Assembly: GCA_038064835.1 (NCBI GenBank)
Contig: JBBTSD010000001.1
Coordinates: 28,422 to 92,421, forward strand
DNA: 64,000 nucleotides
Reading direction: 5' to 3'
Origin: Patescibacteria group bacterium
Lineage (GTDB): Bacteria; Patescibacteriota; Minisyncoccia; Phycocordibacterales; UBA2100
Shown here: one piece after another, positions 1 through 64,000 of the stretch
How positions within the stretch are numbered: position 1 is the stretch's first letter
Layout of the letters: each line of letters opens with the position of its first letter
The notes under the pieces: model-generated
Seen by the model: the letters and a program-made list of their open reading frames with translations, nothing else
Databases searched by the model: none
What the model was told of the DNA's origin: nothing
Made by a program: the position numbers and the translations under genes

Positions 1-3000
1 TCAGCTGCGTTTAATGCAGAACTCTCGCCAGCTTTGGTAAAGATGGGGCAAATAGGAGAAGTGGCACAGGATGCCGTCGCGAGAATAAACGGGCAGGTTC
101 GTGCAGAAATCGACGCCGCAATAGCAACGGCAGGCGCGCGCGCAGAAGGTGCGTTTACTGAGATTCAGCGATCTACAGCAGAGCGGGTGGCAACTGTCAT
201 TTCTCGCGATCAAATGCTTCTCGAGACCCGTATTCGCGAAATCCAAGCAGAACGCAACGCGTGGACTGAGCGATTTACTTGGGTGCAGCGTAATTTTCCG
301 CGTTCACCTCTCGTTGCCGAGCCGTTAGTAACTACAGGAAGCGCAGATAATCCGAGAACAATCAACTACGATACCTACATGCGCGAGACCCAGCGCGAGC
401 TCGATCGTTTAAATGCGGCACTTCAGCTTCGTACGGCGCAGTACAGTACTGTTGCGCGGCTGACAGGGACACCACTCGGAGATGATATAGCTCTCGGTAT
501 AGTTGTTGCGCCAACAACACCTGAAGGGCTTGCCCAGCAGCGCCTTTTAAACCAAGGAATACTTGCAGATTATGCGTTACAGCAAAGAGCCATTCTCGGG
601 GAAGCACGAATCGCTCGACTTTCCGATGCACAGCTCTTAGGTCAGAGCCCTGTGATTGCATCTGAACGGGCTTTTGTTCGCGAGGCGTCGGCTCTGACTG
701 CAGGCAGGCTCGGAGAACTTGCGGGGACAATACCCATGACTCAGGCTACCCAATACGAGATTGGGAAAAATGCAGGTACTATTCGAGACCCTGGGGTTAT
801 CGAATACTTGAGAGATCAAAATGCTTGGTACACTTTTGCAGGGGCAGTGGCACGGGGTTTGAACGAGTCCCTGGGTGACAAGGGACTTCCACCACTGTTT
901 GGAGGGGGAGAGCTTCTCGCTCGCGTGGGGCGAGGGATAACGGGCGACATGCTCAAGGTGGCTCGGTACCCCGTTGGTTCTGCAGAATTATTTCAAACGC
1001 CTGGGCAGATCAGCGGAGGTGTCCTGAGGGCAGGTGGCTCCCTTGCGCTCATGGCGACACCGCTTGGGCTTCCGGGTGCTGAAGCGCGGGCAATTTCAGC
1101 AGTGGCCGCCGCAACTGAAGCCCGGGCAATTGCGGTAGCGGCGCGTGCCGCTACCGTAATAAACACACCAGCCGCGCGCGAGCTCGCGGCTGTTGCTACT
1201 CGCGCCGAGAATGTTGCTGCACAAGCTCTTGCAAGGGCGGGATTGACTACTGCTGGAGGTGTTGTCGTGAGGGCTGACGGCACAATTGCAGCTCGCGTAA
1301 TAGCACCCACTGCCGCTGAGGCTCGTGTAGGTGTTACCGCACCGCGGGTTGTGCGCGCACCTGCTGGTTCAGGTGCCTTAGCCGCTGATACAGGTGTGGT
1401 TGCGCCGGCCGCTCGGGTATCCGCACCTGCACCCGCACGCGTACTTGGTCGTCCAGCCGCCGAATCGCCTGTTGGAGCAGCGACAAGAATCCGTGTTGCT
1501 GAAGCGATAGGTTCCCCACCGCTTCGCGCAGAGACTCGGGTGATAGGGAGAGGGCCACTTCAGGCTGGACAGGCTCCTGCCGTAGCGCGACCAGTTCGGG
1601 TTGTTGAAACACCGCGGCCGAGCCCGGCACCGTCCCAGCGCTTTGCCCAAAACACAACAGCTCGCGAAATTGCTGTCAATCGATCAGTAGCGCCGGTCTC
1701 GGTAAATCGACCTGTCGGTACAACGCAAAGTCCGGTAAGTGCAGCTGTGCCACGCAACATAACGCCGGTTCGTACAGTTTCAAATCCTGGCTCCGTCACT
1801 CCCCGTGCAGTTCCTTCTACAGCTGGTCCGGCCCGTAGCCTGGTTACGCCCCGTAGTCCGGTCGTGTTGGGCAAACCACCGATAACCCGCGGATTTACAC
1901 CTGGTAATCCACAAGTAGCTGGTCGCGCTCGTCCTGCTGATTTTGTGTCTGCCCCAAGGCAAGCACCGCGCGTGGCAGGGCGTCAACAGCAACAGGCACA
2001 GGCGAACGCTTCAAGGGGTGGAGCTTCGGCCAATGCCAACTCTCGCTCACTCACTCCTGATCAGCGATGGGCGCAGACTTTGGAAAAGGCCGAAGTTTTG
2101 GCCGGGAGCAGGAGCGCGCCAGCAGGAGAAAGAGCTGCGGCGGCAAATGCTGCGCAACGAATGCGCGCCGCAGGACCACCATCAGGTGGTCCTGTTCCAC
2201 CACGGGTGAGTGCCCCAAGGACTGCAACAACACCTGCCCCTCGCCCACCTGTTTCAGGATCTCCTGTAAGAAATCCTAGTCAGACAACGGGAGGACCTCT
2301 TGCAACAGTACCTGCTACTCGTCCTGCAACCGCTCCAAGGAGTACTCCAGGATCTACTGCACAAGGTGCAAGGAATCTTGCCCCGCGACCTGTGTCCGGA
2401 GGACAAGGGAGATCGCTTGTTCCTGTTTCGGCCCGGCGTGATGTGCCAAAAACCGCGAGTCCTGCACCACGCGGTACTCCAGGGTCACAACAAATAGACA
2501 CGGCATTAAAGACCCAAGTTCCCATTTTTGGTGGCGCGCGGTCGTCTCCGGCTTCTGCACCTCGTCCTGGCTCACCGCCGACCGTGCGTGAACTCGTTGC
2601 AACTCGAGCAATGGTGCGCGCCGGCGTTGCTTCGGCTCAGGCAGCAGCAATGGCAACACATGCACAATCAATCGAACAGGCATTTGGATATTCAAGTCCG
2701 CAGGCGACATTGGCACGCGCCAACGCAACTGACGCTGCTCGCAACTCCGTTATAGCAGACACTATTGCAAGTAACTTGGCAAACAGAACTGGTCTTGCCA
2801 TGGTCAATATAGATGGTTTCGCGACTGTCGTTCGTGCTGGTGCCGTACCCGAAGCATTTGGATATATGAATGGTACTCGACTGGTGCAAAGCCTTCCATT
2901 TGTTGAAATAGGTGCAACTGCACCTAGTGTTGCTGTGGCACGACCTGGCGCTTCTTTGGCACCTCGTCCTGTGGCCTCAGTCCGACCATCAGCTCCAGCT

Positions 3001-6000
3001 CCGCGAGTTGCTGGTGTCGAGACGATCCCAAGGGGTACGGCGCTGGTTCCTGTATCCGCACGACGCGACTTGCCAGGAGCAGGAGGGCCGACGCCATATT
3101 CAATTCCGGGGCCACGACAAATTCAAGTAGCGCTTGGTAGTCAGGTTGTTCCTCGGTATGGAACGGTAAGCGCCCTCCCTGTAAGCGCAGTTCGTACCGG
3201 TTCGCCACCTACACCTACAGAAATGCTTGCAGTGTCTGAAATTACCCGTGCAGAATTGTTTGCCGCTCGCACGGCTGCAGCAAGTGCCCGTGCATCTGCA
3301 GTTGCAGGTGCTCCAAGAACCACTATTCAGGCGGTACAAGCAGCAAACGCAGTGGTGTCGCGCGCACTTGATGTTGAACGGGTTGTAGTCGCGGCTGCGA
3401 ATCGTGCTGCTTCAGCAGCTGGTCTTGCTTCGGTAACAATCGATGGTACTCAATTTATTGTGCGCACAGGATCGGTACCAGAAGTTGTCGGCTATATGCG
3501 AGGTACTGTGTTCGTGCAAAGTCTGCCGTTTGCTGATCTGAACGCGGGTGCAAGCGTGGCGGTAACGCGACCGGTTATATCATCAGCTCCAAGAACGACT
3601 TCTGCTGCGTCTGCTCAAACTCCCCCTGTCGGCTCAACTCCTACGCCTACCCCGGGACCTAGTAGGGTCTTTACCGCAGACGGTCGTTTTATAGGGGCTC
3701 CCACTAGAGTTGTTGAACGGCCATCTCCACTATTGACAGATATCTCACAACTCCCTGTTTTTGAGGCCAATATCCCGCGCAACCGTTCTCTCGCAGTCAT
3801 TCCGCCTGCTGGTGCAACGGGGGTGTATCCGACTGCGGCGCGAGGATCTTTCGCTCCTGCTGCAGCGCCATCCACGGCTGCGCCACCTCGACCCACGATT
3901 ACTCCAATAACATCTGCACAAGGACAGGCAATTCTAAACTACAATCGTCCTGTCCAATCAATTGAAACAATTTCTCGAGCACTCGGGCGACTGCCACAGG
4001 GGGGGCTTGCGGCAAACTTAGTTGCAGATATAAATCTTGCCCAACTACAATTAAGTGCTTTGGGGATTCTTGTGCCTGGTGGTGGGGTCATGATCCGGCA
4101 GGATGATGGTGTAATGATTGCACGGTATAGCCCCTCTGCTGGTGCATATGTACTCACCCCTGCAGCATTTGGGAGCGATGCTCCCATGCCTCCCGAACCA
4201 GCCCCAAGAGTACATACGCTTTTCTTGGGAGGCGCCCGACCGGGTGCCCCGGTGGACTTACTAGGCATTCCTACACCACCCGAAGTAATACAAGAGGTTC
4301 GTGCACGCGCTGCAGTGCGTGCCGCAATTCAGGGCGGCACCGTTCCGCGCGAAATGATACCACCGCTAGTGGCGCTTCTGGGTGCACCAACTGGATCGTT
4401 TGAGAGGGATCTTGAGGCATTTTTCATTGCCTCTGCACCATCACCAACATACACCGGCACTGCAATTATTCGCCGGTCGCCTGCGCGAGCTCGTGCTGCT
4501 GCAAGGGTAAATGCGCGCAGTGCCGCACTTGCTCGGGGCTTAGCGCCAACAGCCCCTCGCTCAGGGCTGTCTATCGACGACTTGGGAGCTGGGCTCAACA
4601 GCCTGGGTGTTTCGGCTGGTGCTTTTACCACCAACTTTGTTTCAAACACTGTTCTCAGTCGAAGTGGCCAAGATATTCCTGAATCAATAACGGGAAACAA
4701 TGTACAAAATGCGCTTTGGGGCGGGAGCCCGGCCATCTTGGAAAACCAGGGAATGCAGACTGTTTCGTTGGGAGGAGGTATTGCGGATGCCGTAGTCACG
4801 GGTGTGAATTCTGAAAAGAAAAAAACCGAGTGCCTGTCCTCTTGTTTTTCTGTGGTTGGGACTGGAGTCGCACTTGACGGCTCGGGAGGAATTTCCTTTG
4901 TTTCGCATTCTGCCCCCCCAACTCTTGTGGAAAAGAATGCAGTGGCACAAAAAGCTCTGGGAAATCATATCGGTAACGCAATCAAAGACCTGCTTGTCCG
5001 ATCGGTGCCGGGAACAGCGCGGATTGAGATTTTTGGAGGAGGATTCCAGACACTTCCTGGTAGGGAAACTCCTGAGCCTGGGTCGCTTGCTGTGTATGAA
5101 GAAGGAAAAAATTTCCTCGAGGAGACGGCCGTTCAGGCGATTCGACAAGCTCGCGCATTAAATCCTGATATCCCACTTGTGGCTATTTCTAGGCCATTAG
5201 GACCCTCCTATCCTGGAATATCAGCAGAGTCACCCCTTACGGCTGTATTTGTAGATACCCCTCGTCTTACAACGACTGTGTTTGCACCCGAATCCTTGAT
5301 AGCGGAAGGAAGAGGGGTCGCACCAGCTGGTGCAACTACACCAAACTCCCGCCAAACGCTCCCTATGGCGCGTAGTAACATTGGTGCCGAATTTCCGCAA
5401 AATACTGGCGCACTTGTGCAAGTAATCGCCACTCGTGCAGCTGCACTGCAGGGTCAAAATCCATCTCCCACCCCGCCACAACGCATTCTATTAGTGGAAG
5501 ATGACGCACGCGCAGTGAGAGGCTTCCTAGATGCATTCGAAAAATTGTTCCCCGAGCTTCCAGTGGTCAACAAAGGACGCTTCTCCGAGACACCCTCTGC
5601 AGCAGACCTGCAAGCTCCCGGTATCTTGGTCGTCACCTCAGCAGAAAAAGCCCAACTTGCACTCACGGCACCAAGGGCTCTTTCGGTTGGGCTGGTGCTT
5701 CTCGACAATAACTTGCTTGACGGACGACTTGGATACGACATGGTCTACCCGCTCATTAAAGGAAGCCAACCAAACGCTGTCGTTCTTAGTACTTCAGGGG
5801 AAGGCCGGCTTGAACAACCAGGTGTTGGGCATGTCGACAAAGGCATTGGATTCAATGCAAAAAAGCTTTCAGAGGCCTTGGCACAAGCGGGGGTACTACC
5901 CACTGCAAGTGGCATCTCACAAGCCCAACGAGGCGCAGGTGTACTCACTGGCTACCGTGAAAATCCAGTTACCGCAATTCTCCACGCGCGTGCGGCAGGA

Positions 6001-9000
6001 GCTAATCCGTTCGCACCCGCATGGGCACAGCCACAAGTTGGACGAAGTGTTCTTGCACGGCGGGGACAGGGGGTGACTGACAGAGCCGACATTCCTCGAC
6101 GAGGTAGTGGTCGGTGGGGGCCTGTGGCTTCCAATATCCCTGCGGTACTTGGTACGGCTCAAGCACGCGGCGCACTGAATACCCTTGGGCAGATAACTCG
6201 TGGTCCTGGTACATCTCCAGTTTCTTCTGTCGGAGCCGGACAGCAACCATCTTTACCAAGCCAGCGTGATCCGCGTTTGGCTGCACTTGCAACGCGGGTC
6301 CGTGCAATGAATACGATTGTAGTTGTAAACGCGCGTCCAATTCCTGGACGGACAACTGTCGTTCTGGATGCAATAGCCACTTTGCTCGAAGAGGTTTGTG
6401 GGCAAGTCCCTAACTGTCGCAACCTGGAACTTTTCCACGCATTGAGTGGGAGTACACCCGATCCGACACGAATCGTCGCGTTTGACACGCCTGATGGTGC
6501 CCTGCTTGCGGCAGCGCAAAAATTCGCGCAAACATTTCTGACAGATGCTGAAAATCCGCTATCTTCCGCGAGTCTCCGTGTAACCCTCCCCATGGCACGG
6601 AATATTGGTACTGGATTTCCTCAAAACACAGATGTGCTTATCCAAGCAATTGCCGTTCGTGCCGCTGCATTGCAAGCGCGAAACCCAGTCATTTCTGCCA
6701 CCACTCGCATACAACTTTCTACGGCACCTCGTCCAGGACCAGAGAATCCCATTACCGGAAAACCAGATCCAAACCAGGTAGTGACCAATGAAGGTACATT
6801 CTTTGAAATACAAAATTCGCAACTTACTAATGTTGCAGTGGCAGCTATCTTGGACGGTATCGTTGCGGTCGCACCGCCTGTCGTCGTGGACGCAGTTGGT
6901 GTACGAGGTGTATTTGGTGGGAAGCGGTACTTCTCGCCAGTGCTTATCTCTGCAAATGCGCGACCAGTGTCACCTGAAGCTATCCGTGCAGACCTCGCGG
7001 TGCTAGAAGTTTTTGGTGATACCGACCACAGGTTTGATGCGCGAGTAAATCCTCCGCTTGTTTCGAACATCGGTCTTACCTCGGACGGCAGAATGTATGT
7101 GTTTGATTTTGGATATGCACAGCATTTGATGATGGCAAATCCGCTTGATGCGCGCTCGATTGATGCGCAAATGGCGCAGATGACACCAGGAACACAGGCA
7201 CTGTTCGTAAGCAAACTTAACCAACTTGAGGCACGAGTGAGTGGTGCCTCGGGTCTTGCTTTTCTCTCAGGCGTTCTTGGGAATTCTCGCGGGAGTTGGA
7301 AAACAGCTTTTAATTTTATGAGTGATGCGCCGCGCATAGGTAACCCTGCCGCATATTTCCGCGACAACCTGCTTGACCGTATTCGGCAGACGCGCACTGT
7401 AGCTATCGCAATTAATCCCGCTCTCGCAAATCTAGGCACGAGAGGGATTGCAAGAGTCGCTCTTCCTATGGTACGGCCATCACAACTTCTCACCGAAGCA
7501 GAAGCGCTTGCGCTTTTGTCGGGTCCGCCCACCCTTTCGGCGATTGGGGTTTCAGCTAATTTGATAGAGGGCGCCACCGCGTTGATTCGTATCGCTCAAC
7601 AAAATGGTGGCAGACTCCAAAATCCTTTGGCGCAAGCGTGGTACGAAGCTGATATGGAGGCAAGACAGGCGCGAAGATTTTTCCAGAGTGTTCTTAACGA
7701 ACAAAACTTGGCGCGCGGAGCCGTCTCCTTGCTCGCAGGGAACAATGCCCCTCCTGAGCAAATGAGGCAGGCGGTAGCATATGCGACATGGATTGAGAAT
7801 TTTGTACAAGCTGTTGCGACAAACGATTTCCCGAATGATGTGGCAGACACACTCCTGAGAGAGCTACAAAAAGGTGAGCGAACAGTGCCGGTCACTGGTT
7901 CTGTTGCTGGCATGCTTGCGCAAAACACTGCCGCACGCGCCGCTCGACAGAATCTCCCTGCTCTCGAAAATCGATGGATCGAGCTTCAGCGGGCGCATGT
8001 CTCGGCGTCATATTTTATTGCAAATAGTGGCCCCAACCTCGATCCGGGAACAGGAGTTCGCGATGTCAGTTTCCAGAGATCGCAAGAGCTTGTGCGACTA
8101 GCTGTGGAAAGCGAAATGCGACAGCTCGCAACTCAAATTGTTCCCTTACGGCAAACCGCGGCACTTCTCACGCCGTCCGACACATCTTTTATCGGAACCC
8201 TTGCCCGAGCACTGAACCCACAAACCCCACGCCGTGGCCCAGGTGTACTCACTGGCTACCGCGAAAACCCAGTGCTCGCGGCACGGCATGCACGAGCCGC
8301 TGGTGCTGATCCATTCGCACCTGCATGGGCACAGCCACAAGTTGGACGAGGCGGTATTGCTCGGCGCGGGCAGGGAGTGACTCCGATTTCGCCTGCTCAG
8401 ACCCCTCCGATTTCCACCGAGGCAACACTTGTACGGATAGAGAAGATGGTTGTAGATGCACTAAAAAGTATCCGCGAGCAGGCAAAAGGTAACGAGGATG
8501 TACCAAAGAGGCTCATTCCCCATATCCAGCGTCTTACTAGTGGGCAAGGTGTCCAAAATTCAATCGCATCAGCTGTGTTGAATTCAGTTCCGTTCGCCGA
8601 GCTCCCTACACTTACTCAGGCACAGGTATCCGCAATCGCTCTCAATCAGGTGGCCCGCAGAATGGGTCCAGGGCCGCTTTCGCAGATTTTTGCAAAAGGA
8701 TTTGGAGTACTTGAGAAAAGTATCGGTGCCCCTGCTGGGTCGACACTCGCCGGAGTGAGGGTCATCCCCGCAATGCCTGGGATTCTCAGTCCTGTTGTGG
8801 CTCAGTCTGTCGTCCCAAAGAAAGTCTCGAAGCGTGCCATCAACAAGATCGTTAGGCAGGTTAGAACATTTGCTGACGAACCAGTCCGTCAAGAAACTCC
8901 AGCCCAGACTCTGACTCGTTTGCTCGATCGCGTTGGTGCACCACTTGTAGTTAACGAGGCACCACAACAAGGAGTACCTGCTGGTTCTATTGTGGCGCGG

Positions 9001-12000
9001 CCTGAATTTACCGGTACTTATGCGCACACTGTCGCTGAAGGCGCACGCGATTCATCGCAACACTTGCTGTCACTGCCTACTATTATCGACTCATTTCCCG
9101 CGCACCAACTTCGTCGTGCTCTCCGTAGCGCACTGCAAGAAGCCGCCGCACGAGTGGCCCCAACAGATCCGGCCAAAGCCGTGGCACTGCAAAGTGTCTA
9201 CCGCTATTTCGAAGGGAATGCCGCACGCGTGAATGTGTTCAACATCCTTTCAAGTGATTTAAGTGAACTTGCTGGGATTCTCGCGACGAGCGAAGGGACG
9301 GTAAAAAACGCCGTGGGGATGATGGTAGAGCGACGCCCGCGCATCGGAGATGCCGAGTACGATGGGCTCCCACCTACGCAGAAAAAGCAAGTCGTAGATC
9401 AATGGAAAGAGATTGCGCGGTTGTATCTCGAGCTTGTCGGCTCGACTGCGAACGACCAACAGGTAATCGCCGCACTGGGTCGCATGCCCACGAACGACGA
9501 GCTGAAAGCAATGCTTGCCGCTAATCCAGTACAACAAACAGCCACCACTTTTGCGACGGCCGGTCGTACGACTATGGGCCGACACACACGAGCAGTGGGA
9601 GAAGAAGTAGGTGCTCTCAATCTTGCGGGTGGACGAAGTACGACTCGTCCTGGCCAAGCTCGGCGCGGTCCTGGCGGGCCGGTAATTGTGAGCGCACCCG
9701 CGCCACAGGCGGCAGGCGCCGTTTTGACTGGGACACAACCAGTCGCCACTCCATACACGCTGGGGGCGATGACAAACGAAAGCAAAACCAAGCTTGTCTA
9801 CTATATTGAAAATGCCGCGGGTGATGTCATGGGAGCCATGAGTCTTGTCATGGTAAATGCAGATGTGCCTCATGTCATTCTCAGCTCGCTGAGCGTACTC
9901 CCTGCCTATCAAGGTCTCAAACTCGGACGAACATTTTTGCAGGAAGTAAAGAACAGATTGGTAAACGCTGGAATCCCCGTGCTGTTGGTTAATGGAATTG
10001 ACTCGGAGTCACCAGCGTTTCTAATGTACAACCGTTCTGGATGGGTAGATGCGGGTGTGGGAGACCCCATTCAAATGTGGATGGTGAATGATCCAAGGGG
10101 CCTGCTTACCCAAGCAGACCGCACTGCCATAGCGCAAGCTGCAAAACAGGGGGAAAAAGGGGTGAACACGACACAAACCTTTGCGCTCGCTCCTGACGGG
10201 GCAGTCTCGATTGTTGATGTGCCTCCACCTACATCAGTGACCGGCGTGGCACCAGCTGACCCAATTGCACGGCCTCTGGTTGCTATCCAGTCGCGTGCAC
10301 CTCCTGCCGCGATTGTGCCGGATACTGTGGTTTCAGATACGACAACCGCACCGGTTGTTATGGGTTCCCTCGGATTTCCTATCATGCCATCGGATGGGAC
10401 AGTTGCCGGTGTTCTTGAGGGGACTTTTAGAAAACTTGAAACAGAGATGGGGGGTATACCCACCTTGCGGTCGTCCCGCCAGTTTGCCGCGCGGACTGCG
10501 CTCGGTCTCTTCGTTAGGAATATTGCAAACGGACTCGCTAATGCACCGAAAGACGAATTACATGGAGCAGTGATAGCGATTGCTTTTCAATTCCGTGATC
10601 GTACGCTAGGAAATTACCCATCAAATTTGTCTGCAAAAGAAATCATTGCAGAAATGAGCACTGCCTTGAACGAGAAGAACCCACAAAAGTTTGCCTCACT
10701 CAGCGCATGGTCACTCTCCCAGATTTCTTTTGCCCTGGACTCAGTTGAAACATTCGACCAGGGTAGAAAGTTGGTTAATGGCTGGCGCGCCAAAGCCCCA
10801 GACACTCCTGAAGGAAACAAAGAGTTGTTTAAAGAGATCTTCAAATTTGATGCAACGGGCGATGTATTTGTGGTGGCTGGGCCGCAAATGCTCCATGTAT
10901 TTCCAACTGTTCGTGCTGATGTCGATCGTGCGGTCGGGCTTACTGGTGTTGGCGCAGCAGTATTAGCACAGCCACTTGTTCCTGCAGAACTCGGGGGTCG
11001 TGTTGTTATGTACGCTCCTACCGAAGATGTGCTTGCGAATTACCCAGAAATAGCAAGACATGAAGCCGAGCACATTGCGCAATTCATTGCAAATACATCT
11101 GCAGTTTCAAATGCTCGGCATATTTCCTTTCAGCGATTGCTTGCGAAAGCTACCGAGAAACCATCTGAAGCGGTCGCTCGTACACCCCTCCAGTCTTTTG
11201 TGCATTTATTTGCGAATGAGGGGAATTCAAATCAGGAGGGTTTGATTGCAATTCGGGCGAGAGGATATGCGAATGCGTTTATATCTGGTGCACTTTTCCA
11301 GGTGTCCATGGAGCTCTTGTCGTATTTTGTAGCAGATCGCCTGTCGGGTGCCGAACTTGCTGAGCGGGTCAATCGACCATTATACCAAGATCCGATGAAA
11401 GAACTGGCAAAGAAAGAGGCAGAACGGATTACGGGTATCTTGGAACTCAATATCATAAAAGCAACACTTCGTCCGTTTACTCTAGGCACCTTCCTTGGTG
11501 CTCCTGTCGTGCAGGCCACTCCATTCTCGCTGGGAGACAGTTTGAATCCAAACAGGATAAGAGGAAGAGTTGTAATTCCCGATTACACATTCCTTGTCGA
11601 CGAAGGTGTGCGGGTACTTTCCACTCTTACGGCACAGGGGGTTGATCGAGAGGTTATAAACGCACTGCTATCCGGTCTTCCGGTACACCGGTGGAATAGA
11701 GCGGTATCAGCGTTTTTTGCAGAACAGTCGTTCTTTGTGTTTGAAGCAACACCTCGCGACCTTGCTTCCGGACAAGATCTGACAGCAATCCATACGCCAG
11801 CACCGCGTGCAATTAACGGCGGTGCTGTGCCGGCGGCAAGTGTTGCGATCTCCACAACAAAAGAGCTTGCAGACAAACCAATCGATCTCCCGTCAGCAGA
11901 TGCACGGGGGGCTGAATATGCATCAGCACCAGAAGCAACACCCTCCGGATTACAAAGATCATTACCACCCGTGCTTTCATTCGGTCCGCTGAATCTGACA

Positions 12001-15000
12001 GCGCCGGTTTCTGCACCGGTCTCTGGGCTGTTTGGTGATGAGGGACTTGAGTCGGTTTCTACGAGAGGCGTGCTGCTGGAATCTTTATCCGGTTCAGCGC
12101 AGATTGCCCGACAGGCTGCGACAACCCTCCGAGACACTGCCCGTGCATGGGTTGCGTTCCGTCGTCGTGGTGGCCAAGTGAATGATGTGACCAGACAACA
12201 GCTCGCAGGGTCATTCGAGACTATGCCCATTGGTGCTACTTCTGGCACAGCACCAGCGCTCCATGTTGTCCTGGTTTCAGGAGTCAAGTCAAGTCGGCAA
12301 AATTTGTTTGATGGTGCACAGATTATGTACGACACTTTGGCCCAATTGGACTCGAATGTTGCGGTCAGCGTGGCGTATGGTGATTACACGCATGTGGACA
12401 CTGCTCGACAGGCATTTGGTGTGGAGCATTTGATCGGCGAAGCGTCACGCATTCTTAGCAGTGATCCAAACGCAAAGCTTGTTTTCCTTGGGCACTCGTG
12501 GGGCGGTGACTTGTCGGCACTCGCAGTTGGTGTTTTGGAAAGAAACCCACAATTTGTCGGCAGGATTGGACTAGTGCAATACGCAAGTCCAGATCCACGC
12601 AACCTTCGGCCGTTTTTGCGAGCGATTGGTGTGGGCGGTGCGTTGAAACGGCTTGGTTATACGGGTGATGTGCGACTCGAAAGCCCTGTCTTTGTTCTGA
12701 ATGCCGGACGCGACCGTCTGATTCGCATTGATTCATCTGGTGTACAAGGACCAGAAGGAGTTGTTTCTCCACGGCTTGTGCCACAAGCTACTCACACACA
12801 GTGTTTCGGTCCCGAATGTGCGGGTATTGTGGCACAAGCAATTGCGGAAACAGCACGGGCTCTTGATAGGCCTCTGGCCGGCGAATCAGCGCTTGCGTCT
12901 TTGGGTAAACCGGTTACGGTGCATCTTTCGCCAAGCGGCAACAGGGCACGATTCCCCAGAGTTTCTCAGACTGCCCGCAGAGAAGTGTCTGTTCTCTTGC
13001 TCCGACTGGTTCTTGGTGGCGCCGATGTTCCAGGGGCAAACACTGCTTATAGTGGCGGACGACGCCCTCAGATTTCTCCGCGCCTTCGTGGCGAAACATT
13101 ACCACCCGTGACTACCGTTGTTGATGCAACACCAGCACCGACTGGCGTTGTCAGTGGTTTTGGTCCAAGCATGAATTTTCTATCAGGCCCACTTGGCCGA
13201 AATCGCGGCCCGGTGTTTGCACCACCTGACGCGCGAAGTGCAGCTGCAGATGGTATTCCTGTTGCCCAGCTTGAGGCTGAACAGGTCGCGCGTTTCGATG
13301 ATGAAATCGACCGTGCGCTCGATATTATTCGTGCCGACAGCACAGTTGGGTCCTCGGAGTGGGATCGCGTCGCGGCACTTTTGGCAAGTGATGATTTTGT
13401 TGGGAAAGTCCAGGCGGCCGTCGTGGAATCAGGCGACACGAATGGTATTCGACCGGCCATTGCGAAAGAGCTGTACGCATGGGGAGAAAAGTCAGGTTCT
13501 CGTGAGGCTACAAACCTGGTCAGACGAGTTGCGCTGCAGATTCAGTCCAGTTTTGATGCGTCAATCCTTGCAGCAGATCAGAAAGCAATAGACGCACGGC
13601 TTGCAAATTTTCAAACGCAATTGATAAAGGCTGCACGCGATGGCGCCACCGCACGAGTCCTCCGCACTATGACACTCAGATTCGTACAGCAATACAGTGG
13701 TGGATTAGAGTCGCCCGATGTACGGATGATACGGAATACTCTTGTAGAGGCCCTTGCTAGCACGCGCGTACGCTCAAGGAAGGTGACGGAAAGGTTGCTC
13801 GCTCCCATCAGCCCACTCCCACCAGCGACCACACCCCCTTCCAACAGGGAAAAACTCACAAAGATTCGTGTCGCGACAACTCCCTCGGGGCTTTTCCGGG
13901 CTGTGCGCTCGGCGCTCGAGTCAGAAGTTTTTACAAATAGTCGAGTTTTGGGGGTAGTCAAGAAGATTGATCTTGGTTCCATCGCAGAAGGGGGAGTGGC
14001 GGGCACAGCTGAGATTCTGGCGGAAGCATTGACGACAGCATTGGAACCACAGGGCAGGGCACCTGCGCGGGCAAGATACATACAACGCGTTACACCGATT
14101 ATCGCCGCGCTCCAAACTCATACGAAAACAGACATTACATCTGCATTTGTGCGCGCAGCCAATGCTCCGCGAGTTGCTGCAACCCCCCGCACCACCCGCC
14201 AACCGCTCACCCGCGCGGCACTACAAGCGGCTCGCGCTCGCGCAGGATCACTGCAGTCCGCAACCATGAATACGATGGCACAAGCGGCGCGGGCAGTGGG
14301 TGTGGCGTTGGTGCTTGCGGGCGCACCCCAATCTGCGGTGGCACAAGAAGCACCAAAAGCAGGGGTCTCTGTGCCATCGTTGGTACAAGCAGGGATAGAT
14401 GCACGGTTGTTCAGGGGAAACGATGCGCAGATGGTTGAACGCGCACGAAAGGCCATTGTGGGGAACGGGACAATAATTGGCGCGATTAATGTACGCCCGG
14501 GTGTGCCACTGGTATATCTCATCGGAGAGATTCATGACTCGCTGATTTCTAAAAAAGCTGAGGAAATCGTGGACCAAATCCTTCCGTTTGCTCGGAACAT
14601 CGGTCATGAGGGGATTTCTTCTGAAGAAATTCCAGCAGCCGTCGGAGGACTTCACTTTGGTGTCGAAGATCTATCGCTCTACAGACAAGGCTCGTTTCTT
14701 AGCCAAATGTGGTTTTTTCTTAACGCACGCATGGGGAGAGTTGTGAACGCAAGTTATCAAGATGCACAGACGGCCGAGGAGTTTGTCGACCGACTCACCA
14801 CAGATTTCTGGGAGAGTGAGTTTGGCTCTATTTACAAGAAAAAATATGAGGAAAATACAGTCGATGCCCGACTGGTTGAGACGCGCAGAGACGCGCGGGA
14901 CCTTTTGGTTAAAATAGTTCAGAGCTTATGGAATACACATGGTCCAACCAATGTTGATTTAAGGGACGAACTGGATGCAGTAAATGGGCAGATACGACTT

Positions 15001-18000
15001 TCCGTGATTAATCAGCGCTGGGCTGAGAACATAGAAAAGGCCCTTGCTATCCTGCCGGGGGGTAGTGCGGTGATTGCAGTGGGTGCAAGGCACCTGATCG
15101 ATATCCCCATGACACCATCACGACTTCCCGAGTATCGCGCCTTAATCGGGCAGTCGATTCAAGGGGCCTTGGCCGCGCGTGGTATAGGAGTCGTAATCAT
15201 ACTGCCGAATAATTATACCAATGTCAGTGGTATTTCTCGCATAAAGGCCGCGATTGCTTTCGTCGAGATGTCTGCGGTAATGCGCAGTACTGCTCCGATC
15301 TTAGCAGTGCCACCCACCCCCAAGTTAGTGCAACCCCCAACAGAAGCCGTGAGACCGTCTCGTACCAAGGTGTATGAGAGGCCTGGCAGGTTCTCCCCGG
15401 GCAATGGGTTGTTACCAAGGGATAAGGCGCCTACTCGACCAAATCGCCCCACCCGCCAGCCCCTCACCCGCGCGGCATTAAGGGCATCGCGAGAACGATT
15501 GGGTGGCGTCCCTGGCGTTACGACTCGTTTGTCGAATCGGTTTGCAAAAGTTGTAGCAATTGCGTGGAGGATTGGACACGGACATGCGCTCGAAAAGCAT
15601 GGGCCGACCATCGGAACTATTGATCCTGTAGTTCTTTCCCGCATTGTTGCCCGAACGATGCTTGCTGGCATCACAATTTCACGCTCGCCACGAGCAACTG
15701 TGTATGTGGATGCGGAATCACGCATTATCGTTATTCGCGACAGGAATTCTCGGAGCAGTGTGGGTGTGGCAGATGCAGGGACAGTGTATCGGCTTCCGAC
15801 AGGAAGCGGCGACCCCGTTGCATACGCAACAGAAAAGGCCGAAGAGATTTTCAAGAATGATGTTGCGCGAGCAATTGTCGCGGAACATGGTGCAGAGATG
15901 ATTGCTTCGGGGCAGTGGCCAGTAACCAATCCTTCAAGCTTGCGCAACTACATCACAGCGTCAATGACGCAGGGTGTTGAGCAGATGACCCCCTCAGGCG
16001 CTAGGGTATTCGTTGACTCAAAACGCAACACCATCGTACGCGTGAGCCCGGGCGCTTCCGTTGTTGCGACGGCACAAAAATTCGCAAATAGAGAGGCTCT
16101 ACAAGAAGGACTTGCACAAATTATGGGGGGCATGCAAGTGACGCCGAGCCCAACAGTTGCCATAGTTCGTTCACAACCACTGGCACCAGGTGTGGTAGAA
16201 GGCCCACGCTCTTCTGTGCGGCTTGAAAACGCGGCATTTGGTCGTCTTGCGCAAGGACTCTCCGTTACTGAGCGAACGAGTCTGAAACAGGTATTCGATA
16301 CACTGCTTGCGACGAATGACTCGTTCCGTGCACAAATACATGCTTTTGGGCAACCGGATGTCACCGCGGTACAACGGGACGCACTGCGCCCAGCATTGCT
16401 CGCGCAAATTTCTGCCGGAAATCAGGTGTCGGCTACTGCCGCTCAACGGCAAAGCAACCCTAGAGGCCTTGTTGCACGCATTGTAGACGCATTCCGCTAC
16501 GCGCTCAGCGGAATGCGGAGTGGGAATACGAGCACCACCAACATGTTCGGTGCGGCCCTCCTTGAAAAGTTCTTCACCAACTTCTCTGCGCGCATGGTGC
16601 AAACCCGCAATGTGGTGCAGTCTGAGCAGCAGACAACCTCACTTACTTTATCAGCGGTGCAACCGATTCCTGGAACGGGTGCTCTGCGGCGATTTGGTGC
16701 GGCAGGTGTCGAAGTGGCCAAGATCTTTTTCGGTATCACCCCGCGTCCGACAAGCGGCTCGGTTTTTGCCACAGATTCTTTCGGTGCAAATGTGCCGGAA
16801 GAAATCCCTAGCGAAGTGATTGATAATCTGCCTGAACTTAATCAGACCAGTCCAGCCATTGCTTCAAGAGTCATTTTGCCACCCGAGGTTTTGAACGATG
16901 GTGGGATTGATTCCTATCCCGTTAGCCGAGAAACGCTTGTCGATACTATTGGTGGTCGTTTTCATCCGCTTGATACAAAACCGACATCCCAAGCGGCACA
17001 GTTTGTCACCGCCGCACTCTTTAAAGGATTTTTGAATGTCTCTTCTGTTGTTAAAATCGGCGACCGATTCTATTCATACGAGGCCCCTGGAACAATGGCA
17101 CATCCCACTGCAGGTTACCCTGCTTTTGATGCAACAAAGAAAGCCTCTCTCGAGGCCGACCTCGAGATTCTGAGGCTGGTTATGCATGATCTTGATCATA
17201 AAGCACCCAATCTCCACAATGTTGCTTTGTTGGAAGACGGGAATTATATGATTTTTGATTTCGAATTCTCGCATGATGGGTTCTGGCGTGGTTGGAGACT
17301 TTCGATTGAAACCGACGACCGTATTGTACAAAGAATCATGCTGACGAAGCTTCAGCGACTTCAGAGTTTCTATCAATCCGATGAAGGAGTGGCTCTCATG
17401 AAATCTGTGTTTGCTCGCGCTGGTGTTCCTCTGGAGGAGATATTTGAAAACCCGGCTAGCCAAGGAGAAAAAGATGCAAGCACCGCGGCATTTCATGCAA
17501 GGTTTATGGAACGGATTGCTATCGGTATTTCAGACCTTAGAGAGAAACTTGGTCCGGCTGATTTGTCAGTAGCTAATCGTGCTCTTGACAACTTGGTAGC
17601 AACCGCACCTCGTCCCGCTTCCGTGGATGCACCTGCCCCAGCCCAAGAGAACGACCTTCTCGATCGAATTGATACTACAGAGAATCTAATCAGTGCCCTT
17701 CAGGTGATAGTTCGGCAAGGACAATTAAATACTGCTGATGTTGGAAGAATCGCTGAGGTGTCGGTCGCGCTCGACAATGCCGCTACTGCGATGAGGAACG
17801 GAAATATGGCAGTGGCTGGAACTGAAGTGTCTGTAGCGGAAGCACTCATAAACGACCTGGCTGTCAGCAAACCAGCTCTCGTCGCGCAGGCTCGCGCAGC
17901 ACAACCAGGGCGCCCACTGCCGGCAGGTGCGGGTGTGCCGGAAGGAACCCCGCTCACTAAAGCTGAAATACTAGGCAACTTGTGGTACGAAGAAAATCAT

Positions 18001-21000
18001 TCAGTAAATAATCCAGACAGTCATAACTACAGAGCATCAGTCTTTTTGAACGGGAAACTTTATTCAGTGTTCTTTCTGTATAATATGAGTACAGATCTGG
18101 ATGGAGAGAGGGTTTTACATATCGAACTAATCAGGAGTAGCGGGCAACCAGGTGTCTTCCAATCACTGCTTGCATTTGTCGCTGATCGAATTATCGCCGA
18201 AGGAGCCACTAAAGTTGACTGGTTTACGACGGCGAGCGAGACCACCCCCAATACTCATTTTGATGTAACGCGATTGAACGCGCTTTATTCGCGCATAGCG
18301 CGTTTTCCTGGATCAACAAAAAAGCCAAGATCTCGGAATACTTACTCTGGCTTTGACTACAGCGTGCCAGCCCGTGCATTTATTGGATTCCTAAGGAATG
18401 TAGGAATTTCGCCTCGAGGTACAATAATCACTCCCGAAGAAGCTAAAAATATATTAATCGATTCAATGGGTCGAGGAAGTCCTACTTCAGTGGAAGTAAT
18501 TGTACCTGAACAAGTTCAAGCTACTCCTCAGCCCGCGATACCACCTGCACCCCAGGCTGATGCACCTGCCCCGGTCCAAGAGGACAGAGGTGCTCAGGGT
18601 GTCGCCTCTCGGTTCGTCGCTACTCCCAAACTAATCGATGAGCGCAATCGTCTTGCCGCCGCGTCCCGAGGGTTCGTTGGGCGCGTTTTGGAACGCGCTC
18701 GTGGAGAGTTGGTGCCGATTGAAGTGGGGCGAGTGAGCATTGGGGCCGCAGGAAATACGCGCATTTCCGGCATCACTGGCTATAGAGTAAACGACCGCGG
18801 TGAATCTTTCTTGCCAACTGCAGTAGGAGGAAGCTATATCCAAATACGCACGCCACGCGTGGGCCTGATGCGCGCACTCGCAGAGGAGCTTGGTGTTGCC
18901 GCTCCGGCGACGCCAAACCTGGCACCGATTGGTTTTGCAGGGCCAGTACCAGATGACCGCGCGCGCTCAGCGCCTGCGCAAGCTCAAGATGCGCCTGGTA
19001 GCCAAGCAGATACGATAGATGAGACACCTATTTCTGACGACAACAGTCTGCCACGCATATTTGAACGGGAAATCGCGGCAAGAGAGCAAGAGATTCGTGA
19101 ACGGGAATTGGCGATACCTGCAGAAGCTCCCACACCTTCATTGCCTGCGCCTCGTACCAGCGCCGAAATCCGTGCTGCCGCGCGTGTAGCATTACCCACA
19201 CCACCAGCTGCACCAGTACTTCCTGCGCCAGTTCGTCCTCTACCGGCTCCATTTCGCCCCGCTCTGCGCACCACAGCTTTGCCATCACCACTGCCAGCAG
19301 TACTTCCACCACCACTCCCGCCGGTGGCCACCCCACTCGCACCAGATCGCGCACTGCCTCCACCGCTGACGCCTGAGCAGATACAGGCAAGCTTTGCCGC
19401 ACCAAGTTCACCGCTCATTGAGCCAGCTGCGCTCGATGTGATTTCTGCGTGGGCCGCTGCTCGAGAGGATGCAGACACAGAGATTGCGAGGACACAAGAG
19501 GAACCAGTGGTGCTTCGACCAGGTGTTGAGATCCTGACAACTGACCCAACGCGGTCGTTGCAAGTGCGAATAGGAAGCGCAGAAGTTCCATTCAGATGGA
19601 ATGGATCACCAGAAATACGATTTGCCGGAGATGTGCGTCCACAAGCGGTACCGCTCGAAGGACGCGCATTCCCACTGCAGGACTATGTGCAAGCAATCGT
19701 TAACAACGAACCGGGTGTAAGTGGTGATGTGACAGCATATCCGATTTCCCGTCAAAATAATGTGAGTAGTGTAGGTACTCGAGGAATCGTGGTCGCTACG
19801 CCAAATCCAAAATTGGTGGGCAAGAGGTTGGTTATAACAGGTATCGGTGTTGTGCGATTGTTGCCACGCGCAGATGGAAGAGGAGCCGAGTTTGTTATTG
19901 AAGCACCAGATCCAACGCGAACATACGCAGGAGTGCATGGGTTCCCAAGTGGGGAATCTGTGGATGCTGCTGGAAATATTTCCTCGGTGTTTGATACATC
20001 GCCATTCGGCGCGTATACCCCATACGAATTGGACGCAAAAATTAGATTTACACAAGCTTTTTCTCCAAGGTACGGGATTGAAGTGGTGGCCGCTGGTATG
20101 TACGAAGGAACACAGATGGGGTGGTTTGCATACACGCTTCCCGACACAGTTCTTTCTCCGGAGGAGACCATGGTGGCCGATGTCGCGCTTCCTGGTCCCG
20201 CAGGGAGGATTTACGGTGCTGCTCTGGGATCACTATTTGCAGAAATTCGACGCTGGCATGATATGGGGATCGTCCATGGTTCGCTACACCCAGGAAATTG
20301 GTATGTCGACAGTCGGACGGGTAGGCCGACGGCTCTTCTCACTGATCTTGGAGCGGCATCATTGTTAAGCGATCCGCATGCCGAAGAACAAGTTGCGGGG
20401 CGGGTGCCGGCACCTGAAATAACAGCTCGCCTTGATTCCCTAGGAAAAATGACTCCTGCAGAAAAGAAAAAATTCCTTGATATTTCAACTGCCCTGTACC
20501 GCAATACCGCCTTTGTTTTTGGGCCCAGGACTCATGGTCTTCTTGCAGAGCAGACTGCACAGGGGTTGCAATTAGAGTCTTCCCTCCCTATCCCTATTCG
20601 TGGCCTTTCTGGTGCACAAGTGTTATACATGCTCGACTTGGCGGCGCGCGCCATGCACAGTTACCTAAAGGAACCAGCCACAGCACAATCTCTAGATGTC
20701 GTGCGAGGGTACTTAGTAAATAGGCACCAACAGCTTGCGGTCGCAGCTGCGAATCGCCTGGGTATTTACCAAGGATCAAATATTTCGGAACTTGTTCACT
20801 TGGTTGGACTCACGGGTGTTCCGTTTACCACAGCAACTTTCGAACTTGTCGAGGAGATTAGTCTTGATTTGGCCCGCGGGCAAGGCACCTATGTTTCCTT
20901 GGTCACACCGACGGTTGAATCGGTGACGCTGGAAGATGTTTCTGTTTGGGCATCAACACGAGAGTCTGCAGACGCAGAGCTTACGCGTGTACAGGATGAA

Positions 21001-24000
21001 GCTGTGGCGCTTTCAGGACTTGCACAGGCACTGCGACAAAATGTGGCGACTATGCGCGCGGCGGAAGCAGGAATGGATCCGGCTGGAATTCCTGCATGGC
21101 AAATAGCGCAACGACACTACGAGTCAGCTGCAGAAGTGCTTGATAATGCTGTGGCCATGGGTATGTCAGGTGGGTCTGCACTGAGCGAAGCGCAGGCGCT
21201 CATGACGCTTGCAGGCGATGCGGAAAAAACAGCAACAGTCGCAACTGCGCGCAGTGAGGCGAATGTTCGTGCTCGCGATATGCAAGGATTTGCACGACGC
21301 ACGCTCGCGCGTATGACTGGCACAGGAAATCTTGATGCTGCGATCAAGTTTGTAACTGCCCGACAACGAGCACTTGGGGCCGAGCAAGCATTTCTTGCGG
21401 GACGCACTGCGGATGGCAATCGGCTCGCAAACCAAGCTGAGGACTTGTGGGTAGACGCTTCGATAATCGACAAGATAGGGAATCTACAGAAGCTTATTGC
21501 AGAAGTGAATACGCTTGCGCGCGGAACGCCGGAGGCCGATGATATTGAAAACTTGCTTTTGGATATTGCTCGTGAAGGTGCGAACAGGGTCAATGTGTGG
21601 GTGGATGGAGCGACCAGTGTCTCGCCTGCAGAGTGGTTTGATAATGCGATTCGTACTGTTGAGCCGCTCCACACTCGGTTGTTGCGCGATCGCATGACTC
21701 AGTTCGAAGCGAATGTGAACACGGCGGTTACTGGCGAGATTCCAGGGCTTGTTGCCGCAAACGACAACCGACCTGAGATAGAATTGTTGCGTGAGCAAGC
21801 TGCGGGTCTTGCTGGATTAATGCGAGGTGAAGCAGACCGCATACAGCAAATGATCAACGAAGGCGGCGTGCATCCTGATGAATTCGCGCTGTGGGAAACT
21901 GCGCGCGTTACTTTTGGTCGCGCCGCTGACACTTTTGCGCAAGAAGTAGATGCCACCGATGTTGCTGCAATGTCTGCGATTGGCCGCGAAGCGCTTGAAT
22001 TGGCACAAACGGCGTCTGGATTTGAACAAACAGCCCGCGATGCAGAGCGGACTCGCACACAACCCGCGCCACAAAAAAGGCTTGCCGAGAGAATCCTTGA
22101 TGCAGTTGCGGCCGCCGGTGGCGTACCTGAATCTGTGGCAGATACTGCCGCACCAACAGAAGTGCGAGAACGGCTAATAGACAGGATTGCTCGTTCCCGA
22201 GCAGGAATTCAGGTACGCAATGTATACCGTGGCGCACAACAAGGTGTTGAAGAATCTGATCCGCAAACAATCGTGGAGGATGCTGCAGGCTCGGGCAATT
22301 CGTTGGGAACGTCACGACCAAATGCAGAGCCAAGTCTCGGAGAAATTATCGCAGCTATTAGCGCGGACGCATCTGGTGTTGGCAGAAGCACAACAGAAGG
22401 ACAAAATCCAACATCTTCGTTCACGGACACTCTGGACGCTGACGATGCGGTGGCCGCACGAGATGCGGTGGCCACCGCATTGAGAAATAGTAACAACTTG
22501 GATGCGGCCGACCGAACCCCTGATGTTGTCGAGCGGGAAGAGCTGAATGAAATAGCTTTTGACGCGTACACGAACGCGCGCGACTTGTACTCTCAAGCGC
22601 GCACAGCAACAGCTGAATCTGATGTGGCGCAATTGCGTGGTTTTGCACAAGATGCCATGAATCGTGGCGATCTTGCGGCACAAGGTGCGAATAGCAACAG
22701 TCCAAATGAACGAGCGCGTATTCGCACAGTCCTCGATACACAAGTAGGTGGTGGTGCAGGTGGACCACCTCCCCCTCCAACGGGAGGTAATGGAGGAGGA
22801 GGAGGTAATGGCGGATCTTCTGGCGCGTCGAATGATGACCTTCCTACATTTATAACTAGAAAGAGTGGTAATGGAGGAAGTGCCTCAAATCCCATAAACG
22901 CAGGTGGCGGGTCTGGGGGCACTGATGACGGAAGAGTTAGAAGAATGACACAAATACTGCTCAATTTGTTGCGAGCGATTTTCAACTCGGAGGAGCAGGA
23001 ACAGCCAAAACCACTCCCACCTCTTCCACCCGCAGGGGATTCCGCAAGACGAGACCGTGTGGTGCCACCCGCTATACCCCCGAAGGGACCTTCTGATGCT
23101 GTACGGCGAGATTTTGAAGATTTGGCACGCAGATTCAGTCCGCCACCAGCGCCGCCTCCTATGCCACCTTCGCCTGACATACGCCCCGGCGACTTCTACC
23201 CAAGATACAACTTGGACGGCACAATCAAAGAAGTTGTTCCGCGAGATGGCAGTGCACCGCGTGGTCCGGATACTCCTGAATACGATGCGGTTATCGCAGA
23301 TATGAGGCGTCGCGGGGAAGATGCACGCGTTCCCGACGGGGCACCTCCCGCCATGCCACCGGCACCTCCCGCCCCAGTTATGCCGCCTCCAGTTGCGCGT
23401 CCCGCACCTGTCGCGCCACCCCCAGCCACGGCACGACCGGCGGCAGATCCAGCTGCACCACCGCCTGCTCGTCGCCGGACTACCGCAGATCCAACACCCG
23501 CAGCGCGCCCTGCTGGCGCAACAACCCCACGCGGAGGTGCCACTCCAGGCACTAGTCCGGCAGGCGGTCCCGGCTCTATTCTCCCTCAGATAAGTAGTCT
23601 CTTCGACCAACTTATGAAGCTCTTTGGAAAGACCCCTCCGGCAGGCGCAGGTGGACTAGGTGGCTCACCACTTAATGGGCTTGGCCAACCCGCGGTGCCA
23701 ACAAATCCTTGTGCGCGGTATCCAGGGACGACACTCGTAAACAACCGATGTACTTGTGCGACGGGGTATGGGTGGAACGGCACGCGGTGCGCCACAAAGA
23801 ATGGCACTCCGGCACCAACTCCGGGGAAACCTGGTCCACAGGCCGATCTCGGCTGTTCGCCTGAAGAAGCGCGGGAAGGCGAAGCAATTGTGTTTGCCTG
23901 GAGTTGTCAGAATTCTGATACTGTTTCCGCTGTTGGATTTAATCCTGAGGGATTCATGGTTGATTCCAAAGAAGGAAAGATGCCAAAGCCGCCAGAAGGA

Positions 24001-24363
24001 AAGACCAAGGCAGAGTTCTCGGTGACTTGCACCCAGGGATCGGGAGCCACCAAGCGAGAAGCAAAGGCAACCTGCTCGATTCGTATTCGTAATGCAAATG
24101 TGCCAAAGGTGTCGCTCACCTTGTCGCCGCGCGAGCCGGCCGAAGGTGAGCGAGTAACAGCGAATTGGTTTGCGGCAAATGATTTACAATCATGCGAGCT
24201 TACGAGTCCTCAAGAAATTAGTTTGAAACAAATCGGTATTACTGGTTCCTATCTGACACCTCCTGTGCTTATTGCTCGCCCAGTGGTGCTTAACTTCAAA
24301 TGCGCTCCCAAAAATGTAGGTTCACCGTATACCCAGCAAGTGGTGGTAAGGGTAAAGGAGTAG
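1..24363 (+). CDS. Giant multidomain protein, 5'-partial: the reading frame is open from nt 1, upstream of the TTG at 34 used by the ORF track, so there are at least 8,109 aa in the window. It has low-complexity Ala/Pro/Arg/Ser N-terminal regions plus GNAT-like, DUF4157-like, alpha/beta-hydrolase, TraB/GumN-like and two kinase-like modules, then Pro-rich and Cys-rich C-terminal segments.
   Basis: A single uninterrupted frame-1 ORF runs from the window edge to TAG at 24361-24363; a 24-kb open frame cannot arise by chance. There is no stop between nt 1 and 34. Recognisable motifs are listed as separate features. Confidence 0.85.
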   Translation, partial: SAAFNAELSPALVKMGQIGEVAQDAVARINGQVRAEIDAAIATAGARAEGAFTEIQRSTAERVATVISRDQMLLETRIREIQAERNAWTERFTWVQRNFPRSPLVAEPLVTTGSADNPRTINYDTYMRETQRELDRLNAALQLRTAQYSTVARLTGTPLGDDIALGIVVAPTTPEGLAQQRLLNQGILADYALQQRAILGEARIARLSDAQLLGQSPVIASERAFVREASALTAGRLGELAGTIPMTQATQYEIGKNAGTIRDPGVIEYLRDQNAWYTFAGAVARGLNESLGDKGLPPLFGGGELLARVGRGITGDMLKVARYPVGSAELFQTPGQISGGVLRAGGSLALMATPLGLPGAEARAISAVAAATEARAIAVAARAATVINTPAARELAAVATRAENVAAQALARAGLTTAGGVVVRADGTIAARVIAPTAAEARVGVTAPRVVRAPAGSGALAADTGVVAPAARVSAPAPARVLGRPAAESPVGAATRIRVAEAIGSPPLRAETRVIGRGPLQAGQAPAVARPVRVVETPRPSPAPSQRFAQNTTAREIAVNRSVAPVSVNRPVGTTQSPVSAAVPRNITPVRTVSNPGSVTPRAVPSTAGPARSLVTPRSPVVLGKPPITRGFTPGNPQVAGRARPADFVSAPRQAPRVAGRQQQQAQANASRGGASANANSRSLTPDQRWAQTLEKAEVLAGSRSAPAGERAAAANAAQRMRAAGPPSGGPVPPRVSAPRTATTPAPRPPVSGSPVRNPSQTTGGPLATVPATRPATAPRSTPGSTAQGARNLAPRPVSGGQGRSLVPVSARRDVPKTASPAPRGTPGSQQIDTALKTQVPIFGGARSSPASAPRPGSPPTVRELVATRAMVRAGVASAQAAAMATHAQSIEQAFGYSSPQATLARANATDAARNSVIADTIASNLANRTGLAMVNIDGFATVVRAGAVPEAFGYMNGTRLVQSLPFVEIGATAPSVAVARPGASLAPRPVASVRPSAPAPRVAGVETIPRGTALVPVSARRDLPGAGGPTPYSIPGPRQIQVALGSQVVPRYGTVSALPVSAVRTGSPPTPTEMLAVSEITRAELFAARTAAASARASAVAGAPRTTIQAVQAANAVVSRALDVERVVVAAANRAASAAGLASVTIDGTQFIVRTGSVPEVVGYMRGTVFVQSLPFADLNAGASVAVTRPVISSAPRTTSAASAQTPPVGSTPTPTPGPSRVFTADGRFIGAPTRVVERPSPLLTDISQLPVFEANIPRNRSLAVIPPAGATGVYPTAARGSFAPAAAPSTAAPPRPTITPITSAQGQAILNYNRPVQSIETISRALGRLPQGGLAANLVADINLAQLQLSALGILVPGGGVMIRQDDGVMIARYSPSAGAYVLTPAAFGSDAPMPPEPAPRVHTLFLGGARPGAPVDLLGIPTPPEVIQEVRARAAVRAAIQGGTVPREMIPPLVALLGAPTGSFERDLEAFFIASAPSPTYTGTAIIRRSPARARAAARVNARSAALARGLAPTAPRSGLSIDDLGAGLNSLGVSAGAFTTNFVSNTVLSRSGQDIPESITGNNVQNALWGGSPAILENQGMQTVSLGGGIADAVVTGVNSEKKKTECLSSCFSVVGTGVALDGSGGISFVSHSAPPTLVEKNAVAQKALGNHIGNAIKDLLVRSVPGTARIEIFGGGFQTLPGRETPEPGSLAVYEEGKNFLEETAVQAIRQARALNPDIPLVAISRPLGPSYPGISAESPLTAVFVDTPRLTTTVFAPESLIAEGRGVAPAGATTPNSRQTLPMARSNIGAEFPQNTGALVQVIATRAAALQGQNPSPTPPQRILLVEDDARAVRGFLDAFEKLFPELPVVNKGRFSETPSAADLQAPGILVVTSAEKAQLALTAPRALSVGLVLLDNNLLDGRLGYDMVYPLIKGSQPNAVVLSTSGEGRLEQPGVGHVDKGIGFNAKKLSEALAQAGVLPTASGISQAQRGAGVLTGYRENPVTAILHARAAGANPFAPAWAQPQVGRSVLARRGQGVTDRADIPRRGSGRWGPVASNIPAVLGTAQARGALNTLGQITRGPGTSPVSSVGAGQQPSLPSQRDPRLAALATRVRAMNTIVVVNARPIPGRTTVVLDAIATLLEEVCGQVPNCRNLELFHALSGSTPDPTRIVAFDTPDGALLAAAQKFAQTFLTDAENPLSSASLRVTLPMARNIGTGFPQNTDVLIQAIAVRAAALQARNPVISATTRIQLSTAPRPGPENPITGKPDPNQVVTNEGTFFEIQNSQLTNVAVAAILDGIVAVAPPVVVDAVGVRGVFGGKRYFSPVLISANARPVSPEAIRADLAVLEVFGDTDHRFDARVNPPLVSNIGLTSDGRMYVFDFGYAQHLMMANPLDARSIDAQMAQMTPGTQALFVSKLNQLEARVSGASGLAFLSGVLGNSRGSWKTAFNFMSDAPRIGNPAAYFRDNLLDRIRQTRTVAIAINPALANLGTRGIARVALPMVRPSQLLTEAEALALLSGPPTLSAIGVSANLIEGATALIRIAQQNGGRLQNPLAQAWYEADMEARQARRFFQSVLNEQNLARGAVSLLAGNNAPPEQMRQAVAYATWIENFVQAVATNDFPNDVADTLLRELQKGERTVPVTGSVAGMLAQNTAARAARQNLPALENRWIELQRAHVSASYFIANSGPNLDPGTGVRDVSFQRSQELVRLAVESEMRQLATQIVPLRQTAALLTPSDTSFIGTLARALNPQTPRRGPGVLTGYRENPVLAARHARAAGADPFAPAWAQPQVGRGGIARRGQGVTPISPAQTPPISTEATLVRIEKMVVDALKSIREQAKGNEDVPKRLIPHIQRLTSGQGVQNSIASAVLNSVPFAELPTLTQAQVSAIALNQVARRMGPGPLSQIFAKGFGVLEKSIGAPAGSTLAGVRVIPAMPGILSPVVAQSVVPKKVSKRAINKIVRQVRTFADEPVRQETPAQTLTRLLDRVGAPLVVNEAPQQGVPAGSIVARPEFTGTYAHTVAEGARDSSQHLLSLPTIIDSFPAHQLRRALRSALQEAAARVAPTDPAKAVALQSVYRYFEGNAARVNVFNILSSDLSELAGILATSEGTVKNAVGMMVERRPRIGDAEYDGLPPTQKKQVVDQWKEIARLYLELVGSTANDQQVIAALGRMPTNDELKAMLAANPVQQTATTFATAGRTTMGRHTRAVGEEVGALNLAGGRSTTRPGQARRGPGGPVIVSAPAPQAAGAVLTGTQPVATPYTLGAMTNESKTKLVYYIENAAGDVMGAMSLVMVNADVPHVILSSLSVLPAYQGLKLGRTFLQEVKNRLVNAGIPVLLVNGIDSESPAFLMYNRSGWVDAGVGDPIQMWMVNDPRGLLTQADRTAIAQAAKQGEKGVNTTQTFALAPDGAVSIVDVPPPTSVTGVAPADPIARPLVAIQSRAPPAAIVPDTVVSDTTTAPVVMGSLGFPIMPSDGTVAGVLEGTFRKLETEMGGIPTLRSSRQFAARTALGLFVRNIANGLANAPKDELHGAVIAIAFQFRDRTLGNYPSNLSAKEIIAEMSTALNEKNPQKFASLSAWSLSQISFALDSVETFDQGRKLVNGWRAKAPDTPEGNKELFKEIFKFDATGDVFVVAGPQMLHVFPTVRADVDRAVGLTGVGAAVLAQPLVPAELGGRVVMYAPTEDVLANYPEIARHEAEHIAQFIANTSAVSNARHISFQRLLAKATEKPSEAVARTPLQSFVHLFANEGNSNQEGLIAIRARGYANAFISGALFQVSMELLSYFVADRLSGAELAERVNRPLYQDPMKELAKKEAERITGILELNIIKATLRPFTLGTFLGAPVVQATPFSLGDSLNPNRIRGRVVIPDYTFLVDEGVRVLSTLTAQGVDREVINALLSGLPVHRWNRAVSAFFAEQSFFVFEATPRDLASGQDLTAIHTPAPRAINGGAVPAASVAISTTKELADKPIDLPSADARGAEYASAPEATPSGLQRSLPPVLSFGPLNLTAPVSAPVSGLFGDEGLESVSTRGVLLESLSGSAQIARQAATTLRDTARAWVAFRRRGGQVNDVTRQQLAGSFETMPIGATSGTAPALHVVLVSGVKSSRQNLFDGAQIMYDTLAQLDSNVAVSVAYGDYTHVDTARQAFGVEHLIGEASRILSSDPNAKLVFLGHSWGGDLSALAVGVLERNPQFVGRIGLVQYASPDPRNLRPFLRAIGVGGALKRLGYTGDVRLESPVFVLNAGRDRLIRIDSSGVQGPEGVVSPRLVPQATHTQCFGPECAGIVAQAIAETARALDRPLAGESALASLGKPVTVHLSPSGNRARFPRVSQTARREVSVLLLRLVLGGADVPGANTAYSGGRRPQISPRLRGETLPPVTTVVDATPAPTGVVSGFGPSMNFLSGPLGRNRGPVFAPPDARSAAADGIPVAQLEAEQVARFDDEIDRALDIIRADSTVGSSEWDRVAALLASDDFVGKVQAAVVESGDTNGIRPAIAKELYAWGEKSGSREATNLVRRVALQIQSSFDASILAADQKAIDARLANFQTQLIKAARDGATARVLRTMTLRFVQQYSGGLESPDVRMIRNTLVEALASTRVRSRKVTERLLAPISPLPPATTPPSNREKLTKIRVATTPSGLFRAVRSALESEVFTNSRVLGVVKKIDLGSIAEGGVAGTAEILAEALTTALEPQGRAPARARYIQRVTPIIAALQTHTKTDITSAFVRAANAPRVAATPRTTRQPLTRAALQAARARAGSLQSATMNTMAQAARAVGVALVLAGAPQSAVAQEAPKAGVSVPSLVQAGIDARLFRGNDAQMVERARKAIVGNGTIIGAINVRPGVPLVYLIGEIHDSLISKKAEEIVDQILPFARNIGHEGISSEEIPAAVGGLHFGVEDLSLYRQGSFLSQMWFFLNARMGRVVNASYQDAQTAEEFVDRLTTDFWESEFGSIYKKKYEENTVDARLVETRRDARDLLVKIVQSLWNTHGPTNVDLRDELDAVNGQIRLSVINQRWAENIEKALAILPGGSAVIAVGARHLIDIPMTPSRLPEYRALIGQSIQGALAARGIGVVIILPNNYTNVSGISRIKAAIAFVEMSAVMRSTAPILAVPPTPKLVQPPTEAVRPSRTKVYERPGRFSPGNGLLPRDKAPTRPNRPTRQPLTRAALRASRERLGGVPGVTTRLSNRFAKVVAIAWRIGHGHALEKHGPTIGTIDPVVLSRIVARTMLAGITISRSPRATVYVDAESRIIVIRDRNSRSSVGVADAGTVYRLPTGSGDPVAYATEKAEEIFKNDVARAIVAEHGAEMIASGQWPVTNPSSLRNYITASMTQGVEQMTPSGARVFVDSKRNTIVRVSPGASVVATAQKFANREALQEGLAQIMGGMQVTPSPTVAIVRSQPLAPGVVEGPRSSVRLENAAFGRLAQGLSVTERTSLKQVFDTLLATNDSFRAQIHAFGQPDVTAVQRDALRPALLAQISAGNQVSATAAQRQSNPRGLVARIVDAFRYALSGMRSGNTSTTNMFGAALLEKFFTNFSARMVQTRNVVQSEQQTTSLTLSAVQPIPGTGALRRFGAAGVEVAKIFFGITPRPTSGSVFATDSFGANVPEEIPSEVIDNLPELNQTSPAIASRVILPPEVLNDGGIDSYPVSRETLVDTIGGRFHPLDTKPTSQAAQFVTAALFKGFLNVSSVVKIGDRFYSYEAPGTMAHPTAGYPAFDATKKASLEADLEILRLVMHDLDHKAPNLHNVALLEDGNYMIFDFEFSHDGFWRGWRLSIETDDRIVQRIMLTKLQRLQSFYQSDEGVALMKSVFARAGVPLEEIFENPASQGEKDASTAAFHARFMERIAIGISDLREKLGPADLSVANRALDNLVATAPRPASVDAPAPAQENDLLDRIDTTENLISALQVIVRQGQLNTADVGRIAEVSVALDNAATAMRNGNMAVAGTEVSVAEALINDLAVSKPALVAQARAAQPGRPLPAGAGVPEGTPLTKAEILGNLWYEENHSVNNPDSHNYRASVFLNGKLYSVFFLYNMSTDLDGERVLHIELIRSSGQPGVFQSLLAFVADRIIAEGATKVDWFTTASETTPNTHFDVTRLNALYSRIARFPGSTKKPRSRNTYSGFDYSVPARAFIGFLRNVGISPRGTIITPEEAKNILIDSMGRGSPTSVEVIVPEQVQATPQPAIPPAPQADAPAPVQEDRGAQGVASRFVATPKLIDERNRLAAASRGFVGRVLERARGELVPIEVGRVSIGAAGNTRISGITGYRVNDRGESFLPTAVGGSYIQIRTPRVGLMRALAEELGVAAPATPNLAPIGFAGPVPDDRARSAPAQAQDAPGSQADTIDETPISDDNSLPRIFEREIAAREQEIRERELAIPAEAPTPSLPAPRTSAEIRAAARVALPTPPAAPVLPAPVRPLPAPFRPALRTTALPSPLPAVLPPPLPPVATPLAPDRALPPPLTPEQIQASFAAPSSPLIEPAALDVISAWAAAREDADTEIARTQEEPVVLRPGVEILTTDPTRSLQVRIGSAEVPFRWNGSPEIRFAGDVRPQAVPLEGRAFPLQDYVQAIVNNEPGVSGDVTAYPISRQNNVSSVGTRGIVVATPNPKLVGKRLVITGIGVVRLLPRADGRGAEFVIEAPDPTRTYAGVHGFPSGESVDAAGNISSVFDTSPFGAYTPYELDAKIRFTQAFSPRYGIEVVAAGMYEGTQMGWFAYTLPDTVLSPEETMVADVALPGPAGRIYGAALGSLFAEIRRWHDMGIVHGSLHPGNWYVDSRTGRPTALLTDLGAASLLSDPHAEEQVAGRVPAPEITARLDSLGKMTPAEKKKFLDISTALYRNTAFVFGPRTHGLLAEQTAQGLQLESSLPIPIRGLSGAQVLYMLDLAARAMHSYLKEPATAQSLDVVRGYLVNRHQQLAVAAANRLGIYQGSNISELVHLVGLTGVPFTTATFELVEEISLDLARGQGTYVSLVTPTVESVTLEDVSVWASTRESADAELTRVQDEAVALSGLAQALRQNVATMRAAEAGMDPAGIPAWQIAQRHYESAAEVLDNAVAMGMSGGSALSEAQALMTLAGDAEKTATVATARSEANVRARDMQGFARRTLARMTGTGNLDAAIKFVTARQRALGAEQAFLAGRTADGNRLANQAEDLWVDASIIDKIGNLQKLIAEVNTLARGTPEADDIENLLLDIAREGANRVNVWVDGATSVSPAEWFDNAIRTVEPLHTRLLRDRMTQFEANVNTAVTGEIPGLVAANDNRPEIELLREQAAGLAGLMRGEADRIQQMINEGGVHPDEFALWETARVTFGRAADTFAQEVDATDVAAMSAIGREALELAQTASGFEQTARDAERTRTQPAPQKRLAERILDAVAAAGGVPESVADTAAPTEVRERLIDRIARSRAGIQVRNVYRGAQQGVEESDPQTIVEDAAGSGNSLGTSRPNAEPSLGEIIAAISADASGVGRSTTEGQNPTSSFTDTLDADDAVAARDAVATALRNSNNLDAADRTPDVVEREELNEIAFDAYTNARDLYSQARTATAESDVAQLRGFAQDAMNRGDLAAQGANSNSPNERARIRTVLDTQVGGGAGGPPPPPTGGNGGGGGNGGSSGASNDDLPTFITRKSGNGGSASNPINAGGGSGGTDDGRVRRMTQILLNLLRAIFNSEEQEQPKPLPPLPPAGDSARRDRVVPPAIPPKGPSDAVRRDFEDLARRFSPPPAPPPMPPSPDIRPGDFYPRYNLDGTIKEVVPRDGSAPRGPDTPEYDAVIADMRRRGEDARVPDGAPPAMPPAPPAPVMPPPVARPAPVAPPPATARPAADPAAPPPARRRTTADPTPAARPAGATTPRGGATPGTSPAGGPGSILPQISSLFDQLMKLFGKTPPAGAGGLGGSPLNGLGQPAVPTNPCARYPGTTLVNNRCTCATGYGWNGTRCATKNGTPAPTPGKPGPQADLGCSPEEAREGEAIVFAWSCQNSDTVSAVGFNPEGFMVDSKEGKMPKPPEGKTKAEFSVTCTQGSGATKREAKATCSIRIRNANVPKVSLTLSPREPAEGERVTANWFAANDLQSCELTSPQEISLKQIGITGSYLTPPVLIARPVVLNFKCAPKNVGSPYTQQVVVRVKE
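2410..3650 (+). repeat. In-frame tandem duplication of a ~620-nt module inside the giant ORF (units ~2410-3030 and ~3035-3650)
   Basis: Protein segments LVPVSARRD(V/L)P...(I/Q)(D/Q)(T/V)AL and NIDG/TIDG...VP E(A/V)(F/V)GYM(N/R)GT...VQSLPF...A(P/S)VAV(A/T)RP each occur twice in the same order. Confidence 0.55.
5936..6078 (+). repeat. Copy 1 of a ~143-nt near-identical intragenic repeat encoding GVLTGYRENPV...HARAAGA(N/D)PFAPAWAQPQVGR...ARRGQGVT
   Basis: Compared by eye with copy 2 at 8240-8382; roughly 85% nt identity and the same reading frame. Confidence 0.7.
8240..8382 (+). repeat. Copy 2 of the ~143-nt intragenic repeat (see 5936-6078)
   Basis: Same encoded peptide as copy 1, with few substitutions. 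A second shorter repeat pair, LPMAR(S)NIG.(E/G)FPQNT..L(V/I)Q.IA.RAAALQ..NP, lies at ~5358-5462 and ~6586-6687. Confidence 0.7.
9780..10050 (+). other. GNAT (N-acetyltransferase)-like module within the giant ORF
   Basis: LVYYIENAAGDVMGAMSL...LSVLPAYQGLKLGRTFLQEV...LLVN resembles the GNAT acetyl-CoA-binding motif A (Q/R-x-x-G-x-G/A). A second, weaker GNAT-like stretch lies at ~18050-18300. Confidence 0.45.
11059..11082 (+). other. HExxHxxQ motif (ARHEAEHIAQ), DUF4157-like putative zinc-metallopeptidase signature
   Basis: A HEAEHIAQ motif sits inside the giant ORF. DUF4157 domains, often at toxin or effector N-termini, are characterised by HExxHxxQ. Recognised from memory only. Confidence 0.3.
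12400..12620 (+). other. Alpha/beta-hydrolase (esterase/lipase-like) module with a GHSWGG nucleophile elbow
   Basis: KLVFLGHSWGGDLSALAVG matches the G-x-S-x-G serine hydrolase motif. Confidence 0.55.
14440..15130 (+). other. TraB/GumN-like module within the giant ORF
   Basis: An N-terminal VYLIGEIHDS and a C-terminal AVIAVGARHLIDIP resemble the two conserved blocks of the TraB/PrgY/GumN family. It is flanked by near-identical TRQPLTRAAL linker motifs at ~14194-14226 and ~15451-15483. Confidence 0.4.
17100..17300 (+). other. Protein-kinase-like (APH/Kdo-kinase-like) catalytic-loop motifs
   Basis: LVMHDLDHKAPNLHNVAL...NYMIFDFEFS resembles the H-x-D-L-x-x-x-N catalytic loop plus DFG/DFE motifs of the eukaryotic-like kinase (ELK) / aminoglycoside-phosphotransferase fold. 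Confidence 0.35.
20200..20360 (+). other. Second protein-kinase-like module, with Ser in place of the catalytic Asp (IVHGSLHPGNW ... LTDLG)
   Basis: GIVHGSLHPGNWYVD resembles HGDLHPGNI of RIO/Kdo/APH/ABC1 kinases, with the catalytic D replaced by S. It is followed by LLTDLG, which resembles the DFG motif. Confidence 0.45.
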
Positions 24364-24379
24364 AAGCGTCTTTGTTCAC

Positions 24380-24397
24380 AGGGCTCTCTACAGCCCT
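24380..24397. terminator. Weak hairpin (AGGGCT-ctctac-AGCCCT) 17 nt after the giant ORF stop
   Basis: A 6-bp inverted repeat; the U-tract is poor. Confidence 0.25.
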
Positions 24398-24444
24398 TGG
24401 AATTGTGAGATACTGATGGTAATTAGAAATTTAGTCATATTTTC

Positions 24445-26271
24445 ATGTCTCTTAAAAAAGTTGTTCTCACAGCATTTGTAGCATTGATGGTAGTAGTGCC
24501 TGCGGCAACACATGCACTTACATTGGACGAGCTACAGATACAGATTCGCGACTTGCTTGCGTTTGTAAGCAGACTTCAGGCACAGCTCGACCAGCTTCGT
24601 GGAAGTACTATTGCTCCACCAAATCCTGGCGGTCCACCGCCATCGTGTCGTGTGTGGTACGACGGATGTAATACTTGTACACGGGGCAACCCTGGTGGCA
24701 ACATGGCATGCACTGAATTAATCTGTATGCAGGCATTGGATCTTGCAGAGCGGCGCTCTTATTGCAGAGAGTACTTTGATGGTGGTGTTGTGATGCCGCC
24801 GCGCCCGCCGATTTGCAGACGCCTGCTTGATGCGGTAGGGGATCTTCCCGCTGCCGAAATTCAAGAGTTTCTCAGAGACGAGGGGATATTCAATGGCGAG
24901 CCAACAGGATTTTTTGGGGGTGTTACACAGGCGGCGCTTGGTCAGTGGCAAGAAGTAAACGGCATAGTCAATCAAGGACAGAATGGATGGGGCAATTATG
25001 GACCACGCACACGCGATGCTATTCGCAGGCGCTGTGAGGGTGGTGGCCCAAACCAAGGAGCGCTTCGCGCAAAGCCGATGCGCGGACTGGCGCCACTTCT
25101 GGTCACCTTTATGCCGGGGGTACGGGTTGCAGGTCCGACGATTGCTGATGCGCCGAGTTACAAAATAAACTTTGGTGATGGGAGTCCAGAACAAACGCTG
25201 GCATGTCCACTATCACCGCCAAGTGATACATCACTACGAGACGGCTTTTGCCAGCCGGAAGTGACACATACCTACGGAACTGCTGGAACATATACTGCGT
25301 CTCTCGTTCAATTTGGTGGCTACACGATGGGGCCACCCCACACGATTACCAAAGGTCAGGTTACGATTACGGTCGTAGGTGGCCCAGATATATGCCCTGC
25401 CGTCGAGTACCAACGGCCTATTTGTAGGGACGGGGAAATACCAACACCTGGACAACATCTTTCCGGACAATGTCCTGGTCCATGGATTTGCAAGCCAAAG
25501 GAAGACTCACAATGCAAGATGTGGGGAAGTGGATGCTCGGAATGTACTCGTGAATATCCGGGAGGCCCCGCAACATGTACGCCCACAGATGGATGCTATT
25601 CTGGGTATCAGTGCAAGAAATATTTCGATGGTGTAAATGGCAACAAACCACCAACAATCTCAAGTTTCTCTGGTCCCACGACACTCCAAAATGGAGAGTC
25701 GGGAACTTGGACGATTAATGCATCAGATCCAGAGAATGGAACATTGAGCTACGATGTAAAGTGGGGAGACGAAGTGTGGCGCAACGATGTCAATACGGCA
25801 GTTGCGCTTGCACAACCAGTCTTTACGCAAGCAACAACACTTTCACATGCATACAGTCAGCCAGGCACATACACAGTGAGTGTCATTGTACGAGATATTG
25901 CGGGGAATGTGGCACGCGCGAGTTCTACGGTGCAGGTAAGGAGCGGAGCAATTTCTCCGGCGTGTCCTGGTGCAGTGCCAAGTTCATACTGCAGTGGCTC
26001 ATGGGAACAAGTGGGTCTCGGTGTGCCCGAAGGAATTGGTGTTTGTACTGTTGGTTGGATGTGCCGTCCGACGATTTGTACGGGTGAGTACGCACCAGCC
26101 TGTGGTCGGCCTGATGGATGTGTAAATACTTGCACTGGATCTGGTCCCTGTACGAATATATGCCAAATACCCCCGCCGCAGACCTATGCAAACAAATGTG
26201 TACTTCGCTCCGCACAAGCAACCTTCCTTCATGAAGGTGCATGCAGACCAGACTCAGGAAATTGGTACTAA
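24445..26271 (+). CDS. Secreted protein: signal peptide, coiled coil, Pro-rich linker, Cys-rich region, peptidoglycan-binding-like domain, two PKD-like domains
   Basis: N-terminal MSLKKVVLTAFVALMVVVPAATHA signal; PGBD-like FLRDEGIF..GVTQAALGQWQEVNGI; PKD-like FGDGSPEQT...HTYGTAGTYTASL and WGDEVW...HAYSQPGTYTVSVIVRDIAGN. Confidence 0.7.
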   Translation: MSLKKVVLTAFVALMVVVPAATHALTLDELQIQIRDLLAFVSRLQAQLDQLRGSTIAPPNPGGPPPSCRVWYDGCNTCTRGNPGGNMACTELICMQALDLAERRSYCREYFDGGVVMPPRPPICRRLLDAVGDLPAAEIQEFLRDEGIFNGEPTGFFGGVTQAALGQWQEVNGIVNQGQNGWGNYGPRTRDAIRRRCEGGGPNQGALRAKPMRGLAPLLVTFMPGVRVAGPTIADAPSYKINFGDGSPEQTLACPLSPPSDTSLRDGFCQPEVTHTYGTAGTYTASLVQFGGYTMGPPHTITKGQVTITVVGGPDICPAVEYQRPICRDGEIPTPGQHLSGQCPGPWICKPKEDSQCKMWGSGCSECTREYPGGPATCTPTDGCYSGYQCKKYFDGVNGNKPPTISSFSGPTTLQNGESGTWTINASDPENGTLSYDVKWGDEVWRNDVNTAVALAQPVFTQATTLSHAYSQPGTYTVSVIVRDIAGNVARASSTVQVRSGAISPACPGAVPSSYCSGSWEQVGLGVPEGIGVCTVGWMCRPTICTGEYAPACGRPDGCVNTCTGSGPCTNICQIPPPQTYANKCVLRSAQATFLHEGACRPDSGNWY

Positions 26272-26297
26272 TACCATCTCCAAAAGTACAGATAAAC

Positions 26298-26325
26298 AAA
26301 ACCCCATGTAGGGGGTTTTGTTTTT
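26298..26325. terminator. Bidirectional rho-independent terminator (AAAACCCC-atgta-GGGGTTTT followed by a T-run) between convergent genes
   Basis: A perfect 8-bp GC-cored stem with flanking A-run and T-run sits between the stop of the 24445 gene and the stop of the HIT gene. Confidence 0.65.
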
Positions 26326-26695
26326 AGAGTGCCGCGCGGATTTTTCTTGCATTCGCAGGAAGGTCTTCCTTGGCACCTGAAACCAAGTGCGGAGCAGGAT
26401 AGAGCCAGATGTGCGCATGAGGAACTTCATTCCCCATAATTCTTGCATACACCTCGTCCGTAGAGAAAGCCTTTTGTATCGCGTGGACAATCTTTTGTGT
26501 GGTTGCGAAGTAGCTATCTCCATTTGGCACATCCCACACCCAGCGATAGTGATCTTTTGGGATAACAAGGGTGTGTCCAGGGGAAATGGGGCGAATATCA
26601 AGAAATGCGAGGAAAGTATCATCCTCAAAAACTTTCTCTGCAGGAATTTCGTTACGAATAATTTTACAAAAGACGCAGGGTGAAGAAGTTTCCAT
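26324..26695 (-). CDS. HIT (histidine triad) family nucleotide hydrolase
   Basis: CVFCKI...[17 protein letters not shown]...HAHIWLYP (H-x-H-x-H-x-x histidine triad). Confidence 0.85.
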
Positions 26696-26835
26696 CGGAA
26701 TAGTGTACTACCTAAAATGGTCCTCAGATAAAGAATCTATCACGCACCTTCAGACGCAAGAATACTTTCCACATGGTGGCATTTGATGAAAAATGCCGGT
26801 GCTATACTGAAAGAGCATTTTTAATTATATTTTCT

Positions 26836-29028
26836 ATGAAAAAAATAGGTTTTTTTGGAGTACTGGCGCTCGCTGTGTGGATTCCCATGAGCACACACGC
26901 CGCAACGACGACCAATGTTTCTATCACCGATTTTCAATTCACACCTGCGGCAATCACCATTGTCGCTGGAGACACAGTGGTGTGGAAGAACAACGGGTCG
27001 ATGCGGCACATTGTGAACGCGGTTGATAACTCATATACGAGTGATCTTATTTCTGTGGGTGCAAGTTATCAGCGCACTTTTATAAACTCAGGGACCTACC
27101 CTTATTTTTCTTTGGTTCATGGTACTCGCACGGGTGGTGGTATGGCAGGCACCATCACCGTGACTCCCGCACCACCGCCGCCCCCTGTTTTTGTTCCTCC
27201 GCCCCCGCCACCCATTCCAGGGACACCACTAAGCCCGGGAGGGAATCTGGGAGACCTGCTTGCACAGGTTGTGAGCCTTAGCTCCTTCGTTCAGCAGTTG
27301 CAAGCACAACTTGCGAAATTGACAGGGGGCATACCGACAATTCCGCGGCCAGTCGAAACAAAAATGTGCCCCGCGGTTTTCCGGACAATTCTGCTAGGTT
27401 CGCGCGGGCAGGATGTGAAACAGCTTCAGGAATTTCTCCATGAACGGGGTTATTATACCGCGTTCGGATTTAGTGACCTGTTTGGTGCGGAAACAGAAAG
27501 TGCCCTCAAAGAGTTCCAGTGTCGGCTTGGCATAGTCTGTAGCGGAAGTCCCCGCACCACTGGGTATGGAGCGCTCGGGCCAACCACTCGGGAAGCGATT
27601 CGTGGTATGGCATGTGCTGGAGGTACGGTGTCGCCCCCAGGAAGCTTCAACTCATGCGCACTTGCAGGGGTGACAATTCCACACCAAGGTTCACGCCTTT
27701 TCTATTCTCAGCCGCAAGCTGTGTCGTGTCAGGCGGTGTCGCAACTTCGGATTTGCAACCATGGGGTGATGTCGGGCGGACAAAACTTTGCTTACAGCAC
27801 CTGCGGGCAAATACCAAGTGTTCCTGTGACGCCACCTGGCCCTATCACGCCACCACCTCCTGTAGGGACACCGAAGTGCACCTTCCTCTCGTACACTTTT
27901 GCAGAAGGTGAGAGCAAGACTTTCTTCTCGCGCGCAAATGCGCCATTTGGTGATTCGTGCGACAACTATGCGCAAGTTCGTTCGTGCAGAAACGGCGTGC
28001 TTACCGGCAGTCATGAATACTTCATATCTCAATGTCGTACACTCTCGACATCTTCGTGTACGGTAAATGGCGCGACGGTTCTGAATGGACAAACAAAAAC
28101 CTTCTTTGATCGGACGAGTGTAAGCGCCGGATCCTCGTGTAGTGCTTACTCACAAAGTCGTACTTGCACCAATGGAGAGATGTCGGGTGACAATGGCTAC
28201 ATGTATCAAAACTGTACCGACGGTGCCACCTGTACTGTGGGCGTGACGACGCTCGCCAGTCACGAGACGCGCACTTTCTATTCGCTCGGGACAGTGCCGA
28301 CAGGATCCAATTGCGGGAATTACTCACAGAGTCGTACATGTGTCAACGGGGTTGTATCAGGAGATGGGGTGTTTAACTTCCTCACATGCAGTGCACAGGT
28401 TGAGGGAAGCTGTACTCTCGACAACACCGTGGTACTAACAACGCAGTCGCGCACATTCTATCTACAAGACTTCGTGCTTCCTGGAGAACAGTGCTCTGCG
28501 TATGCACAGAGCCGTAAATGCACCAACGGGTCGTTTGACGGAAATGCTGCATACAACAAAGCTAATTGTACAAACGCAACCACAGGATCGTGTACAGTCG
28601 GTGGGTATGTGGTGAACAATGGCGCAACCCAAACCTTTTACACCGTGGCAGACGCTCCTGCTGGACATCTATGCTCTGAATACTCACAGAGTCGCTCATG
28701 TAGTAATGGCGCTGTTACTGGCACAACAAACTATGACAAGCCATCATGTGTCGATACCGACTCCTGCACGGTGAATTCGATTACTATCGGTCACAACGCA
28801 ACATCCACACTGTACTCTGCACAGACGGTCTCGTTTGGGTCGTTGTGTTCCGCGGTGGCACAAGAGAGACATTGCGTTAACGGCTCGCTCTCGGGCGGTG
28901 CATCATATATCTATTCCGGATGTGCGGTATCTCCACCGACTTCATCCGTGGCCTTCCCGCAATTGGCCAGTGTATTTACCGCAATTGATTCACTAGTGGG
29001 TGCTCTTGAGAGACTGCTCACAAAGTAA
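26836..29028 (+). CDS. Secreted multidomain protein: signal peptide, cupredoxin-like domain (Cu-ligand Cys replaced by Ser), Pro-rich linker, coiled coil, peptidoglycan-binding-like domain, ~8 tandem ~58-aa Cys-containing repeats
   Basis: The ORF is open from 26773; the likely ATG is at 26836 (MKKIGFFGVLALAVWIPMSTHA). DFQFTPAAITIVAGDTVVWKNNGSMRHIVN...GTYPYFSLVHGTRTGGGMAGTITV aligns with the plastocyanin/pseudoazurin pattern, with S where the Cys ligand should be. PGBD-like LLGSRGQDVKQLQEFLHERGYY...ALKEFQ. Repeats of the form CT..(x)..T(F/L)(F/Y)...G..C..Y(S/A)Q(S/V)R.C.NG..(S/T)G...Y....C. Confidence 0.7.
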   Translation: MKKIGFFGVLALAVWIPMSTHAATTTNVSITDFQFTPAAITIVAGDTVVWKNNGSMRHIVNAVDNSYTSDLISVGASYQRTFINSGTYPYFSLVHGTRTGGGMAGTITVTPAPPPPPVFVPPPPPPIPGTPLSPGGNLGDLLAQVVSLSSFVQQLQAQLAKLTGGIPTIPRPVETKMCPAVFRTILLGSRGQDVKQLQEFLHERGYYTAFGFSDLFGAETESALKEFQCRLGIVCSGSPRTTGYGALGPTTREAIRGMACAGGTVSPPGSFNSCALAGVTIPHQGSRLFYSQPQAVSCQAVSQLRICNHGVMSGGQNFAYSTCGQIPSVPVTPPGPITPPPPVGTPKCTFLSYTFAEGESKTFFSRANAPFGDSCDNYAQVRSCRNGVLTGSHEYFISQCRTLSTSSCTVNGATVLNGQTKTFFDRTSVSAGSSCSAYSQSRTCTNGEMSGDNGYMYQNCTDGATCTVGVTTLASHETRTFYSLGTVPTGSNCGNYSQSRTCVNGVVSGDGVFNFLTCSAQVEGSCTLDNTVVLTTQSRTFYLQDFVLPGEQCSAYAQSRKCTNGSFDGNAAYNKANCTNATTGSCTVGGYVVNNGATQTFYTVADAPAGHLCSEYSQSRSCSNGAVTGTTNYDKPSCVDTDSCTVNSITIGHNATSTLYSAQTVSFGSLCSAVAQERHCVNGSLSGGASYIYSGCAVSPPTSSVAFPQLASVFTAIDSLVGALERLLTK
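27650..28930 (+). repeat. Coding tandem repeat array: ~7-8 copies of a ~174-nt (~58-aa) Cys-containing module within the 26836 gene
   Basis: Repeated protein units, e.g. CTVNGATVLNGQTKTFFDRTSVSAGSSCSAYSQSRTCTNGEMSGDNGYMYQNC and CTVGVTTLASHETRTFYSLGTVPTGSNCGNYSQSRTCVNGVVSGDGVFNFLTC. Confidence 0.65.
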
Positions 29029-29031
29029 TAC

Positions 29032-30528
29032 ATGTACAGCGGTATCTCTGTTCGTCCGCGCGTGCTCGCCTCGGCTGTTCGCCTGGCAGTTCTCGTGGTC
29101 GTGCTCTGCACTGTTGGTTTTTACGGACAAGAAACGCTTGCGCCGTATGCGGACAGAGCGTTAGGTATCGAATACGATCAAATGCTCGCCGATGCCTCAG
29201 AGAGCGAGTTTCGGTATGTTCTCAAAAAAAGAGAGATACGCGTGATAGCCGAGGCGCGACTCAAGGCACTGATGGAAGAGTATAAGAACGATGTACCACT
29301 GCGCACCATCGAAAGACAGTCAGCATTGTTTCATGCCGTTGAGAATGAACGCCTGATCGCCGCTGATCTGAGTGTGATGCAGTTGTATCTCTATGAAGGA
29401 GGGAAAATTGTTGAAACCGTCCCTATCGCATCAAAAGGAAAACGCGGATCTCGTTGGGAAACACCGACAGGATTCTATCAGGTGCAAACAAAAGAGCAGG
29501 ATCATTTTTCGTCTATTGGTGAAGTGCACATGCCATATAGCATGCAATTTTTTGGGAACTTTTTTATCCATGGGTGGCCATATTATCCGAGTGGTACGCC
29601 AGTCGACTCAGAGTTCTCAGGAGGATGTGTGCGCCTTTCAACAAAGGATGCCGAAAAAGTGTATGCCTTTGCAGAGAAAAACACTGCGGTATTTGTGTAC
29701 GATGATCCACCCCTGCATCAGGGAGGGGTCTCATTATCGCGCCACAGTGGTTCCCCCGATGCTATCACAGCTCGGTCATTTATCGTCGCCGATGTGGACT
29801 CGGGGAGCGTCTTCCTTGAAAGAAACGCCGGGACGCCACGCACGATGGCATCAATTACAAAGCTTATGACTGCCCTCGTAGCAAACGAAAGCATCCACTA
29901 CACCAAGACGCTGCAAATTACGCGTGACGACCGTACAGGCGAGGGCGACTACGGCACACTCTCGAGCAACGACACGCTGACGGTTGGCGATGCATTCTAC
30001 CCGCTTCTGATGGAATCAAACAATGCGGTCGCTCATGCGCTTGCACGGCATTACGGGACAAATTCGTTTCTGACCTGGATGAACGACAAGGCGCGCGCGC
30101 TCGGAATGGTGCATACACAGTTTGCAGACCCATCGGGCATCTCGGCGCAAAACAAGGCAACTGCAGAAGATATTTTTCGCCTGGCACGGTACCTGCTCGA
30201 GCATCAATCCTTCATTCTTGGCGTGACTCGTCTTAAAGCAGCAATAGCAACCGACCAAAAGACCGGCGAAAAGCTTTCATTTAGGAACCTCAATCATTTT
30301 TCTGGAGACGAGCATTTTATAGGAGGGAAGACAGGATACACAACCGCCGCGAAAGAAACTATGGTTTCAATTTTCGAAGTTCCTGTAGGAACAAAGACAG
30401 CACGAGTCGCTATCGTGGTTCTCGGCTCTGAGGATCGGGAGCAAGACACAAAGAAGCTTCTTTCTTGGTTTACCAAATCCGCTGAAGAGGCAGAGAGCGG
30501 GTCTGTTATCGAAATGCGCACAATTTAA
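29032..30528 (+). CDS. Bifunctional cell-wall enzyme: N-terminal TM anchor + L,D-transpeptidase (YkuD) domain fused to a D,D-carboxypeptidase (PBP5/DacA-like, S11) domain
   Basis: YkuD catalytic motif FFIHGWPY...SGGCVRLS. S11/PBP motifs: S-x-x-K (ASITK), S-x-N (ESNNAVA), K-T-G (GKTGYT). Confidence 0.75.
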   Translation: MYSGISVRPRVLASAVRLAVLVVVLCTVGFYGQETLAPYADRALGIEYDQMLADASESEFRYVLKKREIRVIAEARLKALMEEYKNDVPLRTIERQSALFHAVENERLIAADLSVMQLYLYEGGKIVETVPIASKGKRGSRWETPTGFYQVQTKEQDHFSSIGEVHMPYSMQFFGNFFIHGWPYYPSGTPVDSEFSGGCVRLSTKDAEKVYAFAEKNTAVFVYDDPPLHQGGVSLSRHSGSPDAITARSFIVADVDSGSVFLERNAGTPRTMASITKLMTALVANESIHYTKTLQITRDDRTGEGDYGTLSSNDTLTVGDAFYPLLMESNNAVAHALARHYGTNSFLTWMNDKARALGMVHTQFADPSGISAQNKATAEDIFRLARYLLEHQSFILGVTRLKAAIATDQKTGEKLSFRNLNHFSGDEHFIGGKTGYTTAAKETMVSIFEVPVGTKTARVAIVVLGSEDREQDTKKLLSWFTKSAEEAESGSVIEMRTI

Positions 30529-30584
30529 AAAGGGACCCACACAGCGTGTAGGCCTCGAGAGGGTCTGGATGGTACAATCCTCAG

Positions 30585-32261
30585 GTGACTGTCTTTGCTG
30601 ATATTGTCGATACGCTCTTACTACAACGAGGGGTGTCTGATGCAGATAAAGACTCTTTCCTTAACCCCGATTTTGTTCGGGACACGCACGATCCATTTCT
30701 TCTTGAGGGTATGCACAAGGCAGTTGATCGTATTCTTGTGGCGCTTGGCGCAGGAGAGCGCATTGCGGTGTATGCCGATTTTGATTGCGATGGGATTCCT
30801 GGAGCCGTGGTTATGCATGATTTTTTTAAGAAAGTCGGGCATACCGCATTCGAAGTGTATATTCCACACCGACATACTTACGGGCACGGTTTTCACAAAG
30901 CGGCGATAGATGATTTAAAAGAACGGGGAGTCTCACTTATTATCACTATTGATGTTGGTGTCACTGCTGTTGAAACTGCCGCATACGCCAAGGAAAAAGG
31001 TATCGATGTCATTATCACTGATCATCACGAGCCGCCCGATATACTGCCTGAAGCAGTCGCGGTGATAAATCCGAAGCTCGGCACATACCCGTTCCGTGAC
31101 CTGTGTGGTGCGGCTGTTGGTTTCAAGGTGGTTCAAGCGGTTCTTGCTGAAGGGGGGAAGCAAGGTGTTGCTGCATGTGTCGCAGTGCCGGAGGGATGGG
31201 AGAAATGGCTTCTGGATATGGTGGGTATTGCCACGGTGGCAGACATGGTCCCCCTCGTTGGAGAGAACAGAGCACTCGCGCGGTTTGGGCTTTTTGTATT
31301 GCGCAAGTCGCCACGACTCGGCATCCATGCGTTGTGTCGCAAGGCGCGACTCGATCAACGACGCATTACCGAAGATGACATAGGATTTTCATTTGCACCG
31401 CGTATCAATGCATCATCACGCATGGATTGTCCAGAGCTCGCATTCCAGTTGCTTGCGACAAGCGACCCTGCTGAAGCTGAGAATCTTGCCGCGCAACTCG
31501 AAAAACTAAACGCGCAGAGAAAGGGTGTGGTGGCGAGTCTTGTTAAGGAAGTGCGAAAAATTGCTCTCGAACGGTATCCGACAGGCGATGTGGTGATTTT
31601 GGGAAATCCTGAATGGAAGCCCGCACTACTCGGTCTTGCTGCAAATTCAGTTGTCGAAGATCGTGGGGGGATTGTGTGTTTATGGGGGCGAGATGGCAGT
31701 GGTGCACTCAAAGGGTCGTGTCGTTCAGATGGCAGTATCAATGTTGTTGAAATGTTCAAAGTGGCGCAAGGTGCGGGTACACTCGAAGAAAGTGGTGGGC
31801 ATGCCTGCGCGGGTGGTTTTTCAATGTCGTCCGAACAAGTACATCGCGTGTCCGAGCTTTTGGGTAGCGCCGCTGAGCAGGTGCGCGGGAACGCGATTCC
31901 TGTTGATCCGCAATTCGATGCCGAAATCACTGTTGGAGATATATCTGCAAAACTTCTGGACGCGCTCGCGCTTCTTGCGCCGTTTGGAATCGCAAACCCC
32001 AAGCCAGTTTTCCGTACCACGGCAGATATCCGTGCAGTCAAAGTGTTTGGCAAAGAGGGGAATCACACAGAAGTTATGGTCGGCCTTGAAAATGTGACCG
32101 TGCGCGCGTTCGAGTTTTTTAAGACACCTGATAATTTCACTGTTCCCCCGCGAGTGGGCGAGCGACAACATATCCTCGTGACAGTGGAAAAGGATTCTTT
32201 TCGGGGTCCCCGCGCGGTGGCTTTGCGGATTGTCGATGTGTTACCCTTCGTCTCTCACTGA
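30585..32261 (+). CDS. recJ: Single-stranded-DNA-specific exonuclease RecJ (DHH/DHHA1)
   Basis: DHH family motifs (VYADFDCDG, ITDHHEP); typical length and order. Confidence 0.85.
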   Translation: MTVFADIVDTLLLQRGVSDADKDSFLNPDFVRDTHDPFLLEGMHKAVDRILVALGAGERIAVYADFDCDGIPGAVVMHDFFKKVGHTAFEVYIPHRHTYGHGFHKAAIDDLKERGVSLIITIDVGVTAVETAAYAKEKGIDVIITDHHEPPDILPEAVAVINPKLGTYPFRDLCGAAVGFKVVQAVLAEGGKQGVAACVAVPEGWEKWLLDMVGIATVADMVPLVGENRALARFGLFVLRKSPRLGIHALCRKARLDQRRITEDDIGFSFAPRINASSRMDCPELAFQLLATSDPAEAENLAAQLEKLNAQRKGVVASLVKEVRKIALERYPTGDVVILGNPEWKPALLGLAANSVVEDRGGIVCLWGRDGSGALKGSCRSDGSINVVEMFKVAQGAGTLEESGGHACAGGFSMSSEQVHRVSELLGSAAEQVRGNAIPVDPQFDAEITVGDISAKLLDALALLAPFGIANPKPVFRTTADIRAVKVFGKEGNHTEVMVGLENVTVRAFEFFKTPDNFTVPPRVGERQHILVTVEKDSFRGPRAVALRIVDVLPFVSH

Positions 32262-32268
32262 CACACCT

Positions 32269-32673
32269 ATGAGTATCATTCTATATACCGATGGGGGTTC
32301 GCGAAACAATCCGGGCATTTCCGGTATAGGTGCAGTGGTGTATGACGGCGCGAAGAAAGTCGGAGAAATTTCACACTACCTGGGTGTCCGCACCAATAAC
32401 TGGGCAGAATATGAAGCGGTAATTTTAGGACTCGAAGAGGTTAGGCGGCAGGGATTCTCAGGCAAGGATGTCGAAGTGCGCCTCGACAGCAAACTTGTTG
32501 CCGAACAACTTTCCCGAAACTGGAAAATAAAAGAAGAGTCACTGCGTTTGCAGGCCGAACGAGCATGGCTCCTTTTTCCACTGTTCAAATCCGTACGCTT
32601 CACCTACATTCCGCGAGAGAAAAATAAAGAGGCAGATGCGCTTGCGAATCTCGCCATGGACCGCGGCCATTAA
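32269..32673 (+). CDS. rnhA: Ribonuclease HI
   Basis: MSIILYTDGGSRNNPGISGIGAVVY...NNWAEYEAVILGLEE...REKNKEADALAN; the likely ATG is at 32269 within the ORF that opens at 32230. Confidence 0.85.
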   Translation: MSIILYTDGGSRNNPGISGIGAVVYDGAKKVGEISHYLGVRTNNWAEYEAVILGLEEVRRQGFSGKDVEVRLDSKLVAEQLSRNWKIKEESLRLQAERAWLLFPLFKSVRFTYIPREKNKEADALANLAMDRGH

Positions 32674-32706
32674 CCCATGTTGGACTTACGAAGTCCAACA
32701 TGGGTT
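32672..32706. terminator. Perfect 16-bp palindromic hairpin (AACCCATGTTGGACTT-acg-AAGTCCAACATGGGTT) exactly between two convergent stop codons
   Basis: Seen directly; it is flanked by the rnhA stop at 32671-32673 and the minus-strand stop at 32713-32715. Its core is shared with a second palindrome at ~38682-38704. Confidence 0.6.
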
Positions 32707-32712
32707 AATTCT

Positions 32713-33276
32713 TTATATACCCCCTTGCCAGTCAAGGATCGCTTGCAGTGGGTACAGCAACATCACCACATTGAGGGCAAGGTTGTCGCGGATGACAAAC
32801 CCCGTCCAAAGCTCAAAGGCGATTGCGAGTGCGACAGTAATCATGATGGGGAATCGCCACGCGATGATGAATCCAAAAACCATCCAGAGTGTGTCAAAGA
32901 CTGAATTGATAACACTGTCGCCAAAGTAGTCGAGTGAGATGGTCACTTCGCGGTACCGGTTGATAATAAAGTCGGTGTTTTCAAAAAGTTCCCACCCTGC
33001 TTCGGCAACAATCGCAAGTGCCAGACGCGCCCCCCAATGCATCTTGGGGAAGATTAGTTTTGATAGCCAATAGAATGCAAATCCATGAATGATGTGTGAA
33101 AAAGTATACCAATCAGCAATATGCTGTGAATTTTCCGAGCTTATAGTGATACCATGCCAGAATTTTACATAGCCACACTCGCAGATGGGGACCTGACCCA
33201 TAAACCACAAAAGAATCCCCTGACCGATAACCAGAATGACGGAAACCGCAGGCCAAAAATAGGGTGGTGACTGCAT
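32713..33276 (-). CDS. Small polytopic membrane protein of unknown function (possibly DUF2585/UPF0314-like)
   Basis: A 187-aa hydrophobic ORF with ~5 predicted TM helices; the family assignment is from memory only. Confidence 0.55.
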   Translation of the reverse strand: MQSPPYFWPAVSVILVIGQGILLWFMGQVPICECGYVKFWHGITISSENSQHIADWYTFSHIIHGFAFYWLSKLIFPKMHWGARLALAIVAEAGWELFENTDFIINRYREVTISLDYFGDSVINSVFDTLWMVFGFIIAWRFPIMITVALAIAFELWTGFVIRDNLALNVVMLLYPLQAILDWQGGI

Positions 33277-33316
33277 GGTTGCAGTATAGCGGGAAAAATA
33301 AGGGCGGGCTTAAAAC

Positions 33317-33344
33317 TTGCAAAATACTCTGAATATGCTATAAT
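33317..33344 (+). promoter_or_regulatory. Sigma70-like promoter (TTGCAA-16 nt-TATAAT) upstream of the SPFH gene
   Basis: Near-consensus -35/-10 hexamers with a 16-nt spacer ~60 nt upstream of the ATG at 33405, followed by a short 5'UTR hairpin and an AGGA RBS. Confidence 0.4.
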
Positions 33345-33404
33345 AAAAGAAGCTCTGCGGATGTCCAAAACCGCGGCTGCTTTCCGGAAACGAAAGGAAA
33401 ACGA

Positions 33405-34274
33405 ATGAACAGGGCGACTCTTTTGATGGGGTGGACGACTATCAGCGTCATCTACTTCATTGGCAGCTTCGTGATTGTGGGTGGACCCTTCATCCCGCTC
33501 ATGGTCTATGCAGGTCTCATGGTCGTGTTCTATGCGGGTTGTTGGATCAACACCATTAACGAATGGGAGCGACGGCCGGTCATGCTCTTCGGCCGCTACA
33601 TATACACGGCCGGTCCAGGGCTGACTTTCATCGAGCCATTGTTCTTCACAACGCTCGATGATGTGCCGGTTCAGGATCTGGTTATCGATGTCCCCGTGCC
33701 GAATGTCCAGACAAAGGACAATGTAAGCATCGGCATCTCTGGTGTTCTGACTTATCGCATCGATCCTACCAAGGTTCGTGACGCGGTGGTGCAGGTGCGC
33801 CATGTGGCCTCGGCCATACAAGAGCGTGCGCTTACGACGCTCACTGACACGGCGGCCGGGACCGACATTGACCACCTGCTCGCTGATCGCAAGAAGTTCT
33901 GCCTCGATATCGCAGAAGCCCTCCGCGACCGTGTGAGCACCTGGGGCGTGGAAATCCGCGCCTTCGAGATCAAGGGTTTCAAAATCAACGACAAGGATGT
34001 CGAGCAGTCAATTGCGATGAAGGCGCGCGCCGAGAAGGAAGGTGCCGCCGAACTGATGCGCGCACAGTACCAGCAACGAGTGGCAGTTGCGCTCGATGAG
34101 GCGGCGCGCAGCTATGGCGAGGCCGGTCGCTGGCTCAAGGGTATGGAGGTGCTGGTCGAGCTTTCGCGCTCGGCACAGAATCACACCATCATGATCCCGA
34201 GCGACTTGCAGAACGCTCTCGCCGCGGCAACGGCAGTCGCGCTGGCCAAGCCGACCGACCAGGCGGCGAAGTAA
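33405..34274 (+). CDS. SPFH/band-7 (stomatin/prohibitin-like) membrane protein
   Basis: N-terminal TM helices followed by a band-7 domain (ERRPVMLFGRYIYTAGPGLTFIEPLF...VQTKDNVSIGISGVLTYRI...), then a coiled-coil tail. Confidence 0.8.
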   Translation: MNRATLLMGWTTISVIYFIGSFVIVGGPFIPLMVYAGLMVVFYAGCWINTINEWERRPVMLFGRYIYTAGPGLTFIEPLFFTTLDDVPVQDLVIDVPVPNVQTKDNVSIGISGVLTYRIDPTKVRDAVVQVRHVASAIQERALTTLTDTAAGTDIDHLLADRKKFCLDIAEALRDRVSTWGVEIRAFEIKGFKINDKDVEQSIAMKARAEKEGAAELMRAQYQQRVAVALDEAARSYGEAGRWLKGMEVLVELSRSAQNHTIMIPSDLQNALAAATAVALAKPTDQAAK

Positions 34275-34378
34275 CAGGGTTCAGAATCAGTAGTGGCAGG
34301 CGGTCTTCGGACCGCCTGCTTTTGTTTGACCACTCGTCACTTTCTTGCTATTCCTCAAGAGAGAAGAGGAGGACTTCC

Positions 34379-35077
34379 ATGAAAGTGTATCGCCTTCCGC
34401 GATGCTCTATTACCGATGTCGACACGGGGCTTCGTGCCGAACAAATATGGCGAGGCACCGCACGGGAACGCGCCACGCTCGAAGACTTCGTGTCGATTTA
34501 CGAGCCCAACGAGGCGTTCTCAACCAGTATGCTGGGGAAAGACCGCGACATGGTCTCGGTTCGCGCAAAGACAAAAGAAGAGTTCGAGGAATATATCGAA
34601 AGAAAAAATGTGCCACTAATTACCATGCATCGAGGTGGCGGCATGATGTGGCATGGGCCAGGGCAGATCAATCTTTCCCCCTTGGTCGATTTACGAAGGT
34701 TGGGCATCTCGATTACTGAATATAGTGAACTTTTGGAAGAAGTGTGCGTACGGACCGTGCAGGTCTTTGGAGTGCGCGGAGTTCGTCACCATTTTCACAA
34801 AGGTTCACAGGGCGCTTGGGTTTCAGTGGGTGGAGTTCTGAAAAAGATTGCTTTTTTTGGGTGGAAGGACAATCGGGGTATTGCGATTCATGGGTGCACC
34901 ATCAATGTCTCGCCAAACCTTCTCCCGTTTTCGTATATTAATCCTTGTAACTTGCGCGGAGTGGAAGCGACATCCCTGCAAGAAGTTCTGGGCTTTGCAC
35001 CGCCACTCTACGAAGTCGCATGTGTTCTTGAGAAAGTGTTTGTGAGCCTTATACAGCAAAAAGCGCATGTCGACTGA
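34379..35077 (+). CDS. lipB: Octanoyltransferase LipB (lipoyl(octanoyl) transferase)
   Basis: LipB signature RGGGMMWHGPGQ and KIAFFGWK...GIAIHGCTINV; it lies beside the E2/E1 genes. The likely ATG is at 34379 inside the ORF that opens at 34322. Confidence 0.75.
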   Translation: MKVYRLPRCSITDVDTGLRAEQIWRGTARERATLEDFVSIYEPNEAFSTSMLGKDRDMVSVRAKTKEEFEEYIERKNVPLITMHRGGGMMWHGPGQINLSPLVDLRRLGISITEYSELLEEVCVRTVQVFGVRGVRHHFHKGSQGAWVSVGGVLKKIAFFGWKDNRGIAIHGCTINVSPNLLPFSYINPCNLRGVEATSLQEVLGFAPPLYEVACVLEKVFVSLIQQKAHVD

Positions 35078-35086
35078 CATGCGCTT
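35061..35086. terminator. Bidirectional hairpin terminator (AAGCGCATGTC-gact-GACATGCGCTT) between convergent lipB and E2 genes
   Basis: An 11-bp perfect stem overlapping the lipB stop, with a T-rich tail. Confidence 0.5.
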
Positions 35087-35099
35087 TCGTCCTATCAAT

Positions 35100-36377
35100 T
35101 CACTTCAACAAAGGAATTCTCTCGGGGTGCATGAGTAGATAATGCTGAAGCACACGGAGAAACGAGATTGGCTCGCGGCCGTTCATGACCCGGTGGTCGA
35201 ATCTAAACGCAACCCGCATACGCCTCTCGTCACCACTCGCACGCACTGCACCGAATGCAATGCCGCTCGCGATGCGCGAAATCAAGAGCGGGTGGGGATC
35301 TTCGCCGCCCAAGTATTCTTCTCCTCGCCACGACACTGGCGCACCGACATTGTTGATAATGAATGTTGGATCACTCATGTCTTCGACAGTCAGTCGTCCG
35401 GTTGATCCGGCAGCACTTACCAAGCGTTCTGTTTCGCGAATCACCTCAAGGAAGCGCAAGGTCTCTGCACAACGAATGGTTGGCGTCGCCAAGCCCGAGA
35501 AAATGCCACCAGCTTTTTCTGAGGGCATCGATATCGCGAGACCGATGTGCACATTTTTGTAGAGGCGGATTTCCTTGTGTGCTCCCTCCTCGTACCAGCG
35601 TGCATTCAATGCGCGGAATTCATTTTGTGAGAGGAGCCAGGCACACGACGCGATAAAGAAGTGTTCGAGTCGCAATTTCAGACCATATGTTTTTTGCACA
35701 TGTCCCTTCAGATCCTCGCGGAGCTTCAAGAGTGCACGCACATCAACATCTACCGAATCTCCAGCAAGTGGCATGAGCTGCGCTTTGCGCATCTCTTCTG
35801 CAGTTGTTCGCTGTAGTATCGTTGGTGACACTGGCATATATGCCGACGGAGGCATATTGGGTGTCGTGGTGTTTGTAGATTTCTCATCACGAAGATCAGC
35901 TTCCCTGAGGATACTGGTCCCGGTGATTTTCACTGTCGATAAATCGACGCCCATTTCACGAGCCAAGCGTCGTGTACGCGGCGAGGCACGCACCGGACCG
36001 CCGTCAGGTTTTGGCGGAGGTCCGATAATGGGAGTGTCCGCCGTAGTTTCAACCAACTCGATTTCTGCAAGCCGGAGTGGCTCTTTGCGCAAATCAACAG
36101 AAACTATAGTGCCTGCGGGCACAAGTATTTTGATGATGCGTGCATTGATTTCAGGGCCAACGGCCTCGATATCTTTTTCACCTTTCTGCGCGAGCAAGCT
36201 TAGTATGTTCCCGCCACGCACTGTCCCTGTATCGGGGTCGACAGTGCCGGGAACTACATCGCCTTCTTGGACAAACCAGGCACGGATTTCGATGTCGAAC
36301 GGATCCGGCGGTAGGTCATTGTAGAAGCCGAGGCGGTTTTTCTGTGCCTCGGTAATCTCGAGGATTCCTCGTGCCAT
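35100..36377 (-). CDS. Dihydrolipoamide acyltransferase (E2) of a 2-oxoacid dehydrogenase complex
   Basis: Lipoyl-like N-domain, peripheral subunit-binding domain (SPRTRRLAREMGVDLSTVKITGTSIL), and catalytic domain with the DHRVMNG motif. Confidence 0.8.
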   Translation of the reverse strand: MARGILEITEAQKNRLGFYNDLPPDPFDIEIRAWFVQEGDVVPGTVDPDTGTVRGGNILSLLAQKGEKDIEAVGPEINARIIKILVPAGTIVSVDLRKEPLRLAEIELVETTADTPIIGPPPKPDGGPVRASPRTRRLAREMGVDLSTVKITGTSILREADLRDEKSTNTTTPNMPPSAYMPVSPTILQRTTAEEMRKAQLMPLAGDSVDVDVRALLKLREDLKGHVQKTYGLKLRLEHFFIASCAWLLSQNEFRALNARWYEEGAHKEIRLYKNVHIGLAISMPSEKAGGIFSGLATPTIRCAETLRFLEVIRETERLVSAAGSTGRLTVEDMSDPTFIINNVGAPVSWRGEEYLGGEDPHPLLISRIASGIAFGAVRASGDERRMRVAFRFDHRVMNGREPISFLRVLQHYLLMHPERIPLLK

Positions 36378-38639
36378 TTACGCCTCCTGTGTCAGTGTTT
36401 TAATGGCGTCCACTACCATGTGCTCGTTTGGCAAACGGTAGTTCTCAAGCACCAGATGCGCAGGAATGGGTGAATTCAGTGCGGCAATACGCTTGATGCG
36501 TCCGCGAAGTTCGTAGAATGCTTCATCTTCAGCAATTGATGCAGAAATTTCTGCACCGAATCCCATAAACCGCGAGTCTTCGTGGAGAACAACCAAGCGA
36601 CCGGTCTTTCGCACTGATGCGAGGACGGTTTCTTTGTCCCACGGATTCAGAATACGCAGATCGATAACCTCCACGCTGATATCGTTTTGTGTTGCGAGTG
36701 TTTCTGCACTCGAAAGTGCCAGCTGGAGCATCTTGGGTCCGTATGTTACGAGGGTTACATCTTCTCCTTCGCGCCGCACAATGGCGGTGAATGGAGTGAA
36801 GTATTCGCCTTCGGGTACCGTACCTGCGACCCCGTAGAAACTCATTTCTTCCAAGAAGGCAACCATGTCTGGATCTCGAACGGCGCTTTTCAGAAGACCT
36901 TTCGCATCTTCGGGAGTTGCTGGTACCACTACTTTGATGCCGAGCGCTTTTAAGAGCCAAGTTTCCACCCAGTTCTCGTGATAGTGGTTTGACTGTGGTG
37001 CATAGCCCACGGGGCCACGCATCACGCCAGGAATACCCACACGATTCATGAAGGGTCGCGTTGCCGCGATGGTGAGCAAGGGGCTTGGGCCAGCGAGGAA
37101 AAAGTTCCAAAACTGGTATTCGCCAATCACTCGTCCACCAACAAGTCCCGCGCCGACAACAAATCCGCCAATCGCCGCTTCGTCAAGTGGTGTGTTATGG
37201 AGACGTCCCCGCCACTCCGTGAGGAGGGGGGCGGTCACTTCAAACACACCACCACCAGGGAAACCGACATCCTCGCCAATCATGTGGAGGAGTGGGTCAT
37301 GCGCGAATTCTTCGCGCAATGCCGATTGCAAGGCTTCTTTGAATGTCATACGACGGGTTGGCCCATGCGCAGGGTGTGCCTGCGCAAGCGCCGCGACCGT
37401 TGTGTTTGCGGGTTCCATCAATGTGGAACGATAGTTCTCGGGTGTTGGTTCCGGATCGAGCAACGCCTTTTGGTGGGCGTCCTCAACGCGTCTCTTCACA
37501 GTGTCGCGCAGTTCGGCATAGGCGTTTGCGCCAACATAACCGAGCTCTTCACATGCCATGCGCGTTTTGAAGAGCGGATCGCTTTCGCGTCCCATCCATA
37601 TCCCCAAAAATGCAGGATCGTACAAGTGCTTCAGATAGTCGGTGCGCTCGGTGCGATTGTGGCCGCTCCGGCGAAAGGTGACAGCGTTTATGAGCGCAGG
37701 ATGGTTTGCGTGTCGTGCAAAATCCAATAAGAACCAGGTGCCCAGATACATCTCGAATGCGTTGTCACCATCGAGTGTGAGCATGGGCATTTCATACGCG
37801 ACTGCTCGGTTTGAGAGGTCGATACCTCCGTACTCTTCGCGGGGTGGTGTACGGAGTGAAATTTGGTTGTTGTGAATCGCAAACACGACAGGTAGTTGCC
37901 ATGACTTGGCAAACTGCATACCGGCATGCGCCAGTCCGTTGGTCGACGCACCATCACCAATGATCGCCACACCAGCGATGCGTTTGTCTGGCGCAAGTGG
38001 TGTTCTCTCGTGATGCTCCTCGAAACGATTACGATACCAGGTTGCGCCGTTAATGAGTACAGCGGCCATTGCCATATCAGAGGCGAGGAAGCCAAGATCG
38101 TTTCGTTTCAAATCTCCAAAGTGAAGATTCGGATCGTAGCCTCCGGTCGGGCTTGTTGCGCGCATGAGATGCATGGTCCACAAATCGTAGACAGGCATCC
38201 CCCGTGCAAGCGCTGCAGATGCATTGCGATGATCGCGAGCAAGTATGTCGCCCGCACGCATTGCGTGTCCGATACCACTACCCACGGCTTCTTGCCCAAA
38301 GTTGTCGAGCAATGCCCCTTTGAATTCGCCAGCACGATAGCTAGCAAGAACGCTCTCGTTGAAGAGTCGATTCTCAAGCACGGTCGTCAAAAGTGCACGA
38401 CCGAGATTTTCATCGCACAAAGCTATGTGTGCATGCAACCGTTCAAGGCTCTCTTTGAGCAGTGTGAGATACTCGGGGCGGTCCTTCCATGAGCGGTAGC
38501 GATTTTTCGCAACACTGACAAACTCGGCCATCTGGCATTCGAATGTGTGCGCTATTTTCTCTAGCATGACTCTTGTCCTTTGTTGACAATGTTCAGCTTC
38601 TGCATCATTTCTACTCGCTTCCAAAATATGCGCAAGCAA
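36378..38639 (-). CDS. Fused E1 alpha+beta subunit of a pyruvate/2-oxoacid dehydrogenase (TPP-dependent)
   Basis: The alpha part has the TPP motif GDGASTNG; the beta/transketolase-like C-terminal part is (MIGEDVGFPGGGVFEVT...). It is 753 aa and lies immediately upstream of E2 in the same operon. Confidence 0.8.
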   Translation of the reverse strand: MLAHILEASRNDAEAEHCQQRTRVMLEKIAHTFECQMAEFVSVAKNRYRSWKDRPEYLTLLKESLERLHAHIALCDENLGRALLTTVLENRLFNESVLASYRAGEFKGALLDNFGQEAVGSGIGHAMRAGDILARDHRNASAALARGMPVYDLWTMHLMRATSPTGGYDPNLHFGDLKRNDLGFLASDMAMAAVLINGATWYRNRFEEHHERTPLAPDKRIAGVAIIGDGASTNGLAHAGMQFAKSWQLPVVFAIHNNQISLRTPPREEYGGIDLSNRAVAYEMPMLTLDGDNAFEMYLGTWFLLDFARHANHPALINAVTFRRSGHNRTERTDYLKHLYDPAFLGIWMGRESDPLFKTRMACEELGYVGANAYAELRDTVKRRVEDAHQKALLDPEPTPENYRSTLMEPANTTVAALAQAHPAHGPTRRMTFKEALQSALREEFAHDPLLHMIGEDVGFPGGGVFEVTAPLLTEWRGRLHNTPLDEAAIGGFVVGAGLVGGRVIGEYQFWNFFLAGPSPLLTIAATRPFMNRVGIPGVMRGPVGYAPQSNHYHENWVETWLLKALGIKVVVPATPEDAKGLLKSAVRDPDMVAFLEEMSFYGVAGTVPEGEYFTPFTAIVRREGEDVTLVTYGPKMLQLALSSAETLATQNDISVEVIDLRILNPWDKETVLASVRKTGRLVVLHEDSRFMGFGAEISASIAEDEAFYELRGRIKRIAALNSPIPAHLVLENYRLPNEHMVVDAIKTLTQEA

Positions 38640-38670
38640 AAGGAGATTGGACAGTCAGTGCGCTCACTCA

Positions 38671-38709
38671 CCCCTGTAAGATGTTCGACTTCGTAAGTCG
38701 AACACGGGG
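38671..38709. promoter_or_regulatory. Palindromic element (CCCCTGT-aag-A-TGTTCGACTT-cgt-AAGTCGAACA-CGGGG) in the divergent E1/flotillin intergenic region
   Basis: A 10-bp perfect inner stem with an outer CCCC/GGGG extension; its core is related to the hairpin at 32672-32706. Confidence 0.4.
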
Positions 38710-38840
38710 ACAATTCTGTGCAATTACACAGTAGGGAAAAAGTGCACGAACGACCCATTGACAAATAACAAAAATGTCCTAGTATCAAATAAGCTCCGCA
38801 CAGGTGCGGATGCTCTCTGAGAAAGAGAAGGGAAAGAAGA

Positions 38841-40202
38841 ATGACCTCCATTTTGACTACTGGCGCCATGGTGCTGGTACCGCTTGCCATCGTGGCAGCG
38901 ATACTGCTCATTGCGATGATGTTCCGCACGGTGGTCGAGACCAATCGGGTCCACATCGTGCAATCACGAAAACAGACCATTTCCTATGGAACTGGTCAAG
39001 CGGCCGGGAATGTGTACTACAACTGGCCGAGCAAGTTTCCGGTCATCGGCATCACGCGCATTATCTTGCCCGTGAGCAACTTTGATCTGCCACTTCATCA
39101 GTACAAGGCATACGACAAAGACCGCGTGCCGTTCGAGCTCGATGTCGTCGCGTTCTTCCGCATCAAGGATACGAATCATGCGGCCGAACGCGTTTCGAAC
39201 TTCGATGATCTCAAGCATCAGCTTCTGGCAATCGTCCAGGGCGCGGTGCGAAAGATTCTCGCTTCGCACGACATCAACCAGATCATGGTGGATCGTGCAA
39301 CTTTCGGCCAGCAGTTCACGGTCGAAGTGGCAACCGAACTTGCTAATTGGGGCGTCGAGCCAGTAAAGAACATGGAGCTGATGGATATCCGCGATGCGGA
39401 CGGCTCCGCTGTCATTGCCAACATCATGGCAATGAAGGCGTCTCACATTGAAATGTCGTCCCGGACTGAAGTCGCTCGCAACAAGCAAGAAGCCGAGACC
39501 GCCGAGATCAATGCTCGGCAGGTTGTCGAGGTTCGCCGGCAACACGCCGAACAGGCGGTTGGCGAGCGGACAGCAGAAAAAGACAAGGCAGTTGGCATCG
39601 CAACGCAAAAGGCGGCGCAGGAAGTGAAGGTCGAAGAGGCCGCTACTCGCGAAAAGGAAATGATTGTCATCCGCGTCCAGCAGGTCAGGCAAGCTGAGAT
39701 CACCCGAGATCAGCAAGTTGTGGCGGCCGAGCAGGACCGACAGACGCGCGTCATCATGGCCGAGGGCAACCTCGAAGCCACTAAGCGGCATGCCGAAGGT
39801 GTTCGCCTCGAAGGCGAGGCCAAGGGCGCTGCCGAACAGGCCATGCAGATGGCTCCGGTCAATGCGCAGATCGCGCTTGCCGAGAAAATCGCCGAGTTGG
39901 AAGGCTATCAGCAGTATCTGACGGCAATCAAGGCTATCGAGGCGCATGTTGCCGTCGGTAGCAAGCAGGCCGAAGCGTTGAAAGCGGCTGATATCAAGGT
40001 CATCGCCAACACAGGGAAGCCCACCGAAGGTGTGAGCAGTGTCATGGACCTGTTCACCTCGAAGGGAGGCACCGATGTTGCCGCGATGGTTGAGGCAGTG
40101 GCACAGAGCCCCTTGGGCAAGGCGGCATTGGAGAAGCTGGGCATCGTTGCTCAGACCCCCGAGAAGCGCGCGTCTACCGGCAACGGTCAGGCGCACAGCT
40201 AA
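38841..40202 (+). CDS. Flotillin-like SPFH protein (YqiK/FloT family)
   Basis: N-terminal TM, band-7 domain, long Ala/Glu-rich coiled-coil region (AEQAVGERTAEKDKAVGIATQKAAQEVKVEEA...). Confidence 0.75.
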   Translation: MTSILTTGAMVLVPLAIVAAILLIAMMFRTVVETNRVHIVQSRKQTISYGTGQAAGNVYYNWPSKFPVIGITRIILPVSNFDLPLHQYKAYDKDRVPFELDVVAFFRIKDTNHAAERVSNFDDLKHQLLAIVQGAVRKILASHDINQIMVDRATFGQQFTVEVATELANWGVEPVKNMELMDIRDADGSAVIANIMAMKASHIEMSSRTEVARNKQEAETAEINARQVVEVRRQHAEQAVGERTAEKDKAVGIATQKAAQEVKVEEAATREKEMIVIRVQQVRQAEITRDQQVVAAEQDRQTRVIMAEGNLEATKRHAEGVRLEGEAKGAAEQAMQMAPVNAQIALAEKIAELEGYQQYLTAIKAIEAHVAVGSKQAEALKAADIKVIANTGKPTEGVSSVMDLFTSKGGTDVAAMVEAVAQSPLGKAALEKLGIVAQTPEKRASTGNGQAHS

Positions 40203-40278
40203 TCTTTGAGAACAGTTTTTGAAGCGGGCGCCACAAGCGCCCGCTTTTCTTTTTTCGCACAGTGCGTATCATGTCTTT

Positions 40279-40611
40279 ATGGAAAACACACAAGCACCAA
40301 TCGAAAAAAAGCAGGGAGCACTTGGAGGATTCATGCAGTTTATTCGCGAGCAAGGAGTGGTAGGACTCGCCGTAGGTTTTATTTTAGGAGGCGCTGTTTC
40401 AAAAGTCGTGTCTTCCCTCGTGCAAGACATTATCAATCCGTTGCTGGGTATGGTGCTTGGTTCGACTGAAAGTCTCGCCGGAATGGCAATCGGACCCGTA
40501 AAACTCGGTGCATTCGTCGGTGTGATGATTGACTTCGTGATTGTCGCGGCCGTTATCTATTTCGTCTTCAAACAACTCGGTTTTGACAAGATGGACAAGA
40601 AAAAAGCCTAA
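40279..40611 (+). CDS. mscL: Large-conductance mechanosensitive channel MscL
   Basis: FMQFIREQGVVGLAVGFILGGAVSKVVSSLVQDIINPLLG...; the likely ATG is at 40279 within the ORF that opens at 40219. Confidence 0.85.
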   Translation: MENTQAPIEKKQGALGGFMQFIREQGVVGLAVGFILGGAVSKVVSSLVQDIINPLLGMVLGSTESLAGMAIGPVKLGAFVGVMIDFVIVAAVIYFVFKQLGFDKMDKKKA

Positions 40612-41255
40612 TGAAACGATCTCGCATCGCTTGCATTATCTTTGATTTAGACCGGTGTATTTTTGACACCAGTTCCATGGGGCCAGAGGTGCTGGAGCCG
40701 ATACGAAAAGTAATCCGAGAGTCAAATCTTTCAGACACATGTAAAACCCAAGCGCAGGATTTATTACTCACCACCTCGCTCACTGATCTTGCTTGTGCTT
40801 GCGAGATTCCTGAATCAGTCGTTTCACAGATGCGCGCCGCGTATCGTTCCATGACGGTTCCGGCGCAAGCTCGTTCGTATGGAGATGAACAAGTGATAGC
40901 CCAACTGCCAGGTGAGAAAATTTTGGTGACCACTGGATTCGAACGGTTCCAGCGAGAAAAGATTGCACATACAGGTGTCACACGATTGTTCAGCATGATT
41001 GTCATTGACGCAGTGGACGATGTATCGATTCGGAAAGGAAAAGAAAAAATTTTCAGCAATCTGGCGCACGAACGAGCGCTTCCCATGGAAGCGATATGTG
41101 TGGTGGGTGATAGTCCTGATTCGGAGTTGGGTGCAGGAAAACGCTTGGGGATGGTCACGGTGCAGACACTTCGCCCAGGCGTTGTGCCGTGGGACGGTGC
41201 TGATTACCGCATCCAGAATCTGAGAGAATTGACGACAATTATTGAGGGTGCGTAA
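40611..41255 (+). CDS. HAD-superfamily hydrolase
   Basis: N-terminal IIFDLDRCIFDT (motif I-like) and C-terminal VVGDSPDSELGAGKRLGM (motif IV-like). Confidence 0.55.
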   Translation: MKRSRIACIIFDLDRCIFDTSSMGPEVLEPIRKVIRESNLSDTCKTQAQDLLLTTSLTDLACACEIPESVVSQMRAAYRSMTVPAQARSYGDEQVIAQLPGEKILVTTGFERFQREKIAHTGVTRLFSMIVIDAVDDVSIRKGKEKIFSNLAHERALPMEAICVVGDSPDSELGAGKRLGMVTVQTLRPGVVPWDGADYRIQNLRELTTIIEGA

Positions 41256-41288
41256 GATGTCCATCGAGCGTGTCTTTGGTAGGCTCTG

Positions 41289-42761
41289 TTGATGTTTGTT
41301 GGCGCGCTACTTGGTTTTGTGGTGGGGATTGGTCTTGGCGAGATTACTCCGGCCGGCTTTGCAGGGGCAACCGCACTCATGGCAATGGGTGCTTTTTTAG
41401 CATGGATACCAGTCATGTGGCGTGTGCGTATCATCTGTGTTGGATTCTGTATCGGGTGTGCGTTCGGAATCATGCGTACCTCGCTCGTCAGTCCCTCTGC
41501 CGATGTAACTCTAGACTCTTTTGTAAGTGAACGAATTGTGATAACGGGACGCGTTGTCGATGAGCCGGACAAGCGGGACCAGGCAACACTGATTACTGTC
41601 TTGCCAACGATAGTGCGTGTGGGGGATCAGGAGTTGAATGTTGAATCTGGAGTGCGTGTGTTGGCAAAACTACCGCGCGACAGCGAAGTGTTCTACGCTG
41701 ACACTGTGACTGTGCGCGGCCGATTGGCATTACCAAAAGCGTTTGAAACTGATGGGGGTAGATTTTTTGACTATCCAGGATATTTACAGACACGAGGGAT
41801 CGGGTATGTGCTTGAGTGGGCACAACTTGTAGAAGTGAATGATGGTGGATTTACTGCGCGCGGATTTCTTTTTTCAGCAAAGCGGTGGTATGTGGAGGGG
41901 TTGGGCGCAGCTCTTCCCGAACCGTATGCGTCGCTTGCAGGGGGTATTACAGTGGGCGACAAGCGATCTGTTGGCGAAGATCTATCAGAAGTATTTCGTG
42001 CCACCGGCCTCTCACACATCATCGTGCTTTCAGGGTACAACATCACTGTCGTAGTCACGGCACTCTTGTCCGCACTCGCATCACTTTCAATTCGAAATCG
42101 CTCGGTGGTTGGTGTCTTGGTCATTCTCGCATTCATTATGATGACGGGAGCGAGTGCGAGTGGTGTGCGCGCCGGCATCATGGCGTCAGTAGTGCTTTTG
42201 GCGGGGATATTGCATCGCCGATATGCCGCCTCGCGCGCGTTGCTGTGCGCCACTACAGTGATGCTTGTGTGGAACCCGCTTCTGCTACTTCATGACCCCG
42301 GTTTCCAATTGAGCATTGTAGCAACGGTCGGTGTCATATGGGGCACGCCTCTCGCAGAAAAATTACTGCGATGGACTACTGTGCGGTGGGGTATGCGCGA
42401 AATTCTTGCAAGCACGATTGCGGCACAGGTAGTCGTGTTGCCACTACTCTTGTACCAAAACGGTTTGTTTTCAGTCCTGTCGTTTCCGGCGAATGCCCTG
42501 GTGCTCCCTTTTGTGCCTGTGGCAATGGCCGCATCGTTTGTGGCTGGTATTGTGGCGGCAGTGAGCGCGCCATTAGGAATCATTGTTGGATTGCCAGCAT
42601 ATCTACTACTTTTGTACATGGTACACATTGCTGAAACACTCGCCTCGTTTTCGTTTGCGACGGTAACCTTTCCATCTTTCAGCATAGCAGTACTCTTTTG
42701 TGTATATAGTGTGATGGCAGGGGCTTTTCTATGGCATGAGAAAAACCGCACGGAGTGTTAG
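41289..42761 (+). CDS. comEC: ComEC/Rec2 N-terminal and transmembrane competence-domain part (no beta-lactamase domain in this ORF)
   Basis: DUF4131-like N-terminus and competence domain (DKRSVGEDLSEVFRATGLSHIIVLSGYNITVV), polytopic. Confidence 0.7.
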   Translation: MMFVGALLGFVVGIGLGEITPAGFAGATALMAMGAFLAWIPVMWRVRIICVGFCIGCAFGIMRTSLVSPSADVTLDSFVSERIVITGRVVDEPDKRDQATLITVLPTIVRVGDQELNVESGVRVLAKLPRDSEVFYADTVTVRGRLALPKAFETDGGRFFDYPGYLQTRGIGYVLEWAQLVEVNDGGFTARGFLFSAKRWYVEGLGAALPEPYASLAGGITVGDKRSVGEDLSEVFRATGLSHIIVLSGYNITVVVTALLSALASLSIRNRSVVGVLVILAFIMMTGASASGVRAGIMASVVLLAGILHRRYAASRALLCATTVMLVWNPLLLLHDPGFQLSIVATVGVIWGTPLAEKLLRWTTVRWGMREILASTIAAQVVVLPLLLYQNGLFSVLSFPANALVLPFVPVAMAASFVAGIVAAVSAPLGIIVGLPAYLLLLYMVHIAETLASFSFATVTFPSFSIAVLFCVYSVMAGAFLWHEKNRTEC

Positions 42762-43357
42762 TGTCCGATAGCTGAAAAACGCTCTTCTATCTTTTTCCAA
42801 TTAAGATTTTTTAAGAATGCGTCGATATGCTTTGCTTTTTCGGCTGGCACATGGTCCACCATGTAGGCATGTTCCCACATGTCCATGGCAAGGAGCACTT
42901 TCACATCAGCAAGCGTACCGAGCTCATGGTCTACTGTCCACCATATGTGGGGTGTTTTTCCTTTTTCATCCCATGCAAGTGTGCACCAACCACTTCCGCG
43001 ACTCATGCCAACTTTTTTAAAGTGCGCAATAAACGCATCCCACGATCCATATTTTTCCGTAAGTGCTATACCTAGTGTCGATTCGCGCGGCTCTGGTGTC
43101 GCGGCACCTTCAAATTGTGGAAAGTAAAACTCGTGCATGCGCATACCGTTGAATTCAAAACCAAGGCGCCGCCTGCATGACTCGATGGCAAATGCGTACT
43201 TCTCCGCGTCTTGCTTGGTGAGGTCGGAAATTTGTTCCCGAAGGATATTGATGTGCTTTACATAGCCCTGATAGAGACCAAGGTGCACATCAATCTGTTT
43301 TTGCGAGATGCCATCGAGTGCAGGAATCGCAAAAGGTATTGCTTCGTAGGTATGCAT
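42758..43357 (-). CDS. Fe/Mn superoxide dismutase
   Basis: Full-length match to the Fe/Mn-SOD pattern, including DMWEHAYMVD; its 3' end overlaps the comEC-N stop by 4 nt (convergent). Confidence 0.9.
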   Translation of the reverse strand: MHTYEAIPFAIPALDGISQKQIDVHLGLYQGYVKHINILREQISDLTKQDAEKYAFAIESCRRRLGFEFNGMRMHEFYFPQFEGAATPEPRESTLGIALTEKYGSWDAFIAHFKKVGMSRGSGWCTLAWDEKGKTPHIWWTVDHELGTLADVKVLLAMDMWEHAYMVDHVPAEKAKHIDAFLKNLNWKKIEERFSAIGH

Positions 43358-43404
43358 AGTGTGAATATTAGCTGAATAACAAAAGTGAGTATACCATCAC
43401 GCAC

Positions 43405-44253
43405 ATGAAGAAACGGCTATGGGTATCGTGGGCCTGTGTCGTGTTGGTCGCGCTTATCACCGTGACTATCCTCAGTATCTCTCGTGACAACGGGCGCTAC
43501 TTGCGCGTTTCTTTTCTCGATGTTGGGCAGGGAGATGCGATTTTTATCGAGTCTCCGACAGGATACCAGGTACTGATTGATGGGGGTCGCGACAGATCAG
43601 TGTTGCGCGAGCTTTCGCGCGAGATGCATTGGTATGATCGTTCAATCGACTTGGTGATCGCGACGCATCCCGACAGCGACCATATCAGTGGACTGAACGA
43701 CATACTTGATCGTTATCGTGTTGCCGAGATTTTTGATTCAGGAGTCGTGCATGATGCACCGGCGGCAATCTCGTTTCGAAAAAAATCCCAAGCCGAAGGT
43801 GCGCGAATGAGCGCCCCGTTGCGCGGGCAAGTTGTCGACATTGGTGGTGGCGCATACATCGAAATTTTGTTTCCCGATAGGCCGGTTCCACATCTTGAAA
43901 CAAATACCGCGTCGATTGTTGTACGCGTCGTGTACGGTGCGACTTCGTTTATGCTCACTGGAGATTCGCCACAAGTAATCGAAGAATATCTCGTCTATCT
44001 CGATGGTTCAGCATTACAAAGTACTGTGTTAAAAGCAGGACACCACGGATCACGGACATCGTCGTCACCGCAATTTGTGGCGACAGTCGCGCCTACATAC
44101 GCTGTGTATTCCCGAGGGTGCGACAACAGTTACGGGCATCCACATAAAGAGGTAGTAGCTATTTTTACTCAGATTGGTGTTCAAGTACGCGACACCTGTA
44201 CGGACTCGCGTGTAACATTTATATCCAACGGCTCGACCCTTATAGAACAATAG
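43405..44253 (+). CDS. ComEC-type metallo-beta-lactamase domain protein with its own N-terminal TM anchor
   Basis: VSFLDVGQGDAIFIESP...LVIATHPDSDHISGL...KAGHHGSRTSSS (MBL-fold motifs as in the ComEC C-terminus). Confidence 0.7.
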   Translation: MKKRLWVSWACVVLVALITVTILSISRDNGRYLRVSFLDVGQGDAIFIESPTGYQVLIDGGRDRSVLRELSREMHWYDRSIDLVIATHPDSDHISGLNDILDRYRVAEIFDSGVVHDAPAAISFRKKSQAEGARMSAPLRGQVVDIGGGAYIEILFPDRPVPHLETNTASIVVRVVYGATSFMLTGDSPQVIEEYLVYLDGSALQSTVLKAGHHGSRTSSSPQFVATVAPTYAVYSRGCDNSYGHPHKEVVAIFTQIGVQVRDTCTDSRVTFISNGSTLIEQ

Positions 44254-44325
44254 TTGACGAGATTTGTTGGCAAGAGCATAGTCGATGCAGTATCAAGGCA
44301 TTGAAAAACCAGAGAGGAGAATCAG

Positions 44326-45159
44326 GTGCGATTCATCTTGCGTCTGCTCGAGACCTTGCTTTTCCTAGTGTTTGCAGCAGGCTTCGCGTTTCTCACGCTT
44401 TCGGTGGTACTTCTCACCAACGATCGTGATCGCGAAGAGTCAGAAGACGGCTACGATCACTTTCTTACTGCGAATCTAAGGGTTGATGCGCCCTCATGGA
44501 GGCGATCGAGTCTTATGAAGACGCAAGTTGCCGGCAGCCAGATAGTGGTTCGCTGGCCGGGAAAGCTCGGCGAGGGGGCTACCGTTCGGTACCATTTTGT
44601 GGAAAAAATAACTGAGTTTCGTGGGACAGGGCCTGCAAGCTGTACTCGTATCGAACCCGTTACTCCAGAACGCGTTCGGGGAGTATCTGTTGAAATGTTT
44701 AAGGCAAAAATCGAAGACGCATTCAGACAGTGGTCGGCAGTGTCCGGCCTTGTGTTTACACAAGTTGATAGCCCTCAGGAAGCAGATCTTCTATTGGGCA
44801 TGTCTCCACTTGCGAACGGTTTGTCATATGTGCATCTTGGTGCTGCCGACTTCCTAATTGGCAACTCGCTTTTGGGAGAGCAGACTGTGTATGAGAAAGC
44901 CACGACTTGCTTTAGCTCAAAGATTTTTTGGGGGCATGGTTCGACGACATGGCGTCTCGGGTGGTCGGGGAATCTGGACGCGGTTTCTCTGCATGAGATT
45001 GGGCACACTATCGGACTCTTTCATACGCGACAACGAGACTCCGTGATGTGTGCAGGCAGTCATTGTTCGGAAGGAGTAGTGACTCTAGCAGTGGGAGATA
45101 TTGCTGCAGTTCAATATCTGTATGGCAAACCCAGAAGCGGGCGCACGGCACGCAAGTGA
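44326..45159 (+). CDS. Matrixin/astacin-like zinc metalloprotease (HExxHxxGxxH), membrane-anchored
   Basis: HEIGHTIGLFHTRQRDSVM; N-terminal TM helix; GTG start with a GAGGAG RBS. Confidence 0.6.
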   Translation: MRFILRLLETLLFLVFAAGFAFLTLSVVLLTNDRDREESEDGYDHFLTANLRVDAPSWRRSSLMKTQVAGSQIVVRWPGKLGEGATVRYHFVEKITEFRGTGPASCTRIEPVTPERVRGVSVEMFKAKIEDAFRQWSAVSGLVFTQVDSPQEADLLLGMSPLANGLSYVHLGAADFLIGNSLLGEQTVYEKATTCFSSKIFWGHGSTTWRLGWSGNLDAVSLHEIGHTIGLFHTRQRDSVMCAGSHCSEGVVTLAVGDIAAVQYLYGKPRSGRTARK

Positions 45160-45259
45160 TAGATGAGAAAAACCACGCTCCGGCGTGGTTTTTGTATAGT
45201 TGCTTTTTACGCCATATATGCTATAATGCAATTTGGGCAGGTGCTCGCAGGAGAGAAAA

Positions 45260-45607
45260 GTGACGAAAATCGCATACAGCCTGGTCATCGCTACGCTCGC
45301 GATGTGGGTCCTATTTCTCGTTGCGCCCGCAAAGGCGCAGACAACAGAGTGGCGCTACGAACGGCACTACCATGGGGAAACCTTCGGGAATCCTCATGGG
45401 TATCATGTGCGCCGGTATGGCTACCCGCTCGCGCTCCCGCGCAATTCCGGCTATGGACAATACCAGCGATACCCGACGCATCCGTCCTTCCGGCCCCCGG
45501 CTGAAGCGTGGCGTTCGGTTCCACGGTCCCATCAGCCGCGGCCCCACTGGTATGATCAAGGGCGCCCCTGCTGGCGCACCAGCAAGTACAATAGTTGGTG
45601 CCAGTAA
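45260..45607 (+). CDS. Small secreted His/Tyr/Arg/Pro-rich protein of unknown function
   Basis: Likely GTG start at 45260 after a GGAGAG RBS (the ORF opens at 45233); signal peptide SLVIATLAMWVLFLVAPAKAQ. Confidence 0.4.
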   Translation: MTKIAYSLVIATLAMWVLFLVAPAKAQTTEWRYERHYHGETFGNPHGYHVRRYGYPLALPRNSGYGQYQRYPTHPSFRPPAEAWRSVPRSHQPRPHWYDQGRPCWRTSKYNSWCQ

Positions 45608-45641
45608 GAAGGGGAAATAGAGCACGGTTTCAGAAAAAACA

Positions 45642-45665
45642 AAGGCCGCACTTTCGTGCGGCCTT
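45642..45665. terminator. Bidirectional rho-independent terminator (AAGGCCGCAC-tttc-GTGCGGCCTT) between convergent genes
   Basis: A 10-bp perfect GC-rich stem with an A-run before it and a T-rich tail after it. Confidence 0.6.
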
Positions 45666-45676
45666 CTTCCAATCCC

Positions 45677-46483
45677 TCATCGCGCTCTCCACTCGATCCT
45701 CATTTTAAGAATGCGAGCTACGACTGCTTCAGCTGTGCGCCTTATTTCCGCCTGATGAGCATCGCGGGCAATATAGTGCAGCACAAGTTCCGGATAGATG
45801 CGCATCATCTCATCCGTGTAGTGCTGTATCGCCTTGCCGCGCGCGGTCATTGTAAGAGTTTGTGACGCGCGAATGAGCTTGAGCCGCGCTTGTTTCATTC
45901 GGATAGAGCGCTTGGCATCAAGAATGACTAGTGTCGGCCCCGCTCCGCACACCCAGATACCTCCTGCCTCGACAATGACAGACACCGACATGATATTCGC
46001 TCGATGGAGATATCTTGAGTTGTATTCCGCACAATCGTCTGAACCTGTGGGCCCGACGAGCAATTCCGACGGTTTGGGTAGGGAAAGTGCCGGATATTTG
46101 CCATTATTATTTTCCGCCACATACCGTTTCGTAAAGAAATCGGCCGAATGGCTGTGTAGAGTGAACAGGAAGCGCAGGGCTTCGCTTGGGGCATCTGAAG
46201 GCACGAGCTTGAAGAGTTGAGCGTCGGTGACATCTCGAGGTACAAAGCCTATGCTTCCTTCGGATACAACAACGGCGCAGGCCGAGTTCGTCTGCACGCT
46301 GTTGCATAGCATCGAAGCCGAATATTCAGGTTCTCCGCCACCCGGCAGTGCGCGCGCACGAAGAATAGCAATCACTTCGTGCAACTCTGCCTTGCTAGGG
46401 GAGGTTTTTTCTTCTGCGCGCACCGAACCAAACAGTGCAACACCAAGGGCACACAAGGTAACAAACAGTAGTCCTTTTCTCAT
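45677..46483 (-). CDS. Hypothetical secreted protein (signal peptide)
   Basis: N-terminal MRKGLLFVTLCALGVALFGSVRA; no family recognised. Confidence 0.5.
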   Translation of the reverse strand: MRKGLLFVTLCALGVALFGSVRAEEKTSPSKAELHEVIAILRARALPGGGEPEYSASMLCNSVQTNSACAVVVSEGSIGFVPRDVTDAQLFKLVPSDAPSEALRFLFTLHSHSADFFTKRYVAENNNGKYPALSLPKPSELLVGPTGSDDCAEYNSRYLHRANIMSVSVIVEAGGIWVCGAGPTLVILDAKRSIRMKQARLKLIRASQTLTMTARGKAIQHYTDEMMRIYPELVLHYIARDAHQAEIRRTAEAVVARILKMRIEWRAR

Positions 46484-46625
46484 TTTCCATACTCCACTGC
46501 TTCCGTTATCATGACATATTCTAGTATAATTTCAAGGATTGTGGCGACTTGCTTTTTATTGAATACATGTCATTATTTTTATAGGCGTGACGCAGAGACG
46601 ACATGCCGCATCAGGAGAGAGTGTT

Positions 46626-47066
46626 ATGACAAAAAAGCCTTCCCGCTCGCGGGAAGAGCGCTTCAGTAGAACTAATGTGCCGCCCTCACTCGAAGTAGCG
46701 CATGATCGCTTTGCCGATCTTGGTGAAGACATGCTCCGCATCGACGGTGACTTGGCCGCAGCTTCGACTGATTTGCGTGACCCGACATTCCCTGAACACA
46801 AGAAAGCAGAGCTTCGTGAGTGGCGCACGCGCGCTATCAGGGCACGGAGCTGTATTGGCAGGGAACGCAAGTGGCTCGAAGAGTGGTTGCGGCAACAGGT
46901 GATCGGGTCCAATACTACCGGCCCGAGAGCACATGTCTTTCTTCGACGCGCTCACAAGATCCTTGCGGAACTTGTGCAAGAGGACGCCGTCGAGTTCTTT
47001 CCTGAAGAAATCAGATTTATTCAAGACACAGGCAGGATTCTAGAGATTGCGCGGGCAGTTTCATAG
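46626..47066 (+). CDS. Hypothetical protein
   Basis: The ORF opens at 46587; the first plausible ATG is at 46626; an intrinsic terminator follows it. Confidence 0.4.
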   Translation: MTKKPSRSREERFSRTNVPPSLEVAHDRFADLGEDMLRIDGDLAAASTDLRDPTFPEHKKAELREWRTRAIRARSCIGRERKWLEEWLRQQVIGSNTTGPRAHVFLRRAHKILAELVQEDAVEFFPEEIRFIQDTGRILEIARAVS

Positions 47067-47076
47067 AAATTAAGAG

Positions 47077-47098
47077 CCGGGTTTGTACCCGGTTTTTT
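47077..47098 (+). terminator. Rho-independent terminator (CCGGGT-ttgt-ACCCGG followed by T6)
   Basis: A classic stem-loop plus a run of six T. Confidence 0.65.
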
Positions 47099-47121
47099 CA
47101 TATCCGTGCACGGGAAGACTT

Positions 47122-47364
47122 TTAAATCAGCCCAGCTTTTTTGAGTACTTGGTGCGCGCCGTGTTTGCGAATTGTCTTAATACCCTTTGCTGATACAACA
47201 ACAATGATGCTCTTGCCGAGTTCAGGAATGAAAATCTTCTTTTTCTGGAGGTTTACATGGCGACGACGCTTGCCGGTAGGGTTGAATTGGGTGGCACGCG
47301 TGCGGTTTGAATATCCGCCGCCGACGCGAGAGCGTTTCCCAGTGATTGCGCATTCCTTTGCCAT
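47122..47364 (-). CDS. rpmB: 50S ribosomal protein L28
   Basis: MAKECAITGKRSRVGGGYSNRTRATQFNPTGKRRRHVNLQKKK... is typical bL28. Confidence 0.85.
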   Translation of the reverse strand: MAKECAITGKRSRVGGGYSNRTRATQFNPTGKRRRHVNLQKKKIFIPELGKSIIVVVSAKGIKTIRKHGAHQVLKKAGLI

Positions 47365-47521
47365 AGTGTCGAGTATGGTACCATCACATTATGGATTATG
47401 CAATTGGCGTATCCCTTCGTTGCTTCGTGCGGCGATTTTCTCCACCGTACTAACATAGTACGCTTGCGAAAATCACCTTCTCACGCCTCGGGTTACATCC
47501 AATTCCATAATCCATACCATT

Positions 47522-48157
47522 ATGCAAATCGACATCATATTCAACATTGTCATCATTGTCTTCTCGGTAGTTATTCACGAGGTATCGCACGGCTACATGG
47601 CCAACTTTCTGGGAGATCCAACAGCCCGCCTCCAGGGCAGGCTGACACTCAATCCTATCAGCCACCTAGACCCTTTCGGATCGGTTATATTGCCACTCAT
47701 GCTCTCGCTCTCAAGCTCGCCACTTCTTTTCGGGTGGGCAAAGCCAGTCCCGTATAATCCCTACAATTTGCGGCGCGGGGGACTGTGGTCGGAGGCCTTG
47801 GTTGCTGGCGCTGGCCCTGCGTCAAACCTTGCCATCGCACTGATGTTCGCACTTTTCATTCGCATCGGTTCGAACATGGGTGTTTCTGAAAGCGTGCTCG
47901 CGCTGTCACTCATGGTGGTGGGTATCAATGTCATGTTGGCGCTGTTTAATCTCGTGCCGATTCCACCACTCGATGGCTCAAAAATTCTGTCGGCAATTTT
48001 GCCAAGAGGTATGGCGCAACGCTGGGAGGTGGTGCGTGTCCAGTTAGAGCAGAACCTGCTATTTGGGTTTGGGGCCGTCATTCTTTTTGTCATGTTGCTC
48101 GGTCCCTTGCTCGGAGGTACCGTGAGAAGTGTCGCGTATTTCCTTGCCGGTATATAA
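47522..48157 (+). CDS. Site-2 protease family (peptidase M50) membrane metalloprotease
   Basis: HEVSHGYMANFLGD ... NLVPIPPLDGSKIL (HExxH and LDG motifs) in a polytopic protein. Confidence 0.75.
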   Translation: MQIDIIFNIVIIVFSVVIHEVSHGYMANFLGDPTARLQGRLTLNPISHLDPFGSVILPLMLSLSSSPLLFGWAKPVPYNPYNLRRGGLWSEALVAGAGPASNLAIALMFALFIRIGSNMGVSESVLALSLMVVGINVMLALFNLVPIPPLDGSKILSAILPRGMAQRWEVVRVQLEQNLLFGFGAVILFVMLLGPLLGGTVRSVAYFLAGI

Positions 48158-48320
48158 ACCCAATGAACTCAAGTTTTAAAAAGTTCATTGGTATATAACC
48201 ACGGCGTACCACAAGAGTACTTCAGAAAACATAGTCGCTGTCACTCCTTGTTTTCTTGGTCGTCGGAGAAAATGAAAGAAAATCTTTCGCTTTCTCCTCG
48301 CTTGTGGTTATAGTACCGCG

Positions 48321-48713
48321 ATGGTGCGCGTAAAGATTATAGTTGCTCTGGCACTTGCAGTACTTTTGGGCGGATTCGTACTTCTTTTGTACTTGGCGCA
48401 AAGCAATGTGGCGCACAGCGTTGCTATGACAGATGATATGCAGGTGGCAATCGTACTTACACCAACCGGATATGAACCAAAAGAAGTGCGTGTAAAAAAG
48501 GGAACAACCGTTTTGTTTACCACTACCATCGGACATGCACATTGGCCATCGTCGGATTTGCATCCGTCGCACATGATTTACGCCGAGTTTGATCCGAAAC
48601 GACCACTAAAATCCGACGAGGCTTGGAGCTTTGGTTTTGACAAAGTGGGTACCTGGGGATTTCACGATCATATACGCGCCTATTTCACCGGGGTTATTTA
48701 TGTCGAAGAATAG
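48321..48713 (+). CDS. Membrane-anchored cupredoxin-like fold protein lacking the Cys copper ligand
   Basis: YEPKEVRVKKGTTVLFTTTIGHAHWP...FGFDKVGTWGFHDHIRAYFTGVIYV resembles a cupredoxin beta-sandwich with H/D/H where C/H/M would be. Confidence 0.45.
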   Translation: MVRVKIIVALALAVLLGGFVLLLYLAQSNVAHSVAMTDDMQVAIVLTPTGYEPKEVRVKKGTTVLFTTTIGHAHWPSSDLHPSHMIYAEFDPKRPLKSDEAWSFGFDKVGTWGFHDHIRAYFTGVIYVEE

Positions 48714-49914
48714 AATTCTGTTCTCTGGCGCAGGATGCTTCTTGCTTCTGTGTCTTGGGTGGCTTGTTTGGTCGTTCTTGGTGTCAGTATCGTCAAATAA
48801 TATATCGGCAATCACAGCTTGTGCCCAGGAATTTACCGGTCAATCAGAGCGGATAAATTGCTGGTATCGGTTGATTGAAAAAGAAATCATCAAAGATGGT
48901 GTGCCCGCAGGTATGCATGCCTTCACCTACATATATGACAACTATCCAGACTTTGTTTCAACAGGATGCCATGTGCATGCCCACAAAGTGGGAGACATGG
49001 TTTATTACGGCGTCTACTTGGCCGATCCTCGGCTCGAGGCACTTGAGTATCCCGATTCACTCACTGCGTGCGGCTACGGATTTTTTCACGGGTTTCTTGA
49101 ACACCTAATCCAAGATCATCCGACAACAAAATTTGTCACAGAAACATGTGAGTGGATGAGTGAGCGTCTGGAGGAAAGAATGCCCGCGATACGCACCATT
49201 TGCTATCACGGTTCCGGACATGGTTTTACTCTCGCTCAGGTAGAAAAAGTACCACAGGCGCAGTGGGGCGATCTGATTGCTTTCACTAAAGACCCGCTTG
49301 AAAAATGCGACGCTCTTTCCGTGCCGAGAGAGATTGAGCGAGAGGAGTGTCGCGAAGGCGTGTTCAATGTACTTATCAATTGGGCAGAGGGAGGTGAGTA
49401 TGGGTTTTCGTTTAATCGCGATAACCCGCTTGTGATTTGTGATGCTTTCGAGAAAAAGTGGCGACACGCATGCTATTACGAGTTTTCGCAAAAGCTGGAC
49501 CATATTGCACGAAGAGATGTGATGGAATTATGGCGGGTGGCAAATAAAATCAAAGACAGAGATGAGGCATCTGTCGTATTTCGTGTGGCCATGGCGGGCG
49601 CGGTTCAACAGACTATTGCCGACGGTACTTATATCGGCCTCACAAAGAAGTGTCTTTTGGCCGGCCCTCAAGTGGAGAACATGTGTATTGAAAGTATTGT
49701 GAATGGCCTATTTGAGCACGGTTCTCCGCGGAAAGAGCATGATAAGGCTCTCGCGTTTTGTATGGAAGAGTGGCTGAATGATGCCCAACGCACTCAATGT
49801 TATACGGCGGTTGCGACGCGGCTCTTGCGATTTCATACCAGAGAAGATGCTGATGATGATTGCAGAGACTTTCCCAAAGAGTATCAAAGCATGTGCCTTA
49901 GGGCTCGCCCATAA
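48703..49914 (+). CDS. Membrane-anchored Cys/His-rich hypothetical protein; a paralog lies at 63449-64000
   Basis: ATG at 48703 overlaps the upstream stop by 11 nt; conserved CHVHAHKVG and CGYGFFHG blocks. Confidence 0.5.
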   Translation, partial: SKNRILFSGAGCFLLLCLGWLVWSFLVSVSSNNISAITACAQEFTGQSERINCWYRLIEKEIIKDGVPAGMHAFTYIYDNYPDFVSTGCHVHAHKVGDMVYYGVYLADPRLEALEYPDSLTACGYGFFHGFLEHLIQDHPTTKFVTETCEWMSERLEERMPAIRTICYHGSGHGFTLAQVEKVPQAQWGDLIAFTKDPLEKCDALSVPREIEREECREGVFNVLINWAEGGEYGFSFNRDNPLVICDAFEKKWRHACYYEFSQKLDHIARRDVMELWRVANKIKDRDEASVVFRVAMAGAVQQTIADGTYIGLTKKCLLAGPQVENMCIESIVNGLFEHGSPRKEHDKALAFCMEEWLNDAQRTQCYTAVATRLLRFHTREDADDDCRDFPKEYQSMCLRARP

Positions 49915-50003
49915 TGCGTCGTTGAACAATTGATTCACCCACATTACTTGCATTTATTGCCATGCCATAGTACGCTCTTCGGGCCTGAAAGGGCTTTTTT
50001 TAC

Positions 50004-50414
50004 ATGGCGACAATCAATCAACTCATAAAGAAAAACCGAAAGGACCCGGTGCGGCGTTCGCAGGTCATGGCACTCGGGCGCGGTTTTAATCGTCTCAAGA
50101 ATCGTCCGTCGTTCTACCCGTCTCCATTCAAGCGTGGTGTGTGCACCAAAGTAACCACCAAGACTCCTCGTAAGCCAAACTCTGCTATCCGCAAGATTGC
50201 GCGTGTGCGTTTGACAAACGGTATGGAAATCACCGCGTATATTCCTGGTGAAAAGCACACCCTGCAAGAGCACTCAGTGGTGTTGGTCCGCTCAGGTCGT
50301 GTTAAGGATGTTGGCTTGCGTTACACGGTTGTGCGTGGCAAGTTTGACGCCGCAGGTGTCGACGGGCGTCGTCGTGGCCGATCTCGCTATGGGGCCAAGA
50401 AGCCAAAGAAATAA
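50004..50414 (+). CDS. rpsL: 30S ribosomal protein S12
   Basis: [10 protein letters not shown]...[73 protein letters not shown]. Confidence 0.95.
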
Positions 50415-50438
50415 GGAAGTAAGGAATAAAAATAATAT

Positions 50439-50900
50439 ATGCGCCGACCATTTAAAAAGAAGCATCGAGCTACTCCCGACCCTGTTTACGGTTCTCTACT
50501 CGTTTCCAAGCTCACCAACTATGTAATGGAGCGCGGCAAGAAAGACACTGCTCGTCGCGTTGTATACGCTATGCTCGAAGATCTCAAGAAAGAAGGTGAC
50601 CCCATTACTATCCTCGAGACGGCTATCAAGAATGTTGAGCCGGCAATGGAGGTGCGATCTCGTCGTGTGGGAGGAGCAAACTACCAAGTGCCTACCCCAG
50701 TGCGTCCTGAACGCCAGCTGGCCCTCTCTCTTCGCTGGATTATCGGCGCCGCTCGCGCAAAGAAAGGGACTCCTCTCGCACAAAAACTTTCCACAGAAAT
50801 TCTCGCGGCTCACAAAGGAACCGGAGAAGCGGTCGGCAAGCGCGACAACATGCACAAGATGGCCGAGGCCAACAAGGCATTTGCACACTTTGCGTGGTAA
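50439..50900 (+). CDS. rpsG: 30S ribosomal protein S7
   Basis: Full-length uS7 match (…ANYQVPTPVRPERQLALSLRWIIGAARAKKG…). Confidence 0.95.
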   Translation: MRRPFKKKHRATPDPVYGSLLVSKLTNYVMERGKKDTARRVVYAMLEDLKKEGDPITILETAIKNVEPAMEVRSRRVGGANYQVPTPVRPERQLALSLRWIIGAARAKKGTPLAQKLSTEILAAHKGTGEAVGKRDNMHKMAEANKAFAHFAW

Positions 50901-50927
50901 TACCATCGCCACTAGTCGAACGCTTTA

Positions 50928-50951
50928 GACACCTTCTTTTTCTTTGGTGTC
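50928..50951. terminator. Hairpin (GACACC-ttctttttcttt-GGTGTC) between the rpsG stop and the converging SagB-like gene
   Basis: A 6-bp stem with a large pyrimidine loop; weak. Confidence 0.3.
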
Positions 50952-50962
50952 GACGGTAATGC

Positions 50963-51679
50963 TCACAATTGGGTGATTTCCTTTTGTCGGGCCGCCAGCG
51001 CTCCGTACACCACCAGCTCTTCTTGGGGATCAATATCAAGCACTTTTTCAATTGCCTGGTGGTCGAGGCCTCCGAACGGGCGCAGGCGCACTCCGAGCGC
51101 TGTAGCAACGAGCGCCATGTTTTGCATGATATGACCCGCTTCAAGGAGGGCGAGCGGATACGCGAAGTCGTGGTACTTGCGCGAAGATTTTTCAAGGGAG
51201 GCAGTTAGAAGTAGTACATTCGCTCCTTGCAAAGACTCTGTTCGCGAGACATATGTCTCGACTTTTTCTTGTGTGGACAACGCCCACAGATGCTCGAGAG
51301 CATGCACATCAGGCCGGTAGTGAAAAACTGCACGCTGGAGTGTCTCGACGGAAAATGCGAGTAGATATGCTTCAATAGGATAGTACCCACCCCCAGAGGG
51401 ATATGGACGGCGTTTTCGTTCCGTGAGCTTCATCGCTCCGCCGAGCAGGTGTGAGATGTCCGAAAAAGAGAGTGGTGCGCACGCGGAGGGCATATCAGAG
51501 TTTCTCAATTCGAGCGCTCTGAAGAGGGATACTTCTGGATCAGAGAGGTGGTCCATTGGTACGAGCTCCATGCGCTCGTATCTCTTTGCCAGGCGTGTCT
51601 CGTGCAGATGTGCTGTTCCATGTGTAAAACGGCTGTCTTGAAAGTGTTGATGTATTTCCCGGTAAAGATTGTGAGGCAT
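50963..51679 (-). CDS. SagB-type (McbC-like) FMN-dependent dehydrogenase of the nitroreductase superfamily
   Basis: KRRPYPSGGGYYPIEAYL is the hallmark motif of SagB-type dehydrogenases. The likely start is at 51679 (MPHNLYRE...), 7 nt downstream of the YcaO stop; the ORF track extends it to 51796. Confidence 0.75.
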   Translation of the reverse strand: MPHNLYREIHQHFQDSRFTHGTAHLHETRLAKRYERMELVPMDHLSDPEVSLFRALELRNSDMPSACAPLSFSDISHLLGGAMKLTERKRRPYPSGGGYYPIEAYLLAFSVETLQRAVFHYRPDVHALEHLWALSTQEKVETYVSRTESLQGANVLLLTASLEKSSRKYHDFAYPLALLEAGHIMQNMALVATALGVRLRPFGGLDHQAIEKVLDIDPQEELVVYGALAARQKEITQL

Positions 51680-51686
51680 GACAGAG

Positions 51687-53216
51687 TTATGCAAACGGAT
51701 GGGGCTCCTCGGCGAAAGGAGTTTCTCGTGGAGTGTATCCGAAAAGTTTTGGAATTTCAGTGAGACGCGCACCACCAAGACAGGGAAAACGCTCATTGAT
51801 ATGCAAAGGTTGTAACTCGGGAATCACGACGAATTCCACATGCCATGGTGTCGGATTTTTCGGGGAGATGCCGAGCGGGACAGAGGCGCATCCATACCCA
51901 CGCTCTGTGCACCACCCTACGATTCTATCCAGATGTTCGTCTTTGGTGTCGTGTTCCCACATGGCTTGTACGGGCTTTTCCAGCACTCCATTGGTGAGAA
52001 ATGCGAGGCGCGCCGCGCGTTTTGTATCCGTCCAATAAACCGCGCGCTCGAAATGCTTGATGCGATGTGGCACGATTGCATCTACGCTGTAGAGGTGCCG
52101 CCACGAAGAGCGAATATTTTTTCGAATACGAAGTGCCTCGCGTATCGCATGTGCGGCCGCTTCCGACAAGCGCGCATGTACGCCAAGCCCGAGTACGACA
52201 GGAACCCCGCCAGGAGCATCATCTCGGATGACAGCGCAGACAACATGCGCAGGTGCATCCGTAGGGAGCTTGATAATATCCGCACGCAGACGATAGCGCT
52301 CCATCCGTTGCAGTAACAGCGAGAGCTCATCGGACTTGTGTGCCAAATAATCGAGCGCGATGCGTGGGCAGGTGAGCTGATTAAGCCACATGATCATAAA
52401 CGCATCGCGCTCGATTATCTCGAGCGCACCATTAAGAAGTGCAAATTCCCGTGTTGGTCCGGTAGCGAGCCCTGTAGTAATTCTGGGTCGTAGCATCGGC
52501 TCTCGTTTTTCCTGGAGATACTTTCCACTTGAAGTGATTTGTGCGGGAATATACATACGTGCGTTTGTTTTAAGGCAACGACCTCTAACCCATGCAAATG
52601 CTGAATCATGCGGTACTGCGGTGGAGCGCTGTGCTCGTTGCGCCCTAGAAAAACCCGCAAAAGAGGAAATGGGGAGGTGTCGCTTCTTGGCCATATCTTG
52701 TTCTGTGCTCCAGCACAGGCCCTGCATGTGTTCGGTGTCATAGCGCCACAGGTGTCTCTCCAGACATTCGGCAAGGGCGGAAGCCAGCGCCTGCGGGTCA
52801 GATGTCGCTGAAGACCCGCCGGCCGCCTCGTCCTTCGCGAATTGCGCGCTCCATGCGTGCATGTGTGGCTCGTCAGGCATGTGGCCGGTTTGTCGAATAC
52901 CGAGAAGTATTCCAGCATCTTGAAGATTACGCACAATAGGGCGAAGCGGCAGCATGTCGCTCTGAGAAAGACGAGTGGCGTCGCGTACCAGCTCGGCTCC
53001 AAACGAAGCCTCAACAGACTCCGCAAATGCCGCCCGTGCTTTTTCGAACACATTTCCCGAACGATACTCTGTAACGACTCGAGATACAGAGCGAAGTGTC
53101 ATGAGGGGAGTATACCAATGGGCAGATATCGTCGAGCATTGACATATCTCCGTAGCGGTTGTGTTCCGCCGGTTGTGGACACGATACCCTGATACCATGA
53201 CGCCATCTTCCGCCAT
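51687..53216 (-). CDS. YcaO-domain protein (standalone cyclodehydratase-type YcaO with a C-terminal PxPxP-like tail)
   Basis: YcaO motifs ALAECLERHLW and TTGLATGPTREFALLNGALEIIERDAFMIMW; the C-terminus is ...EEPHPFA. Confidence 0.8.
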   Translation of the reverse strand: MAEDGVMVSGYRVHNRRNTTATEICQCSTISAHWYTPLMTLRSVSRVVTEYRSGNVFEKARAAFAESVEASFGAELVRDATRLSQSDMLPLRPIVRNLQDAGILLGIRQTGHMPDEPHMHAWSAQFAKDEAAGGSSATSDPQALASALAECLERHLWRYDTEHMQGLCWSTEQDMAKKRHLPISSFAGFSRAQRAQRSTAVPHDSAFAWVRGRCLKTNARMYIPAQITSSGKYLQEKREPMLRPRITTGLATGPTREFALLNGALEIIERDAFMIMWLNQLTCPRIALDYLAHKSDELSLLLQRMERYRLRADIIKLPTDAPAHVVCAVIRDDAPGGVPVVLGLGVHARLSEAAAHAIREALRIRKNIRSSWRHLYSVDAIVPHRIKHFERAVYWTDTKRAARLAFLTNGVLEKPVQAMWEHDTKDEHLDRIVGWCTERGYGCASVPLGISPKNPTPWHVEFVVIPELQPLHINERFPCLGGARLTEIPKLFGYTPRETPFAEEPHPFA

Positions 53217-56200
53217 GAACCCTGATTCTCAAAGAACAAAAGCGTACAAGATTTCCGCACACCAAGATTCTTTGGCCGGACGCCCCGGCAAGGACACTGG
53301 CGCGGATACCGACTTGATTACTTCTAAAAACGAATGGACGGTGGCTCTGGCACATGCGCGCGCGGTGATCGAAGCAGAACTCCTCGGGAAAAAGGCACCA
53401 CAGTTTCCTTTCTCAAAGGCGCCACAGTTCCTGAGCCCGGGTACGGCAGGGGTGTGTATATGGGTTGGGGGCTCTCTCCGGGGTTCGCATATAGTCGAAG
53501 GCGCACTTTTGGGGAATGCAGTGAGCGAATCGGCGGCACAAACAGTGCAAGACCCTCGATTCAAACCGATTGCGGAAGCGGATAGTAAAAACATGAGAGT
53601 ACAGGTGAGTCAGATTTCTTCTGTGTGGGTACGCATTGATCCACGCACCGGGACGCTCGCGCACAATAAAGGGTATGCACTCGTGCACGGAGGGAAGACA
53701 GGGTGGTTTCTTCCGGAGGTTTTTAGCATACGGACATTTACCAGTATTTCACAGTTGGCACGAGCGCTGGCACGAGAAAAGTTGCATCTTCCGGAGGAAG
53801 TTGCATTCGGGAAAGATACCGAGTTGTATACATTCGAAGTATACGAGGTGGTGGAGTCTATGTGCGAGTCCGAGCTGTCAGTGGGCGGTGCTCAGACATA
53901 CCCCGTGCATCTCGATGGTCCAATACCTCGCGAAGCTCGCACTGATCGCGAGAGCTCCATCTCTCGGATGGTAGCGTATGCGGTACGCTGTTGTAACGAG
54001 GACGGCAGTATCACCTGTGCGCTATCGGAAGGGATCGCAGACGCTCGCTACGAATGGGGGAGAGCATTTTTTTCAATTGCTGCCATGGCCGAATATGCGC
54101 GCACAGCACCCTCCGCACTAACCAAGGCGGCTCATCGTGCGTATCACTACCATCGGTCACATCTTTTTGGGAAGCGTGGCGCACATCTTCCGGACACAGC
54201 GCTTTTGTATGCATACCTGGGGCACGCGGCGCTTTCCTTCGGTTTTGTAGACGATGCGCGAATGTGTTCCGAATATATTAAGGGGGTGGTCGAACGGGAA
54301 AGATTTTCTCCGATACCGTTCGGTCAAGCGGCGAGTTTCCTAAGCAGAATGATTCTGGTAGGTCTGGATATAAAAGCGCATGCCGCGGCGTACTGCTTGG
54401 CAACTCTTGCGCGCCATTTCGAAGAGGATACAAACAAGTCGACAGCGTCATATGCAGAACTTGCCACGGCAAGTGCCATCTTCTACAAAGCAACACAGAG
54501 TGAATGGGCGCTCGGTCTTGCCCGCATGACAGCGCGGTGGCTCATGAGCGAACAACTTTCTGACGGAGCGTTTAGAGGTTCGCAGTCGAGCACATCTGCA
54601 TATACACGAGGTACGGGGAAGGTAATCGAAGCGCTCGCCGAATACGCCCGTTCGTGCCCGCTTTCAGAAGACGAGCGCGCTCGCGTCGTCACCGCTATGG
54701 GTCGTGGCGAATCGTGGATGATGCGCATGCAGTATTCTGCAGAGAGTAGCTTTGCGCTATCAAAAACCTTTCGAGAGAAAGTGCAGGGGGGATTTCGTCA
54801 CGACTACTTCAGCAAAGATGCATGGCTTGATGCAGTGTGGCACTTCCTGCTTTACAAAGCGCGCCGGGAAAGCAATGACGAAAAGCGAGCACATGGTCAT
54901 CAGACGATAGAATTCTTGCCTCTGCGAAATGCCCCGCGTTTTTTTAAGGAGCACGGCGAAGATTCGCGTCTTCGCACCGACAAGTACGCTGCTCTGGGGT
55001 GGGCGTTCATGAAGAAGCTGGGTGTGGGGTCTGCAATTGAAAAATTATCCACTCGAGAGCTTCTGGATGCGTGGACAATTCTGCGACGAGCGCGCATCAC
55101 AGAGAGTGAGGTTGCGCACACTATGCGGTACATGGCGTTTCCGGACACGCCTGGATTTTTTGCGTGCCACCCAACTCTTTCCTATGAGCCTGGAAGCACC
55201 GACGGGAGGACAAAACAGCGCAGGTATGCTCATGGATTCAGTGAATCGTGGGAGCGCGCACTCGCACAGTCAGTGGGAGAAATGTATGAACGGTACTTTC
55301 TCTCGCTGTATAAGAGCAACGAGTTGCGCCTTGCGTCGGTAAATGAACTAAAGGCTGATCATGTGGCGCATCTCGACCCAGCATATCTGACTCGGCTTTC
55401 CGAATCACAAGTCAAGGCTCTCGGCTCTCGATCGTGGGACGAGAGTGTGCCGTTGCGCTGGGTGGAAGGAGTGCGGGTGAGTTCAGGCAAGAAAGTGCTT
55501 ATTCCTGCGCAACTCGTGTTTTGGAATTACTCGTGTGCGAATGACGAGGCAAGACTCTGCGAGAGCAATTCCAGCGGTCTGGGGGCAGCGGGAAGCTCTG
55601 CGGGGGCGCTTCTTGCCGGGCTACATGAAGTGTTGGAGCGGGATGCTTTTCTTGCGCACTGGCTCACTAAAACACCGCTAGAGCGCATTACTCTTGCGAG
55701 CGTGCCCGGAGAGAAATGTGCGCGCTTTGTCGACCGCGCGCGAAAGCATGGGGTTCGCATGAGTTTGTTTCGAGCAGGAACGACGGGAGGTATTGATGCA
55801 TTCTATGCGCTTCTTGAAGACGAGAGAGGTCGAGGAAATCCGCGTGTGGTGCTTGGCGGTTCCTGCAAATCGAATCCTGTGGCCGCGATTGAACGCGCCC
55901 TCGAGGAAGTGTGGTCAATATATTTCGCTGTGCGCGCAGAAGAGAAAGGCTCGTATGAACTGCTGGCCGAAGATTATGTGCCGTTCAAGAGCCCGCTTGC
56001 CATAGGCAAACGAGTGTCACTCTGGTCTCACCAAGATACCGCTCCTGAAATCTCCTTTCTTCTAAAAGTAAAAGAGCAAGACTTTAGTGTACCCTCGCGT
56101 ACTGGTACCAGGAACGCACATGAAGAGCTCCTCACAACTGTGGAAGACATTGAAAAGCAAGGGGTCGGCTACGAGGTGTTTGCGTACCATGCGGTGCACC

Positions 56201-56385
56201 CACTTCTCGCAGAGGCGGGGATATTTGCGACGCGCGTGATAGTCCCGGCGCTCATACCGCTCTACTATAGTGAACACATGGCACCGACACTGCTTACACA
56301 TCGACTTGCGCAGTGGAGCGCACAACAGGGTTTTGGGGACAAAAAGTGCGCTATTTCCAATGTGTTTCCACACCCGTACCCGTGA
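53161..56385 (+). CDS. 1074-aa fusion: AMMECR1-like N-domain (Cys->Ser in LRGCIG) + ~450-aa alpha-helical region + C-terminal YcaO domain ending PHPYP
   Basis: AMMECR1-like GVCIWVGGSLRGSHIVEGALLGNAVSESAAQTVQDPRFKPIAEAD...RVQVSQISS; YcaO motifs VGEMYERYFL and SSGLGAAGSSAGALLAGLHEVLERDAFLAHW. The true start is probably an internal ATG (~53197 or 53215), because the annotated 5' end overlaps the divergent YcaO gene. Confidence 0.75.
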   Translation: MFRRLWTRYPDTMTPSSAMNPDSQRTKAYKISAHQDSLAGRPGKDTGADTDLITSKNEWTVALAHARAVIEAELLGKKAPQFPFSKAPQFLSPGTAGVCIWVGGSLRGSHIVEGALLGNAVSESAAQTVQDPRFKPIAEADSKNMRVQVSQISSVWVRIDPRTGTLAHNKGYALVHGGKTGWFLPEVFSIRTFTSISQLARALAREKLHLPEEVAFGKDTELYTFEVYEVVESMCESELSVGGAQTYPVHLDGPIPREARTDRESSISRMVAYAVRCCNEDGSITCALSEGIADARYEWGRAFFSIAAMAEYARTAPSALTKAAHRAYHYHRSHLFGKRGAHLPDTALLYAYLGHAALSFGFVDDARMCSEYIKGVVERERFSPIPFGQAASFLSRMILVGLDIKAHAAAYCLATLARHFEEDTNKSTASYAELATASAIFYKATQSEWALGLARMTARWLMSEQLSDGAFRGSQSSTSAYTRGTGKVIEALAEYARSCPLSEDERARVVTAMGRGESWMMRMQYSAESSFALSKTFREKVQGGFRHDYFSKDAWLDAVWHFLLYKARRESNDEKRAHGHQTIEFLPLRNAPRFFKEHGEDSRLRTDKYAALGWAFMKKLGVGSAIEKLSTRELLDAWTILRRARITESEVAHTMRYMAFPDTPGFFACHPTLSYEPGSTDGRTKQRRYAHGFSESWERALAQSVGEMYERYFLSLYKSNELRLASVNELKADHVAHLDPAYLTRLSESQVKALGSRSWDESVPLRWVEGVRVSSGKKVLIPAQLVFWNYSCANDEARLCESNSSGLGAAGSSAGALLAGLHEVLERDAFLAHWLTKTPLERITLASVPGEKCARFVDRARKHGVRMSLFRAGTTGGIDAFYALLEDERGRGNPRVVLGGSCKSNPVAAIERALEEVWSIYFAVRAEEKGSYELLAEDYVPFKSPLAIGKRVSLWSHQDTAPEISFLLKVKEQDFSVPSRTGTRNAHEELLTTVEDIEKQGVGYEVFAYHAVHPLLAEAGIFATRVIVPALIPLYYSEHMAPTLLTHRLAQWSAQQGFGDKKCAISNVFPHPYP

Positions 56386-56470
56386 GACCTTTTCTAAAGT
56401 TCGTACACAACTTGTTGCGCAGATTTCAATTACATAGCGACACGCTGTTTATCCACACAGACAGTCAAGA

Positions 56471-56947
56471 GTGTTCGGAACGCGGTACTATGTGTGCATG
56501 GTTGCGGTCCAAGTATCAAAAGATTTTTTGAGGCGGGCTGGGTATGCGCTTTTGGTAATACTCGGTGTGGGTTTATCGTTAGGCGCCCTCTTGTTCCCTC
56601 GCGCATCCGGCACTTCACACGGGCTGACTGGAAAGGACACAGCCCATGCGGATGTCCCTGGTTGCGGAGGGGGAGGATGCGCTGAATCATGTGGTAGCTC
56701 ATGTGGTAGCTCATGCGACAGTTCATGCGACAGTTCATGCTCGTCATGCACGGCGTGTAGCACGGATGGGGGGTGTGATTCAGGGTGTTCATGTGATTGT
56801 GGTTGTGCTGGTGGGTGTGGAGGGGACTGTTCTGGTGGGTGTAGCGATGGGTGTGGCTCGGCTGATGGGTGTGGCTCGGCTGATGGGTGCGGGTGTGGAT
56901 GCTCCGAAGGTGGTGGAGGAGGTGAGGGCGAAGGAGAGGGCGCTTAG
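56471..56947 (+). CDS. Putative RiPP (TOMM-type) precursor: hydrophobic or signal-like leader + ~95-aa Cys/Ser/Gly/Asp-rich core (25+ Cys)
   Basis: The core is GCGGGGCAESCGSSCGSSCDSSCDSSCSSCTACSTDGGCDSGCSCDCGCAGGCGGDCSGGCSDGCGSADGCGSADGCGCGCSEGGGGGEGEGEGA. The alternative ATG is at 56498 (MVAVQVSKDFLRRAGYALLVILGVGLSLGALLF...). It sits immediately downstream of the YcaO fusion gene. Confidence 0.6.
   Translation: MFGTRYYVCMVAVQVSKDFLRRAGYALLVILGVGLSLGALLFPRASGTSHGLTGKDTAHADVPGCGGGGCAESCGSSCGSSCDSSCDSSCSSCTACSTDGGCDSGCSCDCGCAGGCGGDCSGGCSDGCGSADGCGSADGCGCGCSEGGGGGEGEGEGA
56686..56900 (+). repeat. Short in-frame tandem nucleotide repeats (12-18 nt units) inside the precursor core
   Basis: TCATGTGGTAGC x2, TCATGCGACAGT x2, GATGGGTGTGGCTCGGCT x2 plus a partial copy; these encode SCGS/SCDS/DGCGSA repeats. 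Confidence 0.7.
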
Positions 56948-56982
56948 TTAGCTTACGCCAAAAATTTCACTACACTAAATAT

Positions 56983-58104
56983 ATGCAAGCAGAAAGTTTG
57001 AAATCAATATATCGGGGAGTTTTCATAATCGCTTTTCTCGCAGTTTCTGTGGTCGCCTTCTATGTTCAATACGAGTTAAAAGGACAGAGTGCGATGTCTA
57101 AGGAGGAAATCCGCGGGGCAGAAGAGCTCGCGCTTCGTGGCCAATATGATAAGGCACTTGCGATGGCTCGGAATACAGCCAGTGCCGCCTCGGACCCTCG
57201 CAGTATCTTTGACGCGCGACTCACGGCCATATTTTCTGCTTTTATGGGAGGGGATACTGACGCCAGGCTTGCAGCTGTGCGAGTCGCGAAAGAGCAGTAT
57301 GCGATTGCCGCCGAGCCGCGTGAGCGCTCATACATAATCGGTATGCTCATTGGTTTTATTACAATAGATAGAAACCCAAAAGTGTTCGGAGAGGTATTTT
57401 CAGGAGATATCTTTGGCGCACTTCGCGCAAAAGATGGAGATCCTTTGGTTTCTCTAAAGAATCTTGCAGAGCTTTCTATAGTCGAAAACCCAACATCAGG
57501 AGCATATCTCCAGATAGCGACGCTCGACGCCGCTCGTATTCTAGGCGCCAAAGCTCTCAAGCTTAGCAAGGAAGATCGGCAAGCCCATGCTAAAAACATA
57601 CTCACATTGCTCGAATCCGCGGCGGCTGTTTTTTCCGATGAGCGCACGCATATTCCCCGTACACTCTTCGGCAAGCTTCAGTTCGCGAGTTACTACAGCC
57701 GGACAGGATATCTGTACGGTGCGGTGGCACTAGTTATCCCTGATTATTTCAAGCAATCGGAGGAGGCGTATCAGACGCTCTATGCACTTCGCGCAAAAGA
57801 AGAGGGTGGGAAGCAAGGCCTGATTTCGTCATGGGTTCCTCATGCGTATCTCAATCATGCACTGTATCTTGATTCGGTCGGGGGTGTTTCTAGGCGCGGA
57901 GATATGCAAGAAGTACTCAGCTCGCTGGTTGGTTTAGTGCAAGCCGATCGGGCTGTGCACGAAAAATCCTTCCTGGGTTTCTTGCGCAACGCGAAAGAAA
58001 TGGAAGCGAAGTATGGTTCGTATGACGCCAAGAACCTACGCCACCTTGCGACCTTATCTCCAGAGCTCAAAGATTTCCTAGTCCAAGAAGGGTGGATATT
58101 CTAA
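56983..58104 (+). CDS. Membrane-anchored alpha-helical hypothetical protein; last gene of the inserted island
   Basis: N-terminal TM (VFIIAFLAVSVVAFYV); the remainder is predicted helical; no family recognised. Confidence 0.5.
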   Translation: MQAESLKSIYRGVFIIAFLAVSVVAFYVQYELKGQSAMSKEEIRGAEELALRGQYDKALAMARNTASAASDPRSIFDARLTAIFSAFMGGDTDARLAAVRVAKEQYAIAAEPRERSYIIGMLIGFITIDRNPKVFGEVFSGDIFGALRAKDGDPLVSLKNLAELSIVENPTSGAYLQIATLDAARILGAKALKLSKEDRQAHAKNILTLLESAAAVFSDERTHIPRTLFGKLQFASYYSRTGYLYGAVALVIPDYFKQSEEAYQTLYALRAKEEGGKQGLISSWVPHAYLNHALYLDSVGGVSRRGDMQEVLSSLVGLVQADRAVHEKSFLGFLRNAKEMEAKYGSYDAKNLRHLATLSPELKDFLVQEGWIF

Positions 58105-58126
58105 AAGTATCCTGCGCGATTATTTT

Positions 58127-58154
58127 TTGCAATTACGCTGTAGTCTGTTATAGT
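58127..58154 (+). promoter_or_regulatory. Sigma70-like promoter (TTGCAA-16 nt-TATAGT) upstream of fusA, followed by a small UUCG-loop hairpin + T-run (58160-58185)
   Basis: Hexamers seen directly; it would give fusA its own promoter downstream of the insertion. Confidence 0.3.
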
Positions 58155-58208
58155 TCGGTGGTCGCTTCGGCGGTTTTTATTTTAACTAAGTATCTGTTTT
58201 ATTCCCCT

Positions 58209-60353
58209 ATGAATCGAGATTATCCACTGGAGAGGGTGCGCAACTTCGGCATCATCGCACACATCGACGCGGGCAAGACCACCACCTCTGAGCGTATTCT
58301 CTTTTACACGGGTGAATCTCATAAAATCGGTGAAGTGCACGACGGTAACACCGTGACCGACTGGATGGAACAGGAGCGCGAACGAGGTATCACGATTACC
58401 GCCGCCGCAATCACTTGTTTCTGGAATCCTTCGTACATGGGCACCGACCTCTCATTCAAACATCGTTTCAATATCATCGATACTCCAGGCCACATCGACT
58501 TCACTTCTGAAGTACAACGATCAATGCGCGTCCTCGACGGCGCGATTGTCGTGTTTGACGGTGTTGCTGGTGTAGAGCCACAGACCGAGACCAACTGGCG
58601 CTACGCCGAAGATGCAAAAGTACCCCGTCTTTGTTTCGTGAATAAGCTTGACCGCACAGGCGCATCTTTTGATAAATCGTTTGGCATGATTCGCGAGCGG
58701 CTGTCGAAAAACGCGGTGCGTATGCAAATTCCTATTGGCGAAGAAGATGCGCTTGAAGGCGTCATTAATCTTATAGATATGCAGGCGTTTCGTTTTGAGG
58801 GAGACAAGGGGCGCGTCGTCATTCCTATGCCGGTACCCGAATCTCACAAAGCAGAGGCAGAGAAGTACCGTGCCGAACTCATCGAAGCGATCGTCGAGCA
58901 CGACGAGGTGCTTATGACAGGATACCTTGAGGGGAAGGAACCGACCGTCCCTGTGCTTAAAGCCACGCTCAGGAAGGCAGTTATCGAAAATAAAATCTTC
59001 CCCACCTTCTGTGGTTCCGCACTTAAAAATGTTGGAGTCCAGCTGGTCCTTGATGGTGTTGTGGACTACCTCCCGACACCGCTTGACCTTCCGCCAGCAA
59101 AGGGAATCCATCCTGATACAGGCGAAGTGATCGAACGCAAACCAGCCGACTCTGAGCCATTCTCTGCGCTTATTTTTAAACTCCAGACTGACCCGTTTGT
59201 AGGTCAGCTCTCATTCTTTCGCGTATATTCAGGTCAACTAGAGGTGGGAAGCTATGTCTACAATGCATCAAATGGCACCAAGGAGCGTGTTGGCCGTATG
59301 GTTCGCCTCCAGGCCGACAAACGAGAAGAAATAAAAAAGGTGTTCACTGGTGAAATCGCGGCACTCTTGGGCGCAAAGGATGCCAAGATTGGGCACACCA
59401 TTTGTGATGAAAAGAATCCAATAATTCTCGAAGAGATTAAATTCCGTCAGCCAGTTCTCTCTGCTCGTATTGAGCCAAAGACCAAGGGCGATCAAGAAAA
59501 GATGGGTATGGCATTAGCAAAACTTTCCGACGAAGATCCAACATTCCGTATTCGCAGTGACGAGGAAACAGGCGACACCATCGTGTCCGGTATGGGCGAG
59601 CTCCATCTCGATATCATTGTTGATCGGATGCGTCGCGAGTTTGGCGTTGAGGCAACACTCGGCAAGCCGCAAGTCGCTTACCGCGAGACCATTCAGGGTA
59701 GTGCTGAAGTTGAAAATAAATACATCAAGCAGACCGGAGGTCGCGGGCAGTACGGCCATGTCAAAATTCGCGTCAAACCACTCGAGCCATTGGTGGAAGG
59801 CAAGAAGATTCCTGCAAATACGACTCGTGAAGACCACTTTGAGTTCATTAATACCGTTAAAGGAGGCGCAATTCCTCAGGAATATATTCCTGCTGTCGAG
59901 AAGGGTATTCGTGAAGCGCTTGAGCGCGGAGTCCTTGCGGGTTATCCGGTTGTCGATGTCTCTGTCGAGTTGTTTGACGGGTCGTTTCATGAAGTCGACT
60001 CATCCGAAATTGCCTTCAAGATTGCCGGTTCCATGGCGTTTCAGGAGGCTGCACGACAGGCACGACTTGCGCTCCTTGAGCCAATTATGAAAATCGAAGT
60101 TGTTACCCCGGACAAATTCATGGGCGATGTTACGGGTAATCTCAATGGCAAGCGCGGACAAGTACAATCTATCGACGATCGCTCAGGCGGCCTCAAAGTT
60201 ATTATTGCGCATGTACCGCTCTCTGAAATGTTTGGGTACACCACAGCACTTCGTTCGATGACTGAAGGCCGTGCGACATCCATGATGGAATTCGATCATT
60301 ATGCAACGGTACCAAAGAATGTAGCAGATGAGGTTGTTGCAAGTAGAAAGTAG
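58209..60353 (+). CDS. fusA: Elongation factor G
   Basis: MNRDYPLERVRNFGIIAHIDAGKTTTSERILFYTG...; full-length EF-G. The ORF track opens at 58092; the true ATG is at 58209. Confidence 0.95.
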   Translation: MNRDYPLERVRNFGIIAHIDAGKTTTSERILFYTGESHKIGEVHDGNTVTDWMEQERERGITITAAAITCFWNPSYMGTDLSFKHRFNIIDTPGHIDFTSEVQRSMRVLDGAIVVFDGVAGVEPQTETNWRYAEDAKVPRLCFVNKLDRTGASFDKSFGMIRERLSKNAVRMQIPIGEEDALEGVINLIDMQAFRFEGDKGRVVIPMPVPESHKAEAEKYRAELIEAIVEHDEVLMTGYLEGKEPTVPVLKATLRKAVIENKIFPTFCGSALKNVGVQLVLDGVVDYLPTPLDLPPAKGIHPDTGEVIERKPADSEPFSALIFKLQTDPFVGQLSFFRVYSGQLEVGSYVYNASNGTKERVGRMVRLQADKREEIKKVFTGEIAALLGAKDAKIGHTICDEKNPIILEEIKFRQPVLSARIEPKTKGDQEKMGMALAKLSDEDPTFRIRSDEETGDTIVSGMGELHLDIIVDRMRREFGVEATLGKPQVAYRETIQGSAEVENKYIKQTGGRGQYGHVKIRVKPLEPLVEGKKIPANTTREDHFEFINTVKGGAIPQEYIPAVEKGIREALERGVLAGYPVVDVSVELFDGSFHEVDSSEIAFKIAGSMAFQEAARQARLALLEPIMKIEVVTPDKFMGDVTGNLNGKRGQVQSIDDRSGGLKVIIAHVPLSEMFGYTTALRSMTEGRATSMMEFDHYATVPKNVADEVVASRK

Positions 60354-60370
60354 TAATGTGAAAGAGACAA

Positions 60371-61999
60371 CTACGGTGTTGCCGTGGTGATGCAATGCAG
60401 AGCGTTATTAAAGGTCGGGACATAGGTCCGGCTCGTCTCTTGATCATACAAAATCTTGCCAACAATCCTTTCTGGGAACTGGATGTGACCTAGTTCTTTT
60501 CCTGTTGTAGGGTCGATTTTGTACAAGACACCGTCGTTCGAACCTATAAACAACGAACCCTTGATGAGGGCAGGGCTACTAAAGATTCTCCCGCGTGTCA
60601 AAAATTTCCAATGCAGTTTTTTATGCACGGTGTCGTAGGAGTAGACAAACTTATCGAGTGAGTTGATGAATAGTGTATCGCCAGTCCATAGTGGGGTGGA
60701 GTATATCGCCTCGAGTGTTTCAAATGTATCTGAGATGGCTAGAGTCTTGGTGTCAATAATATGACACTTCTTGTCGAATGCTCCGAAGGCGACTTTCGAT
60801 CCATCAGATTTTTCTGCAAACGATGCACGAATCGGCGCGCCGATAGTATGCTCCTGTAGTTGTTCGCCTGTTTTCGCACGGTACATTCGGACAATCCCAT
60901 CATTAGAGCCACAGAAGAGCAGATTATTTTTTTCAGACACATAGGGAGAGCAGTGGGTAAGACCGGTGTGCTGACCACGCCACCGTTCTTCTCCTGTCTC
61001 TGGGTCAAGTGCTACAACGGCGCCTCGTTTTTTCCAGAGACCAAATTCGAGACCAATGTACAGTAGGTTATTTTTTGTGGAAACGGCAGGAGAAGATCCG
61101 ATCCAGTCAGCATCCATAAATACCCACTTTGTTTTGCCTGTTTTTGCATCGAGTGCGTACAGATTGCCGTCGTACGCACCAAAGTACACGATATCGTTGA
61201 ATACCAGGGGTGAAGAATAGATCATTTTCCCCTTGTCTCCAAAACGGACCGTGTGGGTCCAGAGAGTAGAACCGTTTTGTTTATTGATACAGTAAAATAC
61301 GCCCGAATCAGTACCAAAAAGTAATGTGTCCCCATGCATTACCGGTGTCGACTTGGGGACAACATTTTTGTAATTCACTGAGGTGGGAGAAGTGGTGAAT
61401 GTCCAATGATGGGTAAATGGGAGTGGTTGTAGCTCGCGTACATTTTCAAAATTCCTGACACCCAACGACTCTTGGAAATCGTTGAGTTCGAAAAGGGTGA
61501 CAAGGCGGATGCCATTTTGTGTCAGAAAATCGTAAAACGAAGTATCTCGGAAACGCACAAGGCAAAAAATTGCCTCGACCTGCAATCCCGCCTCCCGCAA
61601 TGTGGCGATCTGCTTCTCTACAGACTTCCCGCTATTCAAAATGTCGTCTACCAGAATGATGGGCTCTTGTGTAGGTGATCCTTCAATGGACTTGTGTAAG
61701 TCGTGTTTCTTCCTGCCTTTGCGTATAAAAAGACCATTTGCCCTAATGTTGCGTGTTTCAGCAGAAAAAACCAGGGTGGTCAAAAGAGGGATGGATGCTG
61801 ATTCAAGGCCGCATACTTGGAGGGTTTGCTTGTCTGGAAACGCCTCGAAAAAAGCCGTCGCATATACATCCATAAATTCCTTCGTCATGCTGACATTTCG
61901 AAAATCAAAAATCCATCGCTCCTCGCCTGTGTCTTGGAACCGTGAAAAAGTCTTTTGCTCAATCAGTTTCTTTAATGCCGCATGTCGTGGAGAGCTCAT
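60371..61999 (-). CDS. Fusion of a type-I phosphoribosyltransferase-like domain and a PQQ-like beta-propeller repeat domain
   Basis: PRPP-binding-like EPIILVDDILNSGKS; the C-terminal half has repeated G.LYALDA.TGK..W / ALDPETGEERW PQQ-type blades. Confidence 0.55.
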   Translation of the reverse strand: MSSPRHAALKKLIEQKTFSRFQDTGEERWIFDFRNVSMTKEFMDVYATAFFEAFPDKQTLQVCGLESASIPLLTTLVFSAETRNIRANGLFIRKGRKKHDLHKSIEGSPTQEPIILVDDILNSGKSVEKQIATLREAGLQVEAIFCLVRFRDTSFYDFLTQNGIRLVTLFELNDFQESLGVRNFENVRELQPLPFTHHWTFTTSPTSVNYKNVVPKSTPVMHGDTLLFGTDSGVFYCINKQNGSTLWTHTVRFGDKGKMIYSSPLVFNDIVYFGAYDGNLYALDAKTGKTKWVFMDADWIGSSPAVSTKNNLLYIGLEFGLWKKRGAVVALDPETGEERWRGQHTGLTHCSPYVSEKNNLLFCGSNDGIVRMYRAKTGEQLQEHTIGAPIRASFAEKSDGSKVAFGAFDKKCHIIDTKTLAISDTFETLEAIYSTPLWTGDTLFINSLDKFVYSYDTVHKKLHWKFLTRGRIFSSPALIKGSLFIGSNDGVLYKIDPTTGKELGHIQFPERIVGKILYDQETSRTYVPTFNNALHCITTATP

Positions 62000-63492
62000 T
62001 GTCTTTTGAAGGTTGCGTACAGCACTGCGCTACAGGCACCCAGGATCGATAGAATCCACAAAAGCCAATATCCCGATACCAGGTTCTCAAGGAGTTTTTC
62101 GTTTTTTATAAGGTCGGGAGAGACTTTTATCTGCGGGCTGATATCGTACGCAAATCCATTTTTAAATATGGGGGTATCAAGGACCTGGGCGTTGTCGGTA
62201 CGAATCCATTCGTTATGTGCAAATGGACGATATTCGAGGACACACACATCCTCAACATCAACAATCCTTTCATATTTCTCACCGTTGATGGAGTGGTCGA
62301 ATGTCCATGAAATTCGCGCAACAGAGTCGTCCCGCATGCATTTTGTTTTCAGGGGGAACCAGTAGCGATAGGGGTCGCAGCGATTATTGGCGACATGATT
62401 TTCTCGAGCAAGGACAATTGGCTCGGTGTTGCCAGTGCTATAGACAGTGGCTTTCGAGAAGCATTGATGGTTTGCTTCAAACATGTACATGCCGTAGTAG
62501 TTTCCCTCAAGTGTTTTTTTCTGATCTCCAGGGATAAGGATCCCCGTGAGTTGCCCCGCCAATAAGAAAAGAAGGAATAGGTACCCGAGTAAAGTATTCC
62601 GCGTTATTCTTTTAATGTGGAAGTGTCCCTGTTGTGAAAACAAGATAAAGAGGGCGGGGATCGAGATTGCGATATAGCGGTAGTTCACAATAATACCCGA
62701 ATAGATGTGGAAGAGGAGGAAATAGGTGAGCGCAGCGGTCTGAAGCAGCCTTCTATTTGAGAGAAGGAACCAGCTACCAACCATTTGCATCACGATCACG
62801 ATATTCGTAAAGAAGGGAAGAATTGCATGATTAAACAAGGGTGCTCCGGTAAAGAGCGAGTTGAAGTAGTTGGCAAAAATCCAGCCACCATCAATTTTTA
62901 TACTTGAGGCCAATACATACAGAAATACAAAAGTGATTTTTGCAAAATACTCTTTTTCGCGCATGAACAGCCATACGAATGCGAGCGCCATGTCGTAATA
63001 ATCAAAATTTCCTGTCAGGCCATAGGTAAAGAAAAATCCGACGATTACTTTCCAGATAAGACAGGAAAGGATGACGACATGAGCAGAAGTCCAATCCTTG
63101 CGGTATGCCGCATAGACACCGTAGCTTAAGGCGAGGAATAGGAGTAGGTAGAATGCGCTCTGACTGTATCCATAGGGAAGTGACTCGAGAAAAAGGTATT
63201 CGCCACAGGATGGAAAATATGGTGGGCAGACATGGAGGCCATTTTGATAAGTAGAGATGCTAATGAAATTCTTTTCAACCCACCCGAAAAAAGTAATGAA
63301 AAAAGAGAGACTTAGAGCATAAAAGAGTAGCTGAAGGACAGGGCTACTTTCAATCTCCTGAATAGCAAAGAACTGGTAATATCTTCTCTTTAAATTGAAC
63401 ACCATGAGTATGATAGTATAGGCAAGTCGTCCCTCAAGCAAAGTGCCTATGCTTAGTCGAAAAGAAGTTGCATTTATACTACTGGTCATCAT
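61996..63492 (-). CDS. Polytopic integral membrane protein (~10 TM) with a C-terminal soluble Cys-containing domain; possibly HTTM/VKGC-like (unverified)
   Basis: A long hydrophobic N-terminal two-thirds; no motif confirmed. The start may be an internal Met (~63408), because the annotated 5' end overlaps the divergent gene. Confidence 0.45.
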   Translation of the reverse strand: MMTSSINATSFRLSIGTLLEGRLAYTIILMVFNLKRRYYQFFAIQEIESSPVLQLLFYALSLSFFITFFGWVEKNFISISTYQNGLHVCPPYFPSCGEYLFLESLPYGYSQSAFYLLLFLALSYGVYAAYRKDWTSAHVVILSCLIWKVIVGFFFTYGLTGNFDYYDMALAFVWLFMREKEYFAKITFVFLYVLASSIKIDGGWIFANYFNSLFTGAPLFNHAILPFFTNIVIVMQMVGSWFLLSNRRLLQTAALTYFLLFHIYSGIIVNYRYIAISIPALFILFSQQGHFHIKRITRNTLLGYLFLLFLLAGQLTGILIPGDQKKTLEGNYYGMYMFEANHQCFSKATVYSTGNTEPIVLARENHVANNRCDPYRYWFPLKTKCMRDDSVARISWTFDHSINGEKYERIVDVEDVCVLEYRPFAHNEWIRTDNAQVLDTPIFKNGFAYDISPQIKVSPDLIKNEKLLENLVSGYWLLWILSILGACSAVLYATFKRQ

Positions 63493-64000
63493 CTCGTCTT
63501 TTGCAGGTCACCAGTATGTCCAAGAGCTACGGACAAAGAACATAGCAGATTTCTACACCATCATCGAAAACCAAGAGAAGATTAAGGATGATGTTCCGAT
63601 CACTCCTGAAGACTTCTCAGCAATTCAACAGTGCGGGAGGGTTGCAAAAAGTAGCGGCGCCAGCATGGAAGAGTGCGCGCGTGATTTTTATGATAAGTAC
63701 ACCATGAAGCACGGTGGAGAGGCGGCATTTGCGCACCTGGCTCGACTCCAAAAGGAGCATCCCGATCTACTGCCAAGTTGCCATTACATCTCCCATGGTA
63801 TTGGGCATGCAGTTTTGCGCCAGAATAATAACGACCCTTACAAAGCTTTTGCTTTTATGCAGTCAGGAGGATATTTCAAGAATGTAGTTACCTGCGGGAA
63901 CGGCTTTTTCCACGGTGTTATCGAAGAAATTGCAAAAAAAATTAAGGACAAAGATCAGCTTGTTGAGGTGTTGGGTTCTGTATGCGCAAATGAGAAGATA
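63449..64000 (+). CDS. 3'-partial gene: membrane-anchored Cys/His-rich protein, paralog of the 48703-49914 gene
   Basis: I translated frame 63449 by hand: MLSRKEVAFILLVIISSFAGHQ...SCHYISHGIGHAV...TCGNGFFHGVIEEI..., which parallels CHVHAHKVG...CGYGFFHGFLEHL. It runs off the window end and is not in the ORF track. Confidence 0.4.
   Translation, partial: MLSRKEVAFILLVIISSFAGHQYVQELRTKNIADFYTIIENQEKIKDDVPITPEDFSAIQQCGRVAKSSGASMEECARDFYDKYTMKHGGEAAFAHLARLQKEHPDLLPSCHYISHGIGHAVLRQNNNDPYKAFAFMQSGGYFKNVVTCGNGFFHGVIEEIAKKIKDKDQLVEVLGSVCANEKI

Follow-up and report, generated by a model that had tools for sequence, protein, structure and literature searches.

A reading frame of more than 24 kb without a stop codon, in a bacterium whose genome is about 1 Mb, raises two questions: is it a single real gene, and what would a protein of that size do? 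The frame opens the 64,000-nucleotide stretch of DNA analysed here (the window). The host is assigned to an uncultivated groundwater bacterium of the Patescibacteria (CPR), nearest to Kaiserbacteria; the samples are AquaDiva/Hainich groundwater, and the best matches of EF-G (70-71% identity) are in MAGs of Kaiserbacteria, Paceibacterota and Patescibacteria. CPR bacteria constitute a large fraction of the bacteria in groundwater, and little is understood of how they recognise and exploit their hosts. Taking the 993 kb of a complete Kaiserbacteria chromosome as the estimate of genome size, about 2.6% of the DNA is given to this one gene, a heavy investment.

An intact 26.3-kb gene and its setting

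Frame +1 is open at nt 1 and reaches its first stop, a TAG, at nt 24361-24363, giving 8,120 sense codons. The preliminary description had recognised the long open frame; its count of 8,109 codons runs from the first TTG, at nt 34. The other two forward frames contain 780 and 678 stops over the length of the window, or roughly one every 27-31 codons, and at this density chance is excluded as the source of a 24.4-kb stop-free frame. The full product is called at 8,767 aa on two contigs, CAYHZP010000001.1 (GCA_964361175.1) and an independent one from Logan; 647 codons must therefore precede the window, and the gene starts 1,941 nt upstream of it. The whole gene occupies record positions 26,481-52,784 of CAYHZP010000001.1 (26.3 kb), of which the window holds the 3′ 24.4 kb (nt 1-24363, + strand; 8,120 of the 8,767 codons and the TAG). 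The earlier expectation that the protein would prove larger still, once followed upstream, is thus borne out.

A repeat-induced assembly chimera had also been feared. The DNA of the NCBI MAG and that of the Logan assembly are 100% identical over the 9.9 kb that can be compared, and both assemblers lead to one and the same call of 8,767 aa. No tandem repeats were found in the gene, and its largest direct DNA repeat is 150 nt at 80% identity. These observations largely answer the concern. RSCU correlates between the gene and its neighbours (r = 0.75, compared to 0.31 off-frame), and codon usage is uniform along the gene with GC1>GC2>GC3. In the internal duplicated motifs dN is far below dS; the duplicates are under purifying selection. 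An artefact of assembly or annotation, be it a chimera or several genes or pseudogenes fused in one frame, is on this evidence very improbable, although the source is a short-read metagenome and low-complexity tracts could in principle mis-assemble. We conclude that the locus is one intact, genuine protein-coding gene.

The next two genes lie on the same strand and encode wall proteins with signal peptides and PG_binding_1, PKD and cupredoxin domains; the first is a secreted PG_binding/PKD protein of 608 aa. The gap between the giant gene and this gene is 82 nt and lacks a terminator-like site, so that the wall-protein genes are possibly co-transcribed with the giant gene. No similarity of the giant protein to any neighbouring gene was found. 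Rfam and tRNA scans gave no matches, and searches with PADLOC, PHROGs and NCBIfam gave nothing useful.

No full-length relative or orthologue with the same architecture was found in protein libraries, which evidently omit the 8,767-aa protein itself; we do not therefore conclude that giant homologues are absent. The word-index search of these libraries, with aa 3230-4300, aa 4780-6900 and the alignment of the kinase family described below, yielded no relatives; neither it nor an exhaustive HMMER search recovered the query protein. Scans of genome contigs (aa 1-340), metagenome contigs (a second alignment, A2, and aa 3230-6960) and viral contigs were likewise empty; all need exact 8-residue matches and thus detect close relatives only. 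There was no tblastn match to plasmids and phages.

Modules and linkers of the protein

The protein is a non-repetitive mosaic of discrete modules set on long disordered linkers and helical spacers. From the N-terminal side the modules are a receiver-like domain, a first atypical kinase, a GNAT domain, a region with an HExxH motif and a class-3-lipase-like hydrolase; a TraB/GumN-like module, a second atypical kinase and a Hanks-like module without its catalytic Asp follow. Gly- and Pro-rich stalks and Cys-bearing C-terminal repeats come after the modules. Low-entropy or Ala/Pro/Arg-rich tracts account for over half of the residues, and the linkers are rich in Ala/Pro/Arg and poor in Cys/Lys/His. 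Among the domain calls, the GNAT alone passes a curated Pfam threshold.

Kinase-like motifs occur at aa 2340-2371, 5730-5755 and 6759-6784. Two kinase-like modules had been proposed; the kinase likeness holds at the level of the fold, and the number rises to three, of two unrelated types. Atypical module 2 (nt 16807-17550, +; aa 5603-5850) is a full-length member of a rare family of stand-alone ~250-aa proteins. All 30 sequences of the family alignment share residues D5730, D5732, N5740 and D5753, and the order of these residues, read from that alignment, fits a catalytic Asp, an Mg-binding Asn and an Mg-binding Asp. Atypical module 1 (nt 6772-7407, +; aa 2258-2469), located by the family HMM (140 bits, E 2e-41), alignment and internal BLAST, is a paralogue of module 2 and retains the family-invariant D-x-D-H, N and D-F-G. 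The family has a bilobal kinase fold and is small: of 1.84 billion cluster representatives, only 28 match it at E<=1e-3. It has no sequence match in Pfam, NCBIfam or the PDB; a PDB search with the family profile returned designed helical proteins only, which we regard as spurious. Identity between the atypical modules and CtkA, PI4K type II-alpha, Fam20/Golgi casein kinase, actin-fragmin kinase, MavQ and CotH is only 8-13%, and set beside the CtkA/PI4KII/Fam20-type enzymes the family varies among its members in the D-to-N spacing. We assign it as a small new branch of the kinase-like superfamily with predicted kinase activity towards a protein or lipid. The family is of interest independently of whether the giant protein is exported, and it is amenable to biochemistry.

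The third module (nt 19798-20700, +; aa ~6600-6900) resembles Hanks-type protein kinases. All seven of its PDB matches at E<=10 are protein kinases, among them Stt7 (E 0.0038), LegK4 (E 0.049), PIM-2, YopO and CaMKII, and the catalytic loop and DFG region can be aligned with Stt7, LegK4 and PIM-2. Unlike these enzymes, which carry HRD and DFG, the module has H-G-S-L-H-P-G-N at aa 6759-6766 and D-L-G at 6782, and there is no match to Pfam Pkinase. In the alignment H-G-S6761 faces H-R-D, placing a serine at the position of the catalytic Asp. The module is probably a pseudokinase or an enzyme of non-canonical activity.

The GNAT acetyltransferase domain proposed earlier (nt 9751-10056, +; aa 3251-3352) matches Pfam Acetyltransf_1 (PF00583) over aa 3266-3344 with 22.7 bits, above the gathering cut-off of 20.7. 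Its acetyl-CoA loop, picked out by eye as Y-Q-G-L-K-L-G-R at aa ~3302-3309, fits Q/R-x-x-G-x-G/A, and RimI models match weakly. A possible further GNAT, noticed by eye at aa ~5985-6130, was rejected (z = -0.2 against the first; no Pfam match). The receiver (CheY)-like module (nt 5482-5880, +) is a weak call: Response_reg (PF00072) reaches E = 0.051 and 14.2 bits, below the cut-off of 30.2, and one PDB response regulator matches at E = 0.15. The expected positions can be traced by eye as LLVEDD (aa 1830-1835), LVLLD with D1902, S/T at 1930-1932 and K1947.

The esterase suggested by GHSWGG (aa 4164-4169, nt 12490-12507) is upheld as a class-3-lipase-like alpha/beta-hydrolase (nt 12259-12810, +; aa ~4087-4270) with the nucleophile elbow G-H-S4166-W-G. 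Lipase_3 (PF01764) scores 21.4 bits (E 2.5e-4) on the isolated segment, just under its gathering cut-off of 22.0, and 17.5 bits on a long query; cutinase, DUF676 and Abhydrolase models match as well. Nine of ten PDB matches, though weak (E 0.04), are class-3 lipases, and their alignment pairs FLGHSWGG with FTGHSLGG at the Ser elbow and GYTGDV with THTNDI in the region of the catalytic Asp. The TraB/PrgY/GumN (Tiki-type) family has paired GxxH motifs. In the module described earlier as TraB/GumN-like (nt 14488-15120, +; aa ~4830-5040), aa 4842 marks a GEIH and aa 5028 a GARHL; TraB_PrgY_gumN (PF01963) falls short of its threshold (E = 3.8e-4, 20.8 bits against 26.8), aligns over the C-terminal third of the model only and has no PDB sequence support. 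The assignment is plausible. HEAEHIAQ (nt 11059-11082, +; aa 3687-3694) is the sole HExxH among the 8,120 aa and a zinc-protease-type motif. The HExxHxxQ pattern stands, and the DUF4157 likeness once attached to it is not supported: PF13699 gives no match at E<=0.1 on the whole 8,120 aa or at E<=10 on aa 3521-3960. The surroundings (aa ~3450-3960) are mostly helical, the region has no Pfam or PDB match, and a single-sequence AF2 model (pLDDT 36.6) is unusable for the fold. A twin repeat or toxin-like domain considered at aa 5170-5400 ('GHGHALEKHG') is left unassigned, its internal similarity being weak (z 2.2), with no database match.

The first ~330 aa encoded in the window are of ordinary composition. 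The Ala/Pro/Arg/Val/Ser-rich tract follows (nt 991-4680, +; aa ~331-1560; composition and entropy) and measures ~3.7 kb; it had been described, correctly in composition and length (~3.6 kb), as running from nt 1, whereas it begins at nt ~1,000 and ends at nt ~4,700. Inside it lies a diverged tandem duplication of ~200 aa (nt 2401-3600, +; aa 801-1000 and 1010-1200; 47-56% aa identity, dN<<dS). Four linker motifs, spanning nt 5347-21012 (+), each occur exactly twice, at module borders: B at nt 5347-5493 and 6574-6717, C at nt 5923-6078 and 8227-8382, D at nt 14185-14310 and 15442-15567, and E at nt 19381-19515 and 20878-21012 (all +). Pair C is 82% identical in aa (dN 0.11, dS 0.72). Beyond the last module, nt 21013-23640 (+) encode an Ala/Glu/Arg-rich region (aa ~7005-7560), presumably helical, and then the Gly-rich (aa 7578-7645) and Pro-rich (aa 7655-7880) stretches; together with a Pro-rich stretch at aa 6300-6470 these match the segments reported before.

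The C-terminal region (nt 23710-24360, +), defined by sequence and repeat alignment, agrees with the ~200-aa Cys-containing domain of the preliminary description. It comprises an EGF-like C-x12-C-x-C-x10-C motif (aa 7904-7930) and two ~90-aa repeats with paired Cys (aa ~7945-8120), whose alignment (z = 6.0) was equalled by none of 500 shuffles. Pfam matches here are spurious Cys-rich ones only; the repeats are presumed to form an extracellular beta-sandwich. Cys makes up 0.2% of the giant protein and 1.6% of the neighbours, and 10 of the 16 Cys fall within the last 220 aa.

Candidate roles of the protein

The protein probably serves the bacterium in its dealings with a host cell. The reading we favour, giving it an even chance, is that this real, intact gene of a groundwater CPR bacterium encodes a host-interaction 'effector array' that is exported or displayed at the surface. 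Export and host interaction are hinted at by the concentration of Cys in the C-terminal repeats and its depletion elsewhere, by the adjoining same-strand genes for wall proteins with signal peptides, and by the closest matches of the kinase modules, which include the secreted effectors CtkA, MavQ, LegK4 and YopO (PMC5536186, PMC4588518); in Vampirococcus, a predatory CPR bacterium, giant surface proteins are also implicated in host attachment (PMC8080830). No signal peptide, transmembrane helix or known sorting signal is present in the 8,120 aa of the window, and no secretion-system gene was seen.

On this reading the protein would be exported or displayed by a bacterium of episymbiont type. 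The stalk and the disulfide-capable C-terminal repeats may bind the wall or the host, and the enzyme modules would have their targets on the partner cell or inside it, acting by phosphorylation, acetylation, de-esterification or cleavage. The border linker motifs could conceivably serve as processing or delivery signals that release or address single modules. Should this hold, the exported array, with its kinases, acetyltransferase, lipase and proteases, would offer a concrete candidate for the molecular tools of episymbiosis, and a multi-effector toxin architecture would have arisen outside Proteobacteria.

Two other roles have to be weighed. The protein could mainly be a structural surface fibre or adhesin, its low-complexity, helical and Pro/Gly tracts forming an attachment filament and its enzyme-like modules decayed or accessory. 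The preponderance of low-entropy and Ala/Pro/Arg-rich sequence would suit a filament, as would the Cys in the C-terminal repeats, the lost catalytic Asp of the Hanks-like module and the number of enzyme calls below threshold; the Vampirococcus giants have been interpreted as attachment fibres (PMC8080830). We nevertheless consider this unlikely, since the protein is essentially non-repetitive and shows no PKD, Ig, FN3, cadherin, beta-helix or integrin adhesin-type repeats in the 8,120 aa, both atypical kinases keep every family-invariant residue and the GNAT keeps its acetyl-CoA loop.

A receiver-like domain together with kinases is also compatible with a cytoplasmic signalling protein, and the giant could then be an intracellular regulatory scaffold uniting receiver, kinases, acetyltransferase and hydrolases. 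The three kinase-like modules, the DD, D, S/T and K positions of the receiver-like module and the lack of a transmembrane helix in the 8,120 aa are consistent with this role. There is a parallel with receiver- and phosphatase-bearing giant proteins reported in Actinobacteria, and West-Roberts et al. (10.1101/2023.11.21.568195) list CheY-like receivers in giant proteins. A scaffold appears rather unlikely, however: the receiver call is weak, export accords better with the EGF-like C-terminal repeats and their paired Cys and with the extreme scarcity of Cys elsewhere, and the adjoining, possibly co-transcribed genes encode secreted wall proteins.

Comparison with known giant and toxin proteins

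The preliminary description likened the product to giant surface or effector proteins of uncultivated bacteria and to polymorphic toxins. A genuine giant gene of an uncultivated bacterium it is; the second likeness is not supported. Polymorphic toxin systems have an N-terminal trafficking domain with RHS or filamentous-haemagglutinin (FHA) repeats, a C-terminal toxin and an adjacent immunity gene, whereas here no RHS, filamentous-haemagglutinin, pre-toxin or C-terminal toxin domain occurs in the 8,120 aa, Cys-bearing repeats end the protein, and no immunity gene is obvious beside the giant gene, the 608-aa wall-type protein being encoded immediately downstream.

MARTX and other modular toxins are huge Cys-poor polypeptides in which linkers separate several unrelated effector modules. 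The hallmarks of MARTX are RTX or glycine-rich A/B/C repeats, a C80 cysteine protease and adjacent genes for a T1SS and an acyltransferase. None of the RTX/glycine-rich repeats, C80, T1SS or acyltransferase was found in the gene or over the 40 kb that follow it downstream, and there is no sequence relationship to the present protein. The likeness is one of concept: unrelated enzymatic modules on one Cys-poor chain, with recurring conserved border sequences. It would become more if the protein were an independently evolved, MARTX-like, self-processing effector array of a Patescibacteria episymbiont, a proposal that we regard as improbable as a whole. The orphan 8,767-aa, Cys/Lys-poor polypeptide would then hold at least eight enzyme-like modules, including a Hanks-type pseudokinase and two copies of an undescribed CtkA/PI4KII/Fam20-like kinase family acquired from stand-alone genes, and the constrained border linkers would direct cleavage or delivery, so that modules are injected into, or released in, a bacterial host.

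The giant proteins of Omnitrophota are likewise multi-domain, largely unannotatable products of ultra-small groundwater bacteria, and CheY-like receivers appear in both, as does the need for structure prediction to recover domains. The Omnitrophota giants reach at least 30,000 aa; they have many transmembrane regions and a divergent SecA DEAD domain, carry dockerin, beta-helix or carbohydrate-active domains, and are adjoined by T2SS genes (West-Roberts et al. 2023, 10.1101/2023.11.21.568195). These features are not found here: the protein is 8,767 aa long, and its 8,120 aa in the window contain no TM-like segment or SecA match.

The giant surface proteins of Vampirococcus lugosii measure 1,392-4,163 aa (PMC8080830), less than half the length of the protein described here. 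Their WD40, TPR, PKD, integrin, fibronectin and DUF11 domains (PMC8080830) are absent from it, enzyme-like modules taking their place, and there is no membrane segment in the 8,120 aa. What the two have in common is the superphylum, very large genes in a very small genome and a presumed role at the host-cell interface.

Extent and authenticity of the giant gene

Frame +1 is uninterrupted from nt 1 as far as the TAG at 24361–24363 (+ strand), as the preliminary description had claimed. The open frame comprises 8,120 sense codons; the 8,109 originally given results if counting begins at the first TTG, at nt 34. Over the 64 kb, stops number 780 and 678 in the other two forward frames, and the length of the open frame excludes a chance origin. 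An exact match of the downstream gene (24445–26271) placed the giant gene on NCBI contig CAYHZP010000001.1 (330,809 bp; assembly GCA_964361175.1). Its product is called there at 8,767 aa, confirming that the protein extends beyond the window; by arithmetic the gene begins 1,941 nt (647 codons) before window position 1. An independent Logan contig (38.6 kb) from run ERR3858113 carries the identical 8,767-aa call; ERR3858113–15 are AquaDiva/Hainich groundwater metagenomes (PRJEB36523; PMC11549363). Residue numbers below are counted from window nt 1.

There are no tandem repeats in the 24.4 kb of the gene and the longest direct repeat in the DNA measures 150 nt (80% identity), thus repeat-driven collapse or chimerism, the concern raised at the outset, is unlikely. 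Over the final 9.9 kb of the gene, moreover, the Logan and NCBI contigs match the window at 100% identity. The order GC1>GC2>GC3 holds along the entire window part, and relative synonymous codon usage follows that of 17 neighbouring genes (r=0.75 in frame; 0.31–0.32 in shifted frames). For all seven internal duplicated peptide segments dN is well below dS; the two copies of linker motif C share 82% amino acid but 79% nucleotide identity (dN 0.11, dS 0.72). This is direct evidence that the giant frame is translated and constrained. Judged on the assembled sequence of the window's 24.4 kb, an assembly artefact is very unlikely. The ORF is a real gene of a CPR bacterium, very large and built as a non-repetitive mosaic.

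EF-G (58092–60353) shares 70–71% identity with its closest matches among GTDB species representatives, which without exception are MAGs of Candidatus Kaiserbacteria, Paceibacterota or Patescibacteria. The host therefore belongs to the CPR, is of the Parcubacteria/Paceibacteria type and lacks a close representative. Among these matches is a complete Kaiserbacteria chromosome of 993 kb; the giant gene would thus occupy roughly 2.6% of such a genome. We note that EF-G tblastn spans are ~3.0–3.3 kb at seven loci in related Patescibacteria (L005, L006, L043, L060, L072, L074 and L083) vs 2.26 kb in the window, which suggests insertions, possibly inteins, in EF-G of some relatives, absent from the window copy.

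Kinase-like and other enzyme modules

Two kinase-like modules had been proposed; their kinase-like character holds, but there are three, of two kinds. An exhaustive HMMER search with aa 5150–6349 against 1.84 billion representatives gave 28 matches at E≤1e-3 (best E 1.8e-13), every one a stand-alone protein of 170–330 aa aligned to aa ~5614–5851. These relatives are rare singletons, annotated at best as 'hypothetical protein'. A Pfam scan of the ten top ones found no real domain: nine were without a match and one showed a weak NOD2_WH match (E=0.018). The family alignment has invariant D, D, N and D (D5730, D5732, N5740 and D5753) and also locates a second copy at aa 2258–2469. The giant protein thus contains two copies (modules 1 and 2) of a fold-verified atypical kinase family, which is its testable novelty. 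Module 2 (aa 5603–5850) matches the stand-alone proteins from end to end, a sign that a complete gene was captured into the giant ORF. Pairs of stand-alone paralogues sit a few kb from recG on two unrelated metagenomic contigs (L085, 8001–9549; L088, 7616–9576); L088 also encodes a PG_binding_1/PKD protein with 37% identity over 134 aa to the product of window 26773–29028. These contexts suggest that the family is distributed within Patescibacteria.

The third module (aa ~6600–6900) is Hanks-like and its PDB matches are exclusively protein kinases: Stt7 (E 0.0038), LegK4, PIM-2, YopO and CaMKII. In the Stt7, LegK4 and PIM-2 alignments, GIVHGSLHPGN falls on the HRD catalytic loop and LTDLG on DFG. 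Ser takes the place of the catalytic Asp; the module is thus probably a pseudokinase or non-canonical.

A GNAT-like module was correctly recognised from the start, with Pfam Acetyltransf_1 above its cut-off at aa 3266–3344 (22.7 vs 20.7 bits). HEAEHIAQ (aa 3687–3694), the sole HExxH in the protein, had been called DUF4157-like; the motif is present, but neither DUF4157 nor any other model tried around it matched. The suggested GHSWGG esterase is consistent with a class-3 lipase: the isolated segment around GHSWG (Ser4166) matches Lipase_3 just below the Pfam threshold (21.4 vs 22 bits), beside cutinase, DUF676 and abhydrolase matches, and class-3 lipases make up nine of ten weak PDB matches, with the nucleophile elbow and catalytic Asp region aligned. 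The module previously likened to TraB/GumN carries GEIH and GARHL motifs but scores 20.8 vs 26.8 bits for TraB/PrgY/GumN (E 3.8e-4), with no PDB sequence support; this identity is plausible. At aa ~1828–1960 there is a weak receiver-like module (Pfam E 0.051; a single PDB response regulator, E 0.15). By profile comparison the protein thus has one thresholded enzyme domain and several sub-threshold but consistent candidate modules.

Composition, linkers and genomic neighbourhood

The giant protein is 14.5% Ala and 8.2% Pro. Relative to neighbouring genes, Cys is depleted (0.2 vs 1.6%), Lys is halved (1.9 vs 4.1%), His is at about one third (0.8 vs 2.5%) and aromatic residues are scarcer. The Lys/His/Cys depletion could reflect a disorder-type composition or selection tied to export or host exposure. 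An Ala/Pro/Arg/Val/Ser low-complexity tract had been assigned to the first 3.6 kb; it is present, but at aa ~330–1560 (nt ~1,000–4,700, + strand) and not from nt 1. Pro-rich stretches (aa 6300–6470 and 7655–7880) and a Gly-rich stretch (aa 7578–7645) were located as expected. Nowhere in the window part does hydrophobicity reach the level needed for a TM helix. The predicted Cys-containing C-terminal domain consists of an EGF-like four-Cys motif (aa 7904–7930) followed by two ~90-aa repeats with paired Cys (local alignment z 6.0; 0/500 shuffles as good). Linker motifs B, C, D and E, each in exactly two copies, directly precede or follow modules and are under purifying selection by dN vs dS. They may be processing sites, targeting elements for individual modules or relics of cassette duplication.

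Immediately downstream, on the same strand, follow two genes whose products have PG_binding_1 and, by eye, N-terminal hydrophobic signal-peptide-like segments. The first (24445–26271, +) encodes a Cys-rich, putatively secreted and wall-associated 608-aa protein with PG_binding_1 and PKD domains. The product of the second (26773–29028, +), also putatively secreted and wall-associated, has 751 aa with cupredoxin and PG_binding_1 domains and some seven Cys-containing repeats of ~55 aa. Between the giant gene and the first of them lie 82 nt with no terminator-like site, and both genes may be co-transcribed partners of the giant gene. Ordinary housekeeping genes lie further downstream; the 40 kb that follow the giant gene showed no genes for a secretion system, immunity or an acyltransferase.

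Several other features of the region were observed. A YkuD L,D-transpeptidase and an S11 D-Ala-D-Ala carboxypeptidase are fused in one ORF (29032–30528). At 34322–38639 lie genes for an LplA/B lipoate ligase, an E2 acyltransferase in which no lipoyl domain was detected and a 753-aa 2-oxoacid dehydrogenase with fused E1 alpha+beta, an unusual set of metabolic functions for a genome of Patescibacteria. Two ORFs have no Pfam match: 48631–49914 (427 aa), which is Cys/His/Trp-rich, and 45677–46483 (268 aa), which has a signal-peptide-like N-terminus. The str operon (50004–60353) is interrupted, with rpsL (50004–50414) and rpsG (50439–50900) separated from fusA (58092–60353) by a nitroreductase-like gene (50963–51694, −), a YcaO gene (51687–53102, −), an AMMECR1+YcaO fusion (53215–56385, +) and two unannotated ORFs. 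The insert may represent a small RiPP cluster of the azoline type, or else a system that modifies ribosomal protein S12.

Proposed role and comparison with known systems

We infer that the giant protein would be exported or surface-located and used on a partner cell, where it would act as an array of effector-like enzymes. This proposal relies on the depletion of Cys everywhere but in the C-terminal repeats, on the wall proteins encoded by neighbouring genes and on the resemblance of the kinase modules to the secreted effectors CtkA (PMC5536186) and LegK4 (PMC4588518). Giant proteins of CPR bacteria have already been linked to host attachment (PMC8080830). We consider it less likely that this one is mainly a structural adhesin, and slightly less likely still that it is a cytoplasmic signalling scaffold. 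The observation underlying the preliminary description is confirmed, and its interpretation is supported in part.

Protein-library searches returned no full-length relatives; they never returned the giant protein itself, although it is in the gene index, so proteins of such size are apparently missing from these libraries. Contig scans, sensitive to close relatives alone, detected none. The suggested likeness to polymorphic toxins was not borne out: these have RHS/FHA repeats, a C-terminal toxin and an immunity gene, none of which was found in the 8,120 aa of the window part or its downstream neighbourhood. Nor did the 8,120 aa and the 40 kb downstream show the RTX repeats, C80 protease and T1SS of the modular MARTX toxins. 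The Omnitrophota giants also differ from it in their defining features: a length of at least 30,000 aa, many TM regions and a SecA DEAD domain. The giant protein would work most like a modular multi-effector protein while standing outside all three families. It belongs to a known kind, the giant multi-domain proteins encoded by ultra-small, uncultivated bacteria, to which the atypical kinase family adds a modest novelty.

Follow-up and report, generated by a model that had tools for sequence, protein, structure and literature searches.

A protein-kinase-like domain without the catalytic aspartate in a giant protein of a Patescibacteria group bacterium, and its undescribed family of stand-alone relatives

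Unexpected chemistry has repeatedly been discovered in kinase-fold proteins that lack the catalytic Asp and retain the metal ligands, e.g., AMPylation in the case of SelO and glutamylation in the case of SidJ. In the loop HGVxNTDN of SelO an Asp adjoins the Asn. The small protein-kinase-like (PKL) ATPases Bud32/PRPK and RIO retain the catalytic Asp. SelO retains the beta3 Lys and the alphaC Glu (PMC3281104), and families of bacterial pseudokinases have been surveyed, for example CP1 from Leptospira with the sequence 'HKSLCPGN' (PMC12599244).

The window, i.e., the whole stretch of DNA analysed (64,000 nucleotides from a Patescibacteria group bacterium), contains a giant open reading frame coding for at least 8109 amino acids; for the same gene an 8767-aa product is called on contig CAYHZP010000001.1 of GCA_964361175.1. 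An earlier note on this DNA had pointed to two kinase-like modules in the giant protein (modules 1 and 2 below) and to GNAT-like modules accompanying them. The motif strings that it had flagged are present exactly where it had placed them, all inside the one open reading frame. The pattern Hx[DSTNE]xxxxN..D[FLIWMY][GE] occurs once in the giant protein (0.015 expected from shuffles of the protein) and the pattern DxDH[KR]..N..hD[FLIWMY] twice (0.0 expected), both of which are more than chance. The features referred to are the following:

nt 34..24363 (+), giant open reading frame carrying all modules, 8109 aa within the window, 5' end open
nt 6784..7458 (+), aa 2251-2475, module 0, other copy of the orphan domain seen in module 1
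nt 9796..10032 (+), aa 3255-3333, sole profile-confirmed GNAT acetyltransferase domain (Pfam Acetyltransf_1)
nt 16945..17643 (+), aa 5638-5870, module 1, orphan domain, paralog of aa 2251-2475
nt 17176-17220, aa 5715-5729, LVMHDLDHKAPNLHN, module 1 string
nt 17248-17271, aa 5739-5746, MIFDFEFS, module 1 string
nt 17884..18603 (+), aa 5951-6190, stretch between modules 1 and 2 (HIELIRSSGQPG...), claimed to be GNAT-like, unconfirmed
nt 19384..19515 (+), aa 6451-6494, 44-aa repeat copy 1, flanking module 2 N-terminally
nt 19516..20883 (+), aa 6495-6950, module 2, with full-length homology to stand-alone proteins (353-606 aa)
nt 20038..20040 (+), Lys6669, family-invariant Lys of module 2
nt 20269..20310 (+), aa 6746-6759, IVHGSLHPGNWYVD, catalytic-loop equivalent of module 2
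nt 20335-20352, aa 6768-6773, LLTDLG, module 2 string
nt 20344..20352 (+), D6771-L-G, DFG equivalent of module 2, Asp invariant
nt 20881..21012 (+), aa 6950-6993, 44-aa repeat copy 2, flanking module 2 C-terminally

Module 2, which lies between the two copies of the 44-aa repeat (39% identity, E 6e-7 in an internal BLASTP of the giant protein), begins with a small beta subdomain, continues with a protein-kinase-like core and ends in a helical bundle, and it has the PKL fold. Its AlphaFold2 model (pLDDT 86.3, pTM 0.87) gave 152 matches at E<=1e-3 in Foldseek, each of the 50 listed being a protein kinase or a pseudokinase; structure comparison thus finds the bilobal kinase fold of the PKL superfamily. 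The TM-scores, normalised to the query, are low (0.25-0.34) and the domain is therefore distant from every solved kinase. The HMMER searches agree: with the family profile 572 matches among PDB sequences were obtained at E<=10 (best E 1.2e-5), all 60 of those listed being protein kinases in the register alphaE-HRDLKPEN-DFG, and MSK1 and TBK1, for example, were aligned in register. With module 2 as single sequence Stt7, LegK4 and PIM2 were found, HGSLHPGN and DLG being aligned with HRDLKPxN and DFG, respectively, so that HGSLHPGN...DLG had correctly been read as catalytic loop and DFG equivalent. With a kinase-core HMM from which the window copy had been left out, module 2 scores 68 bits, and the weakest matches of the exhaustive search described below are ordinary HGD/HRD-LHPGN kinase-like proteins. 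In Pfam module 2 matched zero families at E<=10; specifically, the window copy did not match Pkinase (PF00069), and 5 of 19 family members did so weakly and below threshold (best E 0.0098).

In these in-register alignments His6748 takes the position of the HRD His, Ser6750 (codon TCG, nt 20281-20283) that of the HRD Asp, His6752 that of Lys168 and Asn6755 (nt 20296-20298) that of the metal-binding Asn. The Ser in place of the catalytic Asp had been noticed before and is confirmed for the window copy. Both metal ligands, the catalytic-loop Asn and the DFG Asp, are in register, N6755 and D6771 being invariant in 19 of 19 sequences. Against the D-W-x-T of its relatives the window copy has D-L-G-A: L stands for W at 6772 and A for T at 6774, both of them well-conserved positions, and this could reflect relaxed constraint. 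A profile of the family N-lobe only found zero matches among PDB sequences, and the equivalents of the beta3 Lys and the P-loop are therefore not assignable by sequence, nor is a canonical beta3 Lys/alphaC Glu pair recognisable in the family. In the model E6623 (E or D in 13 of 19) appears to end a beta3-like strand, and the invariant Lys6669 is predicted to sit in a helix at the place of alphaC (model helix 169-182), where it may be the phosphate-binding Lys.

Module 2 belongs, in fused form, to a small undescribed family whose other members are stand-alone proteins of ~350-600 aa. Neither Pfam nor NCBIfam has a model for this family. Word-indexed homolog searches returned zero relatives with module 2 and P0018 only with the family profile, so that the exhaustive HMMER search (1.84 billion representatives, E<=1e-3) was needed. 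It yielded 23 proteins, of which 18 are stand-alone relatives with lengths of 353-606 aa. The alignments of the best three, at 30-35% identity, cover residues ~11-433 of the module (456 residues); those of the weaker ones are shorter. The two named members, MBI2021961.1 from Ca. Daviesbacteria and KKQ34873.1 from candidate division WS6, are both hypothetical proteins of the CPR. Scans of the genome collection and metagenomes with a 1401-aa span found zero relatives, and a scan with a 5-sequence family alignment picked up a single locus, which is identical to P0002. P0005, at first sight a strong match with its 24 matched stretches, was rejected as spurious: it is a low-complexity repeat protein matching only 'LPGPAGR.FGAA'.

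The family signature is a catalytic loop H-x-[Q/E]-x-H-P-G-N followed by D-W-x-T. At the HRD-Asp position the 18 relatives have Gln (12), Glu (5) or Ala (1) and the window copy the sole Ser; Gln or Glu thus occupies the place of the general base in 17 of 19 sequences and Asp in none. Since the catalytic Asp is absent from every member, its loss is ancestral to the family. The loss is a trait of the family and not confined to the giant protein, a point on which the earlier interpretation needs amending. Invariant in all 19 sequences are G6581, R6583, V6607, G6647, G6659, K6669, Y6700, H6742, H6748, H6752, N6755 and D6771, a set that includes the two catalytic-loop His, the His of alphaE, the Lys in the alphaC-like helix and the G-x-R motif. 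In the Gly-rich segment [ST]GxGVV[RK] the Val is invariant and the two Gly are found in 18 of 19.

By the usual definition, absence of the HRD Asp makes module 2 a pseudokinase (PMC12599244), and it might be a dead one, i.e., a scaffold or binding domain without catalysis and perhaps without nucleotide binding, kept for its shape only. The DLGA in place of D-W-x-T in the window copy and the want of a recognisable beta3 Lys/alphaC Glu pair point in this direction. We nevertheless consider a dead domain unlikely, because 12 residues, among them the metal-binding Asn, the DFG Asp, three His and a Lys, have stayed invariant over 19 sequences despite only 20-32% identity to the window copy, and because the former Asp is the only position that varies freely. 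Scaffold pseudokinases usually lose several catalytic residues irregularly. The pattern in module 2 seems closer to a repurposing of the SelO type, and metal ligands that are invariant in a family without the Asp fit better with altered chemistry or nucleotide binding than with a decayed copy. 'Pseudokinase or altered chemistry', as proposed earlier for module 2, was the right frame.

The reading that we favour, and regard as probable, is that module 2 is a PKL-fold copy of an Asp-less family with putative Mg-nucleotide binding and non-canonical chemistry, and that modules 1 and 0 are separate orphans. Module 2 would still bind Mg-nucleotide via Asn6755, Asp6771 and Lys6669, and its chemistry would differ from canonical base-assisted O-phosphorylation. 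It could hydrolyse ATP or act as a switch, as Bud32 and RIO do, it could transfer NMP, as SelO does, or it could catalyse a transfer in which the acceptor does without a general base. It would serve the giant protein as an enzymatic cargo module, one among several. Among the neighbourhoods of seven stand-alone members only housekeeping genes and no conserved partner were found, and the family chemistry therefore stays a matter of inference; 151-aa neighbours at two of the loci were rejected as a shared partner, not being homologous to each other.

How does module 2 compare with the systems mentioned at the outset? The only significant sequence link is to the eukaryotic-type Ser/Thr kinases (PF00069), with MSK1, TBK1 and MAPK aligned at E ~1e-5. 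This likeness, however, comprises only ~60 residues, in which the HRD Asp is replaced by Q, E or S and Lys168 by His, and neither an APE motif nor an activation loop is recognisable in the family. Bud32/PRPK and RIO differ in having kept the catalytic Asp; their Pfam models did not match module 2 at E<=10, and module 2 has two further parts, its beta subdomain at the N-terminus and, following the DFG equivalent, a helical bundle of ~150 aa. The AMPylating pseudokinase SelO (PDB 6eac) is not matched in sequence, either. Where SelO has the Asp next to the Asn, the family of module 2 has a conserved Gly (P-G-N), and the beta3 Lys and alphaC Glu kept in SelO are not recognisable in it by sequence. 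The surveyed bacterial pseudokinases (PMC12599244) resemble the family in that the HRD Asp is lost and the loop Asn is kept, and one listed example also has Ser at the Asp position; they are, however, sequence-recognisable subfamilies of bacterial Ser/Thr kinases, whereas the module 2 family is not affiliated in this way and, as far as its members are named, comes from the CPR.

The aminoglycoside phosphotransferases and choline-kinase-type enzymes (APH, PF01636) and the Kdo/WaaP LPS kinases have their catalytic Asp where the family has Gln, Glu or Ser. They require special mention, since it had been proposed that two kinase modules of the APH/RIO/Kdo type together with the GNAT modules form a bifunctional, AAC/APH-like unit modifying small molecules. 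A GNAT acetyltransferase domain is indeed present (Acetyltransf_1, E 7.7e-5, 23.4 bits against a cut-off of 20.7). It is, however, separated from module 1 by ~2300 aa and from module 2 by ~3160 aa and is not directly fused to a kinase domain as in AAC-APH enzymes, and the GNAT-like stretch at aa 5951-6190 between the modules had no Pfam match at E<=10 and no relevant PDB match. The APH, RIO and Kdo (WaaP) Pfam models did not match module 2 even at E<=10, PF01636 did not match module 1 either, no NCBIfam APH model was matched, and there is no evidence for a small-molecule substrate. The scores of the APHs do not exceed those of Bud32, SelO, RIO or ordinary protein kinases, and the Asp that defines them is missing family-wide. 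None of the stand-alone members is fused to a GNAT domain, and a GNAT gene is near only one of the seven examined (~4 kb off). Module 1, moreover, had no kinase match in the profile searches (see below). The bifunctional unit is largely refuted and highly improbable.

Modules 1 and 0 are an orphan domain family separate from that of module 2; hhalign against the latter gives a probability of no more than 0.2%. Module 1 has a conserved block ADL..L..V..D-x-D-H-K ... N5729 ... DG....F-D5742-F-E. Module 0, a copy overlooked by the earlier note, has GDTDHR...N...DGRMYVFDFG and hence a literal DFG. The most conserved 25-column segments of the two are the D-x-D-H-[KR] and the N..DG....FDF blocks. 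Searched with an HMM of modules 0 and 1, the giant protein yielded no further copy. The modules had zero matches in Pfam (E<=10), NCBIfam, PADLOC and PHROGs and zero kinases among PDB matches (phmmer and profile); relatives were not found in word-indexed, genome-collection and metagenome searches, and plasmids and phages searched by tblastn with module 1 gave nothing meaningful. A reading of the module 1 motif as that of a nucleotidyltransferase (G-S...D-x-D...D) is less likely: there is no G-S at the right distance, and in the low-confidence model described below the D-x-D lies at the end of a helix.

The acidic/His/Asn loop of these modules together with DF[G/E] may constitute a kinase-like active site in very reduced form. 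If they were real, extremely reduced kinase-like domains, D5721 of module 1 would be the catalytic Asp, K5723 the Lys, N5729 the metal-binding Asn and D5742 the DFG Asp. Several observations speak for this: the paralogs have in common the block D-x-D-H-[KR]...N-[VI]-x-L-x-x-D-G-x-x-x-[IV]-F-D-F, the DFG of module 0 is literal, and N5729 and D5742 are 13 residues apart in the sequence. In protein kinases the spacing between the Asn and the DFG Asp is likewise 13. In the low-confidence model of module 1 a helix is followed by two strands, a long helix, a loop, three strands and further helices, an order compatible with alphaC-beta4-beta5-alphaE-catalytic loop-beta7-beta8-C-lobe; its pLDDT is 39, which makes it unusable as fold evidence. 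Finally, the best local match of the kinase-core HMM falls on the DFG-like stretch in both modules. It is, however, confined to that stretch, the scores are −0.6 bits (module 1) and −0.4 bits (module 0), and the level of module 1 is reached by 2% of shuffles. The kinase-like nature ascribed earlier to module 1 finds no support in any profile test, and the structure model is too poor to bear on it. No profile search gave a kinase match and the resemblance is limited to a short stretch, which are the two outcomes that the earlier note itself had named as refuting its reading; we regard the reduced-kinase reading as rather doubtful.

The record on this locus is thereby corrected: the Ser is no private inactivating mutation, the upstream module is not callable as a kinase, and the AAC/APH analogy falls. 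A bolder proposal, which is speculative and in our opinion improbable, sees in the H-x-[Q/E/S]-x-H-P-G-N / D-W-x-T family a new class of kinase-fold enzymes that would use ATP for chemistry other than hydroxyl phosphorylation (AMPylation or other nucleotidyl or acyl-adenylate chemistry), as do SelO or SidJ; the window copy would then be a cargo module of a multi-enzyme protein of nearly 8800 aa, and modules 0 and 1 a second, more reduced kinase-like family. What has been defined is a compact, undescribed family of Asp-less kinase-fold proteins, every named member of which is annotated 'hypothetical' and one copy of which is built into a giant multi-domain protein, with N6755, D6771, K6669, H6748, H6752 and S/Q6750 as concrete residues of interest.

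The giant protein is encoded by an ORF of 8109 codons (window 34..24363, + strand) that, since no in-frame stop is found before window position 34, extends past the 5′ end of the window. The gene is also on record on contig CAYHZP010000001.1 (330,809 bp; NCBI assembly GCA_964361175.1), where it is called as an 8767-aa product, which puts about 658 aa upstream of the window; the giant protein itself was not among the results of the word-indexed protein search. Its neighbours in the window are ordinary bacterial genes, namely those for PKD/PG-binding proteins, an L,D-transpeptidase/D-Ala-D-Ala carboxypeptidase, RecJ, 2-oxoacid dehydrogenase E1/E2, ComEC, two YcaO proteins and EF-G. The two YcaO genes are divergent (window 51687-53216, − strand, and 53161-56385, + strand); judged by the coordinates of the two ORFs, about 55 nt are shared by their 5′ ends, and the second carries a fused AMMECR1 domain.

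An earlier note, made from the sequence alone, had proposed two kinase-like modules in this protein, here called module 1 (aa 5638-5870) and module 2 (aa 6495-6950). The motifs it quoted are present in the giant ORF at exactly these positions:

Motif strings in the giant protein (residues of the in-window part)
aa 5715-5729, nt 17176-17220: LVMHDLDHKAPNLHN, module 1
aa 5739-5746: MIFDFEFS, module 1
aa 6746-6759, nt 20269-20310: IVHGSLHPGNWYVD, module 2, Ser encoded by TCG (20281-20283)
aa 6768-6773: LLTDLG, module 2

The composite patterns were observed 1 and 2 times in the giant protein versus 0.015 and 0.0 expected for a protein of the same composition; their chance occurrence at this composition is not expected.

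The module 2 segment has no significant match in Pfam, NCBIfam, PHROGs or PADLOC, and a word-indexed homolog search found no relatives. When the single sequence was compared by phmmer with PDB sequences, there were only three weak matches, all of them protein kinases (Stt7, E 0.0067; LegK4; PIM2), and in each HGSLHPGN was aligned to HRDLKPxN and DLG to DFG/DLG. An exhaustive HMMER search among 1.84 billion representatives yielded 23 proteins at E ≤ 1e-3. Relatives make up 18 of these (353-606 aa, E 7e-51 to 3e-6); of the module's 456 residues, the best three cover ~11-433 in their alignments, with 30-35% identity. At the weak end of the 23 stand four ordinary kinase-like proteins, whose loops read HGDxHxxN or HRDLHPGN. 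One protein from the search (P0005), a low-complexity repeat protein, was rejected as a spurious match. Another (P0023, 661 aa) is a bacterial Ser/Thr kinase with a canonical HRDLKPAN/DFG domain, whose N-terminal region holds HGSLHPGNLWVG, a Ser-for-Asp loop as in the window copy. At E ≤ 10, the profile of the 19-sequence family (the window copy and its 18 stand-alone relatives) matched 572 PDB sequences, with a best E of 1.2e-5; the 60 listed of the 572 are all protein kinases, aligned in the regions of αE, the catalytic loop and DFG. Against a kinase-core HMM, built with the window copy left out, module 2 scored 68 bits.

The AlphaFold2 model of module 2, with the 19-sequence alignment as input, is confident (pLDDT 86.3, pTM 0.87). 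Foldseek returned 152 matches at E ≤ 1e-3, and the 50 listed are without exception protein kinases or pseudokinases; the query-normalised TM-scores are only 0.25-0.34. The fold is thus kinase-like, yet no solved structure is close; by its profile matches and its model, module 2 is a genuine domain of the kinase fold. The N-lobe of the family has no match among the sequences of solved kinases. In the model the invariant Lys6669 lies within the helix occupying the αC position, and a mostly acidic residue terminates the β3-like strand. We hypothesize that the Lys/Glu pair may be swapped, with the Lys on the αC-like helix and the acidic residue at the end of the β3-like strand.

Module 1 has a paralog overlooked in the earlier note, module 0 (aa 2251-2475, window 6784-7458). 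The two were related by internal BLASTP (E 8e-5) and by a Smith-Waterman score of 89 (shuffles 31.7±4.9), and the blocks most alike are ADL..L..V..D-x-D-H-[KR] and N-[VI]-x-L-x-x-D-G-x-x-x-[IV]-F-D-F. Module 0 reads GDTDHR...N...DGRMYVFDFG, including a literal DFG. The Asn-to-Asp spacing of 13 in module 1 would be compatible with a reduced kinase core, as would its predicted order of secondary-structure elements with αC through C-lobe of such a core. Module 1 has no match in Pfam, NCBIfam, PADLOC or PHROGs, hits no kinase in sequence and profile searches of the PDB, shows no relation to module 2 and has no database relatives that we could find. The kinase-core HMM matched its DFG-like stretch alone, with a score reached by about 2% of shuffles. 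Modules 0 and 1 are an orphan paralogous domain. With no kinase profile match and a likeness limited to that stretch, the kinase reading of module 1 runs into the very conditions that the earlier note had named as refuting it, and is without support. Of the two proposed modules, module 2 stands by its profile and fold matches to kinases; for module 1 all tests were negative or void.

The proposed analogy to bifunctional AAC/APH enzymes also falls, since the only GNAT domain above the Pfam threshold (aa 3255-3333) is thousands of residues away from modules 1 and 2. A 44-aa repeat flanks module 2 (aa 6451-6494 and 6950-6993), which suggests a cassette-like assembly, and a 36-aa segment (RGPGVLTGYRENPV...PFAPAWAQPQVGR) lies on either side of module 0 with 83% identity. 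Together with the 44-aa repeat, the internal repeats suggest cassettes bracketed by repeated linkers:

Internal repeats and candidate motifs of the giant protein
aa 1965-2000 and 2733-2768 (window 5926-6033 and 8230-8337): 36-aa repeat
aa 1773-1799/2182-2207: internal repeat
aa 791-978/1000-1187: duplicated 188-aa unit, 42% identity
aa 4719-4781/5138-5198: internal repeat
window 11059-11082: HEAEHIAQ, candidate HExxH metalloprotease-like motif
window 12490-12507: GHSWGG, candidate lipase/α/β-hydrolase nucleophile elbow (Pfam Lipase_3, E 0.0022, sub-threshold)
window about 14890-15100: candidate TraB/PrgY/GumN (weak Pfam match, E 0.0076, sub-threshold)

Deep within the ORF, MNTMAQAARAVGVALVLAGAPQSAVAQEAP (window 14266-14355, aa 4745-4774) resembles either a membrane segment or a signal peptide that would be cleaved at AxA. 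RILLVEDDARAV ... LVLLDNNLLDG (window 5482-5724, aa 1817-1897) has a likeness to a CheY-like receiver domain; Pfam reported nothing for aa 1-3000. The C-terminal end (window 22747-24360, aa 7572-8109) has Gly-/Pro-rich low-complexity runs and then a Cys-rich segment (CARYPGTTLVNNRCTCATGYGWNGTRC), and its Pfam matches are only faint ones to Cys-rich domains.

A second giant protein with module 2 was not found among the 1.84 billion representatives of the HMMER search. Only two family members are named, both annotated as "hypothetical protein":

Named members of the module 2 family
MBI2021961.1: Ca. Daviesbacteria
KKQ34873.1 / A0A0G0GV19: candidate division WS6

In the neighbourhoods of seven stand-alone members no conserved partner gene was found, the genes being housekeeping ones; a GT4 glycosyltransferase is close by in two of the seven. 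A 519-aa member (locus L001, 7893-9452), on contig CAYOOO010000007.1 with the title "uncultured Gammaproteobacteria", matches MBI2021961.1 at 100% identity. The latter is annotated as Candidatus Daviesbacteria; probably one of the two records carries a wrong taxonomic label. ComEC followed by a metallo-β-lactamase gene lies downstream of the giant gene in the window (41289-44253, ~17 kb away) and downstream of the family member at the WS6 locus (L003, 10946-13235, a few kb away), possibly a case of conserved synteny.

The column of the HRD Asp in the 19-sequence alignment is occupied by Gln (12), Glu (5), Ala (1) and Ser (1), the last only in the window copy. The earlier note had thus correctly seen Ser in the catalytic-Asp position; the loss of Asp, however, is a trait of the whole module 2 family (0/19 with Asp). 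Taken as a whole, its observation and its interpretation each stand in part. All 19 sequences have His6742 (αE), His6748 (HRD His), His6752 (Lys168 position), Asn6755 (predicted metal ligand) and Asp6771 (DFG Asp), as well as Lys6669, Gly6581-x-Arg6583 and Tyr6700. The Gly-rich segment [ST]GxGVV[RK] has an invariant Val and both Gly in 18/19. The relatives are only 20-32% identical to the window copy, which retains all invariant family residues and departs at two near-invariant positions (D-L-G-A versus D-W-x-T in the family). H-x-[Q/E]-x-H-P-G-N ... D-W-x-T is the signature that defines the family.

A kinase-fold protein is usually defined as a pseudokinase when one of β3 Lys, HRD Asp or DFG Asp is missing (PMC12599244), and by this definition module 2, lacking the HRD Asp, is one. 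The pattern is unlike decay: the former base is the one variable site, and metal ligands and several basic/His residues never change. SelO, which ranks second among the structural matches of module 2, is a precedent that such a conservation pattern can hide a different ATP-dependent chemistry (PMC12663964, PMC3281104). As far as conserved residues can tell, module 2 would still bind Mg-nucleotide and would not carry out base-assisted O-phosphorylation. Module 2 is a new member, in fused form, of a previously undescribed family that has the kinase fold but no catalytic Asp; its candidate chemistries would be ATP hydrolysis, AMP transfer or another reaction.

Follow-up and report, generated by a model that had tools for sequence, protein, structure and literature searches.

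A plastocyanin-family domain with serine in place of the copper-ligating cysteine on a predicted wall-anchored Patescibacteria surface protein

The N-terminal domain of a 730-residue surface protein from an uncultured groundwater Patescibacteria bacterium, known from a metagenome-assembled genome (MAG), is a plastocyanin-family cupredoxin in which the position of the type-1 copper thiolate ligand is occupied by serine (Ser92). A role for this domain as a blue-copper electron carrier is almost certainly excluded. We consider it probable (about 60%) that the cupredoxin lost its type-1 site through the Cys-to-Ser change and now serves as a metal-independent binding or spacing module on a wall-anchored surface protein. 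The gene lies in a stretch of 64,000 nucleotides, referred to here as the window.

Fold of the domain and positions of its ligands

The likeness to cupredoxins and plastocyanin had been proposed by eye in an earlier note, and both the profile comparison and the structure prediction that the note called for bear it out. Pfam PF00127 (Copper-bind) matches the isolated domain with an E value of 6.6e-9 and 36.5 bits (30.6 bits in the full-length protein; cut-off 21.2), Pfam Cupredoxin_1 scores 27.3 bits (cut-off 27), and phmmer matches the domain to the Synechococcus plastocyanin 1bxu (E 1.4e-7). AlphaFold2 gave a domain pLDDT of 97.3 and a pTM of 0.87 with a 59-sequence alignment, and a pLDDT of 38 from the single sequence. 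Foldseek aligned the domain model to plastocyanins and amicyanins at probability 1.00 and TM 0.7-0.8, with other cupredoxins also at 1.00. The match is far above chance, and the domain is a plastocyanin-family cupredoxin with a Greek-key beta-sandwich. We reject its assignment to plastocyanin proper, because its 35.5 bits with the NCBIfam equivalog TIGR02656 are far below the cut-off of 87.85; its scores with the NCBIfam halocyanin and amicyanin models are likewise far under their cut-offs.

The ligand positions were assigned from two kinds of alignment. HMMER pairs YPYFSLVHGTRTGGGMAG with the ligand-loop segment of 1bxu, and a gapless alignment with relatives of equal loop length pairs it with YPYYCKPHGSPGGLGMAG (P0018) and FPYFCQLHGAAGGGGMAG (P0183). 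Ser92 therefore occupies the Cys column, and His58, His95 and Met103 occupy the other three ligand columns, so that, by the criteria for a type-1 site, the two equatorial His ligands and the axial Met are present and the Cys thiolate is absent. The strings SMRHIVN, YPYFSLVHG and GGGMAG quoted in the earlier note are all present in the plus-strand open reading frame. The note's alignment by eye held for the His, His and Met columns, but the ligand loop (S-x2-H-x7-M) is 3 residues longer than that of plastocyanin; the long loop is a subfamily trait.

Had the alignment slipped, the real Cys ligand could lie elsewhere and the site could be an ordinary type-1 site. We found nothing in favour of such a register error and regard it as extremely improbable: Ser92 falls directly under the Cys of the same-length relatives in the gapless alignment, and the protein has its first Cys only at residue 178, in the peptidoglycan-binding domain, with none in residues 1-140. 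The error is rejected on the ground that the domain contains no Cys, and the earlier note's placement of Ser at the ligand position stands.

The serine itself is seen in three assemblies. Besides the NCBI MAG that supplied the window, an independent ENA contig (L001, ERZ1292641; 99.95% identical) has the same Ser and the same codon, and a third contig encodes a fragment (P0194) that has the same Ser and differs at two other residues, and therefore comes from a distinct strain. The TCT codon is a single transversion away from TGT (Cys), and the ENA contig has a coverage of only ~3x and a frameshift further along the gene, as might be expected if a TGT codon had been misread in sequencing or altered in assembly, or if this were a decaying pseudogene and the live protein carried Cys. 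However, the 730-codon frame is unbroken in the window, and the Ser is common to all three assemblies, of which one represents a strain variant. Sequencing error is rejected on that agreement, and we judge an artefact of either kind very unlikely.

Architecture and gene context of the surface protein

The earlier note had described a secreted cupredoxin-like domain. The cupredoxin does stand behind a predicted Sec-type signal peptide, but it is not a free protein: residues 1-115, encoded at positions 26836-27180, are the N-terminal part of a 730-residue peptidoglycan-binding Cys-repeat surface protein and take in its signal peptide and cupredoxin (Table 1). The NCBI record of this protein is titled 'MAG: peptidoglycan-binding protein [Patescibacteria group bacterium]', and its annotation agrees with the start MKKIGFF. 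In order, the protein comprises the signal peptide, the cupredoxin, a Pro-rich linker (PAPPPPPVFVPPPPPPIPGTPLSPG), a helix (NLGDLLAQVVSLSSFVQQLQAQLAKLTGG), a PG_binding_1 domain, 7 four-Cys repeats and a C-terminal helix (SVAFPQLASVFTAIDSLVGALERLLTK).

Table 1. Coordinates of the gene, its parts and other genes in the window
Feature	Positions	Strand	Basis
Surface protein, 608 aa: signal peptide, helix, PG_binding_1, PKD domains	24445..26271	+	Pfam; NCBI MEK7627811.1 'PKD domain-containing protein'
Whole gene, 730-aa surface protein	26836..29028	+	ORF and Pfam domains; sequence exactly that of NCBI MEK7627813.1
Putative Sec-type signal peptide, residues 1-22 (MKKIGFFGVLALAVWIPMSTHA/ATTTN)	26836..26901	+	By eye: KK n-region, hydrophobic core, T-H-A cleavage motif
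Cupredoxin (plastocyanin-family) domain, residues 23-110	26902..27165	+	PF00127, PDB plastocyanin match, AlphaFold2, Foldseek
His58 (CAC), N-terminal His ligand column, kept	27007..27009	+	Column invariant in alignments A1 and A2
Ser92 (TCT), in Cys thiolate ligand column	27109..27111	+	phmmer and gapless alignment
His95 (CAT), C-terminal His ligand column, kept	27118..27120	+	phmmer and gapless alignment
Met103 (ATG), axial Met ligand column, kept	27142..27144	+	phmmer and gapless alignment; column invariant in A1 and A2
Pro-rich linker	27166..27240	+	Read off translation
Predicted amphipathic helix	27244..27330	+	Sequence comparison; helicity predicted
PG_binding_1 peptidoglycan-binding domain, residues 190-234	27403..27537	+	PF01471, E 1e-9, 38.8 bits (cut-off 23)
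Seven tandem repeats, ~58 aa, four Cys each	27628..28935	+	Repeat and Cys positions in translation
Putative C-terminal helix-like tail	28942..29025	+	Sequence comparison
Downstream gene: YkuD L,D-transpeptidase / S11 D-Ala-D-Ala carboxypeptidase fusion (cell-wall enzyme)	29032..30528	+	Pfam; NCBI MEK7627814.1
Second Cys-less cupredoxin-like protein, 130 aa, N-terminal membrane anchor, no Cys	48321..48713	+	hhalign; NCBI MEK7627834.1 'hypothetical protein'

Most of these parts have counterparts in related proteins. The junction between signal peptide and domain is alike in P0018 (AVSA/ATVNV), P0019 (AHA/ATVTV) and P0002 (VFA/ATTNVSIT), and a segment resembling the helix precedes PG_binding_1 in P0018, P0019, P0024, P0006 and the 608-residue surface protein. 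Repeats homologous to the four-Cys type (C..G....F[FY]......C..Y.Q.R.C.NG..G...Y....C) occur in P0005-P0017, and tails resembling the C-terminal one end P0005 and P0006; the repeat region has no relative in Pfam or the PDB. Judged by its sequence, the protein appears to belong with the exported proteins of PF01471, peptidoglycan binding itself being a prediction.

The gene context is that of the cell envelope rather than of redox metabolism: the neighbours are the 608-residue PKD/PG-binding protein, the YkuD-S11 wall enzyme and a giant upstream ORF in which Pfam finds no domain. Nitrite reductase, oxidase, cytochrome and copper-handling genes are missing from the window ORFs that were scanned, as are Ftr and Efe genes.

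The earlier note had also pointed to a second Cys-less cupredoxin-like protein in the window, and this identification was upheld: hhalign matches the protein to the cupredoxin alignment with a probability of 92.3% and an E value of 5.5e-7. The match of this protein to amicyanin has an E value of 0.002, and its Pfam Cupredoxin_1 score of 20.2 bits is below the cut-off of 27. In this protein the Cys column is occupied by Asp (within FHDH), the His column by Arg and the Met column by Phe, and the sequence is rich in His (HAHW..HPSH..HDH).

Ligand variation among related domains

Apart from the protein itself, an exhaustive HMMER search, whose matches are mostly multi-cupredoxin proteins ordered by summed score, found nothing above 52% domain identity. 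Word-index protein searches with the domain alone (3 matches) and with residues 22-265 (10 matches) returned no orthologue. Because no orthologue closer than 52% was found, 746 related domain instances and syntenic Kaiserbacteria orthologues served for the residue census in place of true orthologues. The Cys column, which the earlier note had proposed to inspect in orthologues, holds Cys in 669 of the 746 instances, Asp in 67 and Ser in 7; the ligand set H-S-H-M occurs in this domain alone. Within the long-loop subfamily (X-x2-X-G-x6-M), 190 instances have C/H, and Ser is confined to this domain and domain 1 of P0167.

Surface-anchored proteins of Chloroflexota, Actinomycetota and Patescibacteria, P0018, P0183, P0200 and P0203 among them, carry domains of the long-loop PF00127 subfamily, which has the motif C-x2-H-G-x6-M. 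With these plastocyanin/amicyanin-type domains our domain shares the fold, the strand order, the His/His/Met positions and the 7-residue Gly-rich His-Met loop, at an identity of 35-52%, and like them it is extracytoplasmic and tethered. It differs from type-1 copper proteins in having Ser for the defining Cys thiolate. It is part of a fusion with PG_binding_1 and four-Cys repeats instead of a small free or lipid-anchored carrier, and its gene has no redox partner in the neighbourhood.

The Ser variants among surface proteins have close Cys-bearing neighbours. Two Kaiserbacteria proteins, P0018 and P0024 (MBI5457779.1, Ca. Kaiserbacteria), are syntenic (SmpB, FtsH ... gene ... RecG) and have a common cupredoxin-helix-PG_binding_1-PKD architecture, yet the loop is C-x2-H-x7-M (CHHM) in P0018 and S-x2-D-x7-M in P0024. 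A Peribacteria protein with SLH domains and a cupredoxin (L010) has S-x2-Q-x2-M, and P0002 has Asp in both the Cys and the His columns. P0024 and L010 resemble our protein in having Ser in the Cys column with the first His and the Met kept, on an N- or C-terminal cupredoxin of a protein anchored by PG_binding_1 or SLH; they differ in that the second His is gone too (Asp or Gln), and P0024 has PKD domains in place of the four-Cys repeats and another gene context. Each variant has Cys-bearing domains as its nearest neighbours, and the losses in P0024 and L010 and that in our domain are therefore independent.

Loss of the type-1 site thus recurs independently among wall-anchored CPR proteins, and comparison of P0018 with P0024, L010 and P0002 indicates that the copper site is dispensable in proteins of this type. 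Given this recurrence in related surface proteins, the Ser variant is only moderately unusual.

Copper-free module or altered metal site

A type-1 site and its blue colour both depend on the Cys thiolate. Because the domain has Ser at this position, no blue site should form, as the earlier note had anticipated, and both the S(Cys)-to-Cu charge transfer at ~600 nm and the small A-parallel EPR splitting would be expected to be absent. In the cupredoxin domain of Fet3p, the Cys484Ser substitution causes loss of the T1 copper, the Cu content falling from 3.8 to 2.7 (PMC5796215), and indirect statements in the literature have C112S azurin in use as a metal-free form. These proteins and the azurin variants C112D and C112D/M121L are altered at the same single position of the same fold, but they are laboratory mutants, whereas the protein described here is a natural sequence in an environmental population. 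We found no paper on Patescibacteria cupredoxins bearing on this domain.

From the architecture of the protein and the lifestyle of the phylum, we infer an adhesion or structural role for a domain that is probably free of copper. The protein would be exported by Sec and tethered to the wall through its PG_binding_1 domain, displaying the cupredoxin on a proline-rich stalk to one side and the seven disulfide-type four-Cys repeats to the other. At the outer end of the protein, the cupredoxin beta-sandwich would act in binding or spacing independently of metal, and a part in envelope architecture or attachment in an episymbiotic Patescibacteria cell seems the most plausible function, over electron transfer. 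Plant early nodulin-like proteins (ENODLs) provide a precedent, being surface-anchored cupredoxin folds with missing copper ligands that are thought to act without copper (PMC3184959). Like our domain, these members of the phytocyanin family are exported and tethered to the cell surface. However, they are eukaryotic, GPI- or AGP-anchored, of the stellacyanin/uclacyanin lineage and usually lack several ligands, and with no sequence kinship beyond the superfamily the comparison is one of analogy, not membership.

What speaks against a copper-free domain is that it still has His58, His95 and Met103, all ligands but the Cys, and that its Gly-rich loop FSLVHGTRTGGGMAG hardly differs from FCQLHGAAGGGGMAG of copper-binding relatives. 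The H-S-H-M pattern is compatible both with a loss that happened very recently and with a metal site retained in altered form. The evidence therefore leaves standing exactly the two readings that the earlier note had offered, a non-redox module and a domain that binds metal differently.

In the latter case, which we hold to be possible but doubtful, His58, His95 and Met103 would form a non-blue site (type-2-like with Cu(II), or His2-Met with Cu(I)), with the Ser92 hydroxyl or water as fourth ligand, and the wall-anchored protein would capture, buffer or sense extracellular copper or another metal, or carry out slow redox chemistry. Retention of all three non-Cys ligands together with the loop geometry, in a ligand set found nowhere else in the census, speaks for such a site, as does the retention of the first His and the Met in other Ser variants (P0024 and domain 1 of P0167, both H-S-D-M). 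Cys-less cupredoxins that bind copper do exist. FtrB binds Cu2+ with micromolar affinity through Asp118, and no Cys ligand is conserved in its family (PMC11966278); crystals of a Bacillus anthracis Cupredoxin_1 protein have been obtained both with Cu and with Zn (4hcf, 4hcg); and azurin has been engineered to form a type-2 site (C112D) or a 'type zero' site (C112D/M121L) (PMC11953277). The conserved Asp in the Cys column of 67 of the 746 related domains implies that alternative sites are common on this scaffold.

However, a Ser hydroxyl is a poor ligand for copper, which an Asp carboxylate is not, and the direct experimental analogue, Fet3p C484S, loses its metal. The Ser variants of relatives have Asp or Gln in place of the second His, so that no Ser-type site is conserved, and there are no copper-related genes nearby. 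The three kept ligands may also just reflect a recent loss of Cys, which could be recent because the single base change from TGT to TCT suffices. It is unlikely, in particular, that Ser92, His58, His95 and Met103 make up a naturally occurring, working copper site of the non-blue kind, with a His2-Met Cu(I)/Cu(II) centre on a plastocyanin scaffold at the cell wall of an ultra-small episymbiont, for copper capture or redox exchange with the host. In nature, such a centre would correspond to the azurins engineered to have 'type 2 / type zero' sites, or to His2-Met sites of the monooxygenase type.

The known Cys-less cupredoxins are not close relatives of the domain. FtrB (Cup-II, 8vuk), the N-terminal Cup domain of EfeO (7wgu) and the B. 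anthracis Cupredoxin_1 protein (4hcf) rank 1, 20 and 25 in the Foldseek comparison with the domain model and, like it, have the cupredoxin fold without the Cys ligand. Their identity to it is only 18-22%, their sites use Asp, His and Glu, and they sit in iron-uptake operons (FtrABCD, EfeUOB); Cup-II/FtrB is characterised by the copper residues D118 and H121, a Glu cluster for Fe2+ and an operon with FtrA, FtrC and FtrD (PMC11966278). We reject membership in the FtrB/EfeO group on the Ser rather than Asp in the Cys column, the 18% identity to 8vuk and the lack of Ftr and Efe genes among the window ORFs scanned.

The impact of the finding is limited, because it concerns a single lineage-restricted protein without close orthologues. 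Should the three kept ligands hold metal, the domain would offer a Cys-free site of a kind seldom seen in nature on a plastocyanin scaffold, useful for comparison with the engineered azurins. If, as we favour, it is free of copper, it would add a bacterial case, alongside plant ENODLs, to the pattern of cupredoxin electron carriers reused as cell-surface modules. Wall-anchored proteins of CPR/Patescibacteria appear from their ligand residues to bear live as well as dead cupredoxin domains. Thus, a 'plastocyanin/Copper-bind' match would not indicate electron-transfer capacity unless the Cys column is checked, a check that matters for the metabolic annotation of CPR/Patescibacteria genomes.

Identity of the domain and its ligand residues

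The surface protein has the same sequence as NCBI MEK7627813.1 ('MAG: peptidoglycan-binding protein [Patescibacteria group bacterium]'; 331-kb contig), and the accessions of neighbouring proteins are consecutive (MEK7627811, -814, -815). C-terminal of its cupredoxin domain are a Pro-rich linker, a predicted helix (found ahead of PG_binding_1 in the neighbouring gene and in relatives too), a PG_binding_1 domain (38.8 bits), a series of four-Cys repeats and a helix-like tail. The repeats are common to many metagenomic PG_binding_1 proteins (P0005-P0017), in up to ~14 copies; searches of Pfam, NCBIfam and the PDB returned no relative, and they look like an undescribed extracellular repeat family.

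Coordinates of features in the window
Feature	Position	Strand	Description
Giant ORF	34-24363	+	8,109 codons; directly upstream of the surface-protein cluster
Enclosing ORF	26773-29028	+	Encloses the surface protein gene
Surface protein	26836-29028	+	730 aa counted from MKKIGFF
Residues 1-115	26836-27180	+	Sec-type signal peptide (MKKIGFFGVLALAVWIPMSTHA, then ATTTN), followed by one globular domain
Ser92 codon	27109-27111	+	TCT, one transversion away from TGT
Tandem repeats	27628-28935	+	Seven of ~58 aa, four Cys each; C..G....F[FY]......C..Y.Q.R.C.NG..G...Y....C
Transpeptidase/carboxypeptidase fusion	29032-30528	+	YkuD L,D-transpeptidase and S11 D-Ala-D-Ala carboxypeptidase in a single polypeptide, downstream of the surface protein gene
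2-Oxoacid dehydrogenase genes	34322-38639		Lipoate-protein ligase, E2, fused E1 (E1_dh and transketolase domains, 752 aa)
Second cupredoxin-like protein	48321-48713	+	130 aa; N-terminal membrane anchor, zero Cys, His-rich
Overlapping ORF	48631-49914		427 aa, Cys-rich; overlaps the 3' end of the second protein gene
YcaO-domain gene	51687-53216	-	Divergent from the next
YcaO-domain gene	53161-56385	+	One of the pair is a 1,074-aa AMMECR1-YcaO fusion

The earlier note had read this domain as a plastocyanin-like cupredoxin with Ser at the Cys ligand position, and both parts of that reading hold. The domain matches PF00127 Copper-bind with 36.5 bits (E 6.6e-9; gathering cut-off 21.2) and Pfam Cupredoxin_1 with 27.3 (cut-off 27). 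With phmmer, plastocyanins are the leading PDB sequences (E 1.4e-7 to 1e-5), amicyanins coming next. AlphaFold2 predicts an all-beta fold with pLDDT 97.3 and pTM 0.87 when given an alignment of 59 related domains (A2), and gives pLDDT 38 from the single sequence. Foldseek matches in the PDB, all with probability 1.00, include plastocyanins, amicyanins, pseudoazurin and Nitrosopumilus cupredoxins, as well as Bacillus anthracis Cupredoxin_1, FtrB and the EfeO Cup domain. Because scores against the NCBIfam equivalogs for plastocyanin, halocyanin and amicyanin fall far under their cut-offs, the domain is a member of the cupredoxin superfamily and of PF00127 that lies outside every named carrier.

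HMMER aligns GTYPYFSLVHGTRTGGGMAGTITV with Synechococcus plastocyanin, relative to which the loop has a three-residue insertion. The closest relatives have loops of exactly equal length, so the insertion is a subfamily trait and no alignment fault. The loop (YPYFSLVHGTRTGGGMAG) aligns without gaps to those of P0018 from Ca. Kaiserbacteria (YPYYCKPHGSPGGLGMAG), P0019 (FAYHCKFHGGAGGVGMSG) and P0183 (FPYFCQLHGAAGGGGMAG); this alignment therefore places Ser92 in the Cys column, the four type-1 ligand columns being assigned to His58, Ser92, His95 and Met103. A register error that hides a real Cys ligand elsewhere is ruled out, as residues 1-140 are free of Cys and the first Cys is residue 178.

Nor is Ser92 an artefact, given the agreement of two further contigs. 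An ENA contig assembled independently from groundwater of Hainich well H51 (L001, ERZ1292641; 3.9 kb) shows 99.95% identity to the window across 3,935 bases and has the same Ser92 codon; the sole differences, one mismatch and one indel, lie further downstream. On a third contig, fragment P0194 has an unchanged domain and two substitutions in the PG-binding region, which mark it as a different strain. The one-base indel in L001, a low-coverage contig corresponding to window positions 26194-30128, cuts its predicted protein P0004 short at 613 aa and gives it a wrong C-terminus, and in the protein database this shortened protein represents its cluster.

Ser and other substitutions in the Cys column

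An exhaustive HMMER search recovered 14,824 representatives at E <= 0.001, none of them, the surface protein's own cluster aside, closer than ~52% domain identity. We read the four ligand columns in 746 cupredoxin domain instances taken from all fetched proteins. The Cys column holds Cys in 669, Asp in 67, Ser in seven and another residue or a gap in three; the combination H-S-H-M occurs once, in the surface protein. Within the long-loop subfamily, 190 instances have Cys/His and two have Ser, namely the surface protein and domain 1 of P0167, whose ligand loop is S-x2-D-x7-M. Domains at 46 GTDB genome loci, among them small cupredoxins of the lipoprotein type from Uhrbacteria and other Patescibacteria, are nearly all canonical, which indicates that intact type-1 sites do occur in CPR bacteria.

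The Asp-column domains (P0020, P0022, P0043-P0186) are mostly N-terminal in multi-cupredoxin proteins, for example in Acidimicrobiia. They have the conserved pattern 'RHR ... Y.D[DEH]R[ND]....Y.G' and look more like a natural, conserved class of Cys-to-Asp domains than like random decay.

Searching with the full-length protein brought up three whose N-terminal order, cupredoxin-helix-PG_binding_1, is that of the surface protein. Copper sites are intact in P0018 (C-H-H-M) and P0019. The third, P0024 (Ca. Kaiserbacteria, 'cupredoxin domain-containing protein'; YPYRSTLDVAPNGPSM), reads Ser at the Cys position and Asp at the His position (H-S-D-M). Since P0018 and P0024 share a gene neighbourhood (SmpB, FtsH ... 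gene ... RecG; L048 8001-9722 and L050 8001-9542), they are orthologues, and the copper site was lost inside one orthologous group. In L048, two further PKD/PG_binding surface proteins follow the cupredoxin gene. A Peribacteria protein (L010, MAG CAZEGN010000001.1, ORF ~3001-3255) has SLH cell-wall-anchoring domains and then a C-terminal cupredoxin (NYNSIFQTEMMG) whose Cys column reads Ser and whose His column reads Gln, and P0002 has Asp in both columns. Each variant's nearest neighbours have Cys, so the losses are independent.

Genomic context and the second cupredoxin-like protein

Upstream of the surface protein gene are a PKD/PG_binding_1 protein and the giant ORF, which is rich in Ala, Gly, Pro and Arg (Cys 0.2%) and has no Pfam domain in either half at E <= 1e-4. 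Within its last ~200 residues are segments with Cys that resemble the neighbouring surface proteins. RecJ comes after the transpeptidase/carboxypeptidase fusion. No nitrite reductase, multicopper oxidase, cytochrome, haem-copper oxidase or copper transporter was found among the other window ORFs scanned. The E2, E1 and lipoate ligase set is possibly unusual for the phylum Patescibacteria.

A second Cys-less cupredoxin-like protein had also been proposed, and profile-profile comparison with the cupredoxin alignment bears this out (probability 92%, E 5.5e-7). It scores 20.2 against Cupredoxin_1, under the cut-off of 27, and matches amicyanin at E 0.002. Its ligand columns hold His, Asp (within 'FHDH'), Arg and Phe, and the segments 'HAHW' and 'HPSH' add more His. 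The ORF overlapping its gene has no match in Pfam or NCBIfam.

Probable copper-free module or possible altered metal site

A type-1 site requires a Cys thiolate, and a blue-copper site had accordingly not been expected in the earlier note. That expectation is further supported by Fet3p, in whose T1-bearing cupredoxin domain Cys484Ser abolishes T1 copper and lowers Cu per protein from 3.8 to 2.7 (PMC5796215). Azurin C112S, too, is treated as lacking metal (bioRxiv 10.1101/2025.10.10.681544).

The main alternative, which we consider less likely, is an altered, non-type-1 metal site. His58, His95, Met103 and the loop sequence are intact, which is unexpected for long neutral decay, but the loss of Cys may be recent because one base change suffices. 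Cys-less cupredoxins can bind copper, as FtrB does through Asp118 (PMC11966278); B. anthracis Cupredoxin_1 has been crystallized with Cu and with Zn, and azurin C112D and C112D/M121L form type-2 and type-zero sites, respectively (PMC11953277). However, Asp is a far better ligand than Ser, and the second His is not conserved among the other natural Ser variants.

We favour, with a probability of about 0.6, a copper-free cupredoxin retained as a stable beta-sandwich, because site decay is repeated and deeper in related wall-anchored proteins and because of the envelope context. Lacking the Cys thiolate, the domain would hold no copper; the peptidoglycan-anchored protein would display the beta-sandwich at the surface, and its architecture suggests a role in adhesion or structure. 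Plant early nodulin-like proteins, surface-tethered phytocyanin folds without copper ligands, offer an analogue (PMC3184959).

In summary, the analysis confirms that this CPR cell-wall protein has a plastocyanin-family domain with a natural Cys-to-Ser change, and it supports the guarded interpretation in the earlier note. Loss of the type-1 site was already known among cupredoxin folds, and the surface protein adds a variant. The ligands of Copper-bind matches in such genomes should thus be checked before these matches are read as electron-transfer capacity.
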